Source of the DNA: Raillietiella orientalis
Taxonomy: Eukaryota
DNA: 47,060 nucleotides
Assembly: GCA_036172245.1 (NCBI GenBank)
Contig: JAYWIR010000118.1
Span: 62,001 to 109,060 of the forward strand
Direction of reading: 5' to 3'
Part shown: positions 1 to 47,060 of the stretch, piece by piece
Numbering within the stretch: the first letter of the stretch is position 1
Layout of the letters: each line of letters begins with the position of its first letter
Position numbers and translations under genes: made by a program
The notes under the pieces: generated by a model
The model's input: the letters and a program-made list of their open reading frames with translations, nothing else
The model's database searches: none
Told to the model about the DNA's origin: nothing

Positions 1-923
1 ATTGCCATCCGGGAACTCGCAGACTGGGACCATCTTAAAAGATCGGTTCGCGAATTTTGCGACCGGTTCCCCCTGCACCGGCTTCCACGCGGCTTCTGGG
101 GAGGCGTGGCCAATAGCAAAGCATTTTTGCAGGCCCGCACCTTCTCGAGACTTGCAGAAGTCCGGCAACTCGCAGAGTTCAAGGCGAGGGCCGAGCGCCA
201 GTTCTGGCAGTCTGAAGCGGCTATTCTGCTCGACGACCAAGGCCGGCAATGCACGGCTCCTGCCTAAGTGCAGCGAGCACTAAAGCGTCACTTCTCCTTG
301 CTCTACGCTAATTCGTCGACGGAAAGAGTCCTTTCCGAACTACTTTTGCCGCAAGCTGCACATGGCATCGGCGAGGAGGAACGCGCTCTTCTCGACGAGC
401 CCTTCACGTTGAAGGAAGTTTCTTCCGCCATCGCAGAACTCAAGAGACAAAAGGCGCCAGGTAAGGACGAACTGCCCGCGGAGTTCTATCAGAGCTTCGC
501 GGCGGAACCGGCACCACTGGTGCTTAGAATCTCGACGCTGATGAGGGTGACGGGCGATGTCCCTTCTTCCTTCCGCTCAGCGAGGGTGCTCCTTCCGAAA
601 GGAGGGGATCTGCGCCAGCTAAAGAACTGGCGTCCGATCACATTAGTGAATACGGACGTCAAGTTGTTTCCGAAGCTGTGGGTCAAGCGCTTAGGGAAAA
701 TTGCGGAGTACTTGGTAAGCCCGGAGCAGTCTTACACTTTACCGAATAGATCCATGAATGCGAACCTTCTTTTCGCGCGCACATGGTGGTAGCATCAAGA
801 GCGCGTTGCGGCGGATAGCCGAACAGCGGCAAGACCTTCTGCTGACTGCGTGCGCCAGTGCGGACGGACGAAAGAAAGGCCAAGAGCCTTAGCACTAGCA
901 GAAAATTTGCACAAAGCATTCGA
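1..923 (+). mobile_element. Element A: L1/Tx1-like LINE ORF2 fragment (EN-RT linker and RT N-terminus), degenerate, cut off at the KAFD motif
   Basis: ORF 268-792 contains KAPGKDELPAEFY and LKNWRPITLVNTDVKL (L1/Tx1-type RT N-terminus). Sequence continues to ...LHKAFD at 908-923, then switches to the 3' end of element B. Confidence 0.9.
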
Positions 924-954
924 TTTTCACCCTGATTTCGCCGGGACGTTTATT
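924..954 (-). other. 3'-terminal AATAAA + stem-loop (element B)
   Basis: Element sense: aataaa cgtcccgg cgaaa tcagggtg aaaa. Confidence 0.8.
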
Positions 955-3274
955 GTAAAATAAACATTTACAAAGACGTGCGGTGGCTGGACCATTGCTC
1001 CAGCCACGCACGGAGAAACACAGAGCCTGCTGGGTCACCGGTTCGCAGACCGGTACGGTGAACCACGGCAGCAGGGGGGAGGGGGAAAAACTAAAACCAA
1101 AGCAAAAAAGAAAAGAAAAGTTGGGAGGATAAGGCAAGGGATCACCGTTGCTGGTGGGGCCGTTGCATCCTTTGCAGGATGCCGGCAAGCTCCTTCTGTA
1201 TCCCTGGATCCAGATGGGGCCATCAAGACGCCCTCCTCAGGAACTAGGAGGCTAACTGGATGGCACCCTGGTCGCGTTGACCTCCCGTAGCCTTGCTCCA
1301 AGCGGTGACGATCCAGCGTAGGCAGCACAAAGCTGATAACGAGGCCGCTGGCTGAAGGGCGTCGGCAACAAAGAGGGCTTTCAGTGCGTCCCTGGGGTTG
1401 CCGCAGGGGTTTCAAATGGCCGCGGCAAAGCGAAACCAAAGGGGCCGAAGGGCAACACAATCCACTAGCAGGAGGGGGAGGGAATCCCGTTCCCCACACC
1501 TGACGCAATTGGGGTCCACCGCTCCCCAGGTCCAGTGGTGACGGCACGCGTTGCAGGGGAGTCCCCAGTGCTGCAACAGGAGATCCGACTCATGCCATTT
1601 TAAGGGAATGGTGGAGGTGTTCATGAGCACCGGGGGCCACTTCAGACGTTCAATGGGAACGTCGAGCAGCGTGTTCCAGCGCAGAAGTCCATTGGGAGGC
1701 GTACTCGGGGTCGCAGCGTCTGTTAACTGGCCCGTCTTCCACTCTCCTATCTTCTTCTCCTTTCCGGAGATTGTTACTGTAACCAACCACTTCGCCGCAA
1801 CATCACTGTTCAGATCTTCCATAAGGGAGGGCAGCGCAGCAGCAAGGGGGGTTCTTCCTGCCCACGCCCTCTTCTTTGGATCCTCCAGGATATCGCGGAG
1901 CGTGCAACTTCTGTAACCCTTAAACAGAAACCTTCGTTCCTGTTGGGAGGGTTGCATGCCGAACTGTCCTTACGTTCGAACGGTTTCCTGCAACCAGAAA
2001 CTACCATTCAAAGGGCGACAGGTGAGCAATCCTGGGTTTTTCCGATACAGCGCAGCCACCCTCCGTAGCTGGAGTCCGCATCGGTTGACGCGGCGACGGA
2101 GTGCAAGAAACGACGTCAGTCCCGTCTTGCCGGTGTCTTGCTGGAGAAGGAGACGTGTGGGGATGCACCAACAGGTGCACCACAACTCTGGAACGAGTGC
2201 CGACAATCGGAACTGAAGCTGAAGCTCCAGCCGCTCCAGCGTCAGGAGGCCCAGACCACCATCCCGACGAGGAGCGCACAGGTCCTTTAAGCGGACTCGG
2301 GCCCTCCCGTTGCCCCACAGGGCGATACGGAGGAGGTCCTTTGTCCGCTTTCTAATTCTCTCTGTGGGGAGGCAAACAAAAAGCAGGGGGCGGAGGAGAG
2401 GAGCCGCGAACGTGTTCCAAACCGCGGCCCGTTCAGGCAGGAATCCCCTGCCGCCTCGGAACGGGCCGACCGCCGTTCCTACTGTCTGGAGGCAGCCGGA
2501 CCACGCTTCTGCAGGAGAGTAGTCCCCTAACGGCACACCAAGGTACTTGAAGTACCTCACCGTGGGGATTTCCAAACGGACCCAGTCCTGCTGCCGTGCC
2601 CACGCCGCACCAACTGGCTTCACGGACGACTTCGCTTTGTTCACCGTAAGTCCGGTTCCCCGATGCATTAGGTCGAAGAACTCCTCGACCGCCGAAGCCG
2701 GGGTGGACATAGGGAGCAGCAGCAGAAGTTCGTCCGCGTACGCTGAAACGGCCGGCGTACCGGCACAGTCGTGCGGCAGGTGCGAGAGAGTTCCCCTGTA
2801 CGCTCTCAGTACCTACTCATAGTAGGCACTGAAGAGCAAGGGGCTCAGGCTGTCTCCCTGCCGGATCCCACGCCGCATTGTCACGCCGTGCACGATCTGA
2901 ACGATGAAAGTAACGTTGATGAGCGCGTCGCGTCAGCAGGAGCGCAGATAGGCCACTAATGCGGCCGGGAAGCCCAAGCGTTCCAGAAGCTCCAGAAGGA
3001 GATTCTGGTCGACGCAATCGAATGCTTTCCGCAAGTCGATTGCGACCGCAAGGGCTCCCTCCCCCACCCGACCAACCAACCCCTTGCCGGCGCACGCACC
3101 GGAATTCCGGCTGCGCACCAAACTCTTTTCATGTTGGAGCTCTAGCCAGGTGGAAGCGTGGAACAGGTTCGCCTTCATGCTTCGCCCGGGAACAGCATAT
3201 GTCTGTTCCGGGCTGATGAAAATGTTGGCAACCCGTCCCAGACGCTCTGCCTAAACCTTTGCTAGCAACTTGGC
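924..3274 (-). mobile_element. Element B: 3' part of a LINE (RT core to 3' end), degenerate
   Basis: Minus-strand ORFs give AIDLRKAFD, GIRQGDSLSPLLF, YADE (2730-2741), FKYLGVPL, DGGLGL and the C-terminal CVRCGERDSLPLLLVDC. Stop at ~1142, then 3' UTR and terminal stem-loop at 924-954. Confidence 0.92.
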
Positions 3275-3291
3275 GTGCGGACGTGTTTTTT
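3275..3291 (+). promoter_or_regulatory. 5'-terminal motif GCGGACGTGTTTTT (element C), candidate internal promoter element
   Basis: Same motif at the 5' ends of H, K1, K2, J (variant) and L (variant). Confidence 0.55.
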
Positions 3292-3364
3292 CCGCGCTCC
3301 TCTGCGCCTGTTGTAAAGCGTTCTTTCTCATTAGTGTTTGTATGTGGAGCATCTACGGTGTCCA

Positions 3365-5335
3365 ATGGAAGCAATGCCTAGGGACACCGCGATGGAAGTC
3401 GGCGGGGAAGAGGATTGCTCTTCTCCCCAACCAATTGAGGTGGGGGCAGCCGCCCCGACGGAGGAGAGAGCAACCGCTCCCTCGAAATAGGGGGCAACTG
3501 CGTCTCCGGAAACGAGGGCTAGTGCCACCTGGAAAAATGGAGCAACCGTCCTCGTGCAAAAGGCCGCAACTGCCCCCTTGAAAAAGGGGACAACCGCTGG
3601 CTTGGAAAAGGGCGCAAACGCCTCCTTGAAAAAGGGGGCAATTGCGTCCTCGGATCCACCTGTTCCATGCACGATGAGCTGTTGCTCCGTTGCTGCAGCT
3701 CCATCTCCTGCTGCCTCAGCAGAAAAACGAGCCTACCTGGAACACGGATAAGAGCCGTACTTGACTTACAAGGTAGGAAACCTGTTTGTAGGGAACACCG
3801 CTCGTAACTTTGAAAGAGAGTTACAGCGGTTGGTTGTTAAAGAAGAAGACCTGGAAGGTCTCTTCGTGATGAGTGAGGGCCAGCGGGTGGAGCTGACTTG
3901 CAAAAATGCAAGTCTGGCTCAACGCCTGCTGATCACTCCCATCACTCTGGAAGGCCGAAAGGTCTTCCCTGTAACGGAGGACCGCTCCATTGTTGCCCAC
4001 CTTACGAGTGTAACTCTTCGCATTACCAAAGCTGGCGTGCAAGAAGAGTTGCAAAAACATGGTACGGTGCACGCGCTCTGGACCAAGCCGAACGTCTTCC
4101 AAACATACGGAAGACTGTTCAGTGGCATGGCTGCAGCGCGTGTGACGGTCCACGAAAACGGTGGGCTGCCCCACAAACTCTTCGTCGGCAACGAGGTCGT
4201 CGACGTCTGGTACGTGGGCAAGCCCAAGTACTGTGGGCACTGTGATGCAACAGGGTACCTGAAAAAACGATGCCCTGATATCCAGTGTTTCCACTGCGGG
4301 AAGAAGGGCAACCTCCGGAAAGTGTGCCCAAAGCGGGAACCTCCAGCGCCTTCTGCCTTGAAAAAAGAGCGGCAAAGCCAAAAGCTTGTGCCCGAACCCT
4401 CCCAGGAAACGACGGTCGAGAAAACTTCCGACGACGCTGATGAGAACGAGAGCTGGCGGACGGCGAAGCCCAAAAGTAAAAAACCCAGAAAATCCAAGAA
4501 CTGACAGCGGAACCCGCAACATCTTAATTAAATCGGAGACAACGCCGCGCTTTCCTCCGCGAATGTTCGGTCGCTTTGGAGCGAGTGGAGATCCCCGAGA
4601 CCTCCACCGGGGGAGATATCCCTCGCCTCGCTGACGCTGAAGCCGCGATCGCGAAAGGCGAACCCTCTGTGCAAAGAGGGGGAGCCAAGCGACGCGCTCG
4701 CCTCAATCGAGGACGCCGCCTTCCAGCAGGCGGCGGAAGAGCTCGCGGCCGAACTCGCGGAGCGTGAGAACGGCGCGCGAAAGGCCTTGCGAAGGCCAGG
4801 CGCGAGCAAGGCACCTCGGACAGGTGACCACGAACCGGATGCCGGAAGTGCGTCCTCCTCCGCGGAGGCGCCTCCGAAGAAGACTGGACGGAAGTCCAAG
4901 AATCCCAAGAGGCGCATCCCGACAAAGAAGGAGGGGGACGCACCGTCATCCGAGGGGGCAGCCGGTAGCGTGGGAACGGAGGGAGGGATTTTCCCTCCCT
5001 CCGCTACTAAGCAAATGGAGACCCCCATGGAGGAGGGGGATAAGGTGAGTGATTGCCGCCCCCTCCCAACAAAGGAACCTGTCCAGGAGATAGCCATGGA
5101 GGAAAAGGAGCAAAGAGCTGACAAGCGCTCAACCTTGCCGTCCAACGCAGCCGACGAATCGGCCCCCATGGAAGAGGGGGAGCAGGTGTGTGAAACCCAA
5201 CCCCTTCAACCGTTGCGGTCCGCCGAGGAATCGGCCCCCATGGAGGAGGGAGAACCGGTGCGCGGTGATCCCGTTCCCCCATCCGTGCCGCCCGACCAGG
5301 TGGCGGGAGCCCCATTGCCACTTTCCCAGGAGTAA
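3365..5335 (+). pseudogene. Element C ORF1 (gag-like nucleic-acid-binding protein with two degenerate CCHC knuckles), disrupted
   Basis: ORF pieces 3554-3751, 3761-4504 and 4787-5335, separated by stops/frameshifts. Homologous to ORF1 of elements J, K and L. Start coordinate approximate. Confidence 0.8.
3461..3652 (+). repeat. Eight degenerate 24-bp tandem repeats (8-aa unit ~EKGATAPL) in the ORF1 N-terminal region
   Basis: Units such as caaaaggccgcaactgcccccttg / aaaaaggggacaaccgctggcttg / gaaaagggcgcaaacgcctccttg / aaaaagggggcaattgcgtcctcg. Confidence 0.85.
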
Positions 5336-5524
5336 CACCTGGGCTCGCCTGTCGCCGTCGATTACGCGTGGCCTGCTGGAACGTGAACGGGCTGCGCGAC
5401 GACGGCAACAGACAGGACACGGCCGCCACCCTGCGTGACTTCGACCTGGCACTCCTGCAGGAGATCCACGTGATCACCGCGGAGAACGCCCAGGAGATCG
5501 AAAGGATCGCAGGAAGACGGTTGA

Positions 5525-5554
5525 TTGTCACCCGGGTGCGCCGGGGCGTTTATT
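5525..5554 (-). other. 3'-terminal AATAAA + stem-loop (element D)
   Basis: aataaa cgccccgg cgcac ccgggtg acaa. Confidence 0.85.
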
Positions 5555-8163
5555 ATAAACTATCCGGGAACAGGGTTCCCGGACAAAGGGGAAAACAAGA
5601 GACGAAGGAGGTGGGATCCCCGACACGCAGGTCGGTATGCCGAAAGTCCGGAACGGGAGAGAAGGGACCACAAACACTCTACTATATAAAAAAAATAAAA
5701 GAACAATATGGAGGGCAGGGGACAGGGGTCTTTGATAAATACGTTCCTTCCTTTCAAAACCAGCGATGGATGCCGGCGATCTCTCTCCTTACGCCCTGTG
5801 GCAGATAAGCCCACTGGGCAGCCGACGACATGTTTGCGCTGGCTAATCCGGTGGGCTGACGAAGGATGGCCAGCTTCTCCAACTCTCGGTGGGCCTTGTC
5901 GATGGCGCGGGTGCAACACACGGTTGCAACGACAGCACCCAATGACAGGCCGCCTGGCGTGAAGAAGCGGCGCATCAACTCCCTCGCGGTGTCCCCCTGG
6001 TGCAGGAGAGCTGAGGTCAGCCTCCGCCAGAGTCCTAGAAGGGCACCGCAGTCCACGAGGAGGTGCGGGAGCATTTCCACTTCACCGCACCGCTTACAGT
6101 TTGGGGAGACGACTCCCCCGGAAACAAGGTTCGTGCGCTGGTTGGAGTGAAAACCCAAATGCATTAGCATAATCACGTCCTGCTTTCACAAAAGGGGGAA
6201 CACAGAAGTGTTCAGACACGAGGGAGGAACCACAAGTTCTTCAAGGGGCACACTCAAGTGTTCGCTCCACCGAAGGAGTCCCTTCGGAACGTGGCGAGGC
6301 GTGGCGGCGTCCGCCAGCTCGCAAGTCTTCCAGCCGCCAATAGGTCGCGTTGTTTCTACGATAATGCAGGCGGCCTCCCATCTCGCCGGTTCGCAACTTT
6401 CATCTTTTGCCTTGAGGGCTGACAGTGGTCTTCGAGGGGGGTGACGGCCAGGCGGGTCCACCTCTCCTGGCTGTTGCACACCTCATCCACCGTGCAGTAC
6501 ATGGAGAGGTGAGCGCAACAAGTTCCAGGAGGGAAAAATCCTGGTGCTTTTCCCAGCCATGCAACCGTTCCTGCCGCCAGGCTTCAAAGTTCGTTGGGAG
6601 GCAAGAGATCCATTCCTGGGCTTCCAGGAGCATATACAGCGGTTTCAAGGGAAAACCGAAGCTTCTCGTGGCGCACTCCGTGTGCGGCCGCAGCGACAGA
6701 AGTCCATCGCTGCCTGTGCAGCGCCGCAGAAGCAGGCGCGCGGGAGCGCACCACGGACTGGAGCAAAGGTTGGTGCACAGGGCCAACATCCGAAGCTGCA
6801 CCTGCAGCTCGATTCTCTCCAGCGTCAGGATGCCTAAGCCAGCAGCCCGAAGCGGAGCCGCCAAGTTTTTGAGGCGGATCCTTGTCCTCGCAGATCCCCA
6901 CAGAGCGTTCCTGAACAGGCTGTGCGCCTGGAGCTTGGCCAAGTAGGGAAGCGGGCAAACAAAAAGCAGGGGGCGCAAGAGAGGGGCAACGAAGGTGTTC
7001 CATATCGTGGCTTGCTCCGGCAGGACGAACCTGCCATGGTGGAACGGGCTCAGGGCATTCGAAGCCTTCCGAAGGCAGTCCGACCACACTTCCACTGGGC
7101 TGATGTTCCCCAGCGGAACATCCAGATATTCCACGGAGGATGCGGTCGGGATCCCCAGGCGGATCCAGTCGGACTGCCCCTCCCACGCCGCACCAATCGG
7201 TACGACCACGCTCCTGCTCCGGTCTACGCTCATGCCCGCTCCCCGGCGAATCAGCTCGAAGAAATCCTCGAGAATGGATGCCGGGGTGGTCAAGGGTAAG
7301 AGAAGGAGCAGGTCGTCAGGATAGGCCGCCACGGACGGCGTTCCTGGACAAGAGTTTGGCAGGTTGGCCAGCGTCAGCCTGTACGCCCTCAGCACCAACT
7401 CAAAGAAGATGCTGAAGAGCAACGGGCATAAGCTGTCGCCCTGCCTGATGCCCCGCCGCACCGGCACGCCGTACACGTGGCAGCCGCTAAAAGAGATGGA
7501 TATGAGCGCATGGCGCCAGCAAGCGCGCAAATACGCAACGAGGTGCACCGGGAGACCGAGGCGTTCCAGGAGCTCCAGCAGGAGATCCTGATTTACGCAA
7601 TCGAACGCCTTGCGGAGATCGCTCGCGACCGCCAAGGCACCCGGCGTTTCCCCAGGCCAAATTCAGCGACGCCTAGCCTCGGCAGCCGCTGACGGGGTTG
7701 CCTGGCTGTCGTGCGCCACGTAGCGTTGCAGCTCGAGCCACGTGCGCGCGAAGAACAGGTTCGCCTCCATGGACCGCCCGAGAACAGCGTAAGACTGCTC
7801 CGGACTTACCACGGATCCAGCGATCTTGCCCAGGCGCGCGACCCACAGCCTGGAGAGCAACTTGACGTCCGCATTCACCAAGGTGATGGGACGCCAGATG
7901 CTTAAATGGCGCATGTCTCCGCCTTTCGGCAACAGACGCACCCTTGCTGAGCGAAACGAGGCCGGGACATTGCCCGTCTCTCGCATCAGCGCAGAAAGCC
8001 TCAGCACCAGGGGGATGAGTTCCGCCGCGAAGCACTGGAAGAACTCCGCAGGCAGAGCATCCTCACCTGGAGCCTTGCGCTTCTTGAGGCCCGCTATGGC
8101 GCAAGACACTTCTTCCGCCGTGAAGGGCAAGTCAAGAGTGGCGCGTTCCTCCTCGTCCAAGCT
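5525..8163 (-). mobile_element. Element D: 3' part of a LINE (RT to 3' end), degenerate; possibly the downstream part of element F
   Basis: KAPGEDALPAEFF, WRPITLVN, DLRKAFD, GIRQGDSLCPLLF, YPDD and CKRCGEVEMLPHLLVDC. Terminal stem-loop at 5525-5554. Confidence 0.92.
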
Positions 8164-10337
8164 TGGAGGCCAACCTGTTCCTCGCCAGTACATGGTGGCA
8201 GTTGCAACAAAGCGAAGACCAGGGAGGTCAAGAGAATCCTGGATTCTCCTCTGAGCAGGGAGGGGACGCCCTTTATGGAAGAGCCGCGCCCAGTGCCCTT
8301 GCGGTCGCAGTCGATCTGCGTAAAGCGTTCGATAGCGTCGACCAGGAACTGCTTCTGGAGCTCCTGGAACGCTTGGGATTCCCGGCCGTCTTCCGGGCTT
8401 ACCTGCGCTCCTGCTGGCGCTTCGCTCTAATCAACATCTCTTTTAGCGGCCGGCACGTGTACGGCGTGCCGGTTCGGCGTGGCATAAGGCAGGGTGACAG
8501 TCTGAGCCCCTTGCTGTTCAGCATCTACTTCGAGTTGGTTAGAGACGGGATGGGCCTCGAGGTGAACAGAGAGAAATCTTCCATCGTTACAACATCACCA
8601 CAACTATTCAACCATGCGGCGTGGGCCGGACGGCCGGACTGGATCCGCTTGGGGATCCCCACGGGCAGGTGCTTGAAGTACCTTGGCGTTCCGTTGGGGG
8701 ACTTCTGCGTTGCAGAAGCCTGGTCCGACCGTCTCCAAAAGGTGGAGTTGGCGATCGGCCCGTTCCGGAACAGCAAGTTTTACTTGCAGGAGCGGGCCGC
8801 GGTGTGGAACGCGTTCGCGGCCCCCCTCCTTCGCCCCTTACTTTTTGTTTGCTCCGCCCCTCCCATCATACAGAGACGGACCAAAGCCCTCTTGAGGACT
8901 GCCCTTTGGGGCACAGCGAGGTCGCGAGTCCGATTGAAAGACTTGTGCGCTCCACGCAGGGATGGTGGCTTGGGCCTCCTTACGTTGGAGCGCATCCAAC
9001 TTCGAACAACAATTCGAAAGTTAGCCCTTGCGGCTAGCTAATGGATGACGCCATTGTGCGATCCGGCACGGCTCCTCGCCAGAAGAGCGACCGGCTGCGA
9101 CGGATTGTCCTCGATCCTCGTGGCCTACCAGCGCAGCCTCTCCAACTGTGGCCCCGATTTGCGCCAGATGGTCGCCCTGATGACGGAGAATACCTGGATC
9201 TCCTGCATCCCCGCGAACTGCACTGCCTGGCTTCAGGAGTCAGCTTCCGCGTGGGCTAAGATCAACGGCACGAGCGAGGCGGAATACAACTGCCTACGAC
9301 GAGGACCGTACGCTCGACAGCCGCTGCAGGATATTATCAACACGCCCCGGATGTTTCTGTGGGCTTCTTTCAGTTCCCTTGTCCCCGTTCTGTCCTCCCT
9401 GAAAAACAGTAGGAGCAGCAACGAGCTGGCATCGTGGGAAGTGTCCTGCCTCATTCGAGGCAGGAAAAAACCTTTAAAGGGGTGGACGACTCGGGAGCTA
9501 ACGGACGCTGCCATCCAGAGCGTCCCGCCTCACGGACTTGCGCGCTGGGGAGTGCTGCTCGCGATACCTCCGGAGAAGGTGAAGTGGCCCCCAGCGTGTT
9601 GGGATTGCGCCACACTTCCGATGAAGTGGCAGGAGACGGCGTTGCTATTTCTGCACTGGGGACTGTTAAGCAGAGCACGCCTGTCTCACTGGACACTGGG
9701 AAATGTGGATGCCCGCTGTGTCGAGTGCGGAGAAAGAGAAACCTTCCCGCATCTCACCCTCGAGTGTGTCGCCCTGGATGGACTCTGGAGTCGAATCGCC
9801 CCAATCCTCCATCTTCCAGTAGGCGACCCTAAGGAAATTTACCGTCGCCTCTTTCTGCGTGACGGCCTGCGCCCCGCCGCGTCTCTAGCAGTCCTCTGCT
9901 GCGTGCGCGGCATTGTGCAAAGGTGGCACGCCAGAAGAAGAGGCCCAAGATGCAGGGACGCCATCCACTGGACGACGATCTCTTTAGAGACGGCGACAAG
10001 GTGGCGTCTACCTTTCAGAGTTAAAACAGAACTTGACTGCATTCTGAACAGGATGCTGAGGACCGACCCAGGCGCTCAGTGATCCCTTCCCTGCCCCCCC
10101 CCCTCTCCCCATAAAACTGTTTCCCTCCCCGTTATCTCTCTTTTTGTTTGTTTTTGTTCTAGTTTTCCTTTCCCATGCGCCTCGGGAATGGATCTAACCG
10201 GTCTATGCACCGGCAACAGACACGTCAACCAAGGTGGGAAAACCAATTGTTTCCCACAATTAACTTTTGAAAGACTTTATTATGTAATTTTTGTAAAAAA
10301 TTAGAATAATAAATGCCCCGGCATATCCGTATGGCAA
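8164..10337 (+). mobile_element. Element E: 5'-truncated LINE (RT to 3' end) lacking the YADD segment
   Basis: ORFs 8163-9041 and 9045-10082 (DLRKAFD, GIRQGDSLSPLLF, KYLGVPL, CVECGERETFPHLTLEC). Stop at 10082, then 3' UTR and stem-loop at 10308-10337. Confidence 0.92.
10308..10337 (+). other. 3'-terminal AATAAA + stem-loop (element E, degenerate 3' arm)
   Basis: aataaa tgccccgg catat ccgtatg gcaa. Confidence 0.75.
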
Positions 10338-11410
10338 ACTTCGGCCGCGCCCGAGCACTCCAGGCCCTGGTCGTCGAGCAGACAAGCTGCTCCTGACTGC
10401 CAGACCTGGCGCTCGGCCTTGGCCTTGTACTCCGCAAAGTACCGGACGTCCGGGCATCGGAAGGATTGGCGGGCCTGCAGAAACTCTCTGCTGTTGGCCA
10501 CGCCTTCCCCGAAGCCACGGGAAAGCAGGCGCAAGGGGAACCGGCTGCAGAGCTCGCGGACCGATCTTTTCAGATCGTCCCAGTCCACGAGCTCTCGAAC
10601 GGCAGAGGTCCGGAGATGCTGGCGGAGGTGCTCCGCAGCCACCGGATTTCTCAACCAGTCAGCCGGCAACCTCCAGACGTGCGTCAGAGGGCCCTTGGCA
10701 GGCGGGAGTATCTCAAACTCCAGCCTGTAGTGGTCGGAAAGCTCGGACGGCACGGGACCTCTTCGACCCACCCGACAATGCAGGTGATCGTCGAGGAACA
10801 CATGGTCCGGCAAAGCACGCATTCCGGGATCGGCAGCTAGCAAATTCGAGGCGTGCACCGACGCGCACACCTTGTTCACCAGCCGTTTCTCCCGGCGACG
10901 GTGAGACTCCTTTGGTAGCGCGTGGACGCTGAAGTCCCCGGCTACGAGGTGAGCCACGTCGGGGCCGGAGTTGCTGAGCCAGCGGTCGCGCAGTCTCTCG
11001 AAAAACTCCAGTTTCTCGGTGTGACGCGCGGAGCCGCTCGGCGCGTACACGTTCGTGACGAAAAGGTTGATCGATTCGGACCACTTGAGAACAAGTTGGC
11101 CCACACGACCTTCTTCGTCGAAACAAACGCTCCGCACCGCTGCGGTCACCCTGCCCCGGACAAGGAATGTGACTCCGCAGGTATTCTGGGATCCTGACCC
11201 CCAATGGAGCGTCCCGCCTGCGCGAACTTGCAGATCGGCCGCTTGCTGCTCGGAGAGTGCGTGAATCTCCTGCAGCAGGGCCAGATCGAAGTCGCGCAAG
11301 ACGTTGGCAACCAATCGCCTCTTCTCGTTGTCCTGCAGCCCGTTGACGTTCCAACAGGCCATTCGGACGCGACGGGGAGAAGCGAGACCGCGCATTGCTG
11401 CTACGGACAT
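10338..11410 (-). pseudogene. Element F ORF2 N-terminus: APE (exonuclease III-like) endonuclease, truncated by element E
   Basis: Open frame with APE motifs. GDFN is mutated to GDFS; the paralogous copy Q retains GDFN. Confidence 0.88.
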
Positions 11411-12764
11411 GGAGGTGCGTTCCTCGTACCGTCCGGCGAGGCATCAGCCGGGAGCACGGCGGATGAGGTAGCGCAAGCGCTTCCTGTCCCTGCTGCGCCA
11501 CTCGCGGCCGGCTCGGTGGAGTCGAGGACCATTGCCTCGGGCTCCGAAGAGCATCGGGAACCGTTCCCGGCATGAGGCTCTTGCCTGGCAAGTTTTTGCT
11601 TGCGCGCAGCCCTGGCCTTGACCAAGGCTTGGCGAGCCTTAGCGCTGCCCTCGGACTCCACCTCGGAGTCCGAATTGCGCGCGCGCGGCGGCGGGCGTTT
11701 CGCCTGCCTCTTTGTTTGCTGGCAGCCCGGAGCTGGTCCAGCACTCTTAGAGGGTGCCTTCGTCGCCGATCCCCGTTTCGGGGTCACGGCTTCGGCAGCT
11801 CCCCTCTCGCCGCGGGTGTTTGCGGCGGCGCGCGCGGCGGCAGCAGAGGCTTTTCCTTGCGCCTCTCTGGGCGCGCGGGGTTGCCTCTTCACCCCACCTA
11901 CCTTTGTGATCGGGAAGTGGGAAGGATCGCGCGGTTTGCGCTCCTTCTTTCCCCCGACGAAGGTCCAGGCATCCTCGCCGCCTTCCTGTTTGCCCCGGTT
12001 GGGCGCGAGGGCTTCCAGGGTCCTTCGCATCCCTTTCAAGTCCTCGGATACGGCGATGGAGGCCAGTGTCTCCTTCGCCACGTCTGCCTTCTGCACCTCC
12101 TTACCGGGAGGTGCGGGCACAGTGGCGGGATTCTCGGGTGTCGCGCGAGGCTTTTCAGCCTTTGCTGGCGTTCGGCACGCCGTGGCCGGTTTGCCTGTCG
12201 CGGGCAAAGGACCGCGCGACCCCTTTTTCGACGCTCCGGTGGTCTTCCCGGGCGTGCCACCGCTATTTCGCTCCGGAGAGAGAGCGGACGAAAGCGGCGG
12301 TGGTTTTGCAGCTTGCCCGATGTTATCGGCGGGATGGGACGCTCGGGGCTTCACTGAAGCAGCCTGGAAAAGCTTCTTGTTCTTTCGCGCGGGATTTTGT
12401 GAAGCATTGCTCCGAGAATCGCCCGCGCAAGCGGACTTTTCACTTCTCCGCTGAGAATCCTCTTTCGCGCCTGATTTCTTCCCCGACGACGGGGCGGATG
12501 GAGTCGGCGCTGACGGCGATGTTGCGGGGAGGTTTCTCGCCCTCCTCTTTCGTTTTAGCTCGGCGCACTCGTTAGTCGAGTGGCCGAGCAGCTTACAGTA
12601 TCGGCAACTGCGTGTTGGGCACTTCCGCGGACGGTGGCCCTCCTTCCCGCAGTTGCCGCAAGCGGGGGTTTGCCCGGCAAACCGGAGATAGACGACGACG
12701 TCACCGAGGAGAATCTGCGAAGGCATGAGCCCCCGGTCGTCCATGGTGACGCGCGCCGTCGCAA
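11401..12764 (-). pseudogene. Element F ORF1, 5'-interrupted (two CCHC knuckles followed by a low-complexity basic tail)
   Basis: 447-aa open frame that begins mid-domain (IATARVTMDD...) at the 3' end of element G. Confidence 0.85.
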
Positions 12765-12794
12765 TTCACACCCGGATGTGCCGGGGCATTTATT
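12765..12794 (-). other. 3'-terminal AATAAA + stem-loop (element G)
   Basis: aataaa tgccccgg cacat ccgggtg tgaa. Confidence 0.85.
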
Positions 12795-14881
12795 TCTTTG
12801 AAATAAAAATACATGGTATATCGCGTGGCGAACTCGAAGGTTCACCACTCCAAAACAGCTTGCTGGTTACCAGCACCATGCCGGAGAGTTCCTTCCGATG
12901 CGCGGGGATAAGGAATATAGAAAAACAAAAAGAAACAAAAAGTTGAAATGTGGGTGGGGAAAAAATGTTGTAGGGGTGGGAGGGCCGGGAAGGGATCACG
13001 GTGAGCGTGGACAGGTTCTCTAGATCCTATTCAGGAATTGCACAAGCTGAGTCCTTTCAGCGCCCAAGTGGCGCCACTTGCAGACACTGCGCGCGAAAAG
13101 GCGAGTCCAGTGTAAGGCGTTGCCGGTTGGCTGTAGCCTTCTTCTGGTGGCGTTCCAAGCCGCCACTATTCCTCTGATGCAGCAGAGGACTGCTATACTA
13201 GCGGGAGGAAACAAGGCGTCACTACAGAAGAGGCGCCTGAAAACGTCCTTTGGGTTGCATCCGCGCAAGTTCAGGATCGCCGCGAGACGATCTCACAAAG
13301 GGCGGAAAGCGCCACACTCAAGGAGAAGGTGAGGGAATGTTTTTTTTTCCCCACACCGGTCACAATTGGGATCCACAGCCCCCCGGGTATTGTGGTGCAG
13401 GCGTGCTTTGAATGGAAATCCCCAGGGTACCACAAGCATCGCCACATCCTGCCATTTCAGGGGAAGAAATGCACTGTTCCAGGACGCTGGGGGCCACTTC
13501 ATCTCCTCCGGAGATAATCCGAGTAGCTCACCCCAGCGTCGAATTCCGTTGGTCGGGACACTCGGCGTCGCAGCGTCAGCTAGCTGCCGAGATGTCCACG
13601 CCTTTATCGATTGTGTCCTGCCGCCTATAGTGCAGGACACGGTTCATTTTCCCTGCTCGCTACTGTCCCTGGCATTCAAAAGGAAGGGCAGCACTGGGGC
13701 AGGGGGGTTATCAAGGCCCACAGAAGCTTGTCGTGGGACTGCACGATCTCCTGCAGCGACCAGCGGGCGTGCCTTTTCATACAAGTGTTCCTTGTGCCCG
13801 CCGGAACGTTGATCTTTTCTCAGGTGAAGACTGACTCGTGCAACCAGGCGGAGTAGTTTCCTGAGAGGCAGGAGATCCAGGCGTTCTCCCGAACCGCAAC
13901 GAAGATACATCGCAGCATGGAGCCACAGTATGGTCTTCTGCAGACGCGCGCAGACAGAAACGACAAAAGTCCGCCGATTCCGCAGGCTCGTTGTGCCAGG
14001 AGGCGTGCTGGAACGCACCAAGGCGTGTCCCACAATTCCGCCGCAAGGGCGAGAGTCCTGAATCTGAGTTTCAGTTTCATGCGCTCCAACGTAAGTACGC
14101 CAAGTCCACCGTCCTTACGTGGAGCGCACAAGTCTTTTAGCCTCACACGGGACCTCCCTTTGCCCCAAAGGACCGTCCTCAGGAGGCCCGCTGCTCGTTT
14201 CCGAATAAAATAAGGGGCGGGGCAAACAAAAAGTAGGGGGCGAAGGAGGGGAGCCGCAAACGCGTTCCACACCGCGGCCCGTTCCTGCAAGTAGAACTTG
14301 TCTTCTTGGAACGGACCGATCGCCAACGCTGCCTTTTGGAGACGGTCGGACCAGGCTTCTGCTGCGCAGAAGTCCCCCAACGGTACGCCGAGGTACTTGA
14401 AGCACCTGCCCGTGGGGATCCCCAAGCGGATCCAGTCTGACCGTCCAGCCCACGCCGAACCGACGAAGACCATGGACGACATCGCCCTGTTCACCTCCAG
14501 GCCCGTCCCGCGGCGCAGCAACTCGAAGAATTTTTCGAGTGCACTCGCCGGGGTGGACCCGGGAAGCAGCAGCAGAAGATCGTGTGCATAGACCGACACG
14601 GCAGGCGTGCCGGCACACGAGCTCGGCAGGGTTGCCAGAGTTACCCTGTATGCCCTCAGCACCAACTCTAAGTAGATGCTGAAAAGCAAGGGGCTCAGGC
14701 TGTCACCCTGCCGGATACCGAGTCGGACTGGCACGCCGTACACGTGCCGGCCGCTGAAACCAATATTAATTGACGCGTTGCGCCAGCAGGAGCGTAGGTA
14801 GGACTGGAGCACGGCCGGGAAACCCATGCGTTCCAGGAGCTCCAAAAGGAGTTCCTGGTCGACGAAGTCGAATGCTTTACG
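12765..14881 (-). mobile_element. Element G: 3' part of a LINE (from RT RKAFD to 3' end), degenerate
   Basis: ORF 13820-14845 (GIRQGDSLSPLLF, YAHD, FKYLGVPL), C-terminal CDRCGEKKTFPHLLLEC, stem-loop at 12765-12794. Confidence 0.92.
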
Positions 14882-14890
14882 TCGGCTAGA

Positions 14891-14902
14891 GCGGACGTGT
14901 TT
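14891..14902 (+). promoter_or_regulatory. 5'-terminal motif GCGGACGTGTTT (element H)
   Basis: 9 nt from the element's 5' junction. Confidence 0.55.
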
Positions 14903-16219
14903 CCTCGGTGCTCCTCGTGCCGGGAACCGTCCCTAGGTGTAGGCTTCGTGTGTGGTGGTGGTCGATCAGGCAGCAATGCCTGACGCGACTGTGGTGCACC
15001 TGTTGGTGCGTCCCCGCACGTCTCCTTCTCCAGCGAGCCACCGGCAAGACGGGACTGACGTCGTTTCTTGCACTCCGTCGCCGCGTCAACCGATGCGGAC
15101 TTCAGCTACGGAGGGTGGCTGCGCTGTATCGGAAAAACCCAGAATTGCTCACCTGTCGCCCGTTGAACAGTAGTGCCTGGTTGCAGGAAACAGTTCGAAC
15201 GTGGGGACAGTTCGGCATGCAACGCTCCCAACAGGAACGAAGGTTCCTGTTTGGGGGTTACAGAAGTTGCACGCTCTGCGAGATCATGGAGGATCCAAAG
15301 AAGAGAGCGTGGGCAGGAAGAACCCCCCTTGCTGCTGCGCTTTCCTCCCTGATGGAAGATCTAGACAGTGATGTTGCGGCGAAGTGGGTGGTTACAGTAA
15401 CAATCTCCGGAAAGGAGAAGAAGGTAGGAGAGTGTAAGACGGGCCAGTTAACAGACGCTGCGACCCCGAGTACGCCTCCCAATGGACTTCTGCTCTGGGG
15501 CGCGCTGCTCGATGTTCCCATTGAACATCTGAAGTGGCCCCCGGTGCTCATGAACACTTCCGCCCTCCCCTTAAAATGGCAGACGTCGGCTTTCCTGTTG
15601 CAGCACTGGGGACTCCCCTGCAACGCGTGCCGTCACCACTGGACCTGGGGAGCGGTGGACCCCAATTGCGTCAGGTGTGGGGAACGGGATTCCCTCCCCC
15701 TCCTGCTAGTGGATTGTGTTGCCCTTCGGCCCCTTTGGTTTCGCTTTGCCGCGGCCATTTGAAACCCCTGCGGCAACCCCAGGGACGCACTGAAAGCCCT
15801 CTTCGTTGCCGACGCCCTCCGGCCAGCGGCCTCCTTAGCAGCTTTGTGCTGCCTACGCTGGATCGTCACCGCTTGGAGGAAGGCTACGGGAGAACAACGC
15901 AACCAGGGTGCCATCCAGCCATCCTACCAGTTCCTCAGGAGGGCGTCCCGATGGCCCCACCTGGATCCAGGAATACAGAAGGAGCTTGCCGGCATCCTGC
16001 AAAGGAAGCAGCGGCCCCACCAGCAACTGTGATCCACTCCCTTACCCTTCCAACTTTTGTTTTCTTTTTTGTTTTTTTTTTTGTTTTTCCCTCTTCCCCC
16101 TACTGCCGTGGTGGACCGTATCGTTCTGCGAACCGATGACTCGGCAGGCTCTGTGTTGCTTTGAGCGTGGCTGGCGCAATGGTCCAGCCACCGCACGTCT
16201 TTGTAAATGTTTATTTTAC

Positions 16220-16250
16220 AATAAACGCCCCGGCGAAATCCGGGTAAAAA
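16220..16250 (+). other. 3'-terminal AATAAA + stem-loop (element H)
   Basis: aataaa cgccccgg cgaaat ccgggt aaaaa. Confidence 0.85.
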
Positions 16251-16416
16251 TTGACGGGGGAGACGAGCTTGCTTGGCTTTGTGGACTTACGTCCACCCTT
16301 CTTGCGCGGTGCCGTGGAAACGGAGTCTGCGCTTCCGGTCTCCACCTCGGGATCGGAAGTGGGGGACTCCTGAGGGGAGGCGGGACGCCTTACGGCCTTG
16401 TTGCCAGCCTTGGAGG
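16251..16416 (-). mobile_element. Element I, left piece: ORF1 C-terminal fragment
   Basis: Reverse complement matches element L ORF1 at ~41248-41412. Continues at 33892 after the inserted element J. Confidence 0.85.
16407..16416. repeat. Target site duplication of element J (gccttggagg), left copy
   Basis: Identical 10-mer at 33892-33901. The homologous uninterrupted ORF1 in element L has it once. Confidence 0.85.
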
Positions 16417-16447
16417 TTTACACCCGTGTACGCCTGGGGCGTTTATT
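16417..16447 (-). other. 3'-terminal AATAAA + stem-loop (element J)
   Basis: aataaa cgccccagg cgtac acgggtg taaa. Confidence 0.75.
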
Positions 16448-19400
16448 GTTAAAACTCTACATCCGCGGTACAAGGCCTTGCTCACGACCATATCCACTGG
16501 ACCTGCCGGGACGCCGCGACGCAGCCCAGCGTAGCGTTCCTCAGCAGCGAAGGGGGATGGGGATAAAACAAAAAGAAAAATAAAAAAATAAACAGACAAA
16601 AAGAAGTTGGAGGGCAGGGAAGGGATCACTAAACGCTTTGAGGAGGTCCCATCCGTTGAAGGATGCGCTCTCGGTCCGTCCGTATATCCGCCAGTTGGGG
16701 CCATCCGGAAGCTCTACGCATAAAGCGTTGGGCGCATGTGGCGACATCCCTCGCGTGTGGACCCACTCCTTCGTTATTGGCGTCGCTCCATGCCGTTACG
16801 ATGCCACGGAAACAGCACAAGGCTGCGATGGCTGCGGCTGGCTGCAGTGCGTCCTTCAGGAAGAATGGCCGAAGAACGTCTCTGGAGGTGCTCCCCGTAG
16901 GGAGCACGAGGTTCGCCCCGAACCGTTCCCAGAGGGGTCGAATGGCAACACTGTCCACAATAATGTGGGAGAGCGATTCCCACTCGCCGCACCTGACACA
17001 CTCAGTATCCACAGTTCCCCTTGTCCAGTGAAAGCGGCGTGCGTTGCAGGGTAAACCCCAGTGGAGCAGTAGAAACGCCGACTCTTGCAACTTAAGGGGT
17101 AGGATCTTGGATTCTTTCAGTACTGGGGGCCACTTCAGCACATCCGTATGGATGACGAGCAGCTCGCCCCATCTCATCAAACCACGCGGCTGGACGCTCG
17201 GGGTCGTGGCGTCCGCCATTCTTCTGTGGTCCAACCGCTAAACATCTTCTCCCTCCATGATATCTGGCAGGTGACTTGCCACATCGGCCTCTGGAGATCC
17301 TGAAGCGCCCTCAGGAGGTAGTGCATCGCCGTAGCAAGGAACGTCTTCAACGCCCACCTGCGACTCCGAAGAAATTCCAGTATTTCCCGCAGGGTGCGGT
17401 TGGCGTATGGGCAGATTCGCAGCCAGTTCATGTTGTTTTCACTGCTCCGGTTCTGCTTAGCCCATGTGCCAGCAAACTCTTCCAGCCAGGCGGAAGATAT
17501 GGCGAGGCCACAAAACATCCAACCGTTGTCTTCGCCAGGGTTGCTATGCATCCGAGCATAAGGACGCATCTTCGGATCTTCCGGCCAGGGCACAGAAGAA
17601 ACGATGCGAGTCCTTCGCATCGGGACACACGCCTGGCGAGGAGGCGGGCCGGAACGCACCAAGGGGTGCTCCACATCTTCGCTGCGATGGCGAGGGTTCG
17701 CCACCGCAGCTGGATTTCCACGCGCTCCAGCGTCAGGAGGCCAAGGCCGCCGTCCCTACGCGGAACGCACAAGTCCTTCAGAGGGACTCGGGGCCTTCCC
17801 TTGCCACAAAGGGCTATGCGGAGGAGGTCCTTTGTCTTCTTTTTGCATTCTCTGGGGGCGGGGCAAACAAAAAGCAAGTAGCGGAGGATGAAGGCCGCAA
17901 AAGCGTTCCAAACCGCGGCCCGTTCCGGCAAGTGAAACTTGCCTTCCAGGAACGGGCCGATCGCCGTCTCAACTTTTTGAAGACAGCTGGACCACGCTTT
18001 CGCAGGGGAGTAGTCACCCAACCGCACACCAAGGTACTTCAGGCACCTCGTCGTGGGGTTCCCTAGACGGACCCAGTCCTGATGCCCTACCAACGCCGCA
18101 CCAACTGCCACCACCGACGACTACGCCCTGTTGACCTGCAGTCCTTTGATACGGCTGAGCAGATCAAAGAAGTCTCCGACCGCCTTCTCCGGGGTGGACA
18201 TAGGTAAAAGGAGCAGAAGATCGTCGGCGTACGCTGCTACGGCGGGCGTGGCGGGGCACGAGCTCGGCTAGGGTGCCAAGGTAAACCTGTACGCTCTCAG
18301 CACCAACTCAATGTAGGTGCTGAAGAGCAGGGGACTAAGGTTGTCGCCCTGCCGTATGCCCCGCCGTAACAGCACGATGTACGCCTCCTGACTGATAGAA
18401 AAGATGGAGATCATCGCATTCCATTAGCAAGAGCGCAGGTAGGTAATCAAGGAGGATGGGAAGCCCATGCGACCCAGGAGCTCCAACAAAAGCACCTGGT
18501 CAACACAGTCGAACGCCTTATGGAGATCGACTGCGAGCGCTAAGGCCCCCTTCCCTGCCCAAGTGTCCATTCCCTACCCTGCTTGCGGCCCCAAATTGGG
18601 GTTGCCGATTTTTCCTCTCCCTTCCTTTTGACACCTCTGCGCGTGTATCCATGTCCTCGCGAAGAAGAGGTTGGCATCCATGCTTCGCCCGGGAACAGCA
18701 TAAGTCTGCTCCGGGCTAATTATGGATTCTGCCACCTGCCCCGGACGCGAAGCCCATAGCCCCGCAACCAACTTGGCGTCCGTATTCACAATCGTGATCG
18801 GACGCCAGTTGTTCAAATTCCTAAGGTCTCCCCCTTTCGGAAGGAGCCTCACTCTGGCTGAACGAAACGAGGCGGGAACATCGCCTTCGCCTCGGATCAG
18901 CCTTGTCAGCTGAAGCAGCAGGGGTGCCAGCTCTTCCGCAAAGCTCTGAGAGAACTCCGCGGGCAAGCCGTCTTACCTTGGAGCTTTCCGCCTCTTGAGC
19001 CTTTTGATACCGGCGAGAATTTCGCCGGTGGTAAAAGGCTCATCGAGGCTTAACGACTCCTCCTCCCCTATTCTCGCGACACCGTCCGGAAGCAAGAGCC
19101 AAGAAACATCTTGATCCGGGGGCGCCCTGGCGTAAAGGAAGCAATAATAACTCCGCACGAGATACCGTACCGACGCCGGGGACGAACATTCCCGGCACTG
19201 GTCGTTCAGAAAGCTGGCCGACCCGGATTGCCAGACTTGGCGTTCGGCCCCGGCGCGGTACTCGGCCAGGCGACGGGCATTAGGAGTTCGCTCGTAGCTA
19301 CGGGCCTGTAAATAGGCCCGATGGTTGCGAGGACCCTAGCCGAATCCGGAGGGCAGGCGGTCCAGGGGGAACTGCTCGCAGAACTCCCGGACCGATTCCT

Positions 19401-19751
19401 TAAAAAGGTCCCAGTCCTAAAGAATCGAGAGCGTGACGTCTCTCAGGTATTCGCGAAGGTGTTCCTTTGCACCTGAGAGTCGCAACCAGTCCGCGGGTAG
19501 ACGCCAGTCCCTGAATGGCAGTCCTTTGTCGCGATGCCGCATCTGGAAATTTAACCGGGAATGGTCCGACAACGTTGATGCAACCCTCCCTTGTTTGCCG
19601 ACACGTTAACACAGTTCAGCGTCGAGGAACACGTGGTCGATGCTGCGGACCATTCCCTTTTCACCCGCGACCAAGTTTTGCGCACGCATGGCGGCGCACA
19701 ACTCGTTCATAGCGTTCACTTGTGTTTCCGGCTCACCTGTTTGCAGGCGGA

Positions 19752-19760
19752 GATTGAAAT
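19752..19760. repeat. 9-bp TSD gattgaaat, copy 1 of 3
   Basis: Also at 25667-25675 and 31579-31587. Its reverse complement lies in the GDFN codons of element J's endonuclease. Confidence 0.9.
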
Positions 19761-19790
19761 TCATCACCCGGTCTAGCCGGGGAGTTTATT
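19761..19790 (-). other. 3'-terminal AATAAA + stem-loop (element K1)
   Basis: aataaa ctccccgg ctaga ccgggtg atga, then the TSD. Confidence 0.85.
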
Positions 19791-20072
19791 AATAATAATA
19801 AGCTGGTCAGGGACAATGCCCCAACCAACAGAACGACAGAGAACACAGAAAATCTACCGGCACGCAGTCCTGTTAAACAAACCGCTCGCAGCGTGGGGGG
19901 AATGAGGGGAAACAAACAAAAATCAAAAACTGGGGGGAAGGGAAAAGGGTTTTTGGTTAGGCTCCGTACTCACGGGGACTTATACGATGAGCACCTGAAA
20001 TGTTCCGGAGCCTATATGGAGGCGGGTGTAAAAACAAAATACAAATTTAGTTTATGGAGGGTAGGGCAATGA

Positions 20073-23000
20073 TCACCGGGTTGGCCGCTGATGAGGGTGT
20101 GTAAACCGGCGGTGTATTGCGGCGAGATTCCTTTTTGTCTCCTCTGTCAAATGAGGCCATCTAGCGGATGCTCCCATGTAGAAGGATGCTTTGCTGATTA
20201 CCTCTTGGTACTATTCGTTAATTACCAACGCCTGGCGGACAAAAGCTATCGCGCGTATGCAACCGATGGTTGTAATCCTTGCGCTTAGTGACAGCCCGCT
20301 CGGCGTGAAGAATCGTCGCAGAAAGTCTCTTGCGGTGTCCACGGGATGCAATAGTGCTGTTGCCAGCCTACGCCACAGTCCTTGTAGGACACCGCAGTCC
20401 AGAAGTAGGTGCGGAATCGACTCCGTCGATCCGCACCGAACGCAGTTCGCAGACGCAAGTCCCCCGGAGTCACGATGCCAACGCTCGTTGCACTGAAAAC
20501 CCCAGTGAACGAAAAGCAGCACAACTTGTTTCCAAGGAAGAGGGAGCAGCGAACTGTCAATACACTGTGGAGGGACTACAAGTTCTTCGGAATTGACAGC
20601 AAGTTCTTCTGCCCACCATAGGAGTCCCTTTGCAGTAAAACGAGGAGTGGCGGCGTCCGCCAACTCACTCGTCTTCCAGGCGCCAAGGATTTTGGTTTTT
20701 CCCGCTATCGTGCAAAAAACCTCCCACCTCGCCGGTTGGTAACTGTCGTTTCTTGCCCTAAGGGCAGACAGCGCTGCGGCAAGAGGCATGGCAGCCAGGG
20801 TAGAAAACTTCACCTCGTCCTGCAGTACTTCTTCCAAGGATCGTGAAAAAAATTGACGCAGGGGCCGAAGATCCTCAGGGCGTATTCCTTGGATCGCCGA
20901 CCAGGATTCAACAGACTCCTGCCGCCAAGCTTCAAAGTTTATTGGGCGGCAGGAGATCCACGAGTGAGCATCCAGAAGTGCGGTCAACTGCCGCAAAGGA
21001 GACCCGAAACCCCGCTTCCTGTATTGAGTGCTCGGCAAAAGCGAGAGAAATCCCTAGCTGCCGGCGCATCTCCGCAGGAGAATGCGGGATGGCACACACA
21101 GGGGGGATGTCCATAGCTGGGCACACAGTGCCAGCAGTCGGAACTGCACCTGCAGTCCCATTCGCTCCATTGTCAAGATAAACAAACCAGCATTCCGACG
21201 CGGAGCTCACAAATCTTTAAGGCGGATTCTGGATCTCGCCGGACCCCAGAAAGCGTTCCTGAGCAGTCGTTTAGCCCGCTGTTTTGCCGCATAGGGGGGG
21301 TCAAAAACCAAAAACGGAGGACGGAGGAGGGGGGCCACAAAGGTGTTCCAAATAGTCGCCCGTTCCTGCAAGGTAAACTTGCCGTTAAAGAACTGGCTGA
21401 TGGCCAACTCTGCTTTCTGAAGACAGTCCGCTCACGCTTCGGCTGCGCCGAAAGCGCCCAACGGAACGCCAAGGTAATTAAAGTACCCGCCCGTGGGGAT
21501 CCCCAGGCGGATCCAGTCGGACTGCCCCTCCCACGACGTACCCACAGGAACGACCACGCTATTCTCTCTGTTCACGCTCACGCCCGCTCCCCGACGAATC
21601 AGGTCAAAGAAATCCTCGACACTGGACGCCGGGGTGGACATGGGAAGAATAAAAAGCAGGTCATCAGCGTAGGCGGCCACGGCAGGCGTTCCCGGGCAGG
21701 AGCTTGGCAACTGAGACAGCGTCAGCCTGTATGCTCTTAGCAGCAACTCAAAGAAGATGCTGAAGAGCAAGGGGCTTAAGCTGTCGCCCTGTCGGATGCC
21801 CTTACGAACGGGAATACCATACACGCGGCAGCCGCTGAAAGTAATGCACGTTAGCGCGTGGCGCCAGCACGCGCGCAAATACAGCAGGAGTTGCGCCGGG
21901 AACCCAAGGCGTTCCAGAAGCTCCAAAAGCAGCTTCTGGTATACGCAGTCGAACGCCTTGTGGAGATCGACCGCGACCGCCAAGGCACCTGGCGTTCCCT
22001 CCTGCCGTCGGCGCCTGTTCTTCTTGCCTGCGGCAGTGACTTTCGCAGCAGCCTGGCTTTGCTGCGCCACAACTTCCTGCAGCTGCATCCATGTACGCGC
22101 GAAAAGGATGTTCGCCTTCATGGATCGTCCCGGAACCGCGTAGGTTGGTTCCGGGCTCACCACAGATTCCGCGATACTTTCTAACCGCGCGACCCACAGC
22201 TTGGAAAACAACTTGACGTCCGAGTTCACCAAGGTGATCGGACACCAGTTGTTAAGTTGACGCAAGTCCCCGCCTTTCGGCAGGAGACGCCCCTTCGCTG
22301 AGCGGAAGGAATCCGGGACATTCCCGGATTCACTCATCAGCGTCGCGAGTTTCAGAATCAAGGGAATGAGGTCCACTTCAAAGCACTGATAAAACCCTGC
22401 AGGAAGCCCATCATCGCCTGGCGCCTTTCGTCTCTTCAGCCCAGCGTTGGCGTACGAAAATTCATCCGCCGTGAAAAGCTCGTTGAGACGTTCGCGTTCC
22501 TCCTCGCCGACAACACGAGCATCCTGAGACAGGAGTATCTCAGAAAGAATATCCTCCGTCAGGGATTCCGCGTACAGCGAGGAGTAGTAGCGTCTAACGA
22601 TGCGGTGTACTTCGGCTGGGGCCGAACATTCCTGGCCCTTGTCGTCCAACAAGCATGCTGCTCCGGACTGCCAGACCTGGCGCTCGGCCCTCGCCTTGTA
22701 CTCCGCAAGACGCTTGACATCCGCGTGTCTCGAAAACGTGCGGGCCTGCAGAAAGTCTCTACTGTTGGCCACGCCCTCTCCGAAACCGCGTGGAAGCCGG
22801 TGCAAGTGGAATTATCAACAGAATTCGCGGACAGATCTTTTGAGATCGTCCCAGTCCGCAAGTTCTTGAATGGCAAAGCCCCGGAGGTATCCACGTAGAT
22901 GCTCCGCAGCCTCCGGTTGGCTCAGCCAATCCGCCTCCATCCTCCAGCTTTGCAACGGAGGCCCCCTGCCTGGCGGAAGGATCTGAAACTCCAACCTGTG

Positions 23001-23666
23001 GTGGTCAGACAGCTCAGTCAACAATCTTTCTCTCCTGCCCACACGCGAATGCAGGTTTTCATCGAGGAAAACGTGATCGAGCGATCTTTCCATTCCAGGT
23101 TCGCTGACCATCAAGTTGGCGGCGGAAACGGACGCGCACATCTCGATGGGCAGCGCGCGCTCCCTCGGGCGGCTCCAATCGTCGGAGAGCAGGCGGACGT
23201 TGAAGTCCCCAGCGACGAGGTGCGCCACTTGGAAGCCGGAGTTGTTGAGCCACTGGCTCTGCACCTCACCAAAGAAAGCTACTCTTTCTTCGAGGTAGCG
23301 AGAGCCACTCGGCGCGTAGACGTTCGTAACGACGAGATCGATGGACTCGGACCACTTGATGACAAGCTGGCCTATCCGTCCATCGTCATCGAAACGAACA
23401 CTACGCACCGCTTCCGCCGTTTTTCCTCTTACGAGGAACGCGACGCCGCACGTGTGTGCGCCGTCGCACCGCCAATGTAGCGTTCCGCCTGCGCGCTCCT
23501 CGATTTCGGCTGCCTGCTCGTCGGAGATTACGTGAATCTCCTGCAGGAGCGCGAGGTCGAAGGGGCGCAGTGCGTTGGCTACTAATCGCCTCTTCTCGTC
23601 GTTCTGTAGTCCGTTCACGTTCCAACACGTTACGGACAGACGACGAGAAGACGCGATTCCCCGCAT
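20073..23666 (-). pseudogene. K1 ORF2 (APE endonuclease, reverse transcriptase, CCHC finger; ~1190 codons) with premature stops
   Basis: ORF pieces 22815-23666 (EN), 21432-22805 (RT with AAYADD), 21207-21407 and 20211-21038 (CVRCGSTESIPHLLLDC). Confidence 0.92.
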
Positions 23667-25492
23667 TACTGCTGGGAAGGTGGCGGCTTTTTGCTCGCTT
23701 TATCCGGCGAGCAGACGGCGAGTAGCACGACTGGCTGGAGAGGACGGTCGCCACCGTCCTCTGTTGTGCTGCATGCATGTAATGCCTCCACGCCAGGCTG
23801 AATTCCGTCGGGTTTCGTGGAGACTTCGCGTTGCTTCGCGGCGAGCGTTGCCTGGCTGCCTACTTTTGATCGGCGCGCACACGCTTTCGAACGAGTTGTC
23901 CTCGTCTCGGTGATCGGAACGGCATCCATTTCGGAGTTCGACCGGCGCATGTTCGATCGGGTTTCGGCCTTCCGCGGAGCAGTGACAGGTTCTGCTGGAT
24001 TGACATCTGTCCTGTTTTCGTTTTCCGTCACCAGAGCATCGCTTTTGGTGACGGCTGCTTTCCCGGCGCGCGCGTTTTCAGCGTGCTCACGCGCAGAAGC
24101 ACGAGGGACCTTTGCTGAAGTCTTCTTTACTTCATTACGGTTCCTCACTTCGCGTGGCGCCGTAAATGGAGATTGTGCTCCATGGCCATCTTTGAAGCCA
24201 TCCGCGTCTTTGGACGGGAGCACTTTCGATGGCTCCGACACGCTCGTCATGGACGCTGCTTTCGGAAGGGCTTTTAATCCCTTCGTTGGCATGGCATCCG
24301 CGCCAGTCGACAGCTTGCTCTCCGACTGCGACGGCGTGAGATTTTTCTCCACTTTCGCGGTGTTCGATCGCGACGCGGATTTTTTTTTGCCGACTTTCGA
24401 AGTCGACACGGCACAACTTTTCTTACCCGATTTGGGCTTCTCAGCCACTGCAGGAGGTGTAGGAATGGATCTGACGGTACTGGAAGTGTCCTTACCGCCG
24501 TTGTCCATTGACGTCCCCGCCGGTTGCTCGAACTCCGAGAGAGCCGGGCGTGCTTGGGAAGGACAGCTATTGCGCCTAGGGGGACTTACCCTTGCCCCGG
24601 ATTCCCCGCACCCTTTCTTTTGCGGCTCCCCTGCCGCGAGAGGGGGTGCGCAGGGCTTCGCGTGCGAGGTTTCCTGCTGCTTTGGGGCGACATTCCGCCT
24701 CGCGTTTTTACCGAATTTCTGCCGTGGGGTCTCCAGGTTTTTCGCAGATTTTTTCTTCTTATCCGCGCTTTGTTTTTTAAAATGGAGCTCCGCGGCTGCC
24801 TTTTTTCGCAAAAGATCCGGGCAATTTTTCAATTGGTGCCCGGATAGTTTGCAATAACGGCATTTTCCAGAGGGGCATTTATCCAAACAATGCCCCTCCT
24901 TCCCGCATTGCTCGCACGTTTTTACTTTGCCCACGAACCACAGGTGAACGACCGTGTCATTCACCTGTAGTTTGGTAGGCAGCAGACGGCGGTCCGGCAT
25001 TGTAAGCCGGGCTCCAGCGACTCCGCTGTGTATGGACGGGAAGTCCTTGAGGTTGCTACGCACCCTCCACAGCGCATGGACCGTGGCGAATTTCGCCAAC
25101 GCGTTCCGAATATCAGTATCGGAGATTTCCGACTCGATGTCGAAAATCTCCACCACAAATGAGTCGTCCATGGCGGCCGGGAAGACCTTCTGGCCACGGA
25201 TCGACAACGGGGTGCGCAGCAAGCGTTGCACAAGTGCAGCGTCTTTGCAACGCACCTTGAAATAGCCCATGTCTTTTACGGGCATAATGGTGAGAAGGTC
25301 CTCCTCCCGCACGCCAACACGGGTCAGTTCATCGTTGAACTGATTCCCGTCGCGCGCAGAAAGAAAACCACTCACCTTATATCGGAGAGGAGGTCTATAG
25401 CCTTGGGCTTCGTATGCCCGCAACTCCGACTCGTCAAGTGGTTTCCCTTCGACGGCTGCTGTGGCAGCAACGTCAGCAAAACTCCTCTCCAT
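23666..25492 (-). CDS. K1 ORF1 protein (608 aa open; the N-terminal extension seen in K2 is cut by a TAG near 25506)
   Basis: CEQCGKEGHCLDKC and CRYCKLSGHQLKNC knuckles; near-identical to K2 ORF1. Confidence 0.8.
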   Translation of the reverse strand: MERSFADVAATAAVEGKPLDESELRAYEAQGYRPPLRYKVSGFLSARDGNQFNDELTRVGVREEDLLTIMPVKDMGYFKVRCKDAALVQRLLRTPLSIRGQKVFPAAMDDSFVVEIFDIESEISDTDIRNALAKFATVHALWRVRSNLKDFPSIHSGVAGARLTMPDRRLLPTKLQVNDTVVHLWFVGKVKTCEQCGKEGHCLDKCPSGKCRYCKLSGHQLKNCPDLLRKKAAAELHFKKQSADKKKKSAKNLETPRQKFGKNARRNVAPKQQETSHAKPCAPPLAAGEPQKKGCGESGARVSPPRRNSCPSQARPALSEFEQPAGTSMDNGGKDTSSTVRSIPTPPAVAEKPKSGKKSCAVSTSKVGKKKSASRSNTAKVEKNLTPSQSESKLSTGADAMPTKGLKALPKAASMTSVSEPSKVLPSKDADGFKDGHGAQSPFTAPREVRNRNEVKKTSAKVPRASAREHAENARAGKAAVTKSDALVTENENRTDVNPAEPVTAPRKAETRSNMRRSNSEMDAVPITETRTTRSKACARRSKVGSQATLAAKQREVSTKPDGIQPGVEALHACSTTEDGGDRPLQPVVLLAVCSPDKASKKPPPSQQ

Positions 25493-25648
25493 TGGCGAGA
25501 AAGACTAAGTGGAGGCGGCCGTCGGTTCCGCGATTGGAGATCCGGATGCTGTTCCTCCAACTTCGGTAGCTTCAAGTTGGGTCGACATCGTCGTCAAAGT
25601 GTACGACGCCAAGATGAAGCGGATGAAAGCACGGAGACGAGAGCGAAG

Positions 25649-25666
25649 AAAAACACGTCCGCACTC
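25649..25666 (-). promoter_or_regulatory. 5'-terminal motif GAGTGCGGACGTGTTTTT (element K1)
   Basis: Begins immediately after the TSD. Confidence 0.6.
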
Positions 25667-25675
25667 GATTGAAAT
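25667..25675. repeat. 9-bp TSD gattgaaat, copy 2 of 3 (between K1 and K2)
   Basis: Sole spacer between the K1 5' end and the K2 3' end. Confidence 0.9.
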
Positions 25676-25705
25676 TTATCACCCGGTCACGCCGGGGCGT
25701 TTATT
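25676..25705 (-). other. 3'-terminal AATAAA + stem-loop (element K2)
   Basis: aataaa cgccccgg cgtga ccgggtg ataa, then the TSD. Confidence 0.88.
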
Positions 25706-25988
25706 AATAATAATAAACTGGTCAGGGACAATGTCCTTAACCAACAGAACGACAGAGAACATAGAAAAATTACCGGCACGCAGGCCTGGTAAACAAACCG
25801 CTCGCAGCGTGGGAGGAATGAGGGGAAACAAACAAAAATCAAAAACTGGAGGGAAGGGTAACGGGTTTTCGGTTAGGCTCCGTACTCACGGGGATTTAAA
25901 CGATGAGCACCTAAAATGTTCCGGAGCCTATGGGGACGCGGGTGTAAAAAGAAAATACAAAAATAGTTTATGGAGGGTAGGGCAATGA

Positions 25989-28900
25989 TCACCGGGTTGG
26001 CCGCTGCTGAGCGTGTGTAAACCGGCGGTGTATTGCGGCGGGAATCCTCTTTGTCTCCTCTGTCAAATGAGGCCATCTAGATGATGATCCCATGTAGAAG
26101 GATGCTTTGCTGATTACCTCTTGGTGCTGTCCGTTGATTACCAACGCCTGGCGGACGGAAACTATCGCGCGTATGCAACCGATGGTTGCAATCCTTGCGC
26201 ATAGTGAAAGCCCGCTCGGCGTGAAGAATCGTCGCAGCAAGTCTCTTGCGGTGTCCACGGGATGCAATAGTGCTGTTGCCAGCCTACGCCACAGTCCTTG
26301 TAGGACACCGCAGTCCAGAAGTAGGTGCGGAATCGACTCCGTCGATCCGCACCGAACGCAGTTCGCAGACGCAAGTCCCCCGGAGTCACGATGCCAACGC
26401 TCGTTGCACTGAAAACCCTAGTGAACGAAAATCAGCACGTCTTGTTTCCAAGCAAGGGGGAGCAGCGAACTGTCCATACACTGTGGAGGGACTACAAGTT
26501 CTTCGGGGGTGACAGCAAGTTCTTCTGCCCACCGGAGGAGTCCCTTTGCAGTAACACGAGGAGTGGCGGCGTCCGCCAACTCACTTGTCTTCCAGGTGCC
26601 AAGGAGTTTGGTTTTTCCCGCTATCGTGCAGGAAACCTCCCACCTCGCCGGTTGGTAACTGTGGTTTCTTGCCCTGAGGGAGACAGCGCTGCGGAAAGAG
26701 GCGTGGCAGCCAGGGTAGAAAACTTCACCTCGTCCTGCAGTACTTCTTCCAAGGATCGTGGAAAAAATTGGCGCAGGGGGCGAAGATCTTCAGGGCGTAT
26801 TCCTTGGAACGCCGCCCAGGATTCAACAGACTCCTGCCGCCAAGCTTCAAAGTTCATTGGGCGGCAGGAGATCCACGAGTGTGCTTCCAGAAGTGCGGTC
26901 AACTGCCGCAATGGAAACCCGAAACCCCGCTTTCTGTATTGAGTGCCCGGCAGAAGCGAGAGAAATCCTCCGCTGCCGGCGCATCTCCGCAGGAGAATGC
27001 GAGCTGGCACACACAGGGGGGATGTCCATAGCTGGGCACACAGTGCCAGCAGTCGGAACTGCACCTGCAGTCCGATTCGCTCCATTGTCAGGATACCCAA
27101 ACCAGCATCCCGACGCGGAGCTGACAAATCTTTAAGGCGGATCCTGGATCTCGCCGGACCCCAGAGAGCGTTCCTGAGCAGGCGCTTAGCCCGCTGTTTT
27201 GCCGCATAGGGGGGGTCCAAAACAAAAAACAGGGGACGGAGGAGGGGGCCACAAAGGTGTTCCAAATAGTCGCCCGTTCCTGCAAGGTAAACTTGCCATT
27301 AAAGAACGGGCTGATGGCCAACTCTGCTTTCTGAAGACAGTCCGCCCACGCTTCGGCTGCGCCGAAAGCGCCCAACGGAACGTCAAGGTACTTAAAGTAC
27401 CCGCCCGTGGGGATCCCCAGGCGGATCCAGTCGGACTGCCCCTCCCACGACGTACCCACAGGAACGACCACGCTCTTCTCTCTGTTCACGCTCACGCCCG
27501 CTCCCCGAAGAATCAGGTCGAAAAAATCCTCGACACTGGACGCCGGGGTGGACATGGGGAGCAGAAGAAGCAGGTCATCATCGTAGGCGGCCACGGCAGG
27601 CGTTCCCGGGCAGGAGCTTGGCAAGTGAGACAGCGTCAGCCGAATGCTCTTAGCATCAACTCAAAGAAGATGCTGAAGAGCAACGGGCTTAAGCTGTCGC
27701 CCTGTCGGATGCCCCTACGAACGGGAATACCATACACGCGGCAGCCGCTAAAAGTGATGCAGGTTAGCGCGTGGCGCCAGCACGCGCGCAAATACAGCAG
27801 GAGTTGCGCCGGGAACCCAAGGCGTTCCATAAGCTCCAAAAGCAGCTTCGGGTTTACGCAGTCGAACGCCTTGTGGAGATCGACCGCGACCGCCAAGGCA
27901 CCTGGCGTTCCCTCCTGCCGTCGGCGCCTGTTCTTTTTGCCTGCGGCAGTGACTTTCGCAGCAGCTTGGCTTTGCTGCGCCACAACTTCCTGCAGCTGCA
28001 TCCATGTACGCGCGAAAAGGATGTTCGCCTCCATGGATCGTCCCGGACCCGCGTAGGTTTGTTCCGGGCTCACCACAGATTCCGCTATTCTTCCTAACCG
28101 CGCGACCCACAGCTTGGAAAACAACTTGACGTCCGAGTTCACCAAGGTGATCGGACGCCAGTTGTTAAGTTGGCGCAAGTCTCCGCCTTTCGGCAGGAGA
28201 CGCACCTTCGCTGAGCGGAAGGAATCAGGGACATTCCCGGATTCACTCATCAGCGTCGCGAGTTTAAGCATCAAGGGAATGAGCTCCACTGCAAAGCACT
28301 GATAAAACTCTGCAGGGAGCATATCCTCGCCTGGCGCCTTTCGTCTCTTCAGCCCAGCGATGGCGGACGAAAATTCATCCGCCGTGAAGGGCTCGTCGAG
28401 ACGTTCGCGTTCCTCCTCGCCGACAACACGAGCATCCTGAGACAGGAGTATCTCAGAAAGAATATCCTCCGTCGGGGATTCCGCGTAGAGCGAGGAGTAG
28501 TAGCGTCTCACAATGCGGCGTACTTCGGCTGGGGCCGAACATTCCTGGCCCTTGTCGTCCAACAGGCATGCTGCTCCGGACTGCCAGACCTGGCGCTCGG
28601 CCCTCGCCTTGTACTCTGAGAGACGCCCGACATCCGCGCGTCTCGAAAACGTGCGGGCCTGCAGAAAGTCTCTACTGTTGGCCACGCCCTCTCCGAAACC
28701 GCGTGGAAGCCGGTGCAAGGGGAATTGGCAACAGAACTCGTGGACAGATCTTTTGAGATCGTCCCAGTCCGCAAGTTCTTGAATGGCAAAGCCCCGGAGG
28801 TATCCACGTAGATGCTCCGCAGCCTCCGGTTGGCTAAGCCAATCCGCCTGCATCCTCCTGCTTTGCAACGGAGGCCCCTGCCTGGCGGAAGGATCTCAAA

Positions 28901-29578
28901 CTCCAACCTGTGGTGGTCAGAAAGCTCAGTCAACAATCTTCCTCTCCTACCCACACGCGAATGCAGGTTTTCATCGAGGAAAACGTGATCGAGCGATCTT
29001 TCCATTCCAGGTTCGCTGACCATCAAGTTGGCGGCGTGAACGGACGCGTACATCTCGATGGGCAGCGCGCGCTCCCTCGGGCGGCTCCAATCGTCGGAGA
29101 GCAGGCGGACGTTGAAGTCCCCAGCGACGAGGTGCGCCACTTGGAAGCCGGAGTTGTTGAGCCACTGGCTCTGCACCTTACCAAAGAAAGCTACTCTTTC
29201 TTCGAGGTAGCGAGAGCCACTCGGCGCGTAGACGTTCGTAACGACGAGATCGATGGACTCGGACCACTTGATGACAAGCTGGCCTATCCGTCCGTTGTCA
29301 TCGAAACGAACACTACGCACCGCTTCCGCCATTTTTCCTCTTACGAGGAACGCGACGCCGCACGTGTGTGCGCCGCCGCACCGCCAATGTAGCCTTCCGC
29401 CTGCGCGCTCCTCGATTTCGGCTGCCTGCTTGTCGGAGATCACGTGAATCTCCTGCAGCAGCGCGAGGTCGAAGGGGCGCAGGGCGTTGGCTACTAATCG
29501 CCTCTTCTCGTCGTTCTGCAGTCCGTTCACGTTCCAACACGTTACGGACAGACGACGAGAAGACGCGATTCCCCGCAT
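25989..29578 (-). pseudogene. K2 ORF2 (EN-RT-CCHC) with frameshifts and YADD>YDDD
   Basis: ORF pieces 28508-29578, 27636-28868, 27088-27624, 26621-27265 and 25989-26267. Confidence 0.92.
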
Positions 29579-31500
29579 TACTGCTGGGAAGGTGGCGGCT
29601 TTTTGCTCGCTTTATCCGGCGAGCAGACGGCGAGCAGCACGACTGGATGGAGGGGACGGTCGCCACCGTCCTCTGTCGTGCTGCATGCATGTAATGCCTC
29701 CACGCCAGGCTGAACCGCGTCGGGTTTCGTGGAGACTTCGCGTTGCTTCGCGGCGAGCGTTGCCTGGCTGCCTACTTTTGATCGGCGCGCACACGCTTTC
29801 GAACGAGTTGTCCTCGTCTCGGCGATCGGAACGGCATCCATTTCGGAGTCCGACCGGCGCATGTTCGATCGGGTTTCGGCCTTCCGCGAAGCAGTGACAG
29901 GTTCTGCTGGATTGACAGCTGTCCTGTTTTCGTTTTCCGTCACCAGAGCATCGCTTTTGGTGACGGCTGCTTTCCCGGCGCGCGCGTTTTCAGCGTTCTC
30001 ACGCGCAGTTGCACGAGGGACCTTTGCTGAAGTCTTCTTTACTTCATTACGGTTCCTCACTCCACGTGGCGCCGTAAATGGAGATTGTGCTCCATGGCCA
30101 TCTTTGAAGCCATCCGCGTCTTTGGACGGGAGCACTTTCGATGGCTCCGACACGCTCGTCATGGACGCTGCTTTCGGAAGGGCTTTTAATCCCTTCGTTG
30201 GCATGGCATCCGCGCCAGTCCAGAGCTTGCTCTCCGACTGCGACAGTGTGAGATTTCTCTCTGCTTTCGCGGTGTTGGATCGCGACGCGGATTTTTTTTT
30301 GCCGACTTTCGAAGTCGACACGGCGCAACCCTTCTTACCCGATTTGGGCTTCTCAGCCACTGCAGGAGGTGAAGGAATGGATCTGACGGTACTGGAAGTG
30401 TCCTTACCGCCGTTGTCCATTGGCGTCCCCGCCGGTTGCTCGAACTCCGAGAGAGCCGGGCGTGCTTGGGAAGGACACCTATTGCGCCTAGGGGGACTTA
30501 CCATTGCCCCGGATTCCCAGCACCCTTTCTTTTGCGGCTCCCCTGCCGCGAGAGGGGGTGCGCAGGGCTTCGCGTGCGAGGTTTCCTGCTGCTTTGGGGC
30601 GACATTCCGCCTCGCGTTTTTACCGAATTTCTGCCGTGGGGTCTCCAGGTTTTTCGCAGATTTTTTCTTTTTATCCGCGCTTTGTTTTCCAGGATGGAGC
30701 TCCGCGGCTGCCTTTTTTCGCATGAGATCCGGGCAATTTTTCAATTGGTGCCCGGATAGTTTGCAATAACGGCATTTTCCAGAGGGGCATTTATCCAAAC
30801 AATGCCCCTCCTTCCCGCATTGCTCGCACGTTTTTACTTTGCCCACGAACCACAGGTGAACGACCGTGTCTTTCACCTGTAGTTTCGTGGGCAGCAGACG
30901 GCGGTCCGGCATTGTAAGCCGGACTCCAGCGACTCCGCTGTGTATGGACGGGAAGTCCTTGAGGTTGCTACGCACCCTCCACAGCGCATGGACCGTGGCG
31001 AATTTTGCCAACGCGTTCCGAATATCAGTTTCGGAGATTTCCGACTCGATGTCGAAAATCTCCACCACAAATGAGTCGTCCATGGCGGCCGGGAAGACCT
31101 TCTGGCCACGGATCGACAGCGGGGTGCGCAGCAAGCGTTGCACAAGTGCAGCGTCTTTGCAACGCACCTTGAAATAGCCCATGTCTTTTACGGGCATAAT
31201 GGCGAGAAGGTCCTCCTCCCGCACGCCAACACGGGTCAGTTCATCGTTGAACTGATTCCCGTCGCGCGCAGAAAGAAAACCACTCACCTTATATCGGAGA
31301 GCAGGTCTATAGCCTTGGGCTACGTATGCCCGCAACTCCGACTCGTCGAGTGGTTTCCCTTTGACGGCTGCTGTGGCAGCAACGTCAGCAAAACTCCTCT
31401 CCATTGGCGAGAAAGACGAGGTGGAGGCGGCCGTCGGTTCCGCGATTGTAGATCCAGATGCTGTTCCTCCAACTTCAGTAGCTTCAAGTTGGGTCGACAT
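29578..31500 (-). CDS. K2 ORF1 protein, intact 640 aa (MSTQLEATEV...PPPSQQ), gag-like with two CCHC knuckles
   Basis: Uninterrupted frame from the ATG at 31500 to the TAA overlapping the ORF2 ATG. Confidence 0.88.
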   Translation of the reverse strand: MSTQLEATEVGGTASGSTIAEPTAASTSSFSPMERSFADVAATAAVKGKPLDESELRAYVAQGYRPALRYKVSGFLSARDGNQFNDELTRVGVREEDLLAIMPVKDMGYFKVRCKDAALVQRLLRTPLSIRGQKVFPAAMDDSFVVEIFDIESEISETDIRNALAKFATVHALWRVRSNLKDFPSIHSGVAGVRLTMPDRRLLPTKLQVKDTVVHLWFVGKVKTCEQCGKEGHCLDKCPSGKCRYCKLSGHQLKNCPDLMRKKAAAELHPGKQSADKKKKSAKNLETPRQKFGKNARRNVAPKQQETSHAKPCAPPLAAGEPQKKGCWESGAMVSPPRRNRCPSQARPALSEFEQPAGTPMDNGGKDTSSTVRSIPSPPAVAEKPKSGKKGCAVSTSKVGKKKSASRSNTAKAERNLTLSQSESKLWTGADAMPTKGLKALPKAASMTSVSEPSKVLPSKDADGFKDGHGAQSPFTAPRGVRNRNEVKKTSAKVPRATARENAENARAGKAAVTKSDALVTENENRTAVNPAEPVTASRKAETRSNMRRSDSEMDAVPIAETRTTRSKACARRSKVGSQATLAAKQREVSTKPDAVQPGVEALHACSTTEDGGDRPLHPVVLLAVCSPDKASKKPPPSQQ

Positions 31501-31560
31501 CGTCGTCAAAATGTACAACGCCAAGATGAAGCGGATGAAAGCACGGAGACGAGAGCGAAG

Positions 31561-31578
31561 AAAAACACGTCCGCACTC
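31561..31578 (-). promoter_or_regulatory. 5'-terminal motif GAGTGCGGACGTGTTTTT (element K2)
   Basis: Begins immediately after the TSD. Confidence 0.6.
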
Positions 31579-31587
31579 GATTGAAAT
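31579..31587. repeat. 9-bp TSD gattgaaat, copy 3 of 3
   Basis: Abuts the K2 5' end and continues into host EN (AHLIAGDFN on the minus strand). Confidence 0.9.
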
Positions 31588-32046
31588 CTCCCGCTATCAG
31601 GTGAGCCTTCCGCACGTTCGTGTCCGCCAGCCAGTCGCGCTTCAGGGAATCCAGCAGCCTCGTACGGTCGCTGTATCCCTGTTTACCGCTGGGGGCGTAC
31701 ACATTCGTGACGATCAATTCGATCGAGTCGGACCAGCTGAGAATCAGCTGACCGACCCGAGCGTCGTCATCGAAGCGCACGCCCTTCACGGCCGCGTCGA
31801 TGGCCGGCTTCACGAAGAACGCGACCCCGCAGGTGTTGCGGAGGCCGCACCCCCAATACAGCCGACCCCCCGCGATCGTCTCGATCTCCTGGGCGTCTGC
31901 CGCGGTGATCACGTGGATCTTCTGCAGCAGGGCCAGGTCGAGCTCACGCAGGGTGTCGGCCGTATCTCGCCTGTTACCGTCGTCGCGCAGCCCGTTGACG
32001 TTCCAACAGGCGGCGCGAATCCGACGGCGACTGGCGAGCCCAGGTG

Positions 32047-33798
32047 TAATTCCTGGGAAGATGGCGATGTGGCGTCCACCACCTGTTGGGGCGGGACGCT
32101 AGGTGGAGGAGGAGGGTCAGGCGCTGCGTGCACCTGGTCCCCCTCCTCCATCGGTGCCGGCGCGTCGGCCGGATCACCCGCAGGTGGAGTCGCGCCTACC
32201 TGTTCGCCCTTCTCCATGGAGGCGGGCTGTTCAGGGTCGGCGCCTGCAGGGGGGACTTCATCCCCCTGTTCACCCTCCTCCATGGCTATGGCCGGATCGA
32301 CGGCTTGCGAGCGTAAGAATTCCTCCTGCGAATTTCCCACGCTGGCGACGGCTTCCGTCTTCTCCTTCTCGCTGGTGGAGGGGAGGCGCCTCCTGGGCTT
32401 CTGGGACTTGCGTCCCGACTTCCTGGGGGGTGCCTCCGAGGAGGAGGATCTGCTTCCGGCCTCCAGGTCTAACTCACCTGTGGAGGCCATCTTCGCCGTA
32501 GCCGGCCTTCGCACGGCGTTGCGCGAGGGATTCTCACGCTCTGCCAGCGTGACCGCGTGCTCCTCCGCCGCCTGCGCGAACGCGGCGTCCGCGGCTTCGA
32601 CCGCCGCTATGTCGCGCGGCTCACCCTCTGTGTTTACAGAGGGTTTGCCGTCGCGAGCCTCCGGCGCAGCGGAAACGGCAAGGGGAGGATCGACACTCCG
32701 TGTGGCAAACTCGGGAACGACGATTTGTTCTAGTGCCACCGTGTTCTCGCGCAGAGTTTTCGAGCGCGGACCGGGTTTTTTTTGGCTAACCGGCCGTCTT
32801 GCGCTGTTTGCTCTCCGCGGGTGGGAGTTTTCTCGGCTTTCTAGCTTCTACAAGGTGCCATCCCTCTTCGCCTTCCACCGTTTCAGAAGGTTTATCCTCC
32901 GGCTTACACGCCGGCGGTTGAGGTGTTGGCAGCTTGTGCTGGCCCTTTTGCACTTTAGTTTTAGAGACCTTTGAAGAGCGTTTCCCCTGCGCTTTCTTCG
33001 CGGTAGGGGGAACCGGGGTGGGGCGTTTCTGTCACACGCTCCGAACGGAGCCCCGCTCCCCGCGCAAATGGCATTGTATATTGGGACACCTTTTACGTAG
33101 GTGTCCCGCGGTATCACAATGCCAGCAATACCGGGGCTTCCCTACATACCACAAGTCGACGTTTTCTTGTGCCACCTTTAGTTTGTGGAGAAGACCAGAA
33201 TTCTCCCGTACGGTGACCCGCGCTGCAGCCTGCCCACCAAAAAGGCTATGGAAGCCGTCGAAAATGGAAGGTTTCGGCCACAGTGCGTGCACCTCACCGT
33301 ACTTTCTTAATTCCTCACCAACCGCTGATAGCGTCATTAGGCTGGTGATGCCAGTCATGTGGACCACCACGGAGCGGTCCATGGATACTGGCAGGATCTT
33401 GCGGCCGTCTACGTTCAGCGGCGCATGGATTAGGCGGTGAGCCAAGGTGACATCTTTGGAGACCACCTCGACCCGCTGCCCGCCGCTGAGGACGGAGAGG
33501 CCGTTTAGATCCTTCTCAGTATCATTCGCGTCCTTCAATGCTTTGCTGAAGGCGCGCGCTGAACGGCCGTCGAAGAAGTTGCCTACCTGGTAGACAAGCG
33601 ATAACTTGTACCCTTAGGCCTTGTATGCGGCCATCTCCGCCATGGCTTCTGCGCTGGGCGCGGCCACCATGGCGCTCCATGTCCTCGGCGTGGCCGGGGA
33701 TGTTTCCGAGGCGGCTGCTTCTGCTCCAGTAGGCTGTGGGGGAGAACTAGCCTCCCCCAATCCCACCTTTATCGCGGTGTTCTCTGACGTCGTGACCA
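32047..33798 (-). pseudogene. Element J ORF1, disrupted
   Basis: ORF pieces 33614-33835, 33032-33538 (WYVGKPRYCWHCDTAGHLRKRC) and 31909-32739 (MEEG repeats). Homologous to element C ORF1. Start approximate. Confidence 0.8.
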
Positions 33799-33871
33799 TT
33801 GGACACCAACGATGTACCCAAAACACCACACACAAGAAAGCGCTTTCCTACTACTCTTCGGAGAGTGGAGG

Positions 33872-33886
33872 AAAAACACGTTCTCC
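33872..33886 (-). promoter_or_regulatory. 5'-terminal motif variant GGAGAACGTGTTTTT (element J)
   Basis: 5 nt inside the right TSD. Confidence 0.5.
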
Positions 33887-33891
33887 AGCTG

Positions 33892-33901
33892 GCCTTGGAG
33901 G
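33892..33901. repeat. Target site duplication of element J (gccttggagg), right copy
   Basis: Matches 16407-16416. Confidence 0.85.
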
Positions 33902-34160
33902 GTTCTGGCTGCAACGAGGCTGCCAGCTCCTCCGCGGCTCGCGCAAAGGCTACGTCATCAACGGTGCTGTCGAGGACGGACGCCGCCGCCGGCTCGCTCC
34001 CCTCGCTGTTGACAGAGTCAACAGAGGGGTTGTCGTCGGTAGCGGCGAGTTCTTTTTCGCAGCGTTGGGGAATACGTTCTACAACGACGGTGCACTGACG
34101 TGTTCTGTGTTGCTTTTCGAGCGTGATTCCTCTCCGTCTTCTTGTGTGCGGTGTGCCCCA
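33892..34160 (-). mobile_element. Element I, right piece: ORF1 fragment (right boundary approximate)
   Basis: Reverse complement matches element L ORF1 at ~41050-41258 (DDVAFARAAEELAASLQPEPSKA). Confidence 0.8.
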
Positions 34161-34164
34161 GTGC

Positions 34165-35539
34165 TTCCACTGGGATGTCCACGGAGCCCCTGCAGCAAAA
34201 GATGGATGTGGAGGCTGCTACTGGCAGTGGAGACTATACTCCAGATGCGCGCATCTCGGGATAACCAGCAAGCGCGCCGGAATAAACTGCGAAAGCAAGA
34301 GCCTGTTGCCGGAGGCGGTTCCGGCTCCTGCACGGAGACCGAGGCGATGATCCTTGGCTCCCAGGACTCAGCTGGGTGCGATGTGGCGGCGAACGGGAGC
34401 GATTCCGCTTCCCAATCCGCTCTCTTATCAGATGACTTCTCGCAGAAGGGGCGAGTAGCGCGCCGCCATGTTTGCAGCAGTAATGCGTGGACTCGAGTCC
34501 TCTCGTCGCATCGACGTGGCCTGTTGGAAAGTCAACGGGCTGCGTGATGCAGACAAAAGTCGGACTGTAGCCAATGCTTTGCGCGCGCTAGTTCTGGTGC
34601 TGCAGCAGGAGATACATAGCATCTCCGAACGGCAGGCATTGGATCTGCAAGAGTGCGCGGGCGGGACGCCACACTGGCGGCGAGACTCCGCGCACACGTG
34701 CGGAGTCGCGTTCCTCGTCCGAAGCAGGGTGGCAGAGGCGGTGGGGAAGGTTTGTTTCGACGAGGAAGGTCGTGTGGGCCATCTTGTCGTCTAGTGGTCA
34801 GAATCGATCGACCTTGTGGTTACGAACATCTACGCGCCGAGTAGCGGCCGGCATTACAACCAGCGATTTGCATTCCTGGGTGGCCTGCGCAGCCGCTGGC
34901 TCGCTGTCTCGGGCCCTAACGTGGCGCACCTCCTTGCAGGAGACTTCAACCTCCACCTGCTAACAGAGGAGAGATGCCGCTTGAGGGAGAAGCAACTGGT
35001 GAGCCAGGTATGCGCGTCCGTTCGCGTGCAAAACTTGCTTGCTGGTGAGTTCGGGATGGAGAGCTCGCCGGACCATGCGTTCCTCGATGAGCACCTGCTC
35101 TCACGAGTAGGTCGGAGAGGGCGCCCGCTGTCCGCGATTTGGGATCATCGGTGACTGGAGTTCGAGCTCCTCCCGCCTGGAAAAGTGCCTCCGATGGATG
35201 TCTGGAGGTTGGCGGCCGACTGGCTTAGCAATTCGGAGGCGGTGGAGCATCTTTGGCAACACCTCCGGGGCTTCGCCATCCGTGAACTCGAGAACTGGGA
35301 CGATCTGAAAAGATCGGTCCGCGAGTTCTCCTGACGGTTCCCCTTCACCTGCTTCCCCGCGGCTTCGTCGAAAGTGTCGCGAACAGCAGATCCTATCTGC
35401 AGGCGCGTACCTTCTCCCGATGCACGGACGTCTGGCGTCTGGCGGAGTACAAGGCCAGGGCCGAACGCCAGGTTTGGCAGTCTGGAACGGCTTGTCTTCT
35501 CGATGACGCTGGCCAGAAATGCTCGGCTGCAGCCGGAAT
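34165..35539 (+). mobile_element. Element M: internal LINE segment (ORF1 tail, degenerate endonuclease, linker); left boundary approximate
   Basis: TAATG at 34481-34485; ACWKVNGL, QEIH, NIYAP, GDFN and DHAF. Ends at CSAAAGI next to the 3' end of element N. Confidence 0.88.
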
Positions 35540-35569
35540 TTGTCACCCGGATATGCCGGGGCATTTAAT
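35540..35569 (-). other. 3'-terminal ATTAAA + stem-loop (element N)
   Basis: attaaa tgccccgg catat ccgggtg acaa. Confidence 0.85.
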
Positions 35570-37259
35570 ATTCTAATTTTTTACAAAAAATTAGAAAATA
35601 AAGTCTTTAAAATGATGTTTTCTGTGGGGAAACACTGGGTTCTTCTACCTTGCTCGACGTGTCGGCTGCCGGTGCATATACCGGTTAGGTCCATTTCCAA
35701 GGCGCATGGAAAGGGAAAACTAGATCAAAAACGAACAAAAAGAGAGATAACGAAGAGGGAAACAGTTATATGGGGAGAGGGGAGGGGCAGGGAAGAAATC
35801 ACTGGGCGCCTGGATCGGTCCTCCGCATCCTGTTAAGAATGCAGTCAAGTTCGGTTTCTATTGTGAAAGGTAGACGCCACCTTGTCGCCGTCTCTAAAGA
35901 GATCGTCGTCCAGTGGATGGCTTCCCTGCATCTTGGGCCTCTTCTTCTGGCGTGCCACCTTTGCACAATTCTGCGCACTCAGCAGAGGACTGCTAGAGAC
36001 GCAGCGGGGCGCAGGCCGTCACGCAGAAAGAGGCGACGGTAAATATCCTTAGGGTCGCCTACTGGAAGATGGAGGATTGGGGCGATTCGACTCCAGAGTC
36101 CATCCAGGGCGACACACTCGAGGGTGAGATGAGGGAAGGTTTCTCTTTCTCCGCACTCGACACAGCGGGCATCCACATTTTCCAGTGTCCAGTGAGACAG
36201 ACGTGCTCTGCTTAACAGTCCCCAGGGCAGAAACAGCAACGCCGTCTTCTGCCACTTCAACGGAAGTGTGCCGAAATCCCAACACGCCGGGGGCCACTTC
36301 ACCTTCTCCGGAGGTATCGCGAGCAGCACTCCCCAGCGCGCAAGTCCGTGAGGCGGGACGCTCTGGATGGCAGCGTCCGTTAGCTCCCGAGTCGTCCACG
36401 CCTTTAAAGGTTTTTTCCTGCCTCGGATGAGGCAGGACACTTCCCACGATGCCAGCTCGTTGCTGCTCCTAGTGTTTTTTAGGGAGGACAGAGCGGGGGC
36501 ACGGGGGCTGAAAGAAGCCCACAGAAACTTCCGGGGCGTGTTAATAATCTCCTGCAGCGGCTGTCGAGGGTACGGTCCTCGTCGTAGGCAGTTGTATTCC
36601 CCCTCGCTCGTGCCGTTGATCTGAGCCCACGCGGAAGCTGACTCCTGAAGCCAGGCAGTGCAGTTCGCGGGTATGCAGGAGATCCAGGTATTCTTCCTCA
36701 TCAGGGCGACCATCTGGCGCAAATCGGGACCACAGTTGGAGAGGCTGCGCTGGTAGGCCACGAGGATCGAGGACAATCCTTCGCAGCCGGTCGCTCTTCT
36801 GGCGCGGAGCTGTGCCGGAACGCACCATGGCGTCATATATAAGCTAGCCGCAAGGGCTAACTTTCGAAGTGTTGTTTGAAGTTGGATGCGCTTCAACGTA
36901 AGGAGGCCCAAGCCACCATCCCTGCGTGGAGCGCACAGGTCTTTCAATCGGACTCGCGATCTCGCTGTGCCCCAAAGGGCAGTCCTCTAGAGGGCTTTGG
37001 TCCGTGTTTGTATGATGGGAGGGGCGGGGCAAACAAAAAGTAAGGGGCGAAGGAGGGTGGCCGCGAACGCGTTTTACACCGCGGTCCGCTCCTGCAAGTA
37101 AAACTTGCTGTTCCGGAACATGCCGATCGCCAACTTCACCTTTTGGAGAAGGTCGTACCAGGCTTCTGCAACTCAGAAGTCCTCCAACGGAACGCCAAGG
37201 TACTTGAAGCACCTGCCCGTGGGGATCCCCAAGTGGTTCCAGTCCGGCCGTCCGGCCCA
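35540..37259 (-). mobile_element. Element N: 5'-truncated LINE, same subfamily as E
   Basis: ORF 35979-36947 is nearly the same protein as E 8930-9900. Stem-loop at 35540-35569. Confidence 0.92.
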
Positions 37260-38170
37260 TTTTGCCTTGCGCGCGGGAACTGCCCGCTACGCGTTTCGCT
37301 GACTTCACATTTTTCCTCCCTCATCCTCATCCCCCGTTCAGAAAAAGAGTGTGTGTTGAAGAAGCTCGAGGATGCTCGCACACTTAGAAACGTTAGCTCT
37401 GGAAAATCTGGAATCCACGAAAAAACCACTGCAGCCAACCGAGGAGCACGAATTCGCCAGACACAGTACCGCGCCTGCCTACTCAATTCACGGACACGGC
37501 AGAAATCGCGCAAGCGCGAACCTGCGCCCATCGTGAGCTGTCCCCCCTGTTGTATCATTCGGGCTCCTTGGCGTTTCGCTTTCTGCATTTACCAATCGGC
37601 TAGGAGGCATTCCTTCGCTTCTTCCTTCGTCCTCCCCACGAAGGGTACATGGGAGAGAGTGTTGTCGCTGATTCCCGGGAGCGCGAAAAGAAAAGCAGGG
37701 CGAAACAGAGGCAGCGCCTGCGCGCAAGAGGCCGTCGCGCCGGGCAGGCGGCGGCCGGAGTACCCGTCTCGGATAAAGCAGAGTCCGAGATAAGCCGAGG
37801 CCTCGCGAGGAGGATCAGCCTGTGAGTAACCGCCGCCACGTGCGCGCGCCAGAGATCCGTGCCAGTTTCGGTGGAGACCAGAGAGCAGACACCCTCCATT
37901 TCCCACCCATCTCTGTTCATCTCCCCCCTCCCCTTGATGTGAACGTGAATACAGCCCCCGGAACTTCCTCCTCCTTCCCCCCTCCTCCTCCTCTTTGTGG
38001 AGCAAGCTCGAACTACTCGTCAAACGAGTTCGACCTCCCCCCTCTCCTCGAAGAAGCAGGAGGAGAAGGAGGAGGGAGAAAACCTGCAACTTCGTGCGGC
38101 TCCGCGCGTCCGGAAGCTGGAAGAAGAAGAGTTTCGTCTCCTAAATCCGTTCCGCCCCGACAGTTGTATT
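37260..38170. other. Unassigned ~0.9 kb island with no visible similarity to the surrounding LINEs
   Basis: No EN, RT or knuckle motifs. Purine/pyrimidine-rich low-complexity tracts and a short basic ORF at 37649-37825 (+). Confidence 0.5.
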
Positions 38171-38171
38171 C

Positions 38172-39871
38172 GTGCCACGTTGTTGCGATAAGAGCGCCTT
38201 TATCCAGTCCGTCTTTGCTGAAGAAGCGTCGAAGCAGGTCTGTGGCAGTGTCCTGAGGACGACCAAGTGCCGAAGCAAGTCTCCGCCATAACTCCCGCAA
38301 GTCACTACACTCAAGGAGCAGGTGCGTAAGCGATTCTATCGCCCCGCACCTGAGGCAGTTTGGGGAGACGACTCCCCCTGTAACCAAGTTTCTGCGCTTA
38401 TTACACTGGAATCCCCAGTGCAGAGAAGAAACTTCCTGTTTCCATCGAAGCGGAAACACGGAGCTGTCCACACACAAGGAAGGGACCACGAGATCTTCAA
38501 GGAGTAATCCAAGAACCTCAGTCCAACGAAGAAGTCCCTTTGTCAGGTAACAAGTAGTGGCAGCGTCTACCAACACGCTCGTTCTGCAGCCGCTCAGCAG
38601 TCTCTTACTCCTGCAATGCTGCAGAAGAACTCCCACCTTGCCGGTTGGCTACTGTCGTTGTTTGCCTTGAGAGCAGACAGCGCTGCGGCGATGGGTGAGA
38701 CGACTATCCGGGACCAAAGCGACCAGTCCTGTAGGATCACTCCTGGCGGTTCGCGTAAGAGGCCCTATAAGTGTCGCAGTTGCTCTAAGCGCACATCCAA
38801 AGCGGACGTCCAGTGCTCCAGAGCTTCCTGCAGCCAAGCATTTCAATTAAAGGGGCGGCAGGAAATCCAGGAATGGGCTAACAGCAACGAGGACAAATGC
38901 CTCAGTGGGTAGCCAAATCCAGTTCTCCGGCGAAGGTTGCAAGGCAGCAACGAAAGCAATCCTGCACTGCCGACACATCGCTGGAGAATATGAGAAGCCG
39001 GAGCACACCAGTGACTAGACCACAATTCTCCACATAGGGATAGAAGCCGGAACTGCACTTGCAGTCCAATCTTCTGGATGGTCAGGATGCCTAGGCCTGC
39101 GTCCTAGCATGGCGCCACCAAATCTTTGGAGCGAACCCTGGATCGCGCAGCGCCCCACAAGACCTTACGTAGGAGACGCTGCCCCCGGAGTTTAACCACA
39201 TAGGAAGGCTGGCAAACAAAAAATAAGGGGCGGAGGAGGGATGCAAGGAAAGTGTTCCATATGCACGCCCTTTCCGGTAAGACGAACTTGCCTTCCAAGA
39301 ACGGGCCTACAGCCATCTCTGCCTTTTGAAGACAGGCCGACCACGATTCAGACGAGCAGAAGTCGCCCAACGGTACGCCAAGGTACTTGTAGCACCTGAA
39401 CGTGGGGATCCCCAGGCGAATCCAGTCGGCCTGTCCCTTTCACGACGCACCCACCGGCACGACGGAGCACTTCGCCCTGTTAACGCTCATGCCCGCTCAA
39501 CGACGGATCAGCTCGAAGAAGTCTTGGACCGAGTCCGGCGGAGTAGACATGGGCAACAGAAGCAGAAAGTCGTCGGCATATGCTGCCGCGAACGCAGTGC
39601 ACGGAGAGGTGATGGGCAGGACGGCCAGCGTCACCCTGTACGCTTTTAGCACCAACTCAAAGTAGATGCTGAAGAGCAACGGGCTTAAGCTGTCGCCCTG
39701 TCTGATGCCTCTGCGCAAGGCCACTCCGTACACGCGGGAGCCACTGAAATACAAGTTGATAATCGCGTGACGCCAGCAGAAGCGCAAGTACAGGAGAAGA
39801 TGATTCGGAAGCCCAAGACGCTCCAGGAGCTCCAAGAGGAGTTACTGGTTTACGCAGTCAACCGCTTTGCG
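38172..39871 (-). mobile_element. Element O: internal ORF2 fragment (RT RKAVD to CCHC finger), lacking both termini
   Basis: GIRQGDSLSPLLF, AAYADD and CLRCGAIESLTHLLLEC. No 3' UTR or stem-loop at the left end. Confidence 0.9.
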
Positions 39872-41792
39872 TGCTCCAGGGTGGATGCGTTTTCTCGGTG
39901 CTCCTCGTGCCAGGAAGTCTCACCCACTGCAAGCGTCGTGTGGTTCGGTGGTCGATCAGGCAGCGATGCCTGACGCGATTACCAGGGATGGCCAGAGGGC
40001 AGCGAACACGCCACCCCCAGAGGCGATAAAGAGCCAGGGGGCGGCGGCAACGTCACCATCAGAGGCGATAAAGGTGGGGGCATATGCCCCCACAGAATCG
40101 GTCCCCGCTGCAGCGCCGGCGTGGAGAGCCGTTGTGTCGGCGCCAACGCCTGCAGCCGCGGCGGAATTGTCGGCCTATGTAGAGTAGGGGTACAAACCCT
40201 CATTGTTCTACAAGGTAGGCAATTTATATTCTTTAGAGAGCGCGCGCGCCTTCTCGAAGGGCAAGCCCGCTCTCGATGTGAAAGAGCAGGAGCTCAGCGC
40301 TATGACCATCCGCAGCGGGGGTCAGTACGTTCAGGTCATCTGCAAACAAGCAGAGCTGGCCCAACGACTGCTTAAAACCCCCGTTGTGATGGGGACGCGC
40401 AGGCTCCTCCCCACTACGGCGGACCGCAGCATGGTGGTCCACCTGTTAGGCGTAACCGCGCGAATGCGCAAAGAACAGGTTCGCGCCGCTTTGGAACAGT
40501 TCGGAACGGTCCACGCGCAGTGGACGAAAGTAAGTATTTTCGAGGACTACACGGGGCTGCAACACAACCTCACTGCTACGCGCGTGACCGTTTGGGAGGG
40601 CTGCACTCTTCCCCACAAACTGGTTGTCAAAGGCGAAACCGTCGACTTCTGGTATGTGGGGAAGCCGAAATACTGTGGCTTCTGCAATAGGTCGGGCCAC
40701 CTCAAAAGGAGGTGTCCCAATGTGCAGTGCCAAGTATGCGGAACCATGGGACACACGAGGGAGGTGTGCCCTAAAGCAGCAGTGTGGGTGGTTTCCAAGA
40801 GAAACCTTCAAAAACGTGCCCGGCTTCTGCAGAAAAGGCTGGCAGCGAAAGCTAAAGCAAAAGCTGTGCCACCCGGGCCCAAGGGCCAGGCCGCACCCGA
40901 GACCCCTGCGACCAACTTCGAACAAGTCGAAGGAACAAACCAGGAGCCTGGGTGGCGGGTGGCTACGGCCAAAAAATCAAAGAAGGATTAAAGGATGGAG
41001 AAAAAGCTCACGTACCGTCAGAAAAAACAGCAGGCAAGCGAGCAAATTAAAGAATGCAGCGTTGTCGCCGTGCATATTCTCGACCGCTGCGAAAGAGAAA
41101 TCGCCGCTACCGTCGACCACACCTCTGTTGAATCTGTCAACAGCGAGGGGAGCGAGCCGGCGGGGGCGTCCGTCATCGACACCACCACCGATGACGTAGC
41201 CTTCGCGCGAGCCGCGGAGGAGCTGGCAGCCTCGTTGCAGCCGGAACCCTCCAAGGCTGGCAAGAAGGCCGTAAAGCGTCCGGCCTCCACTCGGGAGTCC
41301 CCGACTTCCAACCTCGAGGTGGAAACCGGAAGCGCAGCCTCCGTTTTCACGGCAACGCGCAAGAAGGCTGCACGTAAGTCCACAAAGCCAAGGAAGCTCG
41401 TCTCCCCCGTCGAAGGGGAAAAAAGGCTCCCGCAAGCGAGGGTGCCATGAGCGTGGGAAACTCTCGGGACCCGTCGCCCGAGAGACTCCCACGCGCGGAC
41501 ACGGAGGGGATGCAGGGGGTGGAAGCCGAACAGGTGCTTCAGGTGCTTGAGAAGGCCGAAACCCCCATGGACATCCCGCCTGCCTCGCAAGAGGAGGGCT
41601 CCCACACACCTTAATCTTCCCAGCAGTAATGCCGGGAATCTCCTCCCGCGGTCGACTGCGCATCGCCGTTTGGAACGTGAACGGCATGACAGACGTCGGA
41701 AAAAGATGAGACATGGTCGCCCTACAGGAGTTCTACCACCTTGCGCTGCTGCAGAAGATCCACGTGAACTCTGCACAACAAGCGCAAGAGAT
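39872..41792 (+). mobile_element. Element L: 5' part of a LINE (5' UTR, ORF1, start of EN), interrupted by element P
   Basis: ORF 40203-40991 has WYVGKPKYCGFCNRSGHLKRRC and CQVCGTMGHTREVC. TAATG at 41627-41631, followed by WNVNG and LQKIH. Confidence 0.92.
39966..41629 (+). pseudogene. Element L ORF1 with in-frame stops
   Basis: ATG at 39966 (MPDAITRD...); stops at 40187, 40991 and 41450; homologous terminal stop at 41629. Confidence 0.8.
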
Positions 41793-41822
41793 TTCTCACC
41801 CGGTCACGCCGGGGCGTTTATT
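41793..41822 (-). other. 3'-terminal AATAAA + stem-loop (element P)
   Basis: aataaa cgccccgg cgtga ccgggtg agaa. Confidence 0.85.
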
Positions 41823-44800
41823 CCATATAACATAACGGAAAAAAGCAATTATAGAAAATGAACCAGTTGGGAACCAAACTCCCAACCGACGACTGAACAA
41901 GAATGAAGAGAAGATTGCTGGCACACAGGCCAGAGTAACAGTTTCTTGAACGGTGTGGGGGGGGCGGGAAACACAAAGAAACCAAAATAAAATAAAAACA
42001 ATGAATAAGGAGGACGGGATAAGGGTCTTTGGGATCGCTCTGGAAGACACGGGGATAAAAGCATGGGCACCGGAAATTTTACCGAGCGAACAGGGACGGG
42101 GTATGGGTGGGCGAGAGGTCGCAGGGGTCACCTGATTGCGCCGTTCTCAAAGGTGTGTAAACCGGCGATGTATGCCGGTGATGTCCTCATTCACCTTGTC
42201 ACGAAGATGAGACCACCTTGAAGCCTTCTCCATGAATTGAGCTGCAAGCAGGTGAGCCTCCCTTCGCTGCGATGACAACTCCAGGGCGTAGCGGGCCTTC
42301 ACGATGGCGCGAACGCAACACATGGTTGCGACAATCGCGCCAACCGAAAGTCCATTTCTGCTGAAGAAGCGCCGCTGCACATCAATGGCATACCTCCTTG
42401 TGGCATGATGGCCGAAGTGAGCCTTCGCCACAGTTCCCGGAGGTCACCGCAGTCCAGCAAAAAATGCGGAAAAGACTCGATCTCTCCGCACGTTAAACAG
42501 TTTGGCAAAGCAGCTCCCCCGGAAACGATGCTTCGCTGCCTATTACAGTAAAATGCACAATGTAAAAAGAGCAGCACATCTTGTTTCCACTTCAGGGGGA
42601 ACACGGAGCTGTCCAAACAAACGGGGGGAATCACTATCTCTCCGGAGGGCACCCTTAAATGTTCGCTCCACCGAAGCAGTCCCTTCGCCCGATTCCGAGG
42701 TGAGGCGGCTTGCACCAGCTCCTTTGTCGTCCAGCTGCCGAGGAGCTTACTGACTCCCGCTATTTTGCAGGAGAACTCCCATTCCGCCGGTAGGCAACCG
42801 TCGTTGCTTGTCCTGAGGACAGACAGCGCTGCGGCGAGTGGTGTGGCGGCCAGACGATCCGACAACTTCTTGTCCTGCATGACTTCGTTCATTCGATGAC
42901 TGAGGAGAAGTCGCAGGCGTCGAAGATCTTCCGGGCGCGTTCCTTCGGAAGCTGCCCTCGATGAAAAAGATTTCTGTAGCCATGCATTAATGTTCATATG
43001 GCGGCAGGAGATTCAGCTTTGGGCTTCCAGCAGTGAGGACAGCTGCCTCAGCGGGAAGCCAAACCCTATTCTGGTGTGTCGAAAGTAAGGTAGCAACGAA
43101 AGCAGTCCCTCGCTTCCCGTGCAGCGTCTCAGTATAAGGCGTACGGGTAAGCACCACGGCGTACACCACAGCTTGGCACAGAGGCGTAGCATGCGAAACT
43201 GCACCTGCAGTTCGATGCTGTTTAAGTCGAGGATGCCCAAGCCTGCATCCTGACGCGGCGCCACCAAGTCTTTAAGTCTAACACGGGATCTTGCAGCGCC
43301 CCACAACGCTTTGCGTAGAAGGCGCTGCGCCTAGAATTTGACTTCCTGGGGGGGTGGACAAACAAAAAACAGGGGGCGCAGGAGGAAGGCAACGAAGGTG
43401 TTCCAGATGCAGGCCCGTTCCGGCAAGACGAAATCGCATCCTGAAAACGGGCCAAGTGCACGCTCTGCCTTCCGAAGGCAGTCCGACCACGCTTCTGAGA
43501 TGCAGAAGTCGCCCAACGGCACTCCAAGGTACCTGAGGTTCCTGCCCGTGGGGATCCCCAGGTCGATCCAGTCGGACTGCCCCTCCCACGTCGCACCCAC
43601 CGGAACAACCATACACTTACTCCTGTTAACGCTCACGCCCGCACCGCGACGAATCAACTAAAGAAGTCTTCAAGCGATGTCGCCGCGGTGGACATGGGCA
43701 ACAGGAGAAGCAGGTCGTCGGCATAGGCTGCCACGGCCGGCGTACCTGGACAGGAGCTCGGCAGGTTGGCTAGCGTCAACCTGTAAGCCTCCAGCACCAA
43801 TTCAAAATAGATGCTGAAGAGCAGCGGGCTTAAGCTGTCACCCTGCCTAATTCCTCGTCGTATCGGCACGCCGTACACGCGACAGCCACTGAAAACAATG
43901 GATGTAATCGCGTGGCGCCAGCAGGAGCGCAAGTACGCCAACAGGGATATAGGAAGACCCAGACGTTCAAAAAGCTCTAGAAGAAGCTTTTAATTCAACC
44001 AATCGAAAGCTTTGTGCAGATCGACTGCAACCGCCAAGGCTCCCGGTGTCTCCCTTTGCGTCCCGCGCCTCCATCGGTGAGAGATCGGAGGCGTTGCTTC
44101 TGTACGACGATCCACCGCCACACGATGCTGCAATTGCAGCCATGTGCGGATGAACAAGATATTCGCGTCCATGGAGCGCCCAGGAACCGCGTACTTCTGC
44201 TCCGGTCTTACCAAGGATTTCGCGATCCTACCCATCCGCGCCATTCAAAGATTCGAGAACAAGTTGACGTCCGAATTCACTAATGTGATCGGACGCCAGT
44301 TGTTCAGTTGGCGCAAATCTCCGCCTTTCGGCAGTAGACGCACTTTCGCTGAGCGAAACGAGGCGGGGACATCGCCCGAGTCTCGCAGCAGCGACGAGAG
44401 TTGGAGCACCAGGGGTATGAGTTCCGCCGCAAAACACTGAAAGAATTCCGCGGGGAGCCCATCTACGCCTGACGCTTTTCGTCTCTTGAGCCCTGAGATG
44501 GCCGTGGAAATTCCCTCTGCTGTAAAGGGCTCATCAAGACGCGCGCGCTCCTCCTCGTCTACAACAGGTGCATCAATCGGCAGAAGCAGCCGGGAGAGGC
44601 TGCGTTCCGTCGGTGCCTCTGCGTACAGAGAAGAGTAATAGCGCCTGACTATCTGTCGCACGTCGGCTGGAGCCGAGCATTCCCGGTCCTGGTCTTCGAG
44701 CAGAACTGTCGCCCCTGACTGCCAGACCTGGCGCTCGGCCTTGGCCTTGTACTCGGATAATCGACCAACGTCCGCGCGCCTGGAGTAGAAGCGGGCTCGC

Positions 44801-46368
44801 AGAAAATCTCTGCTGTTGGCTACGCCCTCTCCGAAGCCGCGCGGAAGCTGGTGCAAGGGAAACCGTCAGGAGAACTCGCGGACCGATCTTTTCAGGTCTT
44901 TCCAGTCCTCGAGCTCATTTATGGCAAAGCCGAGGAGGTACTGGCGAAGATGGTCAGCCGCCACAGGTTGGCTTAGTCAGTCTGCCGGCATCATCCAAAA
45001 ACAGTTTGGAGGCCCTCTGCCTGGCGGGAGCAACTCGAACTCGAGCCTGTTGTGGTCTGAAAGCACGGACGGCACGGGACATCTCCGACCCACTCGACAG
45101 AGCGAGTGTTTATCAAGGTATACGTGGTCCGGCGTTGCTGCCATAACAGGGTCGCTAGCGAACAAGTTGCACGCGTGCACGGACGCGCACATCTCTTCCG
45201 GTAGCAACTTTTCCCTTTTGAGGGATCTATTCTCGGAAAGCAATTGGACGTTAAAGTCCCCGCGATGAGATGGGCTACATTTTGATGAGATCGAGTGAGC
45301 CAATGGCTTTGAAGGGTTCCGAAGAACTCAATCCTTTCAACCCATCGTCCAGCACCGCTCAGCGCGTACACGTTGGTTACGACAAGGTCGATCGAGTCGG
45401 ACCACTTGAGTACAAGCTGTCCCACTCGGCCTTCCGTGTCAAAACTAACGCTGCGCACCGCGCTCGCCAAGGTTCCTCGCACGAGGAAAGCGACGCCGCA
45501 CGTACGTGCAACGCCGCACCTATAAAGTAGCATTTCGCCCGCGCGCCGTTCGATTTCGGCAGCCTGCTCTCCGGAGATGCTGTGAATCTCCTGCAGGAGC
45601 GTCAAGTAGAAGGCGCGCAGAGCGTCAGCCACAAGTCGCCTCTTCTCCTCGTGTTGGAGCCCGTTGACGTTCCAAGACGTTACGGCAACACGACGAGAAG
45701 ACGCGATTGCCCTCATCACGGCTGGGAAAGCGAGGCCGTAGTGCTCGCCTCACCCGGCGAGCGGGCAGTAAGCAGCACGACGGGCTGGAGGGCAAGGTCG
45801 CCACCGGCCTAAACTCTGCTGCACGTAATCGGGTGCTCCTTCCCGGGTGCAGAACCTGTGCGTTCCGGGGTGAGGACTCGCCGTTCCGCGGCTTGTGTGT
45901 CACGCCTCAGGGCTTCAGCCCTGCGGGCGCTCGCTCCCGAGCGAGTGACGCGTCGTTCAGCAGCGTTATCGGACTTCTTTGCGAAGTCTGATGCTCGCAC
46001 GATCGACGTGCGCTTGCATCCGTCCGATTGTACAGGAATCGTCTTCTCGGCGGTCACATAAGCGGACTTGCTTGCGTTCAAGACACTGGCTTTTTCCTTG
46101 GAAGAGTCACAAGCCGAGCGTGTTTTCGTAATTCCGCGACTGCTTTTTCCTTTGGAAGAGCTCAGGGATAGAGGTTGTGGAGCTGTTTTTGCGGATTTTT
46201 CTTTCCTCCTCTCCACAAGCTTCCATTCGCCTTCGCGATTTTTGGAGGCTTCCGCGACAAGGGTTGCCGAAACCTCCGGGATTTCCGCTGCGTTCTCGGG
46301 GGGCGTTGCTTTCGCTACGACTTTAAAAGGCGGCAACGGAGTCACCTTCTTGACAGTCAAAAGATCGC
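41793..46368 (-). mobile_element. Element P: 5'-truncated or interrupted LINE (ORF1 tail, whole degenerate ORF2, 3' end)
   Basis: TGATG at 45714-45718; WNVNGL, LQEIH, GDFN, SDH, AAYADD and CLTCGEIESFPHFLLDC. Stem-loop at 41793-41822. Confidence 0.92.
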
Positions 46369-47060
46369 TCCGCTCCCGATGCTCCTCGGAGCCCGAGGCA
46401 ATGGTCCTCGACTCCACCGAGCCGGCCGCGAGCGGCGCGGCGGGGACAGGAAGCGCTTGCGCTACCTCATCCGCCGTGCTCCCGGCTGATGCCTCGCCGG
46501 ACGGGGCGAGGAACGCACCTCCATGTCCGTAGCAGCAATGCGCGGTCTCGCTTCTTCCCGTCGCGTCCGAGTGGCCTGTTGGAACGTCAACGGGCTGCAG
46601 GACAACGAGAAGAGGCGATTGGTTGCCAACGTCTTGCGCGACTTCGATCTGGCCCTGCTGCAGGAGATTCACGCACTCTCCGAGCAGCAAGCGGCCGATC
46701 TGCAAGTTCGCGCAGGCGGGACGCTCCATTGGAGGTCAGGCTCCCAGAATACCTGCGGAGTCGCATTCCTTGTCCGGGGCAGGGTGGCGGGAGGGGTGCG
46801 GAGCGTTTGTTTCGACGAGGAAGGTCGTGTGGGCCAACTTGTTCTCAAGTGGTCCGAATCGATCAACCTTGTCGTCACGAACGTGTACGCGCCGAGCGGC
46901 TCCGCGCGTCACACCGAGAAACTGGAGTTTTTCGAGAGACTGCGCGACCGCTGCCTCAGCAACTCCGGCCCCGACGTGGCTCACCTCGTAGCCGGGGACT
47001 TCAACGTCCACGCGCTATCGGAGGAGTCTCACCGTCGCCGGGAGAAACGGCTGGTGAACG
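46369..47060 (+). mobile_element. Element Q: ORF1 tail and endonuclease, close inverted copy of element F; runs off the window
   Basis: Near-identical to the reverse complement of ~10875-11558; WNVNGL, LQEIH, NVYAP and GDFN. Confidence 0.92.

Follow-up and report, generated by a model that had tools for sequence, protein, structure and literature searches.

Tail-less L1-type LINEs of Raillietiella orientalis share a conserved 3′ terminus that may set the start point of copying

Introduction

How does a LINE of the L1 type find the start point for copying its RNA if its copies end without an A tail? L1-clade elements usually, although not universally, carry a 3′ poly(A) or simple repeat; this feature is nearly absent from a group of elements of Raillietiella orientalis. 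The question is raised by a stretch of 47,060 nucleotides (contig JAYWIR010000118.1, positions 62,001 to 109,060; "the window"), in which an initial annotation had described ten 3′ ends made of AATAAA and a GC-rich stem-loop.

Results

Ten Termini in the Window

All ten termini are indeed present, eight on the minus strand and two (10337 and 16250) on the plus strand. The motif said to be common to them, AATAAAYGCCCCGG-N-CCGGGTG, is exact in four of the ten (5525, 12765, 25676 and 41793), whereas the remaining six have decayed by one to few changes each. Examples are ATTAAA at 35540, a broken 3′ arm at 10337 and, at 16417, a loop outside the loops listed in the annotation.

924..954, minus strand: 3′ terminus of the CGAAAT-loop family, two stem changes; antisense insertion at the RT motif KAFD of a sister copy
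5525..5554, minus strand: 3′ terminus, CGCAC loop, exact; antisense within the endonuclease region of a sister copy
10308..10337, plus strand: 3′ terminus, CATAT loop, 3′ arm decayed
12765..12794, minus strand: 3′ terminus, CACAT loop, exact; in sense orientation within ORF1 of a sister copy
16220..16250, plus strand: 3′ terminus, CGAAAT loop, final stem base altered
16417..16447, minus strand: 3′ terminus, GCGTAC-type loop, decayed; element split by K1/K2, upstream TSD copy at 33901
19761..19790, minus strand: 3′ terminus of K1, CTAGA loop; inserted in sense orientation at GDFN, a motif of the host endonuclease
25676..25705, minus strand: 3′ terminus of K2, CGTGA loop, exact
35540..35569, minus strand: 3′ terminus, CATAT loop, ATTAAA variant
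41793..41822, minus strand: 3′ terminus, CGTGA loop, exact; antisense within the endonuclease region of a sister copy

TSDs starting about 4 nt past the stem had been claimed for K1, K2 and a third element. The window supports a TSD for 25676 (copy at 31587) and for 16417 (10 of 12 positions matching at 33901); 19761 shares only 9 bp. A search of the window for the upstream copy established no TSD for the element at 35540; a candidate at 41247 (11/12 match) was rejected, as this site falls inside a continuous ORF1.

The Elements Encode an L1-Type ORF2 Protein

Two full-length elements, K1 and K2, lie in tandem.

19761..25675, minus strand: K1, full-length element with ORF1, EN, RT and zf-RVT, frames broken
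25676..31587, minus strand: K2, full-length element in tandem with K1, to which it is 95.7% identical
22818..23699, minus strand: APE endonuclease frame of K1 (PF03372)
21435..22811, minus strand: reverse transcriptase frame of K1 (PF00078)
29581..31593, minus strand: ORF1 of K2, without Pfam match; by its features it resembles zf-CCHC/ZCCHC3-type clusters

In the window, PF03372 and PF00078 score above the cut-off and PF13966 below it, but the latter exceeds the cut-off elsewhere in the genome, where intact ORF2 frames of 1,203 and 1,217 amino acids are found. The elements thus carry ORF1 and an ORF2 with APE endonuclease, RT and C-terminal zinc domain, the domain set of the L1 clade in the broad sense. 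The best solved relative of ORF2 is human L1 ORF2p (E 1e-43; R2, E 1e-16), and the L1-type assignment of the initial annotation is thereby borne out. The best homologues are 28–31% identical. In a FastTree phylogeny of 51 rows, built without a non-L1 outgroup, three RT sequences of our own form one long branch (1.14). No named Tx1 sequence was among the homologues returned by the protein searches, and the likeness of ORF1 to zf-CCHC/ZCCHC3-type clusters is only a lead towards Tx1.

The terminus belongs to these elements throughout the genome: in 25 of 30 loci chosen by their ORF2 zinc domain it lies approximately 420–660 nt downstream. Two families chosen in the same way both have the terminus, and their ORF2s are 53% identical.

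Insertions End Four Nucleotides Past the Stem

The exact motif has 1,501 matches in the 210-Mb genome and its reversed control none; a looser pattern gave 4,633 matches compared to 440 for the control. A metagenome scan returned two exact matches, neither of them followed by NNAA or linked to an ORF2 at E < 0.02. The TSDs begin 4 nt past CCGGGTG, and therefore the elements end TG-NN-AA. When 143 termini were searched for an exact upstream repeat of the following 12-mer, offset +4 was found 27 times and offsets 0 to 3 were found 0, 0, 1 and 7 times, so that the element end predicted from the window holds genome-wide. Among 109 exact termini, 107 have A at +3 and 106 have A at +4, while +1 and +2 are variable; renewal of the two A's in every cycle would be expected to give this pattern. 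The terminal AA does not come from the target, as the bases preceding the TSD are AA in none of 49 cases. The first TSD base is A in only 19 of these 49 (T 15, C 12, G 3); the other 30 targets start without A, so most primers would be unable to pair with poly(A).

TSDs are 12–16 bp long in 42 of 43 pairs (the method has a floor of 12), and the inserts that they bound span 35 bp to 5.9 kb; the copies are thus TSD-flanked and 5′-truncated, as L1-clade products of TPRT are. All 33 TSD-bounded inserts of at least 423 nt cover ORF2, in a sample of 49 of 190 termini that is a small share of the genome total. The other 16 are too short to reach ORF2, and most of them look by eye like 3′ UTR.

The junction hardly varies. 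An extra A before TCGA was seen by eye in none of the 100 CGAAAT copies listed, and a non-target A at +5 occurs in 4 of 38 pairs, chiefly where the targets of the family begin with A. The spacer between the arms is 5 or 6 nt depending on the family, and the end remains 4 nt from the 3′ arm. There is no terminal repeat of the L2/UnaL2 type, since the TSD starts at +4 with no repeat before it. 3′ transduction was also considered and rejected: best upstream repeats starting at least 9 nt past the stem do not exceed the control (6 versus 11).

Structure of the 3′ UTR

The 3′ UTRs had been described as unalignable outside the terminus; this does not hold, because they have an alignable architecture in common that includes two upstream hairpins, H1 and H2. 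In the element at 924 the parts are as follows.

959..965, minus strand: GTTTATT, able to pair with AATAAAC of the 924 terminus, an example of a paired poly(A) signal
983..1007, minus strand: hairpin H2, variable in sequence, with a stem that covaries across families
1037..1054, minus strand: inner stem of hairpin H1 with a CTGCGA loop

Two-sided changes were found in six of six inner pairs of H1 and in eight of nine pairs of H2. These counts come from 35 sequences with a recognisable H1, mostly with exact terminus, and lean towards structure. Of 60 dereplicated termini, 32 have at least 6 of the 7 nt of AATAAAY paired, which is above two sets of shuffles (means 8.3 and 13.2, maxima 15 and 21).

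The terminal hairpin is different. Its stem, predicted to contain one bulged C, is near-invariant as originally noted (6 of 7 pairs do not change and one position alternates between C-G and U-G, 27 and 8 of 35), but the loop is not free: it is constrained to C-R-Y-R-H (46, 49, 50 and 50 of 52). The stem shows no compensatory excess, as CpG double mutants counted by eye are compensatory in 14 and non-compensatory in 17 cases (6 versus 6 of 70 and 8 versus 11 of 98 in the two sets), and its folding is modest (z +0.6 to −2.2). Compensatory changes in a conserved 3′ hairpin, the mark of stringent-type elements, are thus a property of H1 and H2 and not of the terminal hairpin, whose function as a hairpin we infer rather than show. 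A kissing interaction of the H1 loop with the terminal loop was discarded (mean helix 2.875 versus 2.869 in shuffles, p = 0.51; 48 representatives, some with misplaced H1).

A Tails and Polyadenylation

According to the initial annotation no A tail is copied. A tails are indeed nearly absent: an A7 run lies within 8 nt of the terminus in 3 of the 1,501 exact matches, and one of these is TSD-derived. The rule has exceptions, however, as about seven copies carry A7–A15 directly past the stem. They remain from 15 distinct loci after exclusion of eight (in six the A run lies far past the end, and two are without AATAAA context and family homology). Two of the tails, T+A12 and T+A15, are verified by an 11-bp TSD outside the tail, and in the A-tailed copies the tail begins 0–1 nt from the stem. 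Because A12–A15 runs are kept in these copies, loss of A runs during assembly was ruled out as the cause of tail-less ends. The rare true tails suggest that the element RNA is probably polyadenylated directly past the terminal stem, and they disfavour the earlier proposal of a poly(A)-independent 3′-processing signal.

Discussion

How the Start Point Might Be Set

Of the functions suggested earlier for the hairpin (RT recognition or precise priming, or 3′ processing), precise priming gives the best reading, although the terminal stem does not covary. We give a probability of about 0.5 to the following: ORF2p would bind the structured 3′ UTR and, primed at a family-specific endonuclease nick, begin copying in a fixed register 4 nt beyond the terminal hairpin. 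The elements would then represent a radiation of L1-type LINEs in which the 3′ UTR (H1, H2, the often-paired poly(A) signal and the terminal hairpin) is the cis signal for their own ORF2 protein. The RNA would be cut and polyadenylated approximately 4 nt or less from the terminal stem, 22–25 nt past AATAAA. ORF2p might hold the hairpin by sequence and shape, which would place the active site 4 nt, or at times 5, beyond the stem. At its family-specific motif the endonuclease would cut the target, and copying would begin there with no need for an A:T duplex. With the active site fixed in this way and priming at the nick, each new copy would end TG-NN-AA with a TSD of 12–16 bp; what remains of the tail would be ignored save for rare slips. 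The +4 TSD peak, the A's at +3 and +4, the non-A primers, the two TSD-verified tails, the conservation of GCAS at the target (see below), the terminus downstream of ORF2 in 25 of 30 loci and the covariation of H1 and H2 argue for this reading. So does human L1, in which start points become heterogeneous when a template stem-loop is unpaired (PMC10830416). Against it count the terminal stem without covariation, its modest folding, the +5 A seen in a few pairs (4 of 38), the number of TSD-verified A tails, which is only two, and the scarcity of jitter, which unpaired priming on poly(A) would be expected to produce. Structures of human ORF2p imply a requirement for about 20 A's between template hairpin and copying start plus a short A:T duplex (PMC10830416), and about 4 matched primer bases are needed (PMC3649969), so the present enzyme would have to differ.

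Target preference is family-specific, a Tx1-clade trait. The main rival reading, which we consider less likely, resembles R1Bm. A weak or paired poly(A) signal and a looped-out hairpin would allow the RNA to extend into the TSD of its parent, whose bases would pair with the nicked strand at a matching site and so set the junction; A-tailed copies would come from a minority of RNA cut at +4. The pairing of AATAAAY above shuffles and the nearly perfect junctions agree with this, and the +5 A is explained equally well. In the CGAAAT family about 46 of the 100 insertions listed match, by eye, one 13-nt site, the 17-nt form of which accounts for 368 of 10,086 GCASTCGAR sites. R1Bm has been described, at second hand in PMC7265360, as requiring downstream target sequence. 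Element distance and TSD distance are correlated in 18 copies (Mantel r = 0.33, p = 0.03), but the signal is confounded by copy age and missing in a second family (r = 0.06, n = 7). Moreover, GCAS before TCGA is conserved (by eye) on the side of the nick with which the RNA cannot pair, off-site insertions share little apart from TCGA and still end at +4, and the tails of A-tailed copies begin 0–1 nt from the stem. An extended form, which we consider unlikely, is a target memory that is inherited and guided by RNA. Here the terminal hairpin, together with the paired poly(A) signal, would drive processing beyond the element end, and the transcript would carry the parent's TSD and pair with the matching site in sister LINEs. 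If true, it would explain both the tail-less +4 junction and the 13-nt landing site of each family, and each copy would hand on its target choice by way of flanking RNA in addition to the endonuclease.

The constant 4-nt overhang, almost without jitter, could also reflect RNA that is trimmed or processed to the +4 end, either by deadenylation to a protein-protected stub or by a histone-like cut, and copied unpaired from its extreme 3′ end. Histone mRNAs end 4–5 nt past a stem, a likeness that speaks for this idea, and A-tailed copies could be untrimmed RNAs. We nevertheless regard it as quite unlikely: an AATAAA that hardly varies and lies at the canonical distance is indicative of ordinary polyadenylation, the histone stem-loop RF00032 has no match in the window, where Rfam gave nothing at gathering score and only sub-threshold chance matches around one terminus, and the host's own histone-type hairpins, which score below the Rfam cut-off, do not have the sequence of the terminus. 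The lack of compensatory change, the constrained loop and the modest z-scores would also fit a CCCGG-N5/6-CCGGG dyad that is read as primary sequence, as a protein-binding site in DNA or RNA or a termination site, with RT recognition through H1 and H2 only. This is very improbable, given that the end stays 4 nt from the 3′ arm whether the spacer has 5 or 6 nt, and that the variable stem position alternates between C-G and U-G.

Comparison With Known Systems

In the literature covered, outside which lay Repbase and most subscription journals, no paper describing this terminus was found. Recognition of a 3′ hairpin is already described for L2 and plant L1, as are tail-less L1 families: in the table of PMC3472496 a 3′ repeat is missing from 9 of 233 plant and 5 of 15 algal L1 families. 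In plant stringent-type L1 (monocot 1a/LINE1-1_ZM with ZmSINE2/3) and Chlamydomonas L1-1_CR, all of the L1 clade, a 3′ hairpin has compensatory changes and a conserved loop (Ohshima, 2012, PMC3472496; 2013, PMC3747384), and H1 fits this description. A 3′ poly(A) is carried by L1-1_CR and by almost every L1 family of flowering plants (PMC3472496, PMC3747384), whereas here only two A's are copied; in addition, a second, sequence-invariant hairpin follows AATAAA, and no partner SINE was seen among the 49 TSD-bounded inserts. UnaL2 of the L2 clade requires its 3′ stem-loop for copying, has a single bulged C, like the stem predicted here, and initiates just 3′ of the stem-loop (Nomura, 2006, PMC1636434). 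It starts in a (UGUAA)n repeat, however, and its loop is recognised (PMC1636434), while our elements have no repeat, an invariant stem and an L1-type ORF2.

Family-specific targets that include other transposons are known from Tx1L, R1Bm and SART1, for which internal initiation and target pairing are reported (Kojima, 2015, PMC4494074; PMC7265360). In contrast to these site-specific LINEs of the Tx1 and R1 clades, many sister families here have one common terminus and insert at differing sites inside one another. Zepp and ZeppL, likewise L1 elements, insert into copies already present and form clusters in this way (PMC8226300), but Zepp ends in poly(A) (PMC3472496 table), and the present families cross-target and have copies on many contigs.

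Human L1 ORF2p has the same domain order, and a template stem-loop helps to set its start point (PMC10830416). It needs some 20 A's past the stem, as well as a primer paired over about 4 bases (PMC10830416, PMC3649969), whereas here the start would lie 4 nt past the stem and 30 of 49 targets have no initial A. Judged from insertion junctions, this suggests that the copying enzyme locates its start from RNA shape and not from the A tail needed by human L1. In thousands of copies from many families, an L1-type enzyme would thus start 4 nt from a hairpin, using primers most of which cannot pair with poly(A). Intact ORF2 frames and a short cis signal make it directly testable how L1-type RTs set their start points and whether stringent recognition is ancestral in the L1 clade. 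Insertion that is precise, site-specific and tail-less also matters for retrotransposon-based gene insertion. The difference from human L1 is the apparent tail-less initiation so near the stem.

Distribution of the terminus

Many LINEs of R. orientalis end in a terminus, AATAAA followed by a GC stem-loop closing with CCGGGTG, that is real, genome-wide, precisely defined and tail-less. None of the papers listed by a literature search describes it. All ten copies reported in the initial annotation were recovered at their positions in the window, eight of them on the minus strand; four show the exact form, AATAAAYGCCCCGG-loop-CCGGGTG, and the other six deviate from it by one to a few changes. The window consists of stacked, nested LINE fragments, and its frames match Pfam endonuclease and reverse transcriptase (RT) domains above cut-off and a zinc domain more weakly. 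The element at 38181-39895 is interrupted in its ORF2 end by approximately 900 bp without LINE match (37262-38176).

In the 210-Mb genome the exact motif has 1,501 matches versus none for the reversed pattern, and a loose pattern has 4,633 versus 440 for the control, which is far above chance. Among 30 loci selected by the zinc domain alone, 25 carry the terminus approximately 420-660 nt 3′ of this domain; thus, the motif marks ORF2 ends. Of the other five, one retains a strongly decayed form, and four lack it and appear to be truncated or interrupted. Two loci on one contig (L131 and L132, G000:C106) represent a more distant zinc-domain lineage; in L132 a strongly decayed terminus lies approximately 800 nt downstream, and a further element starts after it.

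Full-length and intact copies

Intact ORF2 frames are present at L054:1623-5231 (-) and L066:2627-6277 (-), together with further frames of 1,198-1,212 amino acids, and therefore several families appear to have been active recently. In full-length copies the word GACGTG lies within a few bases of the 5′ end, and in most cases a T-rich run comes next:

19761-25675, minus strand: full-length LINE K1
25676-31587, minus strand: full-length LINE K2
25640-25675, minus strand: GACGTG 5′ start
31552-31587, minus strand: GACGTG 5′ start
L052, L056 and L088 (loci elsewhere in the genome): GACGTG 5′ starts

GACGTG is reminiscent of the downstream promoter element known from insect LINEs, but is here unusually near the start. 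K1 and K2 (19761-31587) are 95.7% identical and lie head to tail at a single site, either by re-insertion into the regenerated target or by tandem duplication.

The element end and A tails

Exact upstream repeats of the 12-mer at offsets 0-6 past CCGGGTG number 0, 0, 1, 7, 27, 22 and 19 in 143 termini. Of 45 best repeats, 39 start at offsets 2-6 (25 at +4), with a flat control, and target-site duplications (TSDs) are 12-16 bp long in 42 of 43 pairs, the method having a floor of 12. Positions +1 and +2 after CCGGGTG are variable, and A occupies +3 in 107 and +4 in 106 of 109 exact termini, a set including a family-enriched search and three loci chosen for A runs. TSDs bound the insert in 49 of 190 termini. 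Since the two target bases preceding the TSD are never AA (0/49), the terminal AA is template-derived. The first TSD base is A in 19, T in 15, C in 12 and G in 3 inserts, so most primers cannot pair with poly(A). The smallest insert measures 35 bp and the largest 5.9 kb, and none of the 49 was recognised as SINE-like. Very short TSD-bounded inserts (L059, L087, L023 and L206), of 35-78 bp and in one case comprising hairpin and tail only, are apparently aborted copying events.

That no A tail is copied, as originally proposed, holds for more than 99% of the DNA copies: A7 occurs within 8 nt in three of the 1,501 exact termini, once as part of the TSD. A tail can nevertheless be copied. A wider A-run pattern found 15 loci, of which seven are LINE termini with A7-A15 beginning 0-1 nt past the stem; two of these, L158 and L206, have an 11-bp TSD excluding the tail. 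In L158, 14 nt separate the start of the TSD from the beginning of family homology; the L206 insert comprises solely the hairpin, a T and A12. These rare copies suggest that the element RNA may be polyadenylated at the terminus, 22-25 nt past AATAAA.

Structure of the 3′ UTR

The 3′ UTRs, previously regarded as unalignable, share a common layout: U-rich tract, hairpin H1 (CTGCGN loop), hairpin H2, AU-rich stretch, AATAAA and terminal hairpin. Two-sided changes affect 6/6 inner pairs of H1 and 8/9 pairs of H2, a covariation reached by none of 500 shuffles, and 86% of cells are paired versus 27-42% in slid controls, all figures inflated by relatedness and row selection. Of 60 dereplicated termini, 32 have at least six of the seven bases of AATAAAY paired with sequence further upstream (shuffle means 8.3 and 13.2); such complementarity could alternatively stem from a U-rich upstream enhancer. 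For HIV-1, a hairpin enclosing AAUAAA is described as repressing polyadenylation (PMC2645353).

The arms of the terminus are complementary, with a predicted 5-7 bp stem, often one bulged C, approximately −9 kcal/mol and folding z of +0.6 to −2.2; base pairing is inferred. Conservation of the stem sequence extends to families with ORF2s only 53% identical: six of seven pairs are invariant in 35 aligned UTR ends, mostly picked for an exact stem, and one alternates between C-G and U-G. The loop, reported as variable, is constrained to C-R-Y-R-H. Covariation gave no support for the stem, as six pairs never vary and CpG-type double mutants are compensatory in 14 and non-compensatory in 17 cases (counted by eye). 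Because double mutants are as often non-compensatory and single mutants are spread over many loop types, the mutants fit decay after insertion, with a stem change apparently fixed in no family. Kissing-loop pairing of H1 with the terminal loop found no support when tested and was rejected.

Weak histone-type stem-loop matches recur every 4.3 kb at G000:C8:5222965-5235898, probably a histone gene cluster, and 18S rRNA fragments are dispersed over several contigs.

Target sites

The TSD start is family-specific. The family with the terminal loop CGAAAT has 122 pattern matches, nearly all with AAAA and then TCGA next. A 13-nt site antisense to the RT motif KAFD is matched by approximately 46 of the 100 CGAAAT copies listed (by eye); its 17-nt form accounts for 368 of 10,086 GCASTCGAR sites. 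Flanks lie inside ORF2 of a sister copy in 49 of 187 cases, clustered by family; repeat-island clustering and survival bias could add to this enrichment. In the CGAAAT family, conservation (by eye) also includes the bases preceding the nick, an indication that the endonuclease is a likely source of the preference.

Families have inserted into sister LINEs at sites of their own, often antisense, at 924, 5525, 10337, 16417, 19761, 35540 and 41793 of the window and at further genome loci. Family insertion sites often coincide with conserved catalytic motifs (RT KAFD, endonuclease GDFN, just past LQEIH). The flanks of L103, L106 and L119 agree with the RT hot spot over 14 nt and then give way to other sequence, which in L103 is the beginning of a different element; this suggests that the same site might have been used repeatedly.

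Possible mechanism

With a probability of approximately 0.5, judged from sequence, we propose that ORF2p would bind the structured 3′ UTR, the terminal hairpin would fix the register, and copying would start two A's into the tail, at a family-specific nick and without an A:T duplex. Pairing of a read-through RNA with the target would account for the near absence of jitter and for the long preferred site, and we consider it possible, if rather unlikely. Indirect tests of it were mixed: an A that the target lacks stands at +5 in 4 of 38 pairs, with approximately four chance pairs expected, and a Mantel test, confounded by age, gave p = 0.03 for one family but 0.36 for a second. Trimming of the RNA to +4 seems improbable, and a signal residing in the sequence only would be more improbable still.

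Comparison with known LINEs

R. orientalis elements form one long branch in the tree, with nearest proteins 28-31% identical. Tx1 elements are reported to have target preference (PMC4494074), Zepp to insert into its own copies (PMC8226300), and R1Bm to use read-through, according to a citing source (PMC7265360). Covarying 3′ hairpins are described in a monocot L1 lineage; Chlamydomonas L1-1_CR is reported to have a tail common to SINE and LINE, and certain L1 families of plants and algae are listed without 3′ repeat (PMC3472496, PMC3747384). For UnaL2, a stem-loop containing a bulged C is reported to be required, with copying starting within a short repeat (PMC1636434). The R. orientalis elements might work like stringent-type LINEs, and their anatomy is that of L1. 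The best solved relative is human L1 ORF2p, for which a need for approximately 20 A's, a template stem-loop that may help to set the start (PMC10830416) and a need for approximately four matched primer bases (PMC3649969) are reported; the tail-less terminus contrasts clearly with human L1.

Follow-up and report, generated by a model that had tools for sequence, protein, structure and literature searches.

What distinguishes directed insertion from coincidence when two related transposon copies end at the same place in two different hosts? The question arises from two sister LINE copies, E and N, in the 47,060-nt stretch of Raillietiella orientalis DNA analysed here (the window). The explanation that we favour, and regard as probable though not strongly so, is that one young subfamily inserted twice, separately, at a shared site, because of a target preference of a self-targeting LINE family.

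The window is a nest of L1-like LINEs, consisting of about 20 pieces in several nesting layers with two clean 9-bp target duplications. Pfam recognized an APE-type endonuclease (Exo_endo_phos, PF03372) in the N-terminal part of ORF2, with scores of 6.1e-13 in H1 and 6.3e-14 in F, both above the cut-off, and a reverse transcriptase (RT) downstream of it (PF00078; 2e-16 in H1 and 1.5e-11 in the E region). Three zf-RVT matches (24.9, 26.2 and 18.9 bits) were all under the 27.5 cut-off, and a zf-CCHC match in the ORF1 of F (15.6 bits) was under its cut-off of 20.8. The nearest named proteins were plant and vertebrate reverse transcriptases of L1 type (∼25–31% identity). Protein searches returned one metagenome protein with 59% identity and otherwise matches of 31% or less, and the protein atlas gave generic reverse transcriptase clusters. 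In a motif scan all eight 3′ ends finished in ...CCGGGTGAnAA, with neither a repeat nor poly(A), and all eight carried a conserved 3′-terminal inverted repeat (CCCCGG..CCGGG) predicted to form a hairpin. The hairpin may be what the reverse transcriptase recognizes; its stem is invariant among the copies, so covariation is unable to support it. A 17-nt stretch from the 3′ end of E/N matched at least 120 metagenome loci, none of them otherwise similar to the window, and these matches were dismissed as chance. With a 20-nt piece, the scans hit a single bacterial MAG by chance, over no more than 21 nt, and no viral contig.

Table 1. Positions of the inserts, hosts, junctions and neighbouring elements in the window.
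Feature	Position	Strand	Description	Evidence or remark
S4	5528..8160	-	Putative 3′ part of E's host LINE (reference ∼3160 to 3′ end)	tblastn, alignment
E	8161..10337	+	LINE copy, dead, 5′-truncated	tblastn against H1 reference, alignment, translation, 3′ motif scan
Junction A1	10335..10341	.	E 3′ end joined to antisense F; host ...GCCGAAGT at the joint	
F	10338..12762	-	LINE host of E, 5′ part (ORF1, endonuclease, linker to reference 3068)	
G	16416..19751	-	3′ half of H1/H2 host, endonuclease GDFN codons to 3′ end	
Target-site duplication	19752..19760, 25667-25675, 31579-31587	-	ATTTCAATC, 9 bp, three copies	
H1	19761..25666	-	Full-length LINE serving as reference for coordinates (ORF1, endonuclease, RT, putative zinc-binding region at the C terminus)	
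H2	25676..31578	-	Full-length LINE, tandem partner of H1 (95.7% identity)	
L	31588..33891	-	5′ half of H1/H2 host, 5′ end to GDFN codons	
M	33892..35539	+	Host of N (ORF1 part, endonuclease, linker to reference 3068)	
Junction A2	35536..35542	.	N 3′ end joined to antisense M; host ...GCCGGAAT at the joint	
N	35540..37262	-	Sister of E, 5′-truncated at reference ∼4140	
X	37263..37484	-	222 nt adjoining N's 5′ end	
T	46374..47059	+	5′-truncated sister of F, 96.8% identical	leaves window before the site

Both inserts are decayed (Table 1). By tblastn against H1 and by alignment with five other copies, E covers the reference from ∼3534 to the 3′ end; it has lost ∼150 nt internally, including the YADD region, and has acquired a 23-nt insertion and one in-frame stop. 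N carries four in-frame stops on translation. No complete master copy of their subfamily occurs in the window. The 3′ motif scan placed the terminus of E at ...AATAAATGCCCCGGCATATCCGTATGGCAA, and that of N is ...ATTAAATGCCCCGGCATATCCGGGTGACAA. E extends ∼460 nt further in the 5′ direction than N, and the 5′ flanks of the two are unrelated. A common 5′ end suggested by a first pairwise alignment was discarded, as E stays colinear with other LINEs upstream of the point at which N ends.

The hosts were reconstructed to different extents. The endonuclease-linker frame of F is open, with 0 stops, and beyond E the alignment resumes at reference ∼3160, a loss of ∼90 bp from the host. Because they point the same way and their reference coordinates complement each other, F and S4 are probably the two parts of one full-length host enclosing E. 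The corresponding frame of M contains four in-frame stops, and an additional piece of this host was located at 16253-16415. X does not continue M; the host does not resume past the 5′ end of N, and the N insertion is therefore not fully reconstructable. X starts with GAGTAGGCAGG, which resembles the 5′ ends of full-length copies, and lies head to tail after the 3′ end of element P.

To locate the two junctions we aligned seven sequences, F and M together with five uninterrupted LINE copies (H1, H2, S1, K and G). The last host bases of F and M fell in one alignment column at reference ∼3068, between the Pfam matches to the endonuclease and the RT. The reverse complement of 10338-10357 reads tgctcgggcgcggccgaagt and is followed by antisense E (ttgccatacgg...), while 35520-35539 reads tgctcggctgcagccggaat and is followed by antisense N (ttgtcacccgg...). 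A sequence-only reading of this DNA had described both inserts as antisense to their hosts and joined in the endonuclease-RT linker. The junction letters that it quoted are present in F and M, and alignment, Pfam and tblastn agree with the orientation and the location. Its further claim of an identical nucleotide holds for the alignment column but not demonstrably to the exact base: the T or TT at the joint can be assigned to either partner, so the sites are the same to within ∼3 nt.

Five of the seven copies that span the site are unoccupied, and the alignment revealed no motif at the site that F and M have in common yet the five unoccupied copies lack. Some 8 of the 29 host bases beside the joint differ between F and M, indicating that neither insertion brought flanking sequence with it; the idea that a master copy had transduced its 3′ host flank was rejected because the flanks are unlike from their first bases onward. 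A DNA hairpin 5′ of the nick was also considered as a recognition feature. A stem is predicted just 5′ of the nick in H1 and H2 (6 bp) and in K (5 bp), and the candidate was abandoned as the predicted folds of the occupied F and M differ.

Over their whole length the inserts are much more alike than the hosts, as had been proposed. E and N differ at 118 of 1722 alignment columns (93% identity), with ∼95% identity in the coding part (75 differences per 1461 nt), whereas the identity between F and M is 0.73 over 1093 columns. In the 300 columns beside the junction F and M reach 0.77, which equals the values for F and H1 and for F and K (0.77 each). Similarity between the hosts thus does not increase towards the junction but stays at the level of unrelated subfamilies. 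The inserts diverge more strongly at their ends: the final ∼300 nt contain 12, 12 and 22 differences per 100 columns, identity is ∼84% over the last ∼250 nt compared with 95% in the coding part, and divergence rises from ∼5% to ∼16% near the ORF2 stop. This step is unexplained by simple neutral decay of copies from one master, which leaves room for recombination or conversion. At the junction itself identity falls only modestly, from 0.84 over the final 100 nt of E and N to 0.77 over the initial 100 nt of F and M; the strong contrast between inserts and hosts exists only over whole elements.

The two pairs also carry different selection signatures. Comparison of F with M gave dS 0.645 and dN 0.256 (dN/dS 0.40), with 77, 81 and 132 differences at the three codon positions. 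The low ratio together with the third-position excess indicates that the hosts descend from separate active lineages. Between E and N, pS was 0.050 and pN 0.047, a ratio of about 1 that denotes neutral divergence, and their differences would accordingly represent neutral decay after copying.

These unequal signatures, together with the differing 5′ ends and 5′ flanks, make it unlikely that the junction was duplicated, in line with the sequence-only reading. A duplication would have begun with one old insertion, the composite of host and insert then being copied as DNA in an inverted segmental duplication, followed by gene conversion, which either made E and N alike or overwrote one host part as far as the end of homology at the junction. 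The arrangement of the loci would suit such a history, since they lie 25 kb from each other in inverted orientation within a repeat array, a setting where unequal exchange and conversion are common, as the portion of PMC9977147 on the ZeppL arrays of Chlamydomonas describes. A single BLAST alignment spans the junction (8622-11607 versus 37259-34272, 84%), the uneven identity of E and N (95% coding, 84% in the last ∼250 nt) would be accommodated, and the junction is where conversion from an uninterrupted donor would be expected to stop. However, conversion would need to be complete over more than 1.2 kb between sequences of 73% identity, and M is not a mosaic, its identity to F being 0.72, 0.70 and 0.77 in three blocks, as for any other subfamily pair. 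The synonymous divergence of F and M, ∼13 times that of E and N, bears the mark of purifying selection, and the inserts are unlike in their 5′ ends and flanks. We consider such a duplication improbable, and the best reading, which is well supported, is that E and N are two independent retrotransposition events.

Misjoining of reads from similar repeats, which would have created one or both junctions during assembly, is most improbable even though the whole window is repetitive. The two junctions are unlike on both sides, the element ends are consistent, and a contig from an independent public run (X1) extends across an E–F-type junction, covering 54 nt to one side of it and 230 nt to the other. 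This 284-nt contig aligned end to end with 10285-10568 with 42 mismatches and no gap; over the same interval the N–M junction differs from E–F by 54 mismatches and 2 gaps. The contig, known by its alignment to the window alone, is probably a third copy of the E–F-type junction. Thirteen of the 228 X1 contigs that aligned to the window did so at ≥99% identity. Most were 85–95% alike, and the 6 loose ends listed, of 164, include none at 10338, so the run does not inform the distribution of E-type 3′ ends.

Independent events could still have coincided without dedicated recognition of the site, if all that an insertion needed was a short A/T-containing primer end (RAT at the joint). RAT sites are limited in an all-LINE array of 58% G+C, and occasional reuse of a site would therefore be expected. 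In keeping with this, at the majority of 3′ junctions in the window the host reads ...AAT, GAT or AGT, with 1–4 nt assignable to either partner, and a longer motif common to the sites was sought and none found. The 5924-nt reference nevertheless offers 429 AAT, GAT or AGT sites on its two strands, and the chance of coincidence is ∼1 in 430 for a given pair and ∼0.007 for the three sister pairs with visible flanks. Two of three sister pairs share a site (E/N and H1/H2). The sister elements B and B′ (92% identical) occupy different sites, as coincidence without recognition would predict, and the family's site choice is thus not absolute. The junctions are clustered overall. We regard unaided coincidence as unlikely, though less so than a duplication.

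The clustering was quantified under a model of uniform insertion. With six 3′ junctions in the window, one pair of the same orientation and no more than 3 nt apart would arise with P = 0.0086. Ten junctions placed on the reference formed 6 same-orientation pairs within 30 nt, compared with 0.23 expected (P∼1.5e-5), and a conservative set of six 3′ junctions gave 2 pairs (P = 0.002). These values assume independent junctions, yet H1/H2 may have arisen by tandem duplication, and Q–P and Q2–S7 may represent one composite that was duplicated long ago.

The H1/H2 pair occupies a site of its own. Its 9-bp duplication, ATTTCAATC, is found in the window only at the three positions given in Table 1. 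In intact copies the sequences matching the host halves L and G meet at neighbouring codons (GDFN), and the block from L to G lies inside M, flanked by the 9-bp duplication GCCTTGGAG (16407-16415 and 33892-33900). The junction between H2 and H1 preserves a copy of the target-site duplication, as in double-insertion dimers, for which the relevant part of PMC5932611 gives a duplication copy kept in the tandem junction as the signature. Exchange between the 9-bp repeats could also have produced H1/H2 as a tandem duplication. The resemblance to the tandem dimers of R1 arrays (McGurk and Barbash 2018) lies in the head-to-tail order of H2 and H1 and in the duplication kept between them; the comparison fits H1/H2 but not E/N, which occupy two different host copies.

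For E and N, two separate insertions at a shared site thus remain our preferred explanation, and the sequence-only proposal of independent, position-specific insertion divides into two parts. Independence is well supported. That both copies in the window lie at this site, and that one X1 contig spans a junction of this type, may reflect, on this small sample, a site specificity of the E/N subfamily. From the anatomy of the loci we infer the following pathway, including its nicking step, its site determinant and the preference as a property of the subfamily. The E/N ribonucleoprotein would nick an older, unrelated LINE on its sense strand, after ...GCCG(A/G)A(G/A)T in the endonuclease-RT linker. 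The freed 3′-OH would then prime reverse transcription on the 3′ end of the element (...CCGGGUGACAA), that is, target-primed reverse transcription. The predicted outcome is an antisense, 5′-truncated copy, with ∼90 bp of host lost in the case of E. Nicking specificity, short A/T pairing of the RNA 3′ end with the nicked strand, or both may set the site. Repeated over many events, such a preference could yield the LINE-only nested array seen across the window.

The array may be compared with two known kinds of system, Zepp-like nested arrays and sequence-specific APE LINEs. Zepp of Coccomyxa/Chlorella and ZeppL of Chlamydomonas likewise form G+C-rich arrays of tens of kb made almost entirely of nested LINEs, in which new copies enter existing ones and 5′ truncation is frequent. 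The likeness is one of array structure. The nearest named RTs, which are of the L1 clade, are only ∼25–31% identical to those of the window, and no named Zepp protein was found among the protein matches. Zepp and L1-1_CR have (A)n tails according to Table 3 of PMC3747384, whereas the window LINEs have a conserved 3′ hairpin in place of a tail repeat. In these features they resemble the ‘stringent’ L1 lineages, which, in the relevant passages of PMC3747384 and PMC3472496, have a conserved 3′ stem-loop recognized instead of poly(A). The portions of the Zepp and ZeppL accounts available to us attribute the purity of the clusters to a mechanism that ‘targets existing copies’ or to hotspots, give no site and make no mention of base-precise, orientation-specific sites inside a coding region.

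Sequence-specific APE LINEs, as far as the sections on them in PMC3747384 and PMC1919474 extend, include R1, which inserts in 28S rDNA, and the Tx1 group within the L1 clade, to which the window family also appears to belong. The apparent likeness is that an APE-endonuclease LINE recurs at one defined sequence of a multicopy target. The targets of R1 and Tx1 are an RNA gene, a microsatellite or a DNA transposon; in the window family, by comparison, insertion would be antisense and into coding sequence belonging to related LINEs. Specificity is in addition known for only 2–3 copies in the window family, and the B/B′ pair uses two sites.

The E/N coincidence suggests that this LINE family directs its insertions to fixed sites in related LINEs and in so doing builds LINE-only arrays. 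If a subfamily does nick a defined sequence in related LINEs, this would offer a simple molecular explanation for clustering and an example of one transposon lineage disabling the reading frames of its competitors; should the recurrence reflect a weak hotspot, this would be one more ordinary array of nested repeats. A broader proposal, which we put forward tentatively and would not ourselves expect to hold, is that subfamilies nick their relatives at a few conserved coding motifs and insert mostly in antisense, so that each disables a rival ORF2 while occupying a safe place, and that arrays grow by sequence recognition and not by chromatin targeting. The motifs proposed as targets are the endonuclease-RT linker (E/N), the endonuclease GDFN codons (H1/H2), the RT KAFD region and a spot early in the endonuclease. 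Under self-targeting of this kind, the LINE-only arrays are possibly centromere-like.

The entire 47 kb window consists of pieces of a single LINE family, with a G+C content of 55-64% throughout. Long frames matched the Pfam models Exo_endo_phos (endonuclease) and RVT_1 (reverse transcriptase, RT), and a zf-RVT match fell slightly under threshold. In protein searches the closest named proteins were L1-clade reverse transcriptases at 25-31% identity, while the best relative was a single unnamed metagenome protein at 59%. About 20 fragments were mapped by blastn, tblastn and self-comparison onto the full-length copy H1 (5924-nt span), which provides the reference coordinates. The elements lack poly(A); a motif scan found 3' ends of the form AATAAAYGCCCCGGC-nnnn-CCGGGTGAnAA in 8/8, and two more, those of B and G, are degenerate and were recognized by eye. 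Family-wide, the 3' terminus consists of an inverted repeat of 5-6 bp, invariant among copies, and then a short tail; full-length copies start with G(A/C)GTGCGGACGTGTTTTT or a version of it.

Positions of elements, junctions and repeats, in window coordinates unless marked as reference (position in H1)
Feature	Position	Strand or orientation	Remark
ORF1	reference 172-2010		H1
Endonuclease	reference 1977-2861		H1
RT	reference 2865-4244		H1
C-terminal part	reference 4623-5465		H1
E; N	8161-10337; 35540-37262	+; -	sister inserts
F; S4	10338-12762; 5528-8160	-; -	host of E, 5' and 3' parts
M	33892-35539	+	host of N
H1; H2	19761-25666; 25676-31578	-; -	full-length
L; G	31588-33891; 16416-19751	-; -	host halves
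B; B'	920-2184; 14990-16254		sister pair
X	37263-37484	-	beside N 5' end
T	46374-47059	+	LINE piece
Family 3' ends	near 923, 5528, 10337, 12763, 16252, 16416, 19761, 25676, 35540, 41793
Target duplication GATTGAAAT	19752-19760, 25667-25675, 31579-31587	plus-strand form	only three occurrences in window
Duplication GCCTTGGAG	16407-16415, 33892-33900		9 bp, within M ORF1
S4 3' end into S3	5523-5528	antisense	4-nt ambiguous overlap (ATTG)
K 3' end into Q	41790-41793	antisense	2-nt ambiguous overlap (AT)
B 3' end into S1	922-925	antisense	KAFD codons of RT
5' junctions Q/P; Q2/S7	about 39875-39890; 14884/14885	antisense hosts P, S7	one column ~20 nt upstream of B site
Head-to-tail joins S7-F; P-X; X-N	12762/12763; 37484/37485; 37262/37263		no visible target duplication

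The sequence-only reading had placed the 3' ends of two sister inserts, E and N, at the identical nucleotide of two different hosts, F and M, and the observation itself is confirmed. Host F reads tgctcgggcgcggccgaagt (10338-10357, reverse complement) and host M tgctcggctgcagccggaat (35520-35539) up to the joint, after which the insert follows, antisense and 3' end first. When aligned with the uninterrupted copies H1, H2, S1, K and G, the final host bases of F and M fall in one column, which in intact copies is the T of ...GCCGAAGT/ACACC (slash, joint). On the reference the column is at ~3068, after the endonuclease match and before the RT match. Shared column and antisense orientation stand; since the joint holds 1-3 bases (T, or AAT/AGT) assignable to either partner, the sites are called identical within ~3 nt. 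The site is empty in 5 of the 7 copies spanning it, which speaks against a strict rule.

As had also been claimed, the inserts resemble each other more closely than the hosts do. E and N differ at 118 of 1722 columns overall (75 in the 1461 nt coding part), whereas F and M share an identity of 0.73 over 1093 columns. Near the junction F and M do not reach the similarity of E and N, so the refuting case named in the sequence-only reading does not occur; their identity in the nearest 300 columns is 0.77, the level also seen for F against H1, H2 and K over the junction-side 300 columns (0.77-0.78). The contrast holds over whole elements. In 100-nt windows, however, identity at the joint falls only from 0.84 to 0.77, a smaller step than the sequence-only reading implied; the cause is that E and N are more diverged in their final ~300 nt than elsewhere. 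E-N divergence climbs from ~5% to ~16% near the ORF2 stop (10082; 10083-10337 versus 35540-35800), with a highly variable patch at ~10215-10270; the coding differences nonetheless look neutral. Template switching between master RNAs, or a conversion tract across the coding part, could explain this jump.

Differences between F and M are distributed 77/81/132 over the codon positions, a third-position excess, with dS 0.645, dN 0.256 and dN/dS 0.40, similar to other between-subfamily pairs (0.23-0.30). Young pairs behave differently (F-T, dN/dS ~1.2; E-N, pS 0.050 and pN 0.047). The host lineages must therefore still have been coding as they diverged. A copy with an insert interrupting its ORF2 could not diverge in this way. 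The 5' ends of the inserts are also unequal: N begins at reference ~4140, while E is colinear with other LINEs on to ~3534, apart from an internal stretch of ~150 nt that is deleted and 23 nt that are inserted. Their 5' flanks differ as well. E adjoins the minus-strand piece S4, which starts at reference ~3160, so that F and S4 together make up a single full-length host that lacks ~90 bp at the insertion point. N adjoins the 222-nt piece X, which resembles the start of a LINE 5' UTR; beyond X comes the 3' end of element P. Taken together, selection, 5' ends and flanks make it unlikely that a single host-plus-insert composite was duplicated as DNA, which would moreover require complete conversion of >1.2 kb between 73%-identical sequences. 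Independent insertion of E and N, as first proposed, is well supported.

A public DNA sequencing run, X1, and the window have 19% of sampled words in common, and the contigs of X1 were placed on 5000-13000 at ≥85% likeness. One 284-nt contig covers 10285-10568 end to end (54 nt on the E side, 230 nt on the F side) with 42 mismatches and 0 gaps. Across the same interval N/M and E/F differ from each other at 54 mismatched and 2 gapped columns. Judged from these counts, the contig probably represents a third such junction. Short pieces of the E and N 3' ends gave only chance matches in metagenome, genome and viral collections.

The anatomy fits target-primed reverse transcription: 3' ends are complete, 5' ends vary, and the target shows either a 9-bp duplication or a small loss. 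At most joints the presumed primer strand of the host ends in AAT, GAT or AGT, and the next bases complement the element's terminal ...AA; the joint sequences suggest that the RNA end may form a short A/T pairing with the nicked host strand. Such pairing would be insufficient for exact site reuse, because the reference holds 429 of these trinucleotides on both strands, and additional recognition by the endonuclease or ribonucleoprotein may be involved. No longer motif common to the insertion sites was found. A hairpin beside the nick was considered as a recognition feature and fails in both occupied copies, F and M. Site specificity of the E/N subfamily, the second element of the sequence-only reading, is plausible, with very few copies behind it.

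B and B', 92.4% identical sisters, provide a counter-example to strict specificity, since they occupy unlike sites: the 3' flank of B lies in the KAFD codons of the S1 RT, that of B' in M ORF1. Other junctions do cluster. S4/S3 and K/Q lie 26 nt apart (near reference 2173-2199), close to where the host endonuclease domain begins. Among ten junctions placed on the reference, six same-orientation pairs are ≤30 nt apart (0.23 expected under uniform insertion, P ~1.5e-5). Q and Q2 are Q-type full-length elements, and P/Q and S7/Q2 are ~72% identical on both sides, so these two may be an old duplicated composite. In a conservative set of six 3' junctions, with one member per possibly duplicated group, two pairs remain (P = 0.002); for the one pair lying within 3 nt, P = 0.0086. 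Eight of the ten junctions are antisense (one-sided binomial, 0.055).

Target reuse probably also occurs in sense orientation. H1 and H2 are full-length, head to tail and 95.7% identical, and the 9-bp word ATTTCAATC directly follows L, H2 and H1. The end of L and the start of G are adjacent endonuclease codons (GDFN) when aligned to intact copies. Adjacent codons and repeated word indicate one host LINE (L+G) that received two sisters at the same 9-bp target. The tandem (19752-31587) could stem from two insertions into a single target or from tandem duplication; the former matches the pattern of double insertions such as those of R1, as given in PMC5932611. The 17.5-kb block G-H1-H2-L is itself bounded by GCCTTGGAG on both sides, which makes it a single full-length LINE that inserted in antisense into M ORF1. 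A displaced part of M lies at 16253-16415.

In its working the array resembles the nested, self-targeting Zepp/ZeppL clusters, as described in PMC3446292 and PMC8226300. Zepp is listed with poly(A) in PMC3747384 (Table 3), which the window elements lack. R1 and the Tx1 group reuse one target sequence (PMC3747384; abstract of PMC1919474). E and N are alike in such recurrent use, but what they hit would be coding sequence in related LINEs. Outside the original Zepp papers, the passages and abstracts searched contain no account of a LINE that inserts with base precision and in antisense into the ORF2 of another.

At three head-to-tail joins no target duplication is visible. The S7 3' end abuts the F 5' end directly; the P 3' end abuts X, and X directly abuts the 5'-truncated N. 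The P 3' UTR (37485-38140) is of unusual length and contains many purine runs. The 5'-truncated piece T shares 96.8% identity with F, and the differences between them are neutral; T exits the window ~540 nt short of the E/N site.

Follow-up and report, generated by a model that had tools for sequence, protein, structure and literature searches.

Nested L1-type LINEs of Raillietiella orientalis carry a shortened APE-type endonuclease predicted to lack the canonical hairpin ladder

Introduction

How LINEs insert at exact sites when their endonuclease (EN) is short in the very region with which such enzymes usually read DNA is the question raised by a stretch of 47,060 nucleotides from Raillietiella orientalis (contig JAYWIR010000118.1, positions 62,001 to 109,060; hereafter the window), in which L1-type LINEs are nested in one another. 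The betaB6-betaB5 hairpin is described, in the accessible parts of the literature, as common to every structurally known LINE EN. In human L1 it places P197/H198 in the minor groove and shapes a strand-holding cleft (available text of PMC8565326), and the hairpins of R1Bm and TRAS1 contribute to the cleavage pattern. An earlier note on this DNA had proposed that the ENs of the window lack about 17 residues at this hairpin and keep their catalytic motifs.

Results

Endonuclease copies and conserved motifs

The EN copies of the window are given below; spacing is the distance from the Asp of GDF(N/S) to the Asp of DH(V/A)(F/Y).

10709..11368, minus strand: EN domain of F, with GDFS in this copy; Asp codons 10934-10936 and 10805-10807, spacing 43
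19378..19761, minus strand: H, 3' half of the host EN gene split by the K elements, from the DFN codons; spacing 41
22980..23639, minus strand: EN domain of K1, ORF2 residues 10-229, intact frame (Pfam PF03372, AF2 and structural match); D154 at 23205-23207 and D197 at 23076-23078, spacing 43
28892..29551, minus strand: EN domain of K2, 96% identical to K1; Asp codons 29117-29119 and 28988-28990, spacing 43
31544..32041, minus strand: L, 5' half of the host EN gene that continues in H, ending ..AGDFN at the start of K2
34510..35169, plus strand: EN domain of M, with two in-frame stops; Asp codons 34942-34944 and 35071-35073, spacing 43
44872..45716, minus strand: EN domain of P, in two frames with a frameshift just before GDFN; Asp codons 45256-45258 and 45127-45129, spacing 43
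46538..47053, plus strand: Q, an F-family EN (96.8% identical to F in DNA), whose last residue inside the window is 172

The EN was N-terminal in ORF2, with RVT_1 downstream in the same frame; the linked RT was closest to L1 ORF2p (E 1.8e-37), as judged by similarity to human L1 ORF2p only. Aligned to the Exo_endo_phos profile, as the earlier note had suggested, the K1 domain matched PF03372 over residues 15-222 with 49.6 bits vs. a cut-off of 24.5 (E 5.4e-13). The complete motif set (WNVNG, LQE, NVYAP, GDFN, DH and SDH) was found in K1 and K2, so that the claim of retained catalytic motifs holds there in full; F, M and P showed single changes attributable to decay, namely GDFS in F, WKVNG, QQE and WDH in M in addition to its stops, and NVYAL in P in addition to its frameshift. 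All copies in the window were damaged somewhere, inside or outside the EN. Nine of the 11 residues of the conserved catalytic set given in the R1Bm paper (Asn, Glu, Tyr, Asp, Asn, Thr, Phe, Asp, Ser, Asp, His) were kept in K1 and K2 (N16, E43, Y117, D154, N156, D197, S220, D221 and H222), and the remaining Thr/Phe pair, which belongs to the betaB6 strand, had no counterpart.

Spacing of the catalytic aspartates

A script count on the translated copies reproduced the reported spacing of exactly 43 residues in K1, K2, F, M and P (5 of 5), and the same five copies have their (S/W)DH His 68 residues past the first Asp; H, the sixth measured copy, gave 41 and 66. Q and L both stop short of the segment and do not enter the count. 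The spacing was therefore 43 in five copies of four families and 41 in one copy of a fifth, a shortfall common to all families measured in the window. The four families had 57-69% protein identity to K1 and zero indels within a segment that is itself fast-changing, which argues against the constant value being due to chance.

The value for both human L1 EN and R1Bm EN was 60. For R1Bm the residues are Asp-126 and Asp-186; for L1, the phmmer alignment was to the LR1 variant (Asp at 145 and 203), which is 2 aa below wild type length according to the available text of PMC1950540, so that the comparison value of 60 used in the earlier note is sound. Spacing could be measured in 84 of 151 database relatives and ranged from 45 to 75 (mode 60-63); the 43-residue form was found in none of the 84, and Tx1L, L1, R1Bm and TRAS1 keep the hairpin. 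A homologous-protein search returned one weak ExoIII match at near lengths and one weak match at longer lengths. An exhaustive HMMER search gave 287 matches (E <= 0.001), one of them close, a 106-aa N-terminal fragment ending ahead of the segment; nearly all the rest aligned within residues 10-160 only, and no close relative covering the short segment was present in the data searched. A metagenome scan with K1 EN yielded 437 pattern matches, none confirmed, and the ESM Atlas generic Exo_endo_phos clusters only.

Predicted structure of the K1 endonuclease

The AF2 model of K1 EN (pLDDT 93.5, about 95 over residues 181-200), built from a shallow input alignment (38 rows, this lineage contributing 10), kept the four-layer alpha/beta sandwich of L1-EN/APE. 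The protein alignment including copy M used stop-free pieces. The shortened region comprised the following.

23079..23204, minus strand: short segment of K1, residues 155-196, from GDFN to the catalytic Asp (model and count), made up of the betaB4-alphaB2 loop, helix alphaB2 (167-178), a ministrand (182-184) and a 12-residue loop (185-196)
23079..23114, minus strand: residual loop LMVSEPGMERSL, residues 185-196, in place of the WR helix and betaB6-betaB5 hairpin (DSSP)

The model was compared by means of DSSP and structural-alignment scores, the pairing partner of strand 182-184 being deduced. Its layout was betaB4 147-154, helix 167-178, strand 182-184, coil 185-191, one helical turn 192-194 and betaB5 197-202; only 12 residues link the small LxD strand to the catalytic Asp, and DSSP assigned no beta ladder to them. 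The control P0031, a typical L1-like EN (pLDDT 96.1), had 25 residues there, forming a WR helix and a two-stranded hairpin (helix 160-172, LxD strand 175-177, WR helix 178-182, ladder 191-192/199-200, betaB5 203-208). The K1 EN is thus predicted to be without the canonical hairpin ladder of APE-type LINE ENs, and the absence of the D-x-W/YR..HP segment, also claimed before, agrees with a model in which neither the WR helix nor the ladder appears.

Structural alignment to L1 EN paired, for K1, 214 residues of a 235-residue chain (VIA Z 25.4), vs. 231 of 232 for the control (Z 32.4), leaving about 21 L1 residues without partner against K1 and one against the typical relative. The K1 model also matched ExoIII/APE1 (VIA Z 23-24), and a wide structure search gave no sharper match outside the L1/ExoIII group. 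In an HMM built from 67 typical ENs, K1 matched only nodes 4-156 and 202-239, with 26 K1 residues set against the 45 nodes between, whereas the control was matched end to end. No compensating enlargement of another DNA-face loop was seen when loop lengths were compared between the K1 and control models.

The gap was placed differently by phmmer, MAFFT and hhalign, and because these three sequence aligners disagreed, DSSP of the two models was used for placement. With N184 taken as equivalent to L1 D179, the stretch from the LxD ministrand to the catalytic Asp accounted for 13 of the 17 missing residues and the betaB4-alphaB2 loop (4-7 residues shorter in K1) for the other four; the shortening was accordingly located at the target-reading hairpin for the most part, though not entirely as first proposed.

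A different reading of the same region, which we regard as possible though doubtful, is that the hairpin was kept in reduced form: the LxD/WR..HP excursion would have been deleted, strand 182-184 would be betaB6, and residues 185-196, about as long as an R1Bm-type loop, would be the homologue of the hairpin loop, with near-conventional target reading. The phmmer alignment pairs K1 181-189 with L1 KSTEYTFST and K1 190-198 with the loop plus SKIDH of LR1, although with low posterior probabilities in the relevant stretch; in topology, 12 residues joining two antiparallel strands that lie side by side amount to a wide hairpin loop, and P190, G191 and M192 are conserved within it. Against this, DSSP gave one helical turn and no ladder in 185-196, strand 182-184 begins 3 residues past alphaB2, like the control LxD strand (2 past) and unlike the control betaB6 (19 past), the invariant N184 aligns with the nearly invariant Asp of LxD, and neither the Thr/Phe nor the Ser anchor is present.

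Comparison with known endonucleases

Human LINE-1 ORF2p EN (PDB 1VYB, 7N8S) was the best structural match to K1 (Foldseek E 1.8e-16, VIA Z 25.4), with similar catalytic residues. It has 60 residues between D145 and D205, an IYRTLHP turn and a 193-202 hairpin anchored by T192 and S202, whereas K1 has 43 and is without an IYRTLHP-type turn, ladder or anchors. In the engineered L1 EN L3G the hairpin loop is absent, as in K1, while betaB6 and the WR turn are retained; deletion of the loop nearly abolished activity, and the preference for supercoiled DNA was lost (Repanas et al. 2007, available text of PMC1950540). Unlike L3G, the K1-type short EN is natural, conserved under selection and from precisely inserted elements.

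The site-specific LINEs R1Bm (2EI9) and TRAS1 (1WDU) have compact ENs with chains of 214 and 219 residues, so the total size of the K1 enzyme is not unusual by itself. Both share the fold of the K1 model (VIA Z 19.9 and 20.2), but both keep the hairpin (176-183 in R1Bm), and R1Bm keeps Thr-175/Phe-176. If bovine DNase I, a non-specific nuclease of a different family, has an Asp-Asp spacing of about 44, the superfamily contains a short link in this position outside the LINE ENs as well; DNase1L3 matched the K1 model at Z 17.8. Tx1L of Xenopus is a LINE of the L1 group whose specific target lies in another transposon. Its hairpin is full-sized and formed an extended reverse turn once grafted onto L1 EN (available text of PMC1950540). 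A natural LINE EN without the hairpin was unreported in the open literature searched; the nearest case was that of plant RTE ENs, in which the hairpin is shortened by only 2 residues and a possible change in cleavage specificity is discussed (available text of PMC6007223).

Selection on the short form

Nei-Gojobori dN/dS between families was 0.18-0.38 outside the segment and 0.37-0.81 inside, ratios that are rough because dS was about 1 and near saturation; within a family, the F/Q pair gave 1.0. N184, L185, M192 and D197 were invariant in 6 of 6 copies. As judged from these substitutions, whose ratios remain rough, the short form is one that evolved under purifying selection between families.

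The K elements and their target site

The K elements interrupt the host EN gene within its G-D-F-N codons.

19761..25667, minus strand: K1 element, about 5.9 kb; ORF1 25492-23666, ORF2 from 23666, 3' end ..CCGGGTGATGA
25676..31579, minus strand: K2 element, head-to-tail with K1 and 95.7% identical
31580..31587, minus strand: TSD copy ATTTCAAT, in the host DFN codons
25668-25675 and 19753-19760: further TSD copies of ATTTCAAT

The exact 8-bp TSD ATTTCAAT flanks K1 and K2 each; the sister LINE is hit within its G-D-F-N codons, which points to site-specific elements. The target sequence read from the window was GGGAGATTTCAATCTCCGC; directly upstream of the TSD the target reads CGGGAGAT, which the K 3' end CGGGTGAT matched at 7 of 8 positions. 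The two K copies at this one site could represent one event followed by a second hit on the TSD. Duplicated composites were also observed: F with its insert and M with its insert were 84% identical over 3 kb, and K1/K2 form a tandem.

Precise insertion with a TSD also bears on whether the short EN works. The missing Thr/Phe pair of the AP-type active-site set could mean impaired catalysis, and loop deletion nearly kills L1 EN (available text of PMC1950540), so the enzyme might be crippled and insertion either endonuclease-independent or dependent on a nick from another family's enzyme. This we consider improbable: nine of the 11 conserved residues are kept, between-family dN/dS was 0.18-0.38 outside the segment, the short form occurs in every family measured in the window with no long-EN helper in view, and both K insertions have the exact 8-bp TSD that staggered nicks predict. 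That the constant 43 reflects segmental duplication of one dead, deleted pseudogene and not a trait of active lineages is very improbable, since, despite the duplicated composites mentioned above, the families are 31-43% apart in protein (pS 0.45-0.65), dN/dS was well under 1 between them (1.0 in the F/Q pair), and they lie in different hosts and orientations.

Discussion

The explanation that we hold to be the probable one, with some reserve, is that these nested L1-type LINEs, with an APE-type EN at the start of ORF2, encode a still working nickase whose DNA-binding face has been trimmed. The core sandwich fold would stay and two parts of the EN would be shortened; the larger change would have cut from 25 to 12 residues the stretch that holds the D-x-W-R..HP turn together with the protruding betaB6-betaB5 hairpin and its Thr/Phe anchor. 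Nicking by such an EN would rely less on its own reading of the minor groove. The 12-residue loop with the invariant N184, L185 and M192 could still reach DNA, and the remnant, N184-L185 followed by an acidic residue, P, G and M192, may provide one groove-inserting side chain, like Met270 of APE1. Site precision would come largely from elsewhere, most likely from pairing of the 3' end of the element RNA, or of read-through, with the nicked target, or alternatively from another part of ORF2p or from ORF1p. The only hints toward a different mode of target recognition, and toward a link of the short EN with self-targeting, both of them circumstantial, are the precise K insertion with its TSD and the 7 of 8 match of the 3' end.

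A stronger version, to which we give rather little credence, would be that this LINE guild has pared its APE-type EN down to a minimal, generic nickase, with target choice transferred to RNA 3'-end pairing or to another ORF2p/ORF1p module. Target choice away from the hairpin would account for the way in which sister families sharing this short EN strike, each at a different exact site, inside one another's genes.

That LINEs have spread and diversified in nature with an EN predicted to lack the canonical hairpin, and with exact-site insertion, bears on how much of the target choice of an APE-type LINE resides in the EN. The K1 EN is a small enzyme with an intact reading frame, and the window also supplies its target sequence. 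The short form may be of interest for the re-targeting of LINE machinery, and if target choice does lie off the EN hairpin, these elements would illustrate, in nature, LINE integration that is RNA-assisted and easy to re-target.

Asp-Asp spacing of the endonuclease

The window was GC-rich (GC 0.54-0.61), and both of its strands were full of divergent copies of a single retrotransposon type. Sequence of the APE-type endonuclease (EN) that opens ORF2 was found in eight copies: K1, K2, F, M, P (in two frames), Q (cut by the window end), L (5' half only) and H (3' half only). K1, on the minus strand, was the best preserved; its reverse transcriptase (RT) was closest to human L1 ORF2p (E 1.8e-37), and by fold and linked RT the domain belongs with the L1-type APE endonucleases.

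Family K and its host, a sister LINE whose EN gene K splits
32041-31544, minus: L, host ORF2 residues 3-156
25676-31579, minus: K2, head to tail with K1
19761-25667, minus: K1, 95.7% identical to K2
19761-17995, minus: H, host ORF2 residues 154-744
23666-25492 and 29578-31524, minus: ORF1 of K1 (608 aa, no Pfam match at E <= 1) and of K2 (a single faint zinc-knuckle match in the Pfam search, E 0.21)
from 23666, minus: K1 ORF2, with Exo_endo_phos (PF03372, E 5.4e-13, residues 15-222), then RVT_1, and a weak match to zf-RVT close to the C-terminus

The earlier note had put the Asp of GDF(N/S) 43 residues from that of DH(V/A)(F/Y) in F, K1/K2, M and P, and a script count gave exactly 43 in all five copies; the first Asp to the His of (S/W)DH measured 68 in the same copies, and H gave 41 and 66. 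The 60 residues claimed for human L1 EN were borne out: phmmer placed the two Asp of the variant LR1 at 145 and 203, and LR1 is described as wild-type EN minus two residues (PMC1950540), so the wild-type spacing is 60. The same value applies to R1Bm EN, with Asp-126 and Asp-186 (PMC1919474). Relatives were surveyed in 151 proteins (150 listed search matches and one match from a separate search). Both motifs were present in 84, with spacings of 45-75, mostly 60-63 among the matches listed; the other 67 were fragments or had no recognisable motif. The deletion was looked for elsewhere and none of the 84 had a spacing of 43; the only one below 50 was P0004 (45), which lacks the helix but keeps FTH...SRID.

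Position of the missing residues

Sequence methods placed the gap differently: phmmer at L1 174-187, MAFFT in two parts, and hhalign divided in another way. An HMM built from 67 typical ENs matched K1 over nodes 4-156 and 202-239 only, with 26 K1 residues against 45 nodes in between, while the match of a typical L1-like EN taken from the database matches (control P0031) spanned nodes 4 to 240. Since the gap position was left unsettled, predicted structures were compared. The K1 model, from a 38-row alignment, had a pLDDT of 93.5 (about 95 over residues 181-200), and the control, folded by the same procedure, 96.1.

Predicted elements between the catalytic Asp residues (K1 in ORF2 numbering)
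betaB4: K1 147-154; P0031 135-140
Loop before the helix: K1 12 residues (betaB4-alphaB2); P0031 19 residues
Helix: K1 167-178 (alphaB2); P0031 160-172
Short strand: K1 182-184 (three residues); P0031 175-177 (LxD ministrand)
Next elements: K1 coil 185-191, single helical turn 192-194; P0031 WR helix 178-182, then coil, two-stranded ladder 191-192/199-200
betaB5: K1 197-202; P0031 203-208

The K1 strand lies at the same predicted distance from the helix as the LxD strand of the control, and its last residue, N184, invariant in the lineage, coincides with the nearly invariant Asp of LxD. With N184 taken as that Asp, the models would leave 12 residues in K1 and 25 in the control, the number also found between D179 and D205 of L1. 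The claim that the target-reading betaB6-betaB5 hairpin is missing was thus supported by the 12 against 25 residues and by the lack of a ladder in the K1 model, but the remaining shortfall (4 residues against L1, 7 against the control) fell in the betaB4-alphaB2 loop. Structural alignment paired K1 with 214 residues of the 235-residue L1 EN chain (Z 25.4, rmsd 2.5) and the control over 231/232 residues (Z 32.4, rmsd 2.0), which, as modelled, agrees in size with the shortfall. From the K1 model we infer what strand 182-184 pairs with and how far loop 185-196 reaches. The 12-residue loop might instead be a shrunken hairpin, the deletion having taken out the LxD/WR excursion; this is rather unlikely, and would give the same final topology as loss of the hairpin.

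Catalytic residues and selection

The metal-binding and general-base residues were all present in the short EN. K1 and K2 retained N16, E43, Y117, D154, N156, D197, S220, D221 and H222, nine of the eleven residues in the conserved arrangement listed for R1Bm EN (PMC1919474); the two that are gone are the Thr/Phe pair of betaB6. Nei-Gojobori dN/dS ratios between families, rough because dS was near 1, were 0.18-0.38 outside residues 157-196 and 0.37-0.81 inside, so the segment evolves faster than the core. Its length was nevertheless constant across four families, and N184, L185, M192 and D197 were invariant in 6/6 copies covering it. Within families, the ratio was 1.0 for F/Q, as expected for decay after insertion, and 0.43 for K1/K2, resting on very few changes.

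A dead EN is very improbable, given this selection, the target duplications at the K insertions and the lack of a long-EN helper within the window. That the constant spacing reflects copying of one pseudogene is hardly credible, the families having diverged with dN/dS under 1.

The stretch directly after the EN (22818-22960, with equivalents in F, M, P and H), ending DWDDLKRSVREFC, was more conserved between families than the EN loop region.

Insertion sites and 3' ends

Two 5.9-kb K copies, each bounded by ATTTCAAT, occupied 19753-31587 (minus) inside the G-D-F-N codons of the sister LINE. The host read ..GCGGGAGATTTCAAT (A-G-D-F-N) upstream of K2, ATTTCAAT recurred between K2 and K1 and again after K1, and the host resumed with CTCCGCCTG.. 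(L-R-L); by these flanking codons, L and H are the parts of a single host EN gene that was cut in two. K was inserted into its D-F-N codons in sense orientation, with an 8-bp duplication, and the tandem appears to come from a second insertion into the target duplication. The K 3' end, ..CCGGGTGAT(A/G)A, had no poly(A), and its CGGGTGAT matched the host CGGGAGAT directly upstream of the duplication at 7/8 positions. Judged from sequence, this would fit pairing of template RNA, or read-through of it, with the target, a role such pairing has in R1-type elements.

ORF1 stop and ORF2 start overlapped as TAATG (23664-23668, minus; near 29576-29580 in K2); in SART1 the same overlap serves translational coupling. 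Inserted elements of every family ended in AATAAA, a short inverted repeat rich in GC (such as CCCGG-CGTGA-CCGGG, its loop and some stem bases varying by family) and GGGTGA, without poly(A), at 5507-5540, 41775-41805, 10300-10335, 35545-35575 and 925-955, and for K at 19761-19800 and 25676-25715; this ending may be the 3' RNA structure recognised by the RT. F and M share the same antisense insert, placed behind residue 353 of ORF2 (10337 and 35540), and host plus insert showed 84% identity across about 3 kb (8622-11607 vs 37259-34272): either a duplicated composite or one site hit twice. At 860-960 an antisense insert broke a host RT directly after AAAGCATTCGATTT (K-A-F-D codons). Two plus-strand EN fragments (5341-5514 and 41629-41799), ended by antisense inserts at different codons, near residues 65 and 56 respectively, mark two further target sites within the EN gene.

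Comparison with known endonucleases and proposed working

The R1Bm authors regard a protruding hairpin as common to LINE ENs, a feature that K1 EN as modelled lacks. R1Bm and TRAS1 ENs, though equally short in total length, keep the hairpin and, unlike K1, Tx1L is described with a full-sized loop of its own (PMC1950540). Plant RTEs have a natural hairpin shortening of 2 residues (PMC6007223); the open literature searched yielded no larger one and no description of a LINE EN lacking the hairpin. The sequence collections searched, which are poor in eukaryotic transposon proteins, gave no close relative covering this part of the EN.

The short EN is conserved, in elements with staggered, exact insertions. 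In L1, the hairpin is reported to place P197/H198 in the minor groove and to form, with the alphaB1-betaB3 loop, the cleft holding the strand to be cut (PMC8565326), and replacing the loop with three glycines left little activity (PMC1950540). On the predicted structure, the K1 EN is probably active without the canonical hairpin, and would nick with a much smaller groove-reading surface. Its residual loop is presumably equivalent to the loop of APE1 that holds Met270. The conserved P-G-M192 may put a single side chain into the DNA, like Met270 (PMC7504742). Most site precision would then come from RNA-target pairing or another protein module. The further step, a shift of target choice off the EN, is unlikely.

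Follow-up and report, generated by a model that had tools for sequence, protein, structure and literature searches.

At two places in the window, i.e., the whole stretch of 47,060 nt analysed here, an antisense insert begins inside the RT-coding sequence of another LINE, at the same base of the codons for the R-K-A-F-D motif. This raises the question of whether the two junctions mark an insertion hotspot of their own or one edge of a target used elsewhere in the window, and whether the two hosts were hit independently. On both strands, the whole window consists of pieces of LINE ORF1, EN, RT and C-terminal regions (100% nested repeats). KAFD-type sites were located in six frames of the window and then aligned at the codon level (n = 10). 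Seven of the ten are uninterrupted, with the upstream continuation ...gcNgtcgcNgtcgatctN(cgt/cac), and three are occupied, all by antisense inserts. From a single 47-kb window, the evidence consists of one 3′ junction and a pair of 5′ junctions that coincide to the base. The features around the two 5′ junctions are the following.

8319-8333, plus strand: uninterrupted RKAFD site of copy D, the closest relative of G, used as the empty-site reference (codon alignment; tree; BLAST).
12764-14881, minus strand: host G, 3′ LINE part from the RKAFD codons to the 3′ tail (tblastn map; Pfam RVT_1, E 8.9e-11 on 13820-14932; tail by regex).
14867-14881, minus strand: RKAFD codons of G (codon alignment; BLAST, D 8319 to 14881; two run-on contigs at 14881).
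14882-14988, plus strand: H leader, 11 nt tcggctagagc and a 96-nt block from GGACG, the 5′ end of the antisense insert (sequence reading; BLAST).
38181-39871, minus strand: host O, RT and C-terminal LINE part downstream from the RKAVD codons (tblastn map; BLAST, D 8319 to 39871).
39857-39871, minus strand: RKAVD codons of O (direct reading; codon alignment; BLAST).
39872-39978, plus strand: L leader, 11 nt tgctccagggt and a 96-nt block from GGATG (sequence reading; BLAST).

The last bases of host G before the insert, with the host running leftwards from 14881, are cgt aaa gca ttc gac (RKAFD), the reverse complement of the plus-strand sequence gtcgaatgctttacg at 14867-14881. Those of host O, running leftwards from 39871, are cgc aaa gcg gtt gac (RKAVD), the reverse complement of gtcaaccgctttgcg at 39857-39871. 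In a BLAST comparison with the uninterrupted copy D, the alignment starts at D 8319 for both hosts, opposite 14881 in G and 39871 in O, and uninterrupted copies in the same comparison align from D 8287 or 8295. Homology of G and O to the uninterrupted copies in the ten-site alignment is lost exactly at the Arg codon. On the insert side, tcggctagagc at 14882-14892 is followed by GGACG from 14893, and tgctccagggt at 39872-39882 by GGATG from 39883, giving a spacer of 11 nt in both cases. Direct reading and the common BLAST start thus confirm what the preliminary description of this DNA had reported, namely that G and O resume at the same RKAFD base and that the antisense insert starts 11 nt before a GGA(C/T)G motif. 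Under random placement, a second 5′ end would hit the homologous base, and in matching orientation, with a probability of about 1e-4 (arithmetic from 10 KAFD sites, 47,060 bases and two strands). At its far end, host G terminates in a 3′ tail (aataaatgccccggcacatccgggtgtgaat) at 12764, within ORF1 of element F and in sense; the 3′ UTR of host O extends left of 38181.

Both leader blocks start with GGAYG and are 79.2% identical over 96 nt (H, 14893-14988; L, 39883-39978), in agreement with the earlier remark that the H and L UTRs are diverged. The 11 nt preceding them are not aligned by BLAST. Homology across families extends to the 7 nt that directly precede GGAYG (CTAGAGC, CCAGGGT and CGAGTGC), which are therefore regarded as element sequence, not filler. 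Resemblance to the H and L leaders does not exceed 58% for those of elements B, T1/T2 and U, which adjoin other sites (DVKL antisense, GDFN sense and an ORF1 tail in sense). Leader type thus goes with target site. The sequences that follow the two leaders are listed below.

14990-16251, plus strand: H body, from an E-type element, with the C-terminal portion of ORF2 plus the 3′ UTR (comparison with E1; tail by regex).
16252-16415, minus strand: host X fragment, ORF1 C-terminal region, 90% identical to L (ends ...KLVSPV against the H 3′ tail).
39979-41791, plus strand: L body, comprising the remaining 5′ UTR, ORF1 at 40188-40991 and the endonuclease start at 41614-41793 (translations, tblastn map, Pfam).

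L is cut at 41792 by the 3′ tail of the antisense element V, and of the endonuclease of the H/L lineage only the first ~60 residues lie in the window. The insert H is a composite, in which the 107-nt leader gives way at 14989/14990 to an E-type element of which the final 1.26 kb is present; this body matches E1 at 92.4% identity over 1265 nt without gaps, and its 3′ tail adjoins host X, not KAFD. Its two flanks, G at RKAFD on the 5′ side and host X after ...KLVSPV on the 3′ side, are not a duplication pair. H can therefore no longer be treated as one element, as had been done earlier, and the owner family of its leader is left unassigned. H may have become composite later, by a deletion or a recombination event that joined two inserts of the same orientation. 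X and G, whose sequences do not overlap, might be one host with a 2.2-kb insertion-linked deletion. If H consists of two fused elements, the window holds no link between the H/L leader type and the E-type 3′ tail that defines the downstream edge.

The third occupied site provides the opposite edge.

1-924, plus strand: host A0, RT cut directly after ...cac aaa gca ttc gat (HKAFD, 910-924) (six-frame site search; tblastn map).
923-3274, minus strand: E1, antisense E-type element whose 3′ tail (...cagggtgaaaat) adjoins the A0 KAFD codons (tblastn map; tail by regex).

The last bases of A0, ...AAAGCATTCGAT, reach 924 and are followed by the reverse complement of the E1 tail; E1 is itself interrupted in its upstream part, near 3274, where it meets the 5′ end of B. 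The 5′ edge (immediately before RKAFD, in G and O) and the 3′ edge (immediately after KAFD, 924/925, in A0) come from different hosts and overlap by 13-16 bp. The direction of this overlap is that of a target-site duplication, in which the upstream host part keeps RKAFD by the 3′ end of the insert and the downstream part keeps it by the 5′ end. Complete insertions of other families in the window carry duplications of 8-13 bp with the same geometry, such as (AAC)CTCCAAGGC for U in host X, checked against the uninterrupted L, and ATTTCAAT for T1/T2 in U. The 47,060-nt window contains no complete KAFD insertion, and 0 of its 3 KAFD junctions are paired with a partner junction in the same host; the duplication at KAFD is therefore inferred from different hosts. 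Since the edges overlap in the duplication direction, we read the G and O junctions as the upstream edge of the KAFD target and 924/925 as its downstream edge, one staggered site being the most economical interpretation. The "second base-precise hotspot" of another subfamily in the preliminary description accordingly keeps its base precision and its hosts of different subfamilies, but is not supported as a hotspot of its own. The 5′ edge, taken with the 3′ edge, fixes the probable stagger of the two nicks. Another recurring site is also present in the window, where D and W (93% alike) adjoin hosts F and Z directly after the codons ECS(G/A)AA(E/G).

It seems unlikely that there are instead two separate hotspots, with E-type elements at KAF^D and H/L-type elements at ^RKAFD, 15 bp upstream, their 3′ junctions lying elsewhere or at another offset. 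Such an arrangement would accommodate the fact that no element in the window displays both edges and, should H be a fusion, that its leader has no tie to the E-type body. However, the size and direction of the offset match exactly what a duplication of usual length would give, as seen in the complete insertions here (8-13 bp), and there would be no reason for two unrelated sites to leave RKAFD on each half of the host.

A rearrangement in place of site-directed insertion is improbable. The joins would then result from twin priming, from two cDNAs started at two nicks and joined head to head, or from template switching, with the host cDNA stopping at RKAFD. Head-to-head joins of a truncated minus-strand element and a plus-strand element are indeed common in the window (C and D at 8155, V and Y2 near 46010-46060), and H itself proves that non-canonical joins occur. 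Against this, such joins would not explain why the host stops at one and the same base in two clades, or why a 3′ junction at 924/925 matches it. Twin priming in particular is ruled out, as it needs one RNA, while the two arms G and H belong to different families and overlap in content.

Hosts G and O are 64% identical over about 1050 nt. In a maximum likelihood tree of nine RT copies, G groups with D (support 100/98), while O falls into the other clade (100/100), paired with V (93/92); both D and V have an intact, uninterrupted motif in the codon alignment. Forcing G and O into one clade costs 141.7 lnL and is rejected by the AU test (p-AU 5.8e-5). The assignment of G and O to different subfamilies in the preliminary description is thus upheld by their identity and their separate clades, and the host phylogeny it had proposed as a check contradicts common descent from one old insertion. 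As G and O each stand beside an intact-motif copy and a G+O clade is rejected, a single old junction copied as DNA is excluded; the two hosts were hit independently and are not offspring of one old insertion.

The notion that the junction of one ancient insertion was later multiplied, whether by segmental duplication of the DNA or through chimeric transcripts initiated at an antisense promoter within the leader, is accordingly hardly credible. Divergence alone does not exclude it, because G and O are between 51% and 78% identical when compared in 96-nt windows (69% adjoining the junction), so the 79% of the leaders is at the top of the host range. For the same reason, the leader-versus-host clock (79% vs 64%, binomial p 0.001 against the mean) was not relied upon. 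A copied junction would, however, make G and O sisters, which the tree contradicts, and D and V are uninterrupted at the motif.

An assembly artefact, i.e., repeats misjoined at short common words, is very improbable: the region is 100% nested repeats and no contig bridges 14881/14882 among the matches listed from a public sequencing run (X1), but host and leader have no common sequence at the junction to mislead an assembler, two loci of different sequence agree in base and in the 11-nt spacing, and all 30 bins of 14400-15400 have some X1 contig depth. In this run, 0.18 of the sampled words are present and the contigs are 150-260 nt long. Contig depth across 14881/14882 drops from about 46 to 4-9, and two contigs extend beyond 14881 into CAAATCGACAGCGACCGCAAGGGCACC, the antisense of ...GALAVAVDL, which is the intact host continuation. 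An apparent X1 joint from 14718 to 14896 was set aside, as it consists of one contig with a 28-nt side. Metagenome matches to an 18-nt leader word (91 loci) were all attributed to chance; only the word itself matches (19-36 nt), and tblastn found LINE proteins at 0 of the 91 loci.

Regarding the nature of the elements, family T matches Pfam Exo_endo_phos (E 7.2e-13) and RVT_1 (E 6e-16), and RVT_1 is also found on G and C. Among solved structures, human LINE-1 ORF2p is the nearest relative (E 1.9e-37), with R2 at 1e-15. The zf-RVT score reaches 24.9 bits against a cut-off of 27.5, and zf-CCHC on L ORF1, a weak CCHC knuckle, 16.7 bits against 20.8; CxxC...H...C strings are visible in the translations. 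In the protein search, the best relatives, which are vertebrate and plant L1-like proteins or unnamed, are ~31% identical, and none is closer. The best fit is a target-specific L1/Tx1-like LINE. Rfam gave no match of any kind in the window at gathering score, no match at E<=1 in 14800-15100, and three chance-level matches in 39790-40200, none of them a ribozyme. A 5′ HDV-like ribozyme was therefore rejected, also because the P1 pairing GGACG/CGTCC of H is lost in L (by eye) and the fold z-scores (-1.06 and -0.10) are not significant.

Combined, L and H0, the owner of the H leader, are probably full-length copies of one APE-type, L1/Tx1-like LINE lineage with a fixed antisense target in RKAFD DNA. 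This lineage would integrate by target-primed reverse transcription (TPRT) into the DNA for RT motif A of other LINE families. The endonuclease may nick the host sense strand within ...GCATTCG^AT, whereby the freed end would prime cDNA synthesis from the hairpin-plus-GGGTGAAAAT tail of the element. A second nick on the other strand, just after ...GCTTTRYG and 13-16 bp away, would then receive the full-length 5′ end (4 + 7 nt, then GGAYGYGTTT...), which would leave the RKAFD codons duplicated. Both edges would belong to one target of one lineage, with the specificity presumably supplied by the endonuclease. Tx1L, as reportedly described by Christensen et al. in 2000, has a target-site duplication and an endonuclease-determined site.

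A wider interpretation, to which we give slightly less than even credence, is that the window harbours a guild of sister LINE lineages whose APE endonucleases have been retargeted to the DNA of those coding motifs that are under the strongest constraint in their sisters; the H/L lineage would use RKAFD, with both nicks fixed by sequence and both junctions base-precise. As the motif is fixed at the protein level, host families could not easily escape such a guild. Each hit would inactivate a competitor, and LINE-only nested arrays, as at algal centromeres, would be self-building. Target-specific LINEs have been described for rDNA, for snRNA genes, for microsatellites and for some transposons. 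Landing in the catalytic-motif coding sequence of rival LINEs would make such a lineage a kind of hyperparasite among retrotransposons and would offer a concrete mechanism for the growth of Zepp-type clusters. The lineage would also be expected to carry a natural APE endonuclease with a defined target of 13-16 bp, which could be of interest for site-specific integration.

Several known systems share parts of this behaviour. Nested plant LTR retrotransposons, in the portions of the source consulted, likewise prefer defined parts of other retroelements, but they use an integrase, not TPRT, and their preference is regional and not for one base (PMC6911290). R1 and R2 of rDNA are described in the excerpted sources as inserting by site-specific TPRT into a conserved multicopy target with both junctions base-precise (PMC1919474, PMC3774820). 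R2, however, has a restriction-like endonuclease and a 5′ HDV-like ribozyme, whereas the window elements are of APE type and no ribozyme family matches either leader. Zepp of Coccomyxa/Chlorella and ZeppL of Chlamydomonas resemble the window by description, as GC-rich clusters of L1-clade LINEs made up almost only of mutually nested copies (PMC8226300, PMC3446292; further sources 10.1101/2022.06.16.496473 and 10.1101/2025.03.28.645958, all in excerpt). The consulted passages of these accounts name no base-precise target and no coding motif. According to the same passages, Chlamydomonas has a single ZeppL family, whereas the window holds several families 60-76% alike, each with its own site; compared with Zepp/ZeppL as excerpted there, full-length 5′ ends are common in the window, and the tails are a hairpin plus GGGTGNNAAN without poly(A). 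The Tx1 group, as far as the excerpted account goes, is like the H/L lineage in comprising APE-type L1-superclade LINEs at a fixed sequence inside other repeats, transposons included (PMC4494074). Its listed targets are a piggyBac-type element for Tx1 (Tx1D, Xenopus), Mariner-N4_AMi for Tx1-Mar, LTR retrotransposons for Tx1-8_Crp and Tx1-4_AMi, and U2 snRNA genes for Keno (PMC4494074). Unlike in these cases, the target described here is protein-coding: it specifies a conserved motif in the catalytic domain of sister LINE families (RT motif A, RKAFD), and the incoming elements encode this motif too.

Related non-LTR retrotransposons on both strands fill all 47 kb of the window, and a tblastn map built with five segments of that sequence as references (ORF1, EN, RT N-half, RT C-half and C-terminal region) spans it nearly end to end. 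Exo_endo_phos and RVT_1 were detected in these elements by Pfam, and matches to zf-RVT and zf-CCHC both lay under the cut-off. The closest solved protein is human LINE-1 ORF2p (E 1.9e-37; R2 only 1e-15), and the best database proteins share only ~31% identity with the window elements.

Capital letters denote LINE copies or fragments. The minus-strand host LINEs G and O resume at RKAFD-type codons of RT motif A beside the antisense inserts H and L, respectively, each of which carries a 96-nt leader block at its 5′ end:

14867-14881, + strand, gtcgaatgctttacg, antisense of cgt aaa gca ttc gac (host G), then 11 nt tcggctagagc and GGACG
14893-14988, leader block of H
39857-39871, + strand, gtcaaccgctttgcg, antisense of cgc aaa gcg gtt gac (host O), then 11 nt tgctccagggt and GGATG
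39883-39978, leader block of L

The sequence, read directly, thus agrees with the preliminary description that the insert starts 11 nt ahead of GGA(C/T)G in both hosts. The two leader blocks are 79.2% identical over 96 nt, and the 11 nt ahead of them gave no alignment to each other in BLAST. A six-frame search located ten KA[FV]D sites in the window. Ahead of the Arg/His codon, the seven uninterrupted sites read ...gcNgtcgcNgtcgatctN, and in G and O homology to this sequence ends exactly at that codon. When D, an uninterrupted copy serving as the empty-site reference, was used as the BLAST query, the alignments started at D 8319 opposite 14881 in G and at D 8319 opposite 39871 in O, while alignments to intact copies begin at D 8287 or 8295. 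Furthermore, two contigs from the public sequencing run X1 that match G up to 14881 run on into the antisense of ...GALAVAVDL, which is intact host sequence. By our own arithmetic, a second 5′ end placed at random would hit the homologous base, and the same strand, with a probability of ~1e-4. The previously claimed joining of the H and L 5′ ends to the same RKAFD base in both hosts is therefore real and beyond chance.

To place the hosts, a maximum-likelihood tree was built from 1050 nt downstream of the K codon in the nine copies having that stretch. G and O share 64% identity (G-D 76%, O-V 72%) and fall into separate clades, (D, G, E1, U) and (O, V, C, T1, T2), both supported at 100/100. 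Within these, G groups with D (100/98) and O with V (93/92), and the motif is intact in both D and V. The hosts thus belong to different subfamilies, as first proposed. Divergence alone would not have separated one event from two, the G-O identity per 96-nt window being 51-78% (69% beside the junction) and that of the leaders 79%. However, G and O would be sisters if the junction had been multiplied as DNA, and constraining them together cost 141.7 log-likelihood units (p-AU 5.8e-5). This rules out DNA copying of one junction and contradicts a single ancient insertion, which the preliminary description had named as the alternative; the hits in G and O are independent.

A third junction lies in host A0 (+ strand, 1-924), which ends ...cac aaa gca ttc gat and continues into tttcaccctgatttcgccggg..., which is the 3′ tail of E1, a minus-strand element of the E type, in reverse complement. 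In insert orientation, the flanks read:

5′ flank in G, ...GTCGAATGCTTTACG, then the junction
5′ flank in O, ...GTCAACCGCTTTGCG, then the junction
3′ flank in A0, ...GGGTGAAAAT, then the junction and CGAATGCTTTGTG

RKAFD is kept beside the insert 3′ end in the upstream host half and beside the insert 5′ end in the downstream host halves. This layout is the geometry of a target-site duplication, with an overlap of 13-16 bp set by how many tail A/T bases count as host. The same geometry is found in complete insertions of other families, namely U in X and the tandem T1/T2 in U:

16416-19759 and 31580-33876, - strand, element U
16252-16415 and 33877-~34300, host X

U is complete and sits in sense within the ORF1 tail of X, flanked by a 9-13-bp duplication, (AAC)CTCCAAGGC, that was checked against the uninterrupted relative L (41245-41257); around T1/T2, ATTTCAAT is duplicated. 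Since the edges show duplication geometry matched by these complete insertions, the G and O junctions, earlier described as a second hotspot used by another subfamily, are most likely the upstream edge of the KAFD target. T1 and T2 themselves (19760-31579, - strand) are 95% alike and form a head-to-tail pair in sense orientation where the U endonuclease encodes GDFN; one copy of the 8-bp target word is retained between them, which suggests two successive hits on one site.

From the observed junctions, we infer ordinary TPRT by a sequence-specific APE endonuclease on a target duplex that would read ...GTCGATCTGCGTAAAGCATTCGATTGC.... The first nick would cut the sense strand of the host inside ...GCATTCG^AT, and the end so made would prime cDNA synthesis on the hairpin tail. 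The second nick would fall on the other strand after ...GCTTTRYG, and the full-length 5′ end would be joined there. Most full-length 5′ ends would then be expected against ...GAATGCTTTRYG. Complete elements should carry ...GGGTGAAAAT followed by CGAATGCTTT at the opposite end, and both ends should share one host in which 13-16 bp are duplicated.

The 3′ ends are all alike, AATAAAYGCCCCGG-loop-CCGGGTGNNAAN without poly(A) (nine by regular expression, plus D), and this conserved tail looks like a stringent-type RT recognition hairpin common to all families. The tail takes the form AATAAAYGCCCCGG-loop-CCGGGT plus about 6 nt at, for example, 923-954, 5524-5554, 12764-12794, 16220-16251 and 41792-41822. 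At the 5′ end, CNAGNGY-GGAYGYGTTT is common to all five leader types, so that no fewer than 7 of the 11 nt belong to the element. Together with these common end structures, and with the D and W junctions described below, the leaders speak for site-specific integration, as leader type tracks the site:

Leaders H and L, 79% to each other, RKAFD, antisense
Leader B, 51-58% to H/L, DVKL codons of E1, antisense
Leader T1/T2, 44-48% to H/L, GDFN of the endonuclease, sense
Leader U, ~31% (the U coordinates used missed the GGAYG-equivalent start), ORF1 tail, sense

The leaders of H and L contain a 7-bp hairpin, TCAGGCA-GCRA-TGCCTGA (14960-14988 and 39950-39978), whose loop changes from GCAA to GCGA between copies, both GNRA. 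The whole-leader fold was no better than shuffles, and a 5′ ribozyme is not supported.

The 5′ end of B (3272-3283; GGACG at 3279) adjoins, antisense, the DVKL codons of the E1 RT, a further family-specific site. D (+) and W (-), 93% alike, have 3′ tails at ~10331/10333 and 35539/35541 that adjoin, antisense, the end of the host codons ECS(G/A)AA(E/G) in F and Z, respectively, which is another base-precise recurrent site. Relative to G, D (8540-8620) is ~50 codons short in the RT around YxDD (...FELV, then RDGMGLEVN...), and W is 5′-truncated at 37259, the D coordinate just past this gap. C (5523/5524) and V (41791/41792) lie antisense against the N-terminal part of the endonuclease in hosts B and L; a single site was rejected here, the junctions following GRRL versus AQE, ~8 codons apart.

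L looks like a plain full-length copy in which the leader is followed by ORF1 (40188-40991) and the beginning of EN; the tail of antisense element V interrupts it at 41792. The remainder of L, like the upstream half of O, would be located outside the window. H has a composite structure: its leader ends at 14988, and 14990-16254, comprising the last third of ORF2 and the 3′ UTR, matches E1 (2184-920) at 92.4% identity with no gap. Its tail adjoins host X after ...KLVSPV, not KAFD, where X and L are 90-91% identical, and no duplicated sequence is common to its two flanks. At 14989/14990, the leader meets E-type ORF2 at the codons LWCTCWC with 1 nt shared. Most simply, H would derive from a later deletion or recombination that joined H0, a full-length insert in the KAFD site of G, to an E-type insert that had landed separately in X, each lying on the + strand. 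Alternatively, one host (X = G) may have lost 2.2 kb in a deletion linked to the insertion, or the join may be a template-switch chimera. As H is composite, the window does not establish a common family for the leader of H/L and the E-type tail.

In the accessible text of the literature searched, we found no LINE with RT-motif coding DNA of other LINEs as its fixed target, which is not proof of absence in print. Zepp and ZeppL LINEs are described as forming nested clusters via a mechanism 'that targets existing copies' (PMC8226300), and Tx1-group LINEs as hitting Tx1D, a mariner family and some LTR elements (PMC4494074). The H/L lineage probably belongs to the target-specific LINEs, a kind already known; the Tx1 group aims at other transposons, whereas the target here would lie in DNA that encodes the RT motif of other LINEs.

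Follow-up and report, generated by a model that had tools for sequence, protein, structure and literature searches.

How did two full-length copies of one LINE come to lie in tandem, with the same 9-bp target-site duplication (TSD) before, between and behind them, inside the active-site codons of another LINE? The two copies, K1 and K2, belong to an element that we call K, and they lie in a stretch of 47,060 nt that was analysed as a whole and is referred to below as the window. We consider it probable that K integrates sequence-specifically at one site in the endonuclease region of an older, related LINE, the host, and that it re-entered this site after the site had been regenerated.

Two K copies share one 9-bp duplication within the host codons

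The insertion and its surroundings are made up of the following parts, in order of position:

16797..19751, minus strand: host LINE, 3' of the insertion (remaining endonuclease, reverse transcriptase (RT) and C-terminus), heavily decayed
19752..19760, minus strand: TSD copy c, behind K1 in element sense, reading ATTTCAATC on the sense strand
19761..25666, minus strand: K1, full-length LINE (5906 nt), the older copy, with 7 private stop codons
25667..25675, minus strand: TSD copy b, between the 3' end of K2 and the 5' end of K1
25676..31578, minus strand: K2, full-length LINE (5903 nt), the younger copy, disabled by 1-bp deletions at four sites, all private, a stop and YDDD
31579..31587, minus strand: TSD copy a, upstream of K2, within the host codons GGA GAT TTC AAT (31580-31591)
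31588..33841, minus strand: host LINE, 5' of the insertion (N-terminal endonuclease half and ORF1 remnants)

An earlier note on this DNA had described the order TSD-K1-TSD-K2-TSD with a single 9-bp duplication used three times, and an exact count agreed: the 9-mer GATTGAAAT occurs three times in the whole window, at 19752, 25667 and 31579, against 0.21 copies expected, and a count of three was reached in none of 100 shuffles. Read in the sense of the elements, which is that of the minus strand, the order is TSD-K2-TSD-K1-TSD, each TSD being the same 9-mer, and a direct repeat with a period of 5912-5916 spans the two copies. K1 and K2 have the same orientation as the host LINE, their 5' and 3' end points are identical, and the junction between them is base-perfect, with the K 3' end, the 9-mer and the K 5' end following one another and host sequence neither added nor lost.

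The host codons for G, D, F and N are read across 31580-31591 (GGA GAT TTC AAT) and the far side continues with CTC CGC from 19751 downward, which places the insertion within the catalytic GDFN codons of the host, as had been claimed. The host reading frame runs on across the insertion (...AHLIAG/D F N/LRLQTG...). The part at 16797..19751 has 26-54% amino acid identity to K, and the part at 31588..33841 matches positions 3-115 of the Exo_endo_phos profile with an E value of 2.7e-4, which is below the cut-off. The host is an older, decayed LINE related to K. Its family is multi-copy, and contigs of a public sequencing run (X1) that cover host parts are 90-95% alike. At the counterpart of the target site K itself reads GGGGACTTCAACGTC, so that the proposal that K's own GDFN site differs from its target stands as far as the sequence goes: the nine homologous bases differ from the 9-mer at 3 of 9 positions, and the host-family target GGAGATTTCAATCTCC compares with GGGGACTTCAACGTCC in K. 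In other LINE copies of the window, which are unoccupied, this site reads GACTTCAAC or GACTTTAAC.

K is an APE-type LINE with L1-like proteins

K consists of a 78-nt leader, ORF1, ORF2 and a 3' UTR of ~310 nt that ends in a short hairpin and has no poly(A). Its parts are placed as follows:

19761..19790, minus strand: 3'-terminal 30 nt of K1, with a putative 5-bp CCCGG/CCGGG hairpin and without poly(A)
20073..23666, minus strand: K1 ORF2 (K nt 2001-5594), with APE-type endonuclease, RT (YADD) and a weak zf-RVT-like C-terminus
23199..23210, minus strand: K1's own GDFN codons, GGGGACTTCAAC
23666..25588, minus strand: K1 ORF1 (K nt 79-2001), whose TAA stop overlaps the ORF2 ATG (TAATG)
25676..25705, minus strand: 3'-terminal 30 nt of K2, hairpin as in K1
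25989..29578, minus strand: K2 ORF2, disrupted by four 1-bp deletions and one stop
29111..29122, minus strand: K2's own GDFN codons, GGGGACTTCAAC
29578..31500, minus strand: K2 ORF1, open throughout

ORF2 encodes, in this order, an APE-type endonuclease, an RT and a putative Cys-rich tail. On the minus strand, the Exo_endo_phos profile was matched over its full length (3-225) with E values of 6.1e-13 in K1 and 7.2e-13 in K2, and RVT_1 was matched with an E value of 2e-16; the YxDD centre of the RT reads YADD in K1 and YDDD in K2. At the C-terminus, zf-RVT scored 18.9 bits (E 0.0024), under the cut-off of 27.5, and related copies in the window reached 24.9 and 26.2 bits against the same cut-off. 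ORF1 matched no Pfam family at E<=0.01 (zf-CCHC, E 0.16, was not significant), and the TAATG overlap of the two ORFs is present in related copies too. The solved structures closest to the K endonuclease are human L1 endonuclease chains, in which ...MGDFNT... (residues 144-147 in the numbering of 1vyb/2v0r) aligns with ...AGDFNV... of K. Relatives in the protein database are unnamed or generic L1-like proteins of at most 31% identity, save one metagenome fragment at 59%. On these matches K is classed as a 5.9-kb APE-type LINE of the L1 group. The folding energy of the 3' end is ordinary (z -0.6 to -1.7), and what argues for the putative hairpin is its conservation alone. A scan of 19500-31900 against Rfam returned neither a ribozyme nor any other family; a miRNA match of 30.2 bits, under the gathering score of 61, was taken as chance.

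K1 and K2 carry separate defects and are unequal in age

K1 and K2 are 95.8% identical; between them lie 248 substitutions, of which 136 are transitions and 112 transversions, as well as 5 one-base indels, in keeping with the description of two copies with identical end points and many substitutions. K1 has stop codons at 25505-25507, 22815-22817, 22812-22814, 21432-21434, 21207-21209 and 21054-21056 and a TAG at K1 nt 5454, whereas in K2 one-base deletions adjoin 28879, 27642, 27249 and 26681, a stop lies at the position of K1 nt 5163, and YADD is changed to YDDD at ~27582. All disablements named beforehand were present (K1 stops at 22815, 21432 and ~25506; K2 frameshifts at ~28875 and ~27640, and YDDD); that list was incomplete, lacking the further K1 stops and K2 deletions and the K2 stop. 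Disabling mutations common to both copies numbered zero, which favours separate insertions.

A comparison of the coding differences points the same way, with dN/dS between the copies at 0.475 in ORF1 and 0.518 in ORF2. The synonymous fraction of the differences was 0.351, against 0.260+-0.030 in neutral simulations (reached in 5 of 2000) and 0.280+-0.030 under a model of GC>AT changes only (reached in 18 of 2000), a modest excess over neutrality. Codons containing stops numbered 7, against 6.4 expected under full neutrality; most of the differences thus look neutral, and the selected component is small. When the differences were polarised with 12 related LINE fragments as the outgroup, 97 derived changes fell to K1 and 43 to K2, with 108 of the 248 unresolved (binomial p ~1e-5); stricter counts gave K1:K2 ratios of 66:24, 55:17 and 51:14, and the closest six outgroups only gave 92:29. 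This imbalance indicates that K1 and K2 are unequal in age, K1 being the older copy. Counter to this order, the coding 1-bp deletions, four in all and two of them in G5/C6 runs, sit without exception in K2, which is supposed to be the younger.

These data bear on the alternative that K inserted once and was then duplicated locally, by unequal exchange or slippage between the 9-bp TSDs, and that both copies decayed in place. TSD-K-TSD-K-TSD is the exact product of such an exchange, and local duplication does occur here, given the several segmental duplications in the window (3 kb at 84% identity, 1.3 kb at 92% and 0.7 kb at 97%). Stops are as numerous as neutral decay predicts, and the absence of shared defects says nothing if the copy was intact when it was duplicated. 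However, twin copies must be of the same age and should carry equal numbers of derived changes, which the 97 against 43 disfavours, and decay in place gives a dN/dS of 1, under which the observed synonymous excess arose in only 5-18 of 2000 simulations. Together with the K copy outside the window described below, which is much nearer to K2 than K1 is and whose position at the 9-mer of another locus a local duplication leaves unexplained, this makes a single insertion followed by duplication unlikely. Repeated insertion into a regenerated target, the reading originally put forward, accords with both the separate defects and the unequal numbers of derived changes.

A further K copy lies at the same 9-mer in a second host copy

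K contigs of run X1 resemble K2, with 52 differences over 3755 nt and 20 over 1040 nt; for K1 against K2 the corresponding figures are 123 and 65. Twelve of the X1 differences were listed; K1's base is present at 11 of them, which marks these as changes private to K2. Two X1 contigs join the K 3' end and GATTGAAAT to a host-like flank that is identical to the flank in the window at 23 of 30 positions. This second K locus is defined by two short-read contigs of one run and a 30-nt flank consensus, among the loose ends listed (6 of 61). The comparison of flanks of other K copies thus yielded one further 3' junction, with the same 9-mer and a host-LINE flank that is homologous yet clearly distinct. 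One X1 contig joins 19751 to 31579 with nine shared letters and represents the empty site. No X1 contig crosses a junction between two K copies. Two further public runs, X2 and X3, yielded no sequence for the window, which does not speak for absence.

Two other X1 ends, located before 25674 and behind 25705, were considered as possible insertions of K into an unrelated target and rejected, since only the last ~30 nt of K match. Their flanks resemble the junction at 41792/41793, where LINE family O adjoins the endonuclease region of element N, and the ends therefore belong to another LINE family. The X1 joints 29116>31676 (side of 20) and 19506>19622 (side of 25) have sides too short for interpretation. 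A metagenome scan with a 16-mer from the K 3' UTR gave 119 loci, none of which matched K beyond the 16-mer in blastn; these are chance matches.

K1 and K2, which are of unequal age, and the K2-like copy in X1 thus all lie at one 9-mer, and the TSD and the element termini are constant across K1 and K2. The case for site specificity comprises three insertion events at two loci; few as they are, they uphold the suggestion that K is site-specific, with the X1 copy placed in another host copy.

Genomic setting and other explanations

The window is a LINE-only cluster of nested copies. Matches of the K ORF proteins in tblastn cover 74.8% of it, and LINE domains were found in 8 of its 27 ORFs and domains of any other family in none. 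LINE fragments other than K1 and K2 are truncated. Eight LINE 3' ends adjoin other LINEs, most of them then followed by AT(T/C); when TSDs were sought at six further 3' ends of LINEs here, the matches were only 7-8 nt long, at chance level. Such a setting would suit an element without sequence specificity that is attracted to LINE clusters through chromatin or region, as Zepp is said to target existing copies (PMC8226300), and that has a loose taste for nicking at A/AT, the shared site then being a coincidence or a structural hotspot. Three K events at the same nucleotide in two host copies go far beyond a preference on the scale of tens of kilobases, however, the orientation is always that of the host's sense, and the ends of K1 and K2 are precise and identical; we regard this explanation as very unlikely.

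An assembly artefact, in which two alleles or paralogous loci, each holding one K at the shared host position, were joined into a false tandem, appears similarly improbable. No contig of the independent run X1 spans the K1/K2 junction, and the two K2 deletions in homopolymer runs are like long-read errors, but the junction has no surplus or missing host sequence and false duplications seldom end exactly at element termini. Even an artefact would still need two independent K insertions at one site, so that site specificity would stand. The least credible alternative is a spread of K among copies of the multi-copy host family by gene conversion or ectopic recombination, resembling intron homing, which would fit the occupation of one site in two host copies. 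It would, however, co-convert the flanks, whereas 7 of the 30 X1 bases next to the 9-mer differ, and it creates neither a 9-bp duplication nor a tandem pair.

A model for repeated insertion

Under sequence-specific insertion, K would integrate by target-primed reverse transcription at a target that reads, in K sense, ...GCGGGAG/ATTTCAATC/TCCGCC. The bottom strand would be nicked at the left slash, and the top-strand nick would lie 9 bp downstream of it, both positions being deduced, and the staggered nicks would yield the 9-bp duplication that splits the G-D-F-N active-site codons of the host. K would always land in the host's sense orientation, leaving the upstream host sequence and the 9-mer intact, and since these survive, the site could be cut again. 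K1 would have inserted first; K2 would have followed, using the 9-mer copy upstream of K1, giving TSD-K2-TSD-K1-TSD. Specificity may reside in the K endonuclease, in the annealing of a read-through RNA to the target, or in both, and the synonymous differences at K's own GDFN codons may protect K from itself.

A more far-reaching version, which we put forward as doubtful, sees in K a 'hyperparasite' LINE that homes into, and breaks up, the catalytic D-F-N codons of a competitor, rides host transcription and is immune to itself, in a cluster that grows by sequence-directed nesting. Landing in the sense orientation would let K, with its leader of only 78 nt, use the transcription of the host element, and immunity would come from two synonymous T>C changes and one further change in K's GDFN codons. 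The several LINE families of the cluster would share one 3' hairpin and nest in each other's coding regions, and this nesting would build a LINE-only, centromere-like domain.

Implications and comparison with known systems

The known targets of target-specific LINEs are rDNA, snRNA and tRNA genes, microsatellites, telomeres and one DNA transposon. If sequence-specific insertion of K is true, a LINE would have its fixed address in the nuclease codons of another LINE, so that a competitor is both used and disabled as a safe harbour, and there would be a base-level mechanism for the growth of LINE-only (Zepp-like, possibly centromeric) clusters. K would further be a natural source of an APE-type endonuclease whose recognition site is long and defined and for which K's own near-identical site is a built-in negative control; such an enzyme would help in studies of DNA reading by nucleases of this kind. 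In a limited literature search, which is no proof of being unpublished, we found no LINE that targets the endonuclease codons of another LINE.

Tx1L of Xenopus, a member of the Tx1 clade in the L1 group, has its insertion site at a single sequence within the DNA transposon Tx1D. Like K, it is an APE-type element of the L1 group with a fixed target inside another mobile element; the target of K, in contrast, is coding sequence, the active-site codons for the nuclease of a related LINE, and not a DNA transposon. In PMC4640811, transposons are listed among known LINE targets and the Tx1 clade is named as target-specific. The same source describes Utopia-1_NVit as occasionally arranged in tandem at its target, the U2 snRNA genes, which likens it to K as a site-specific non-LTR element in tandem, although Utopia differs in having a restriction-like endonuclease and an snRNA gene target.

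The APE-type endonuclease of R1Bm is described as cleaving a single defined sequence on both strands (PMC1919474), and LINEs of the R1 clade share with K a constant TSD and precise ends. R1 differs in its 28S rDNA target and in belonging to another LINE group, whereas the best matches of K are L1 endonucleases and L1-like ORF2 proteins. Zepp of Coccomyxa/Chlorella and ZeppL of Chlamydomonas form LINE-only clusters by nested insertion that 'targets existing copies' (as described in parts of PMC8226300 and PMC3446292). They resemble the setting of K, likened by arrangement, as LINE-only nested clusters of GC-rich elements of the L1 type. In those parts of the descriptions, Zepp arrays appear as mostly 5'-truncated 3' ends with no base-level target given; the K pair, by comparison, is full-length, and both its 9-bp duplication and the codon where this lies are defined.

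Tandem K copies lie in the endonuclease codons of an older LINE

The 5.9-kb LINE K is present as two tandem full-length copies, K1 and K2, and the earlier note had described one nine-base target-site duplication, GATTGAAAT, as occurring three times around them. We confirmed this arrangement: the 9-mer lies at 19752, 25667 and 31579, the period of the repeat between its copies is 5912-5916, and the first and last bases of K1 and K2 are identical. These are its only occurrences in the 47-kb window, where 0.21 would be expected, and none of 100 shuffles reached three.

K copies and the interrupted host LINE
19751 downward, minus: downstream part of the host, resuming as LRLQTGEPETQ...SIDHVF
19761-25666, minus: K1, 5906 nt, taken between 9-mers
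25676-31578, minus: K2, 5903 nt, taken between 9-mers
31588-~33841, minus: upstream part of the host, encoding ...LLDSLKRDWLADTNVRKAHLIAG

Both flanks come from a single older LINE that shares K's strand. By tblastn both parts match the K endonuclease at 47-51% identity, and the upstream part aligns with the Exo_endo_phos profile over its first half at E 2.7e-4, narrowly below cut-off. The insertion had been placed within the host's catalytic GDFN codons, and indeed the host frame runs on across both flanks as DFN-LRLQTGEPET, the 9-mer contributing (D)FN; the duplication begins with the AT of GAT, runs through TTC and AAT, and ends with the initial C of CTC. The host has decayed heavily, with no minus-strand ORF of ≥150 aa in 18120-19760.

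Within the window only the host element reads GGAGATTTCAAT. K's own equivalent site is GGGGACTTCAAC, which, as previously claimed, departs from the host target: it differs from the 9-mer at three of nine bases, including two synonymous changes at third codon positions, a difference that might protect K. Three other related window copies carry GGAGACTTCAAC, GGGGACTTCAAC and GGGGACTTTAAC here and are all unoccupied. The cut sites of the uninterrupted host target, GGAGAT-TTCA-ATCTCC (31576-31591 plus 19749-19751), are surrounded by an inverted repeat of 6 bp; at K's own site this repeat is just 4 bp (GGAC...GTCC).

Coding capacity and relatives of K

Organization of K (minus strand, K1 numbering)
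Leader: 78 nt
ORF1: ATG at nt 79 to TAA at nt 1999-2001
ORF1 stop/ORF2 start overlap TAATG: nt 1999-2003 (23664-23668 in K1, 29576-29580 in K2)
ORF2: ATG at nt 2001 to TGA at nt 5592-5594, the TGA common to K1 and K2
3' UTR: ~310 nt, terminus ...AATAAACGCCCCGGCGTGACCGGGTGATAA, poly(A) absent

ORF2 contains a full Exo_endo_phos domain (E 6e-13), RVT_1 (E 2e-16) and a zf-RVT-like C-terminal tail scoring below cut-off. The best structural alignments of the endonuclease were to solved human L1 endonucleases, with AGDFNV of K aligned on L1 MGDFNT (residues 144-147, chain numbering), in which D145 and N147 are catalytic residues. The closest database relative is one metagenome fragment (59% identical), and all others are L1-like proteins, either unnamed or from plants, vertebrates and fungi, at no more than 31% identity; judged by its sequence, K is therefore an L1-group LINE from an unsampled lineage.

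The stop/start overlap suggests that ORF2 is translated by termination-reinitiation. Related copies, too, have an ATG here, that of copy O overlapping with a TGA stop as TGATG. Folding of the first 99 nt of K2 (31480-31578, minus), with a 5'-terminal stem spanning nt 1-40, is more stable than that of shuffled sequences (z -3.15; one of 200 equalled it); Rfam matched no family in these 99 nt, and no ribozyme for K was found in an Rfam scan of window positions 19500-31900.

K1 and K2 are of unequal age

End-to-end alignment of K1 and K2 gave 95.8% identity, with 248 substitutions (136 transitions, 112 transversions), in keeping with the many noted before, and five one-base indels.

Disabling mutations (K1 numbering)
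K1 ORF1: TAG at nt 160
K1 ORF2: TGA 2850, TAA 2853, TGA 4233, TGA 4458, TAG 4611, TAG 5454
K2 one-base deletions: nt 2701, 3939, 4333, 4902 (window 28879, 27642, 27249, 26681)
K2, other: TAG at nt 5163; YADD>YDDD

The disabling mutations had been judged different by eye, and the full comparison found none in common. Taken alone, this is compatible with two insertions or with one insertion followed by local tandem duplication, whose products would however be expected to be equally old. Using 12 related window LINE fragments (57-71% identical to K1 over aligned columns) as outgroups, we polarised the 248 differences into 97 K1-derived, 43 K2-derived and 108 unresolved; stricter polarisation gave K1:K2 ratios of 66:24, 55:17 and 51:14 (binomial p 1e-5 to 4e-6), and the six closest outgroups alone 92:29. 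K1 and K2 are unequal in age, K2 being the younger, and a duplication origin is improbable. A contrary sign is that all four coding indels fall in K2 despite its fewer substitutions, every outgroup having K1's length at these positions; assembly error could account for two of the indels, located in G5 and C6 runs, and the other two lie outside such runs.

dN/dS, a test proposed in the earlier note, was 0.475 for ORF1 and 0.518 for ORF2. In 2000 neutral simulations, in which the observed base changes were placed randomly in coding sequence with base and CpG context matched, the synonymous fraction was 0.260±0.030 and reached the observed 0.351 in five; under an extreme model, with every GC/AT difference taken as GC>AT, it was 0.280±0.030 and reached 0.351 in 18 of 2000. 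This synonymous excess indicates that some of the divergence built up under purifying selection, in replicating lineages and not in place. The selected component is small: seven stop-containing codons were observed versus 6.4 expected at full neutrality, so the majority of K1/K2 differences represent decay.

K occupies the same site in another host copy

We compared the window with Logan contigs of one public sequencing run, X1, in which 37% of sampled words were present. The K contigs of X1 resemble K2 (52 differences in 3755 nt, 20 in 1040, 6 in 739 and 1 in 217); in the two longest of these stretches K1 and K2 are further apart (123 and 65 differences), which makes K1 the outlier of the three. 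X1 contigs have an extra base at three of the four K2 deletions and, in 25737-26432, carry K1's base at 11 of 12 listed differences from K2, so that the changes are private to K2, from which the X1 copy is distinct.

In two contigs the K 3' end is again followed by GATTGAAAT and then by a flank homologous to the window host flank, with only 23 of 30 bases matching (in sense DFN-LRLLSVDPKT versus DFN-LRLQTGEPET), and K therefore entered another host copy at the same nucleotide; for this copy, the earlier expectation for flanks of other K copies is borne out. One contig extends 30 nt past the K 5' end (9-mer plus 21 nt of host), and another represents an empty site, with 19751 joined to 31579 and nine letters common to both; the shorter of its two sides measures only 30 nt. 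With six of 61 loose ends listed, no X1 contig spanned a K-K junction. Two contigs seemingly placing K in an unrelated target matched it only in a 30-nt terminal motif, and reproduce the window junction 41792/41793 between family O and element N, not K.

Unequal ages, the absence of common defects and the second locus in X1 together support the proposal of repeated site-specific insertion into a regenerated target. We hold with moderate confidence that K is site-specific and re-enters the regenerated 9-mer site, moderate because the evidence comprises three events at two loci only.

A LINE-only cluster with a common 3' hairpin

The window is a LINE-only cluster: tblastn matches to the K ORFs cover 74.8% of it, and the gaps are consistent with UTRs and divergent ORF1. 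Among 27 further ORFs, eight have RVT_1, Exo_endo_phos or zf-RVT and none has another family. The nested LINEs belong to at least five related families (65-74% nucleotide identity to K) and lie in both orientations; there are also several duplicated segments.

LINE 3' ends with the common motif
5525-5554, minus
10308-10337, plus
12765-12794, minus
16220-16249, plus
19761-19790, minus
25676-25705, minus
35540-35569, minus
41793-41822, minus

Common to these eight ends, which belong to several families, is a terminal motif of ~30 nt in which a variable loop separates AATAAA(C/T)GCCCCGGC from CCGGGTGA.AA. The 5-bp CCCGG/CCGGG stem is invariant, poly(A) is absent, and outside the motif the 3' UTRs are unalignable. 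The hairpin probably serves RT recognition throughout the clade. All eight adjoin another LINE, usually between A and AT(T/C).

At 41792/41793 the O 3' end adjoins the antisense endonuclease-coding region of N, after ...CAAGAGAT; two X1 contigs show this junction with flanks about 26/30 alike, so family O may likewise have a preferred site. A similar junction between copies D and C (listed at 5524/5525) lies 27 nt further along homologous host sequence. A 3-kb inverted segmental duplication (8622-11607 versus 37259-34272, 84% identity) includes a composite junction of a LINE 3' end with another LINE at K-equivalent nt 3059 (10337, 35540), its nested structure having been copied as a block. Two further inverted repeats, 920-2184 versus 16254-14990 (92.4%, 1.3 kb) and 10874-11559 versus 47059-46374 (96.8%, 0.7 kb), are same-family LINE copies or local duplications. 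The short 5'-truncated LINE copy H (14775-16249, plus) has a possible 8-nt flanking repeat, AATTGACG, 1482 nt apart, at chance level.

Proposed mechanism of re-insertion

In K's sense the target reads ...CTGATAGCGGGAG/ATTTCAATC/TCCGCCTGC. A bottom-strand nick at the left slash (window plus strand ...GATTGAAAT^CTCCC) would start target-primed reverse transcription, and cleavage of the top strand would fall nine bases downstream. Since the younger K2 lies upstream of K1, the second event would have used the 9-mer copy that retained host upstream sequence, with the K1 5' end downstream (ATC/GAGTGC instead of ATC/TCCGCC). The determinants of recognition would then lie in the 9-mer and in the sequence upstream, second-strand cleavage being set by distance, and the mechanism predicts K arrays growing at their 5' side. 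Every K copy seen has the host's sense orientation, and the K leader is only 78 nt long, so K may be co-transcribed from the host LINE. Specificity could come from read-through RNA (...AUUUCAAUC...) pairing with the nicked target, for which there is precedent in R1 and R2. Alternatively, it could reside in the K endonuclease, as described for R1Bm (PMC1919474).

Comparison with known target-specific elements

Target-specific non-LTR elements are already known: PMC4640811 lists rRNA, snRNA and tRNA genes, microsatellites, telomeric repeats and transposons among their targets, assigns the APE-type elements to the R1 and Tx1 clades, and reports tandem insertion at the target for Utopia-1_NVit. 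Our literature searches found no LINE with an endonuclease-codon target of this kind, which does not prove it unpublished. K differs from the known elements in its address: full-length copies have repeatedly entered a defined 9-bp site within the codons for the endonuclease active site of a related LINE.
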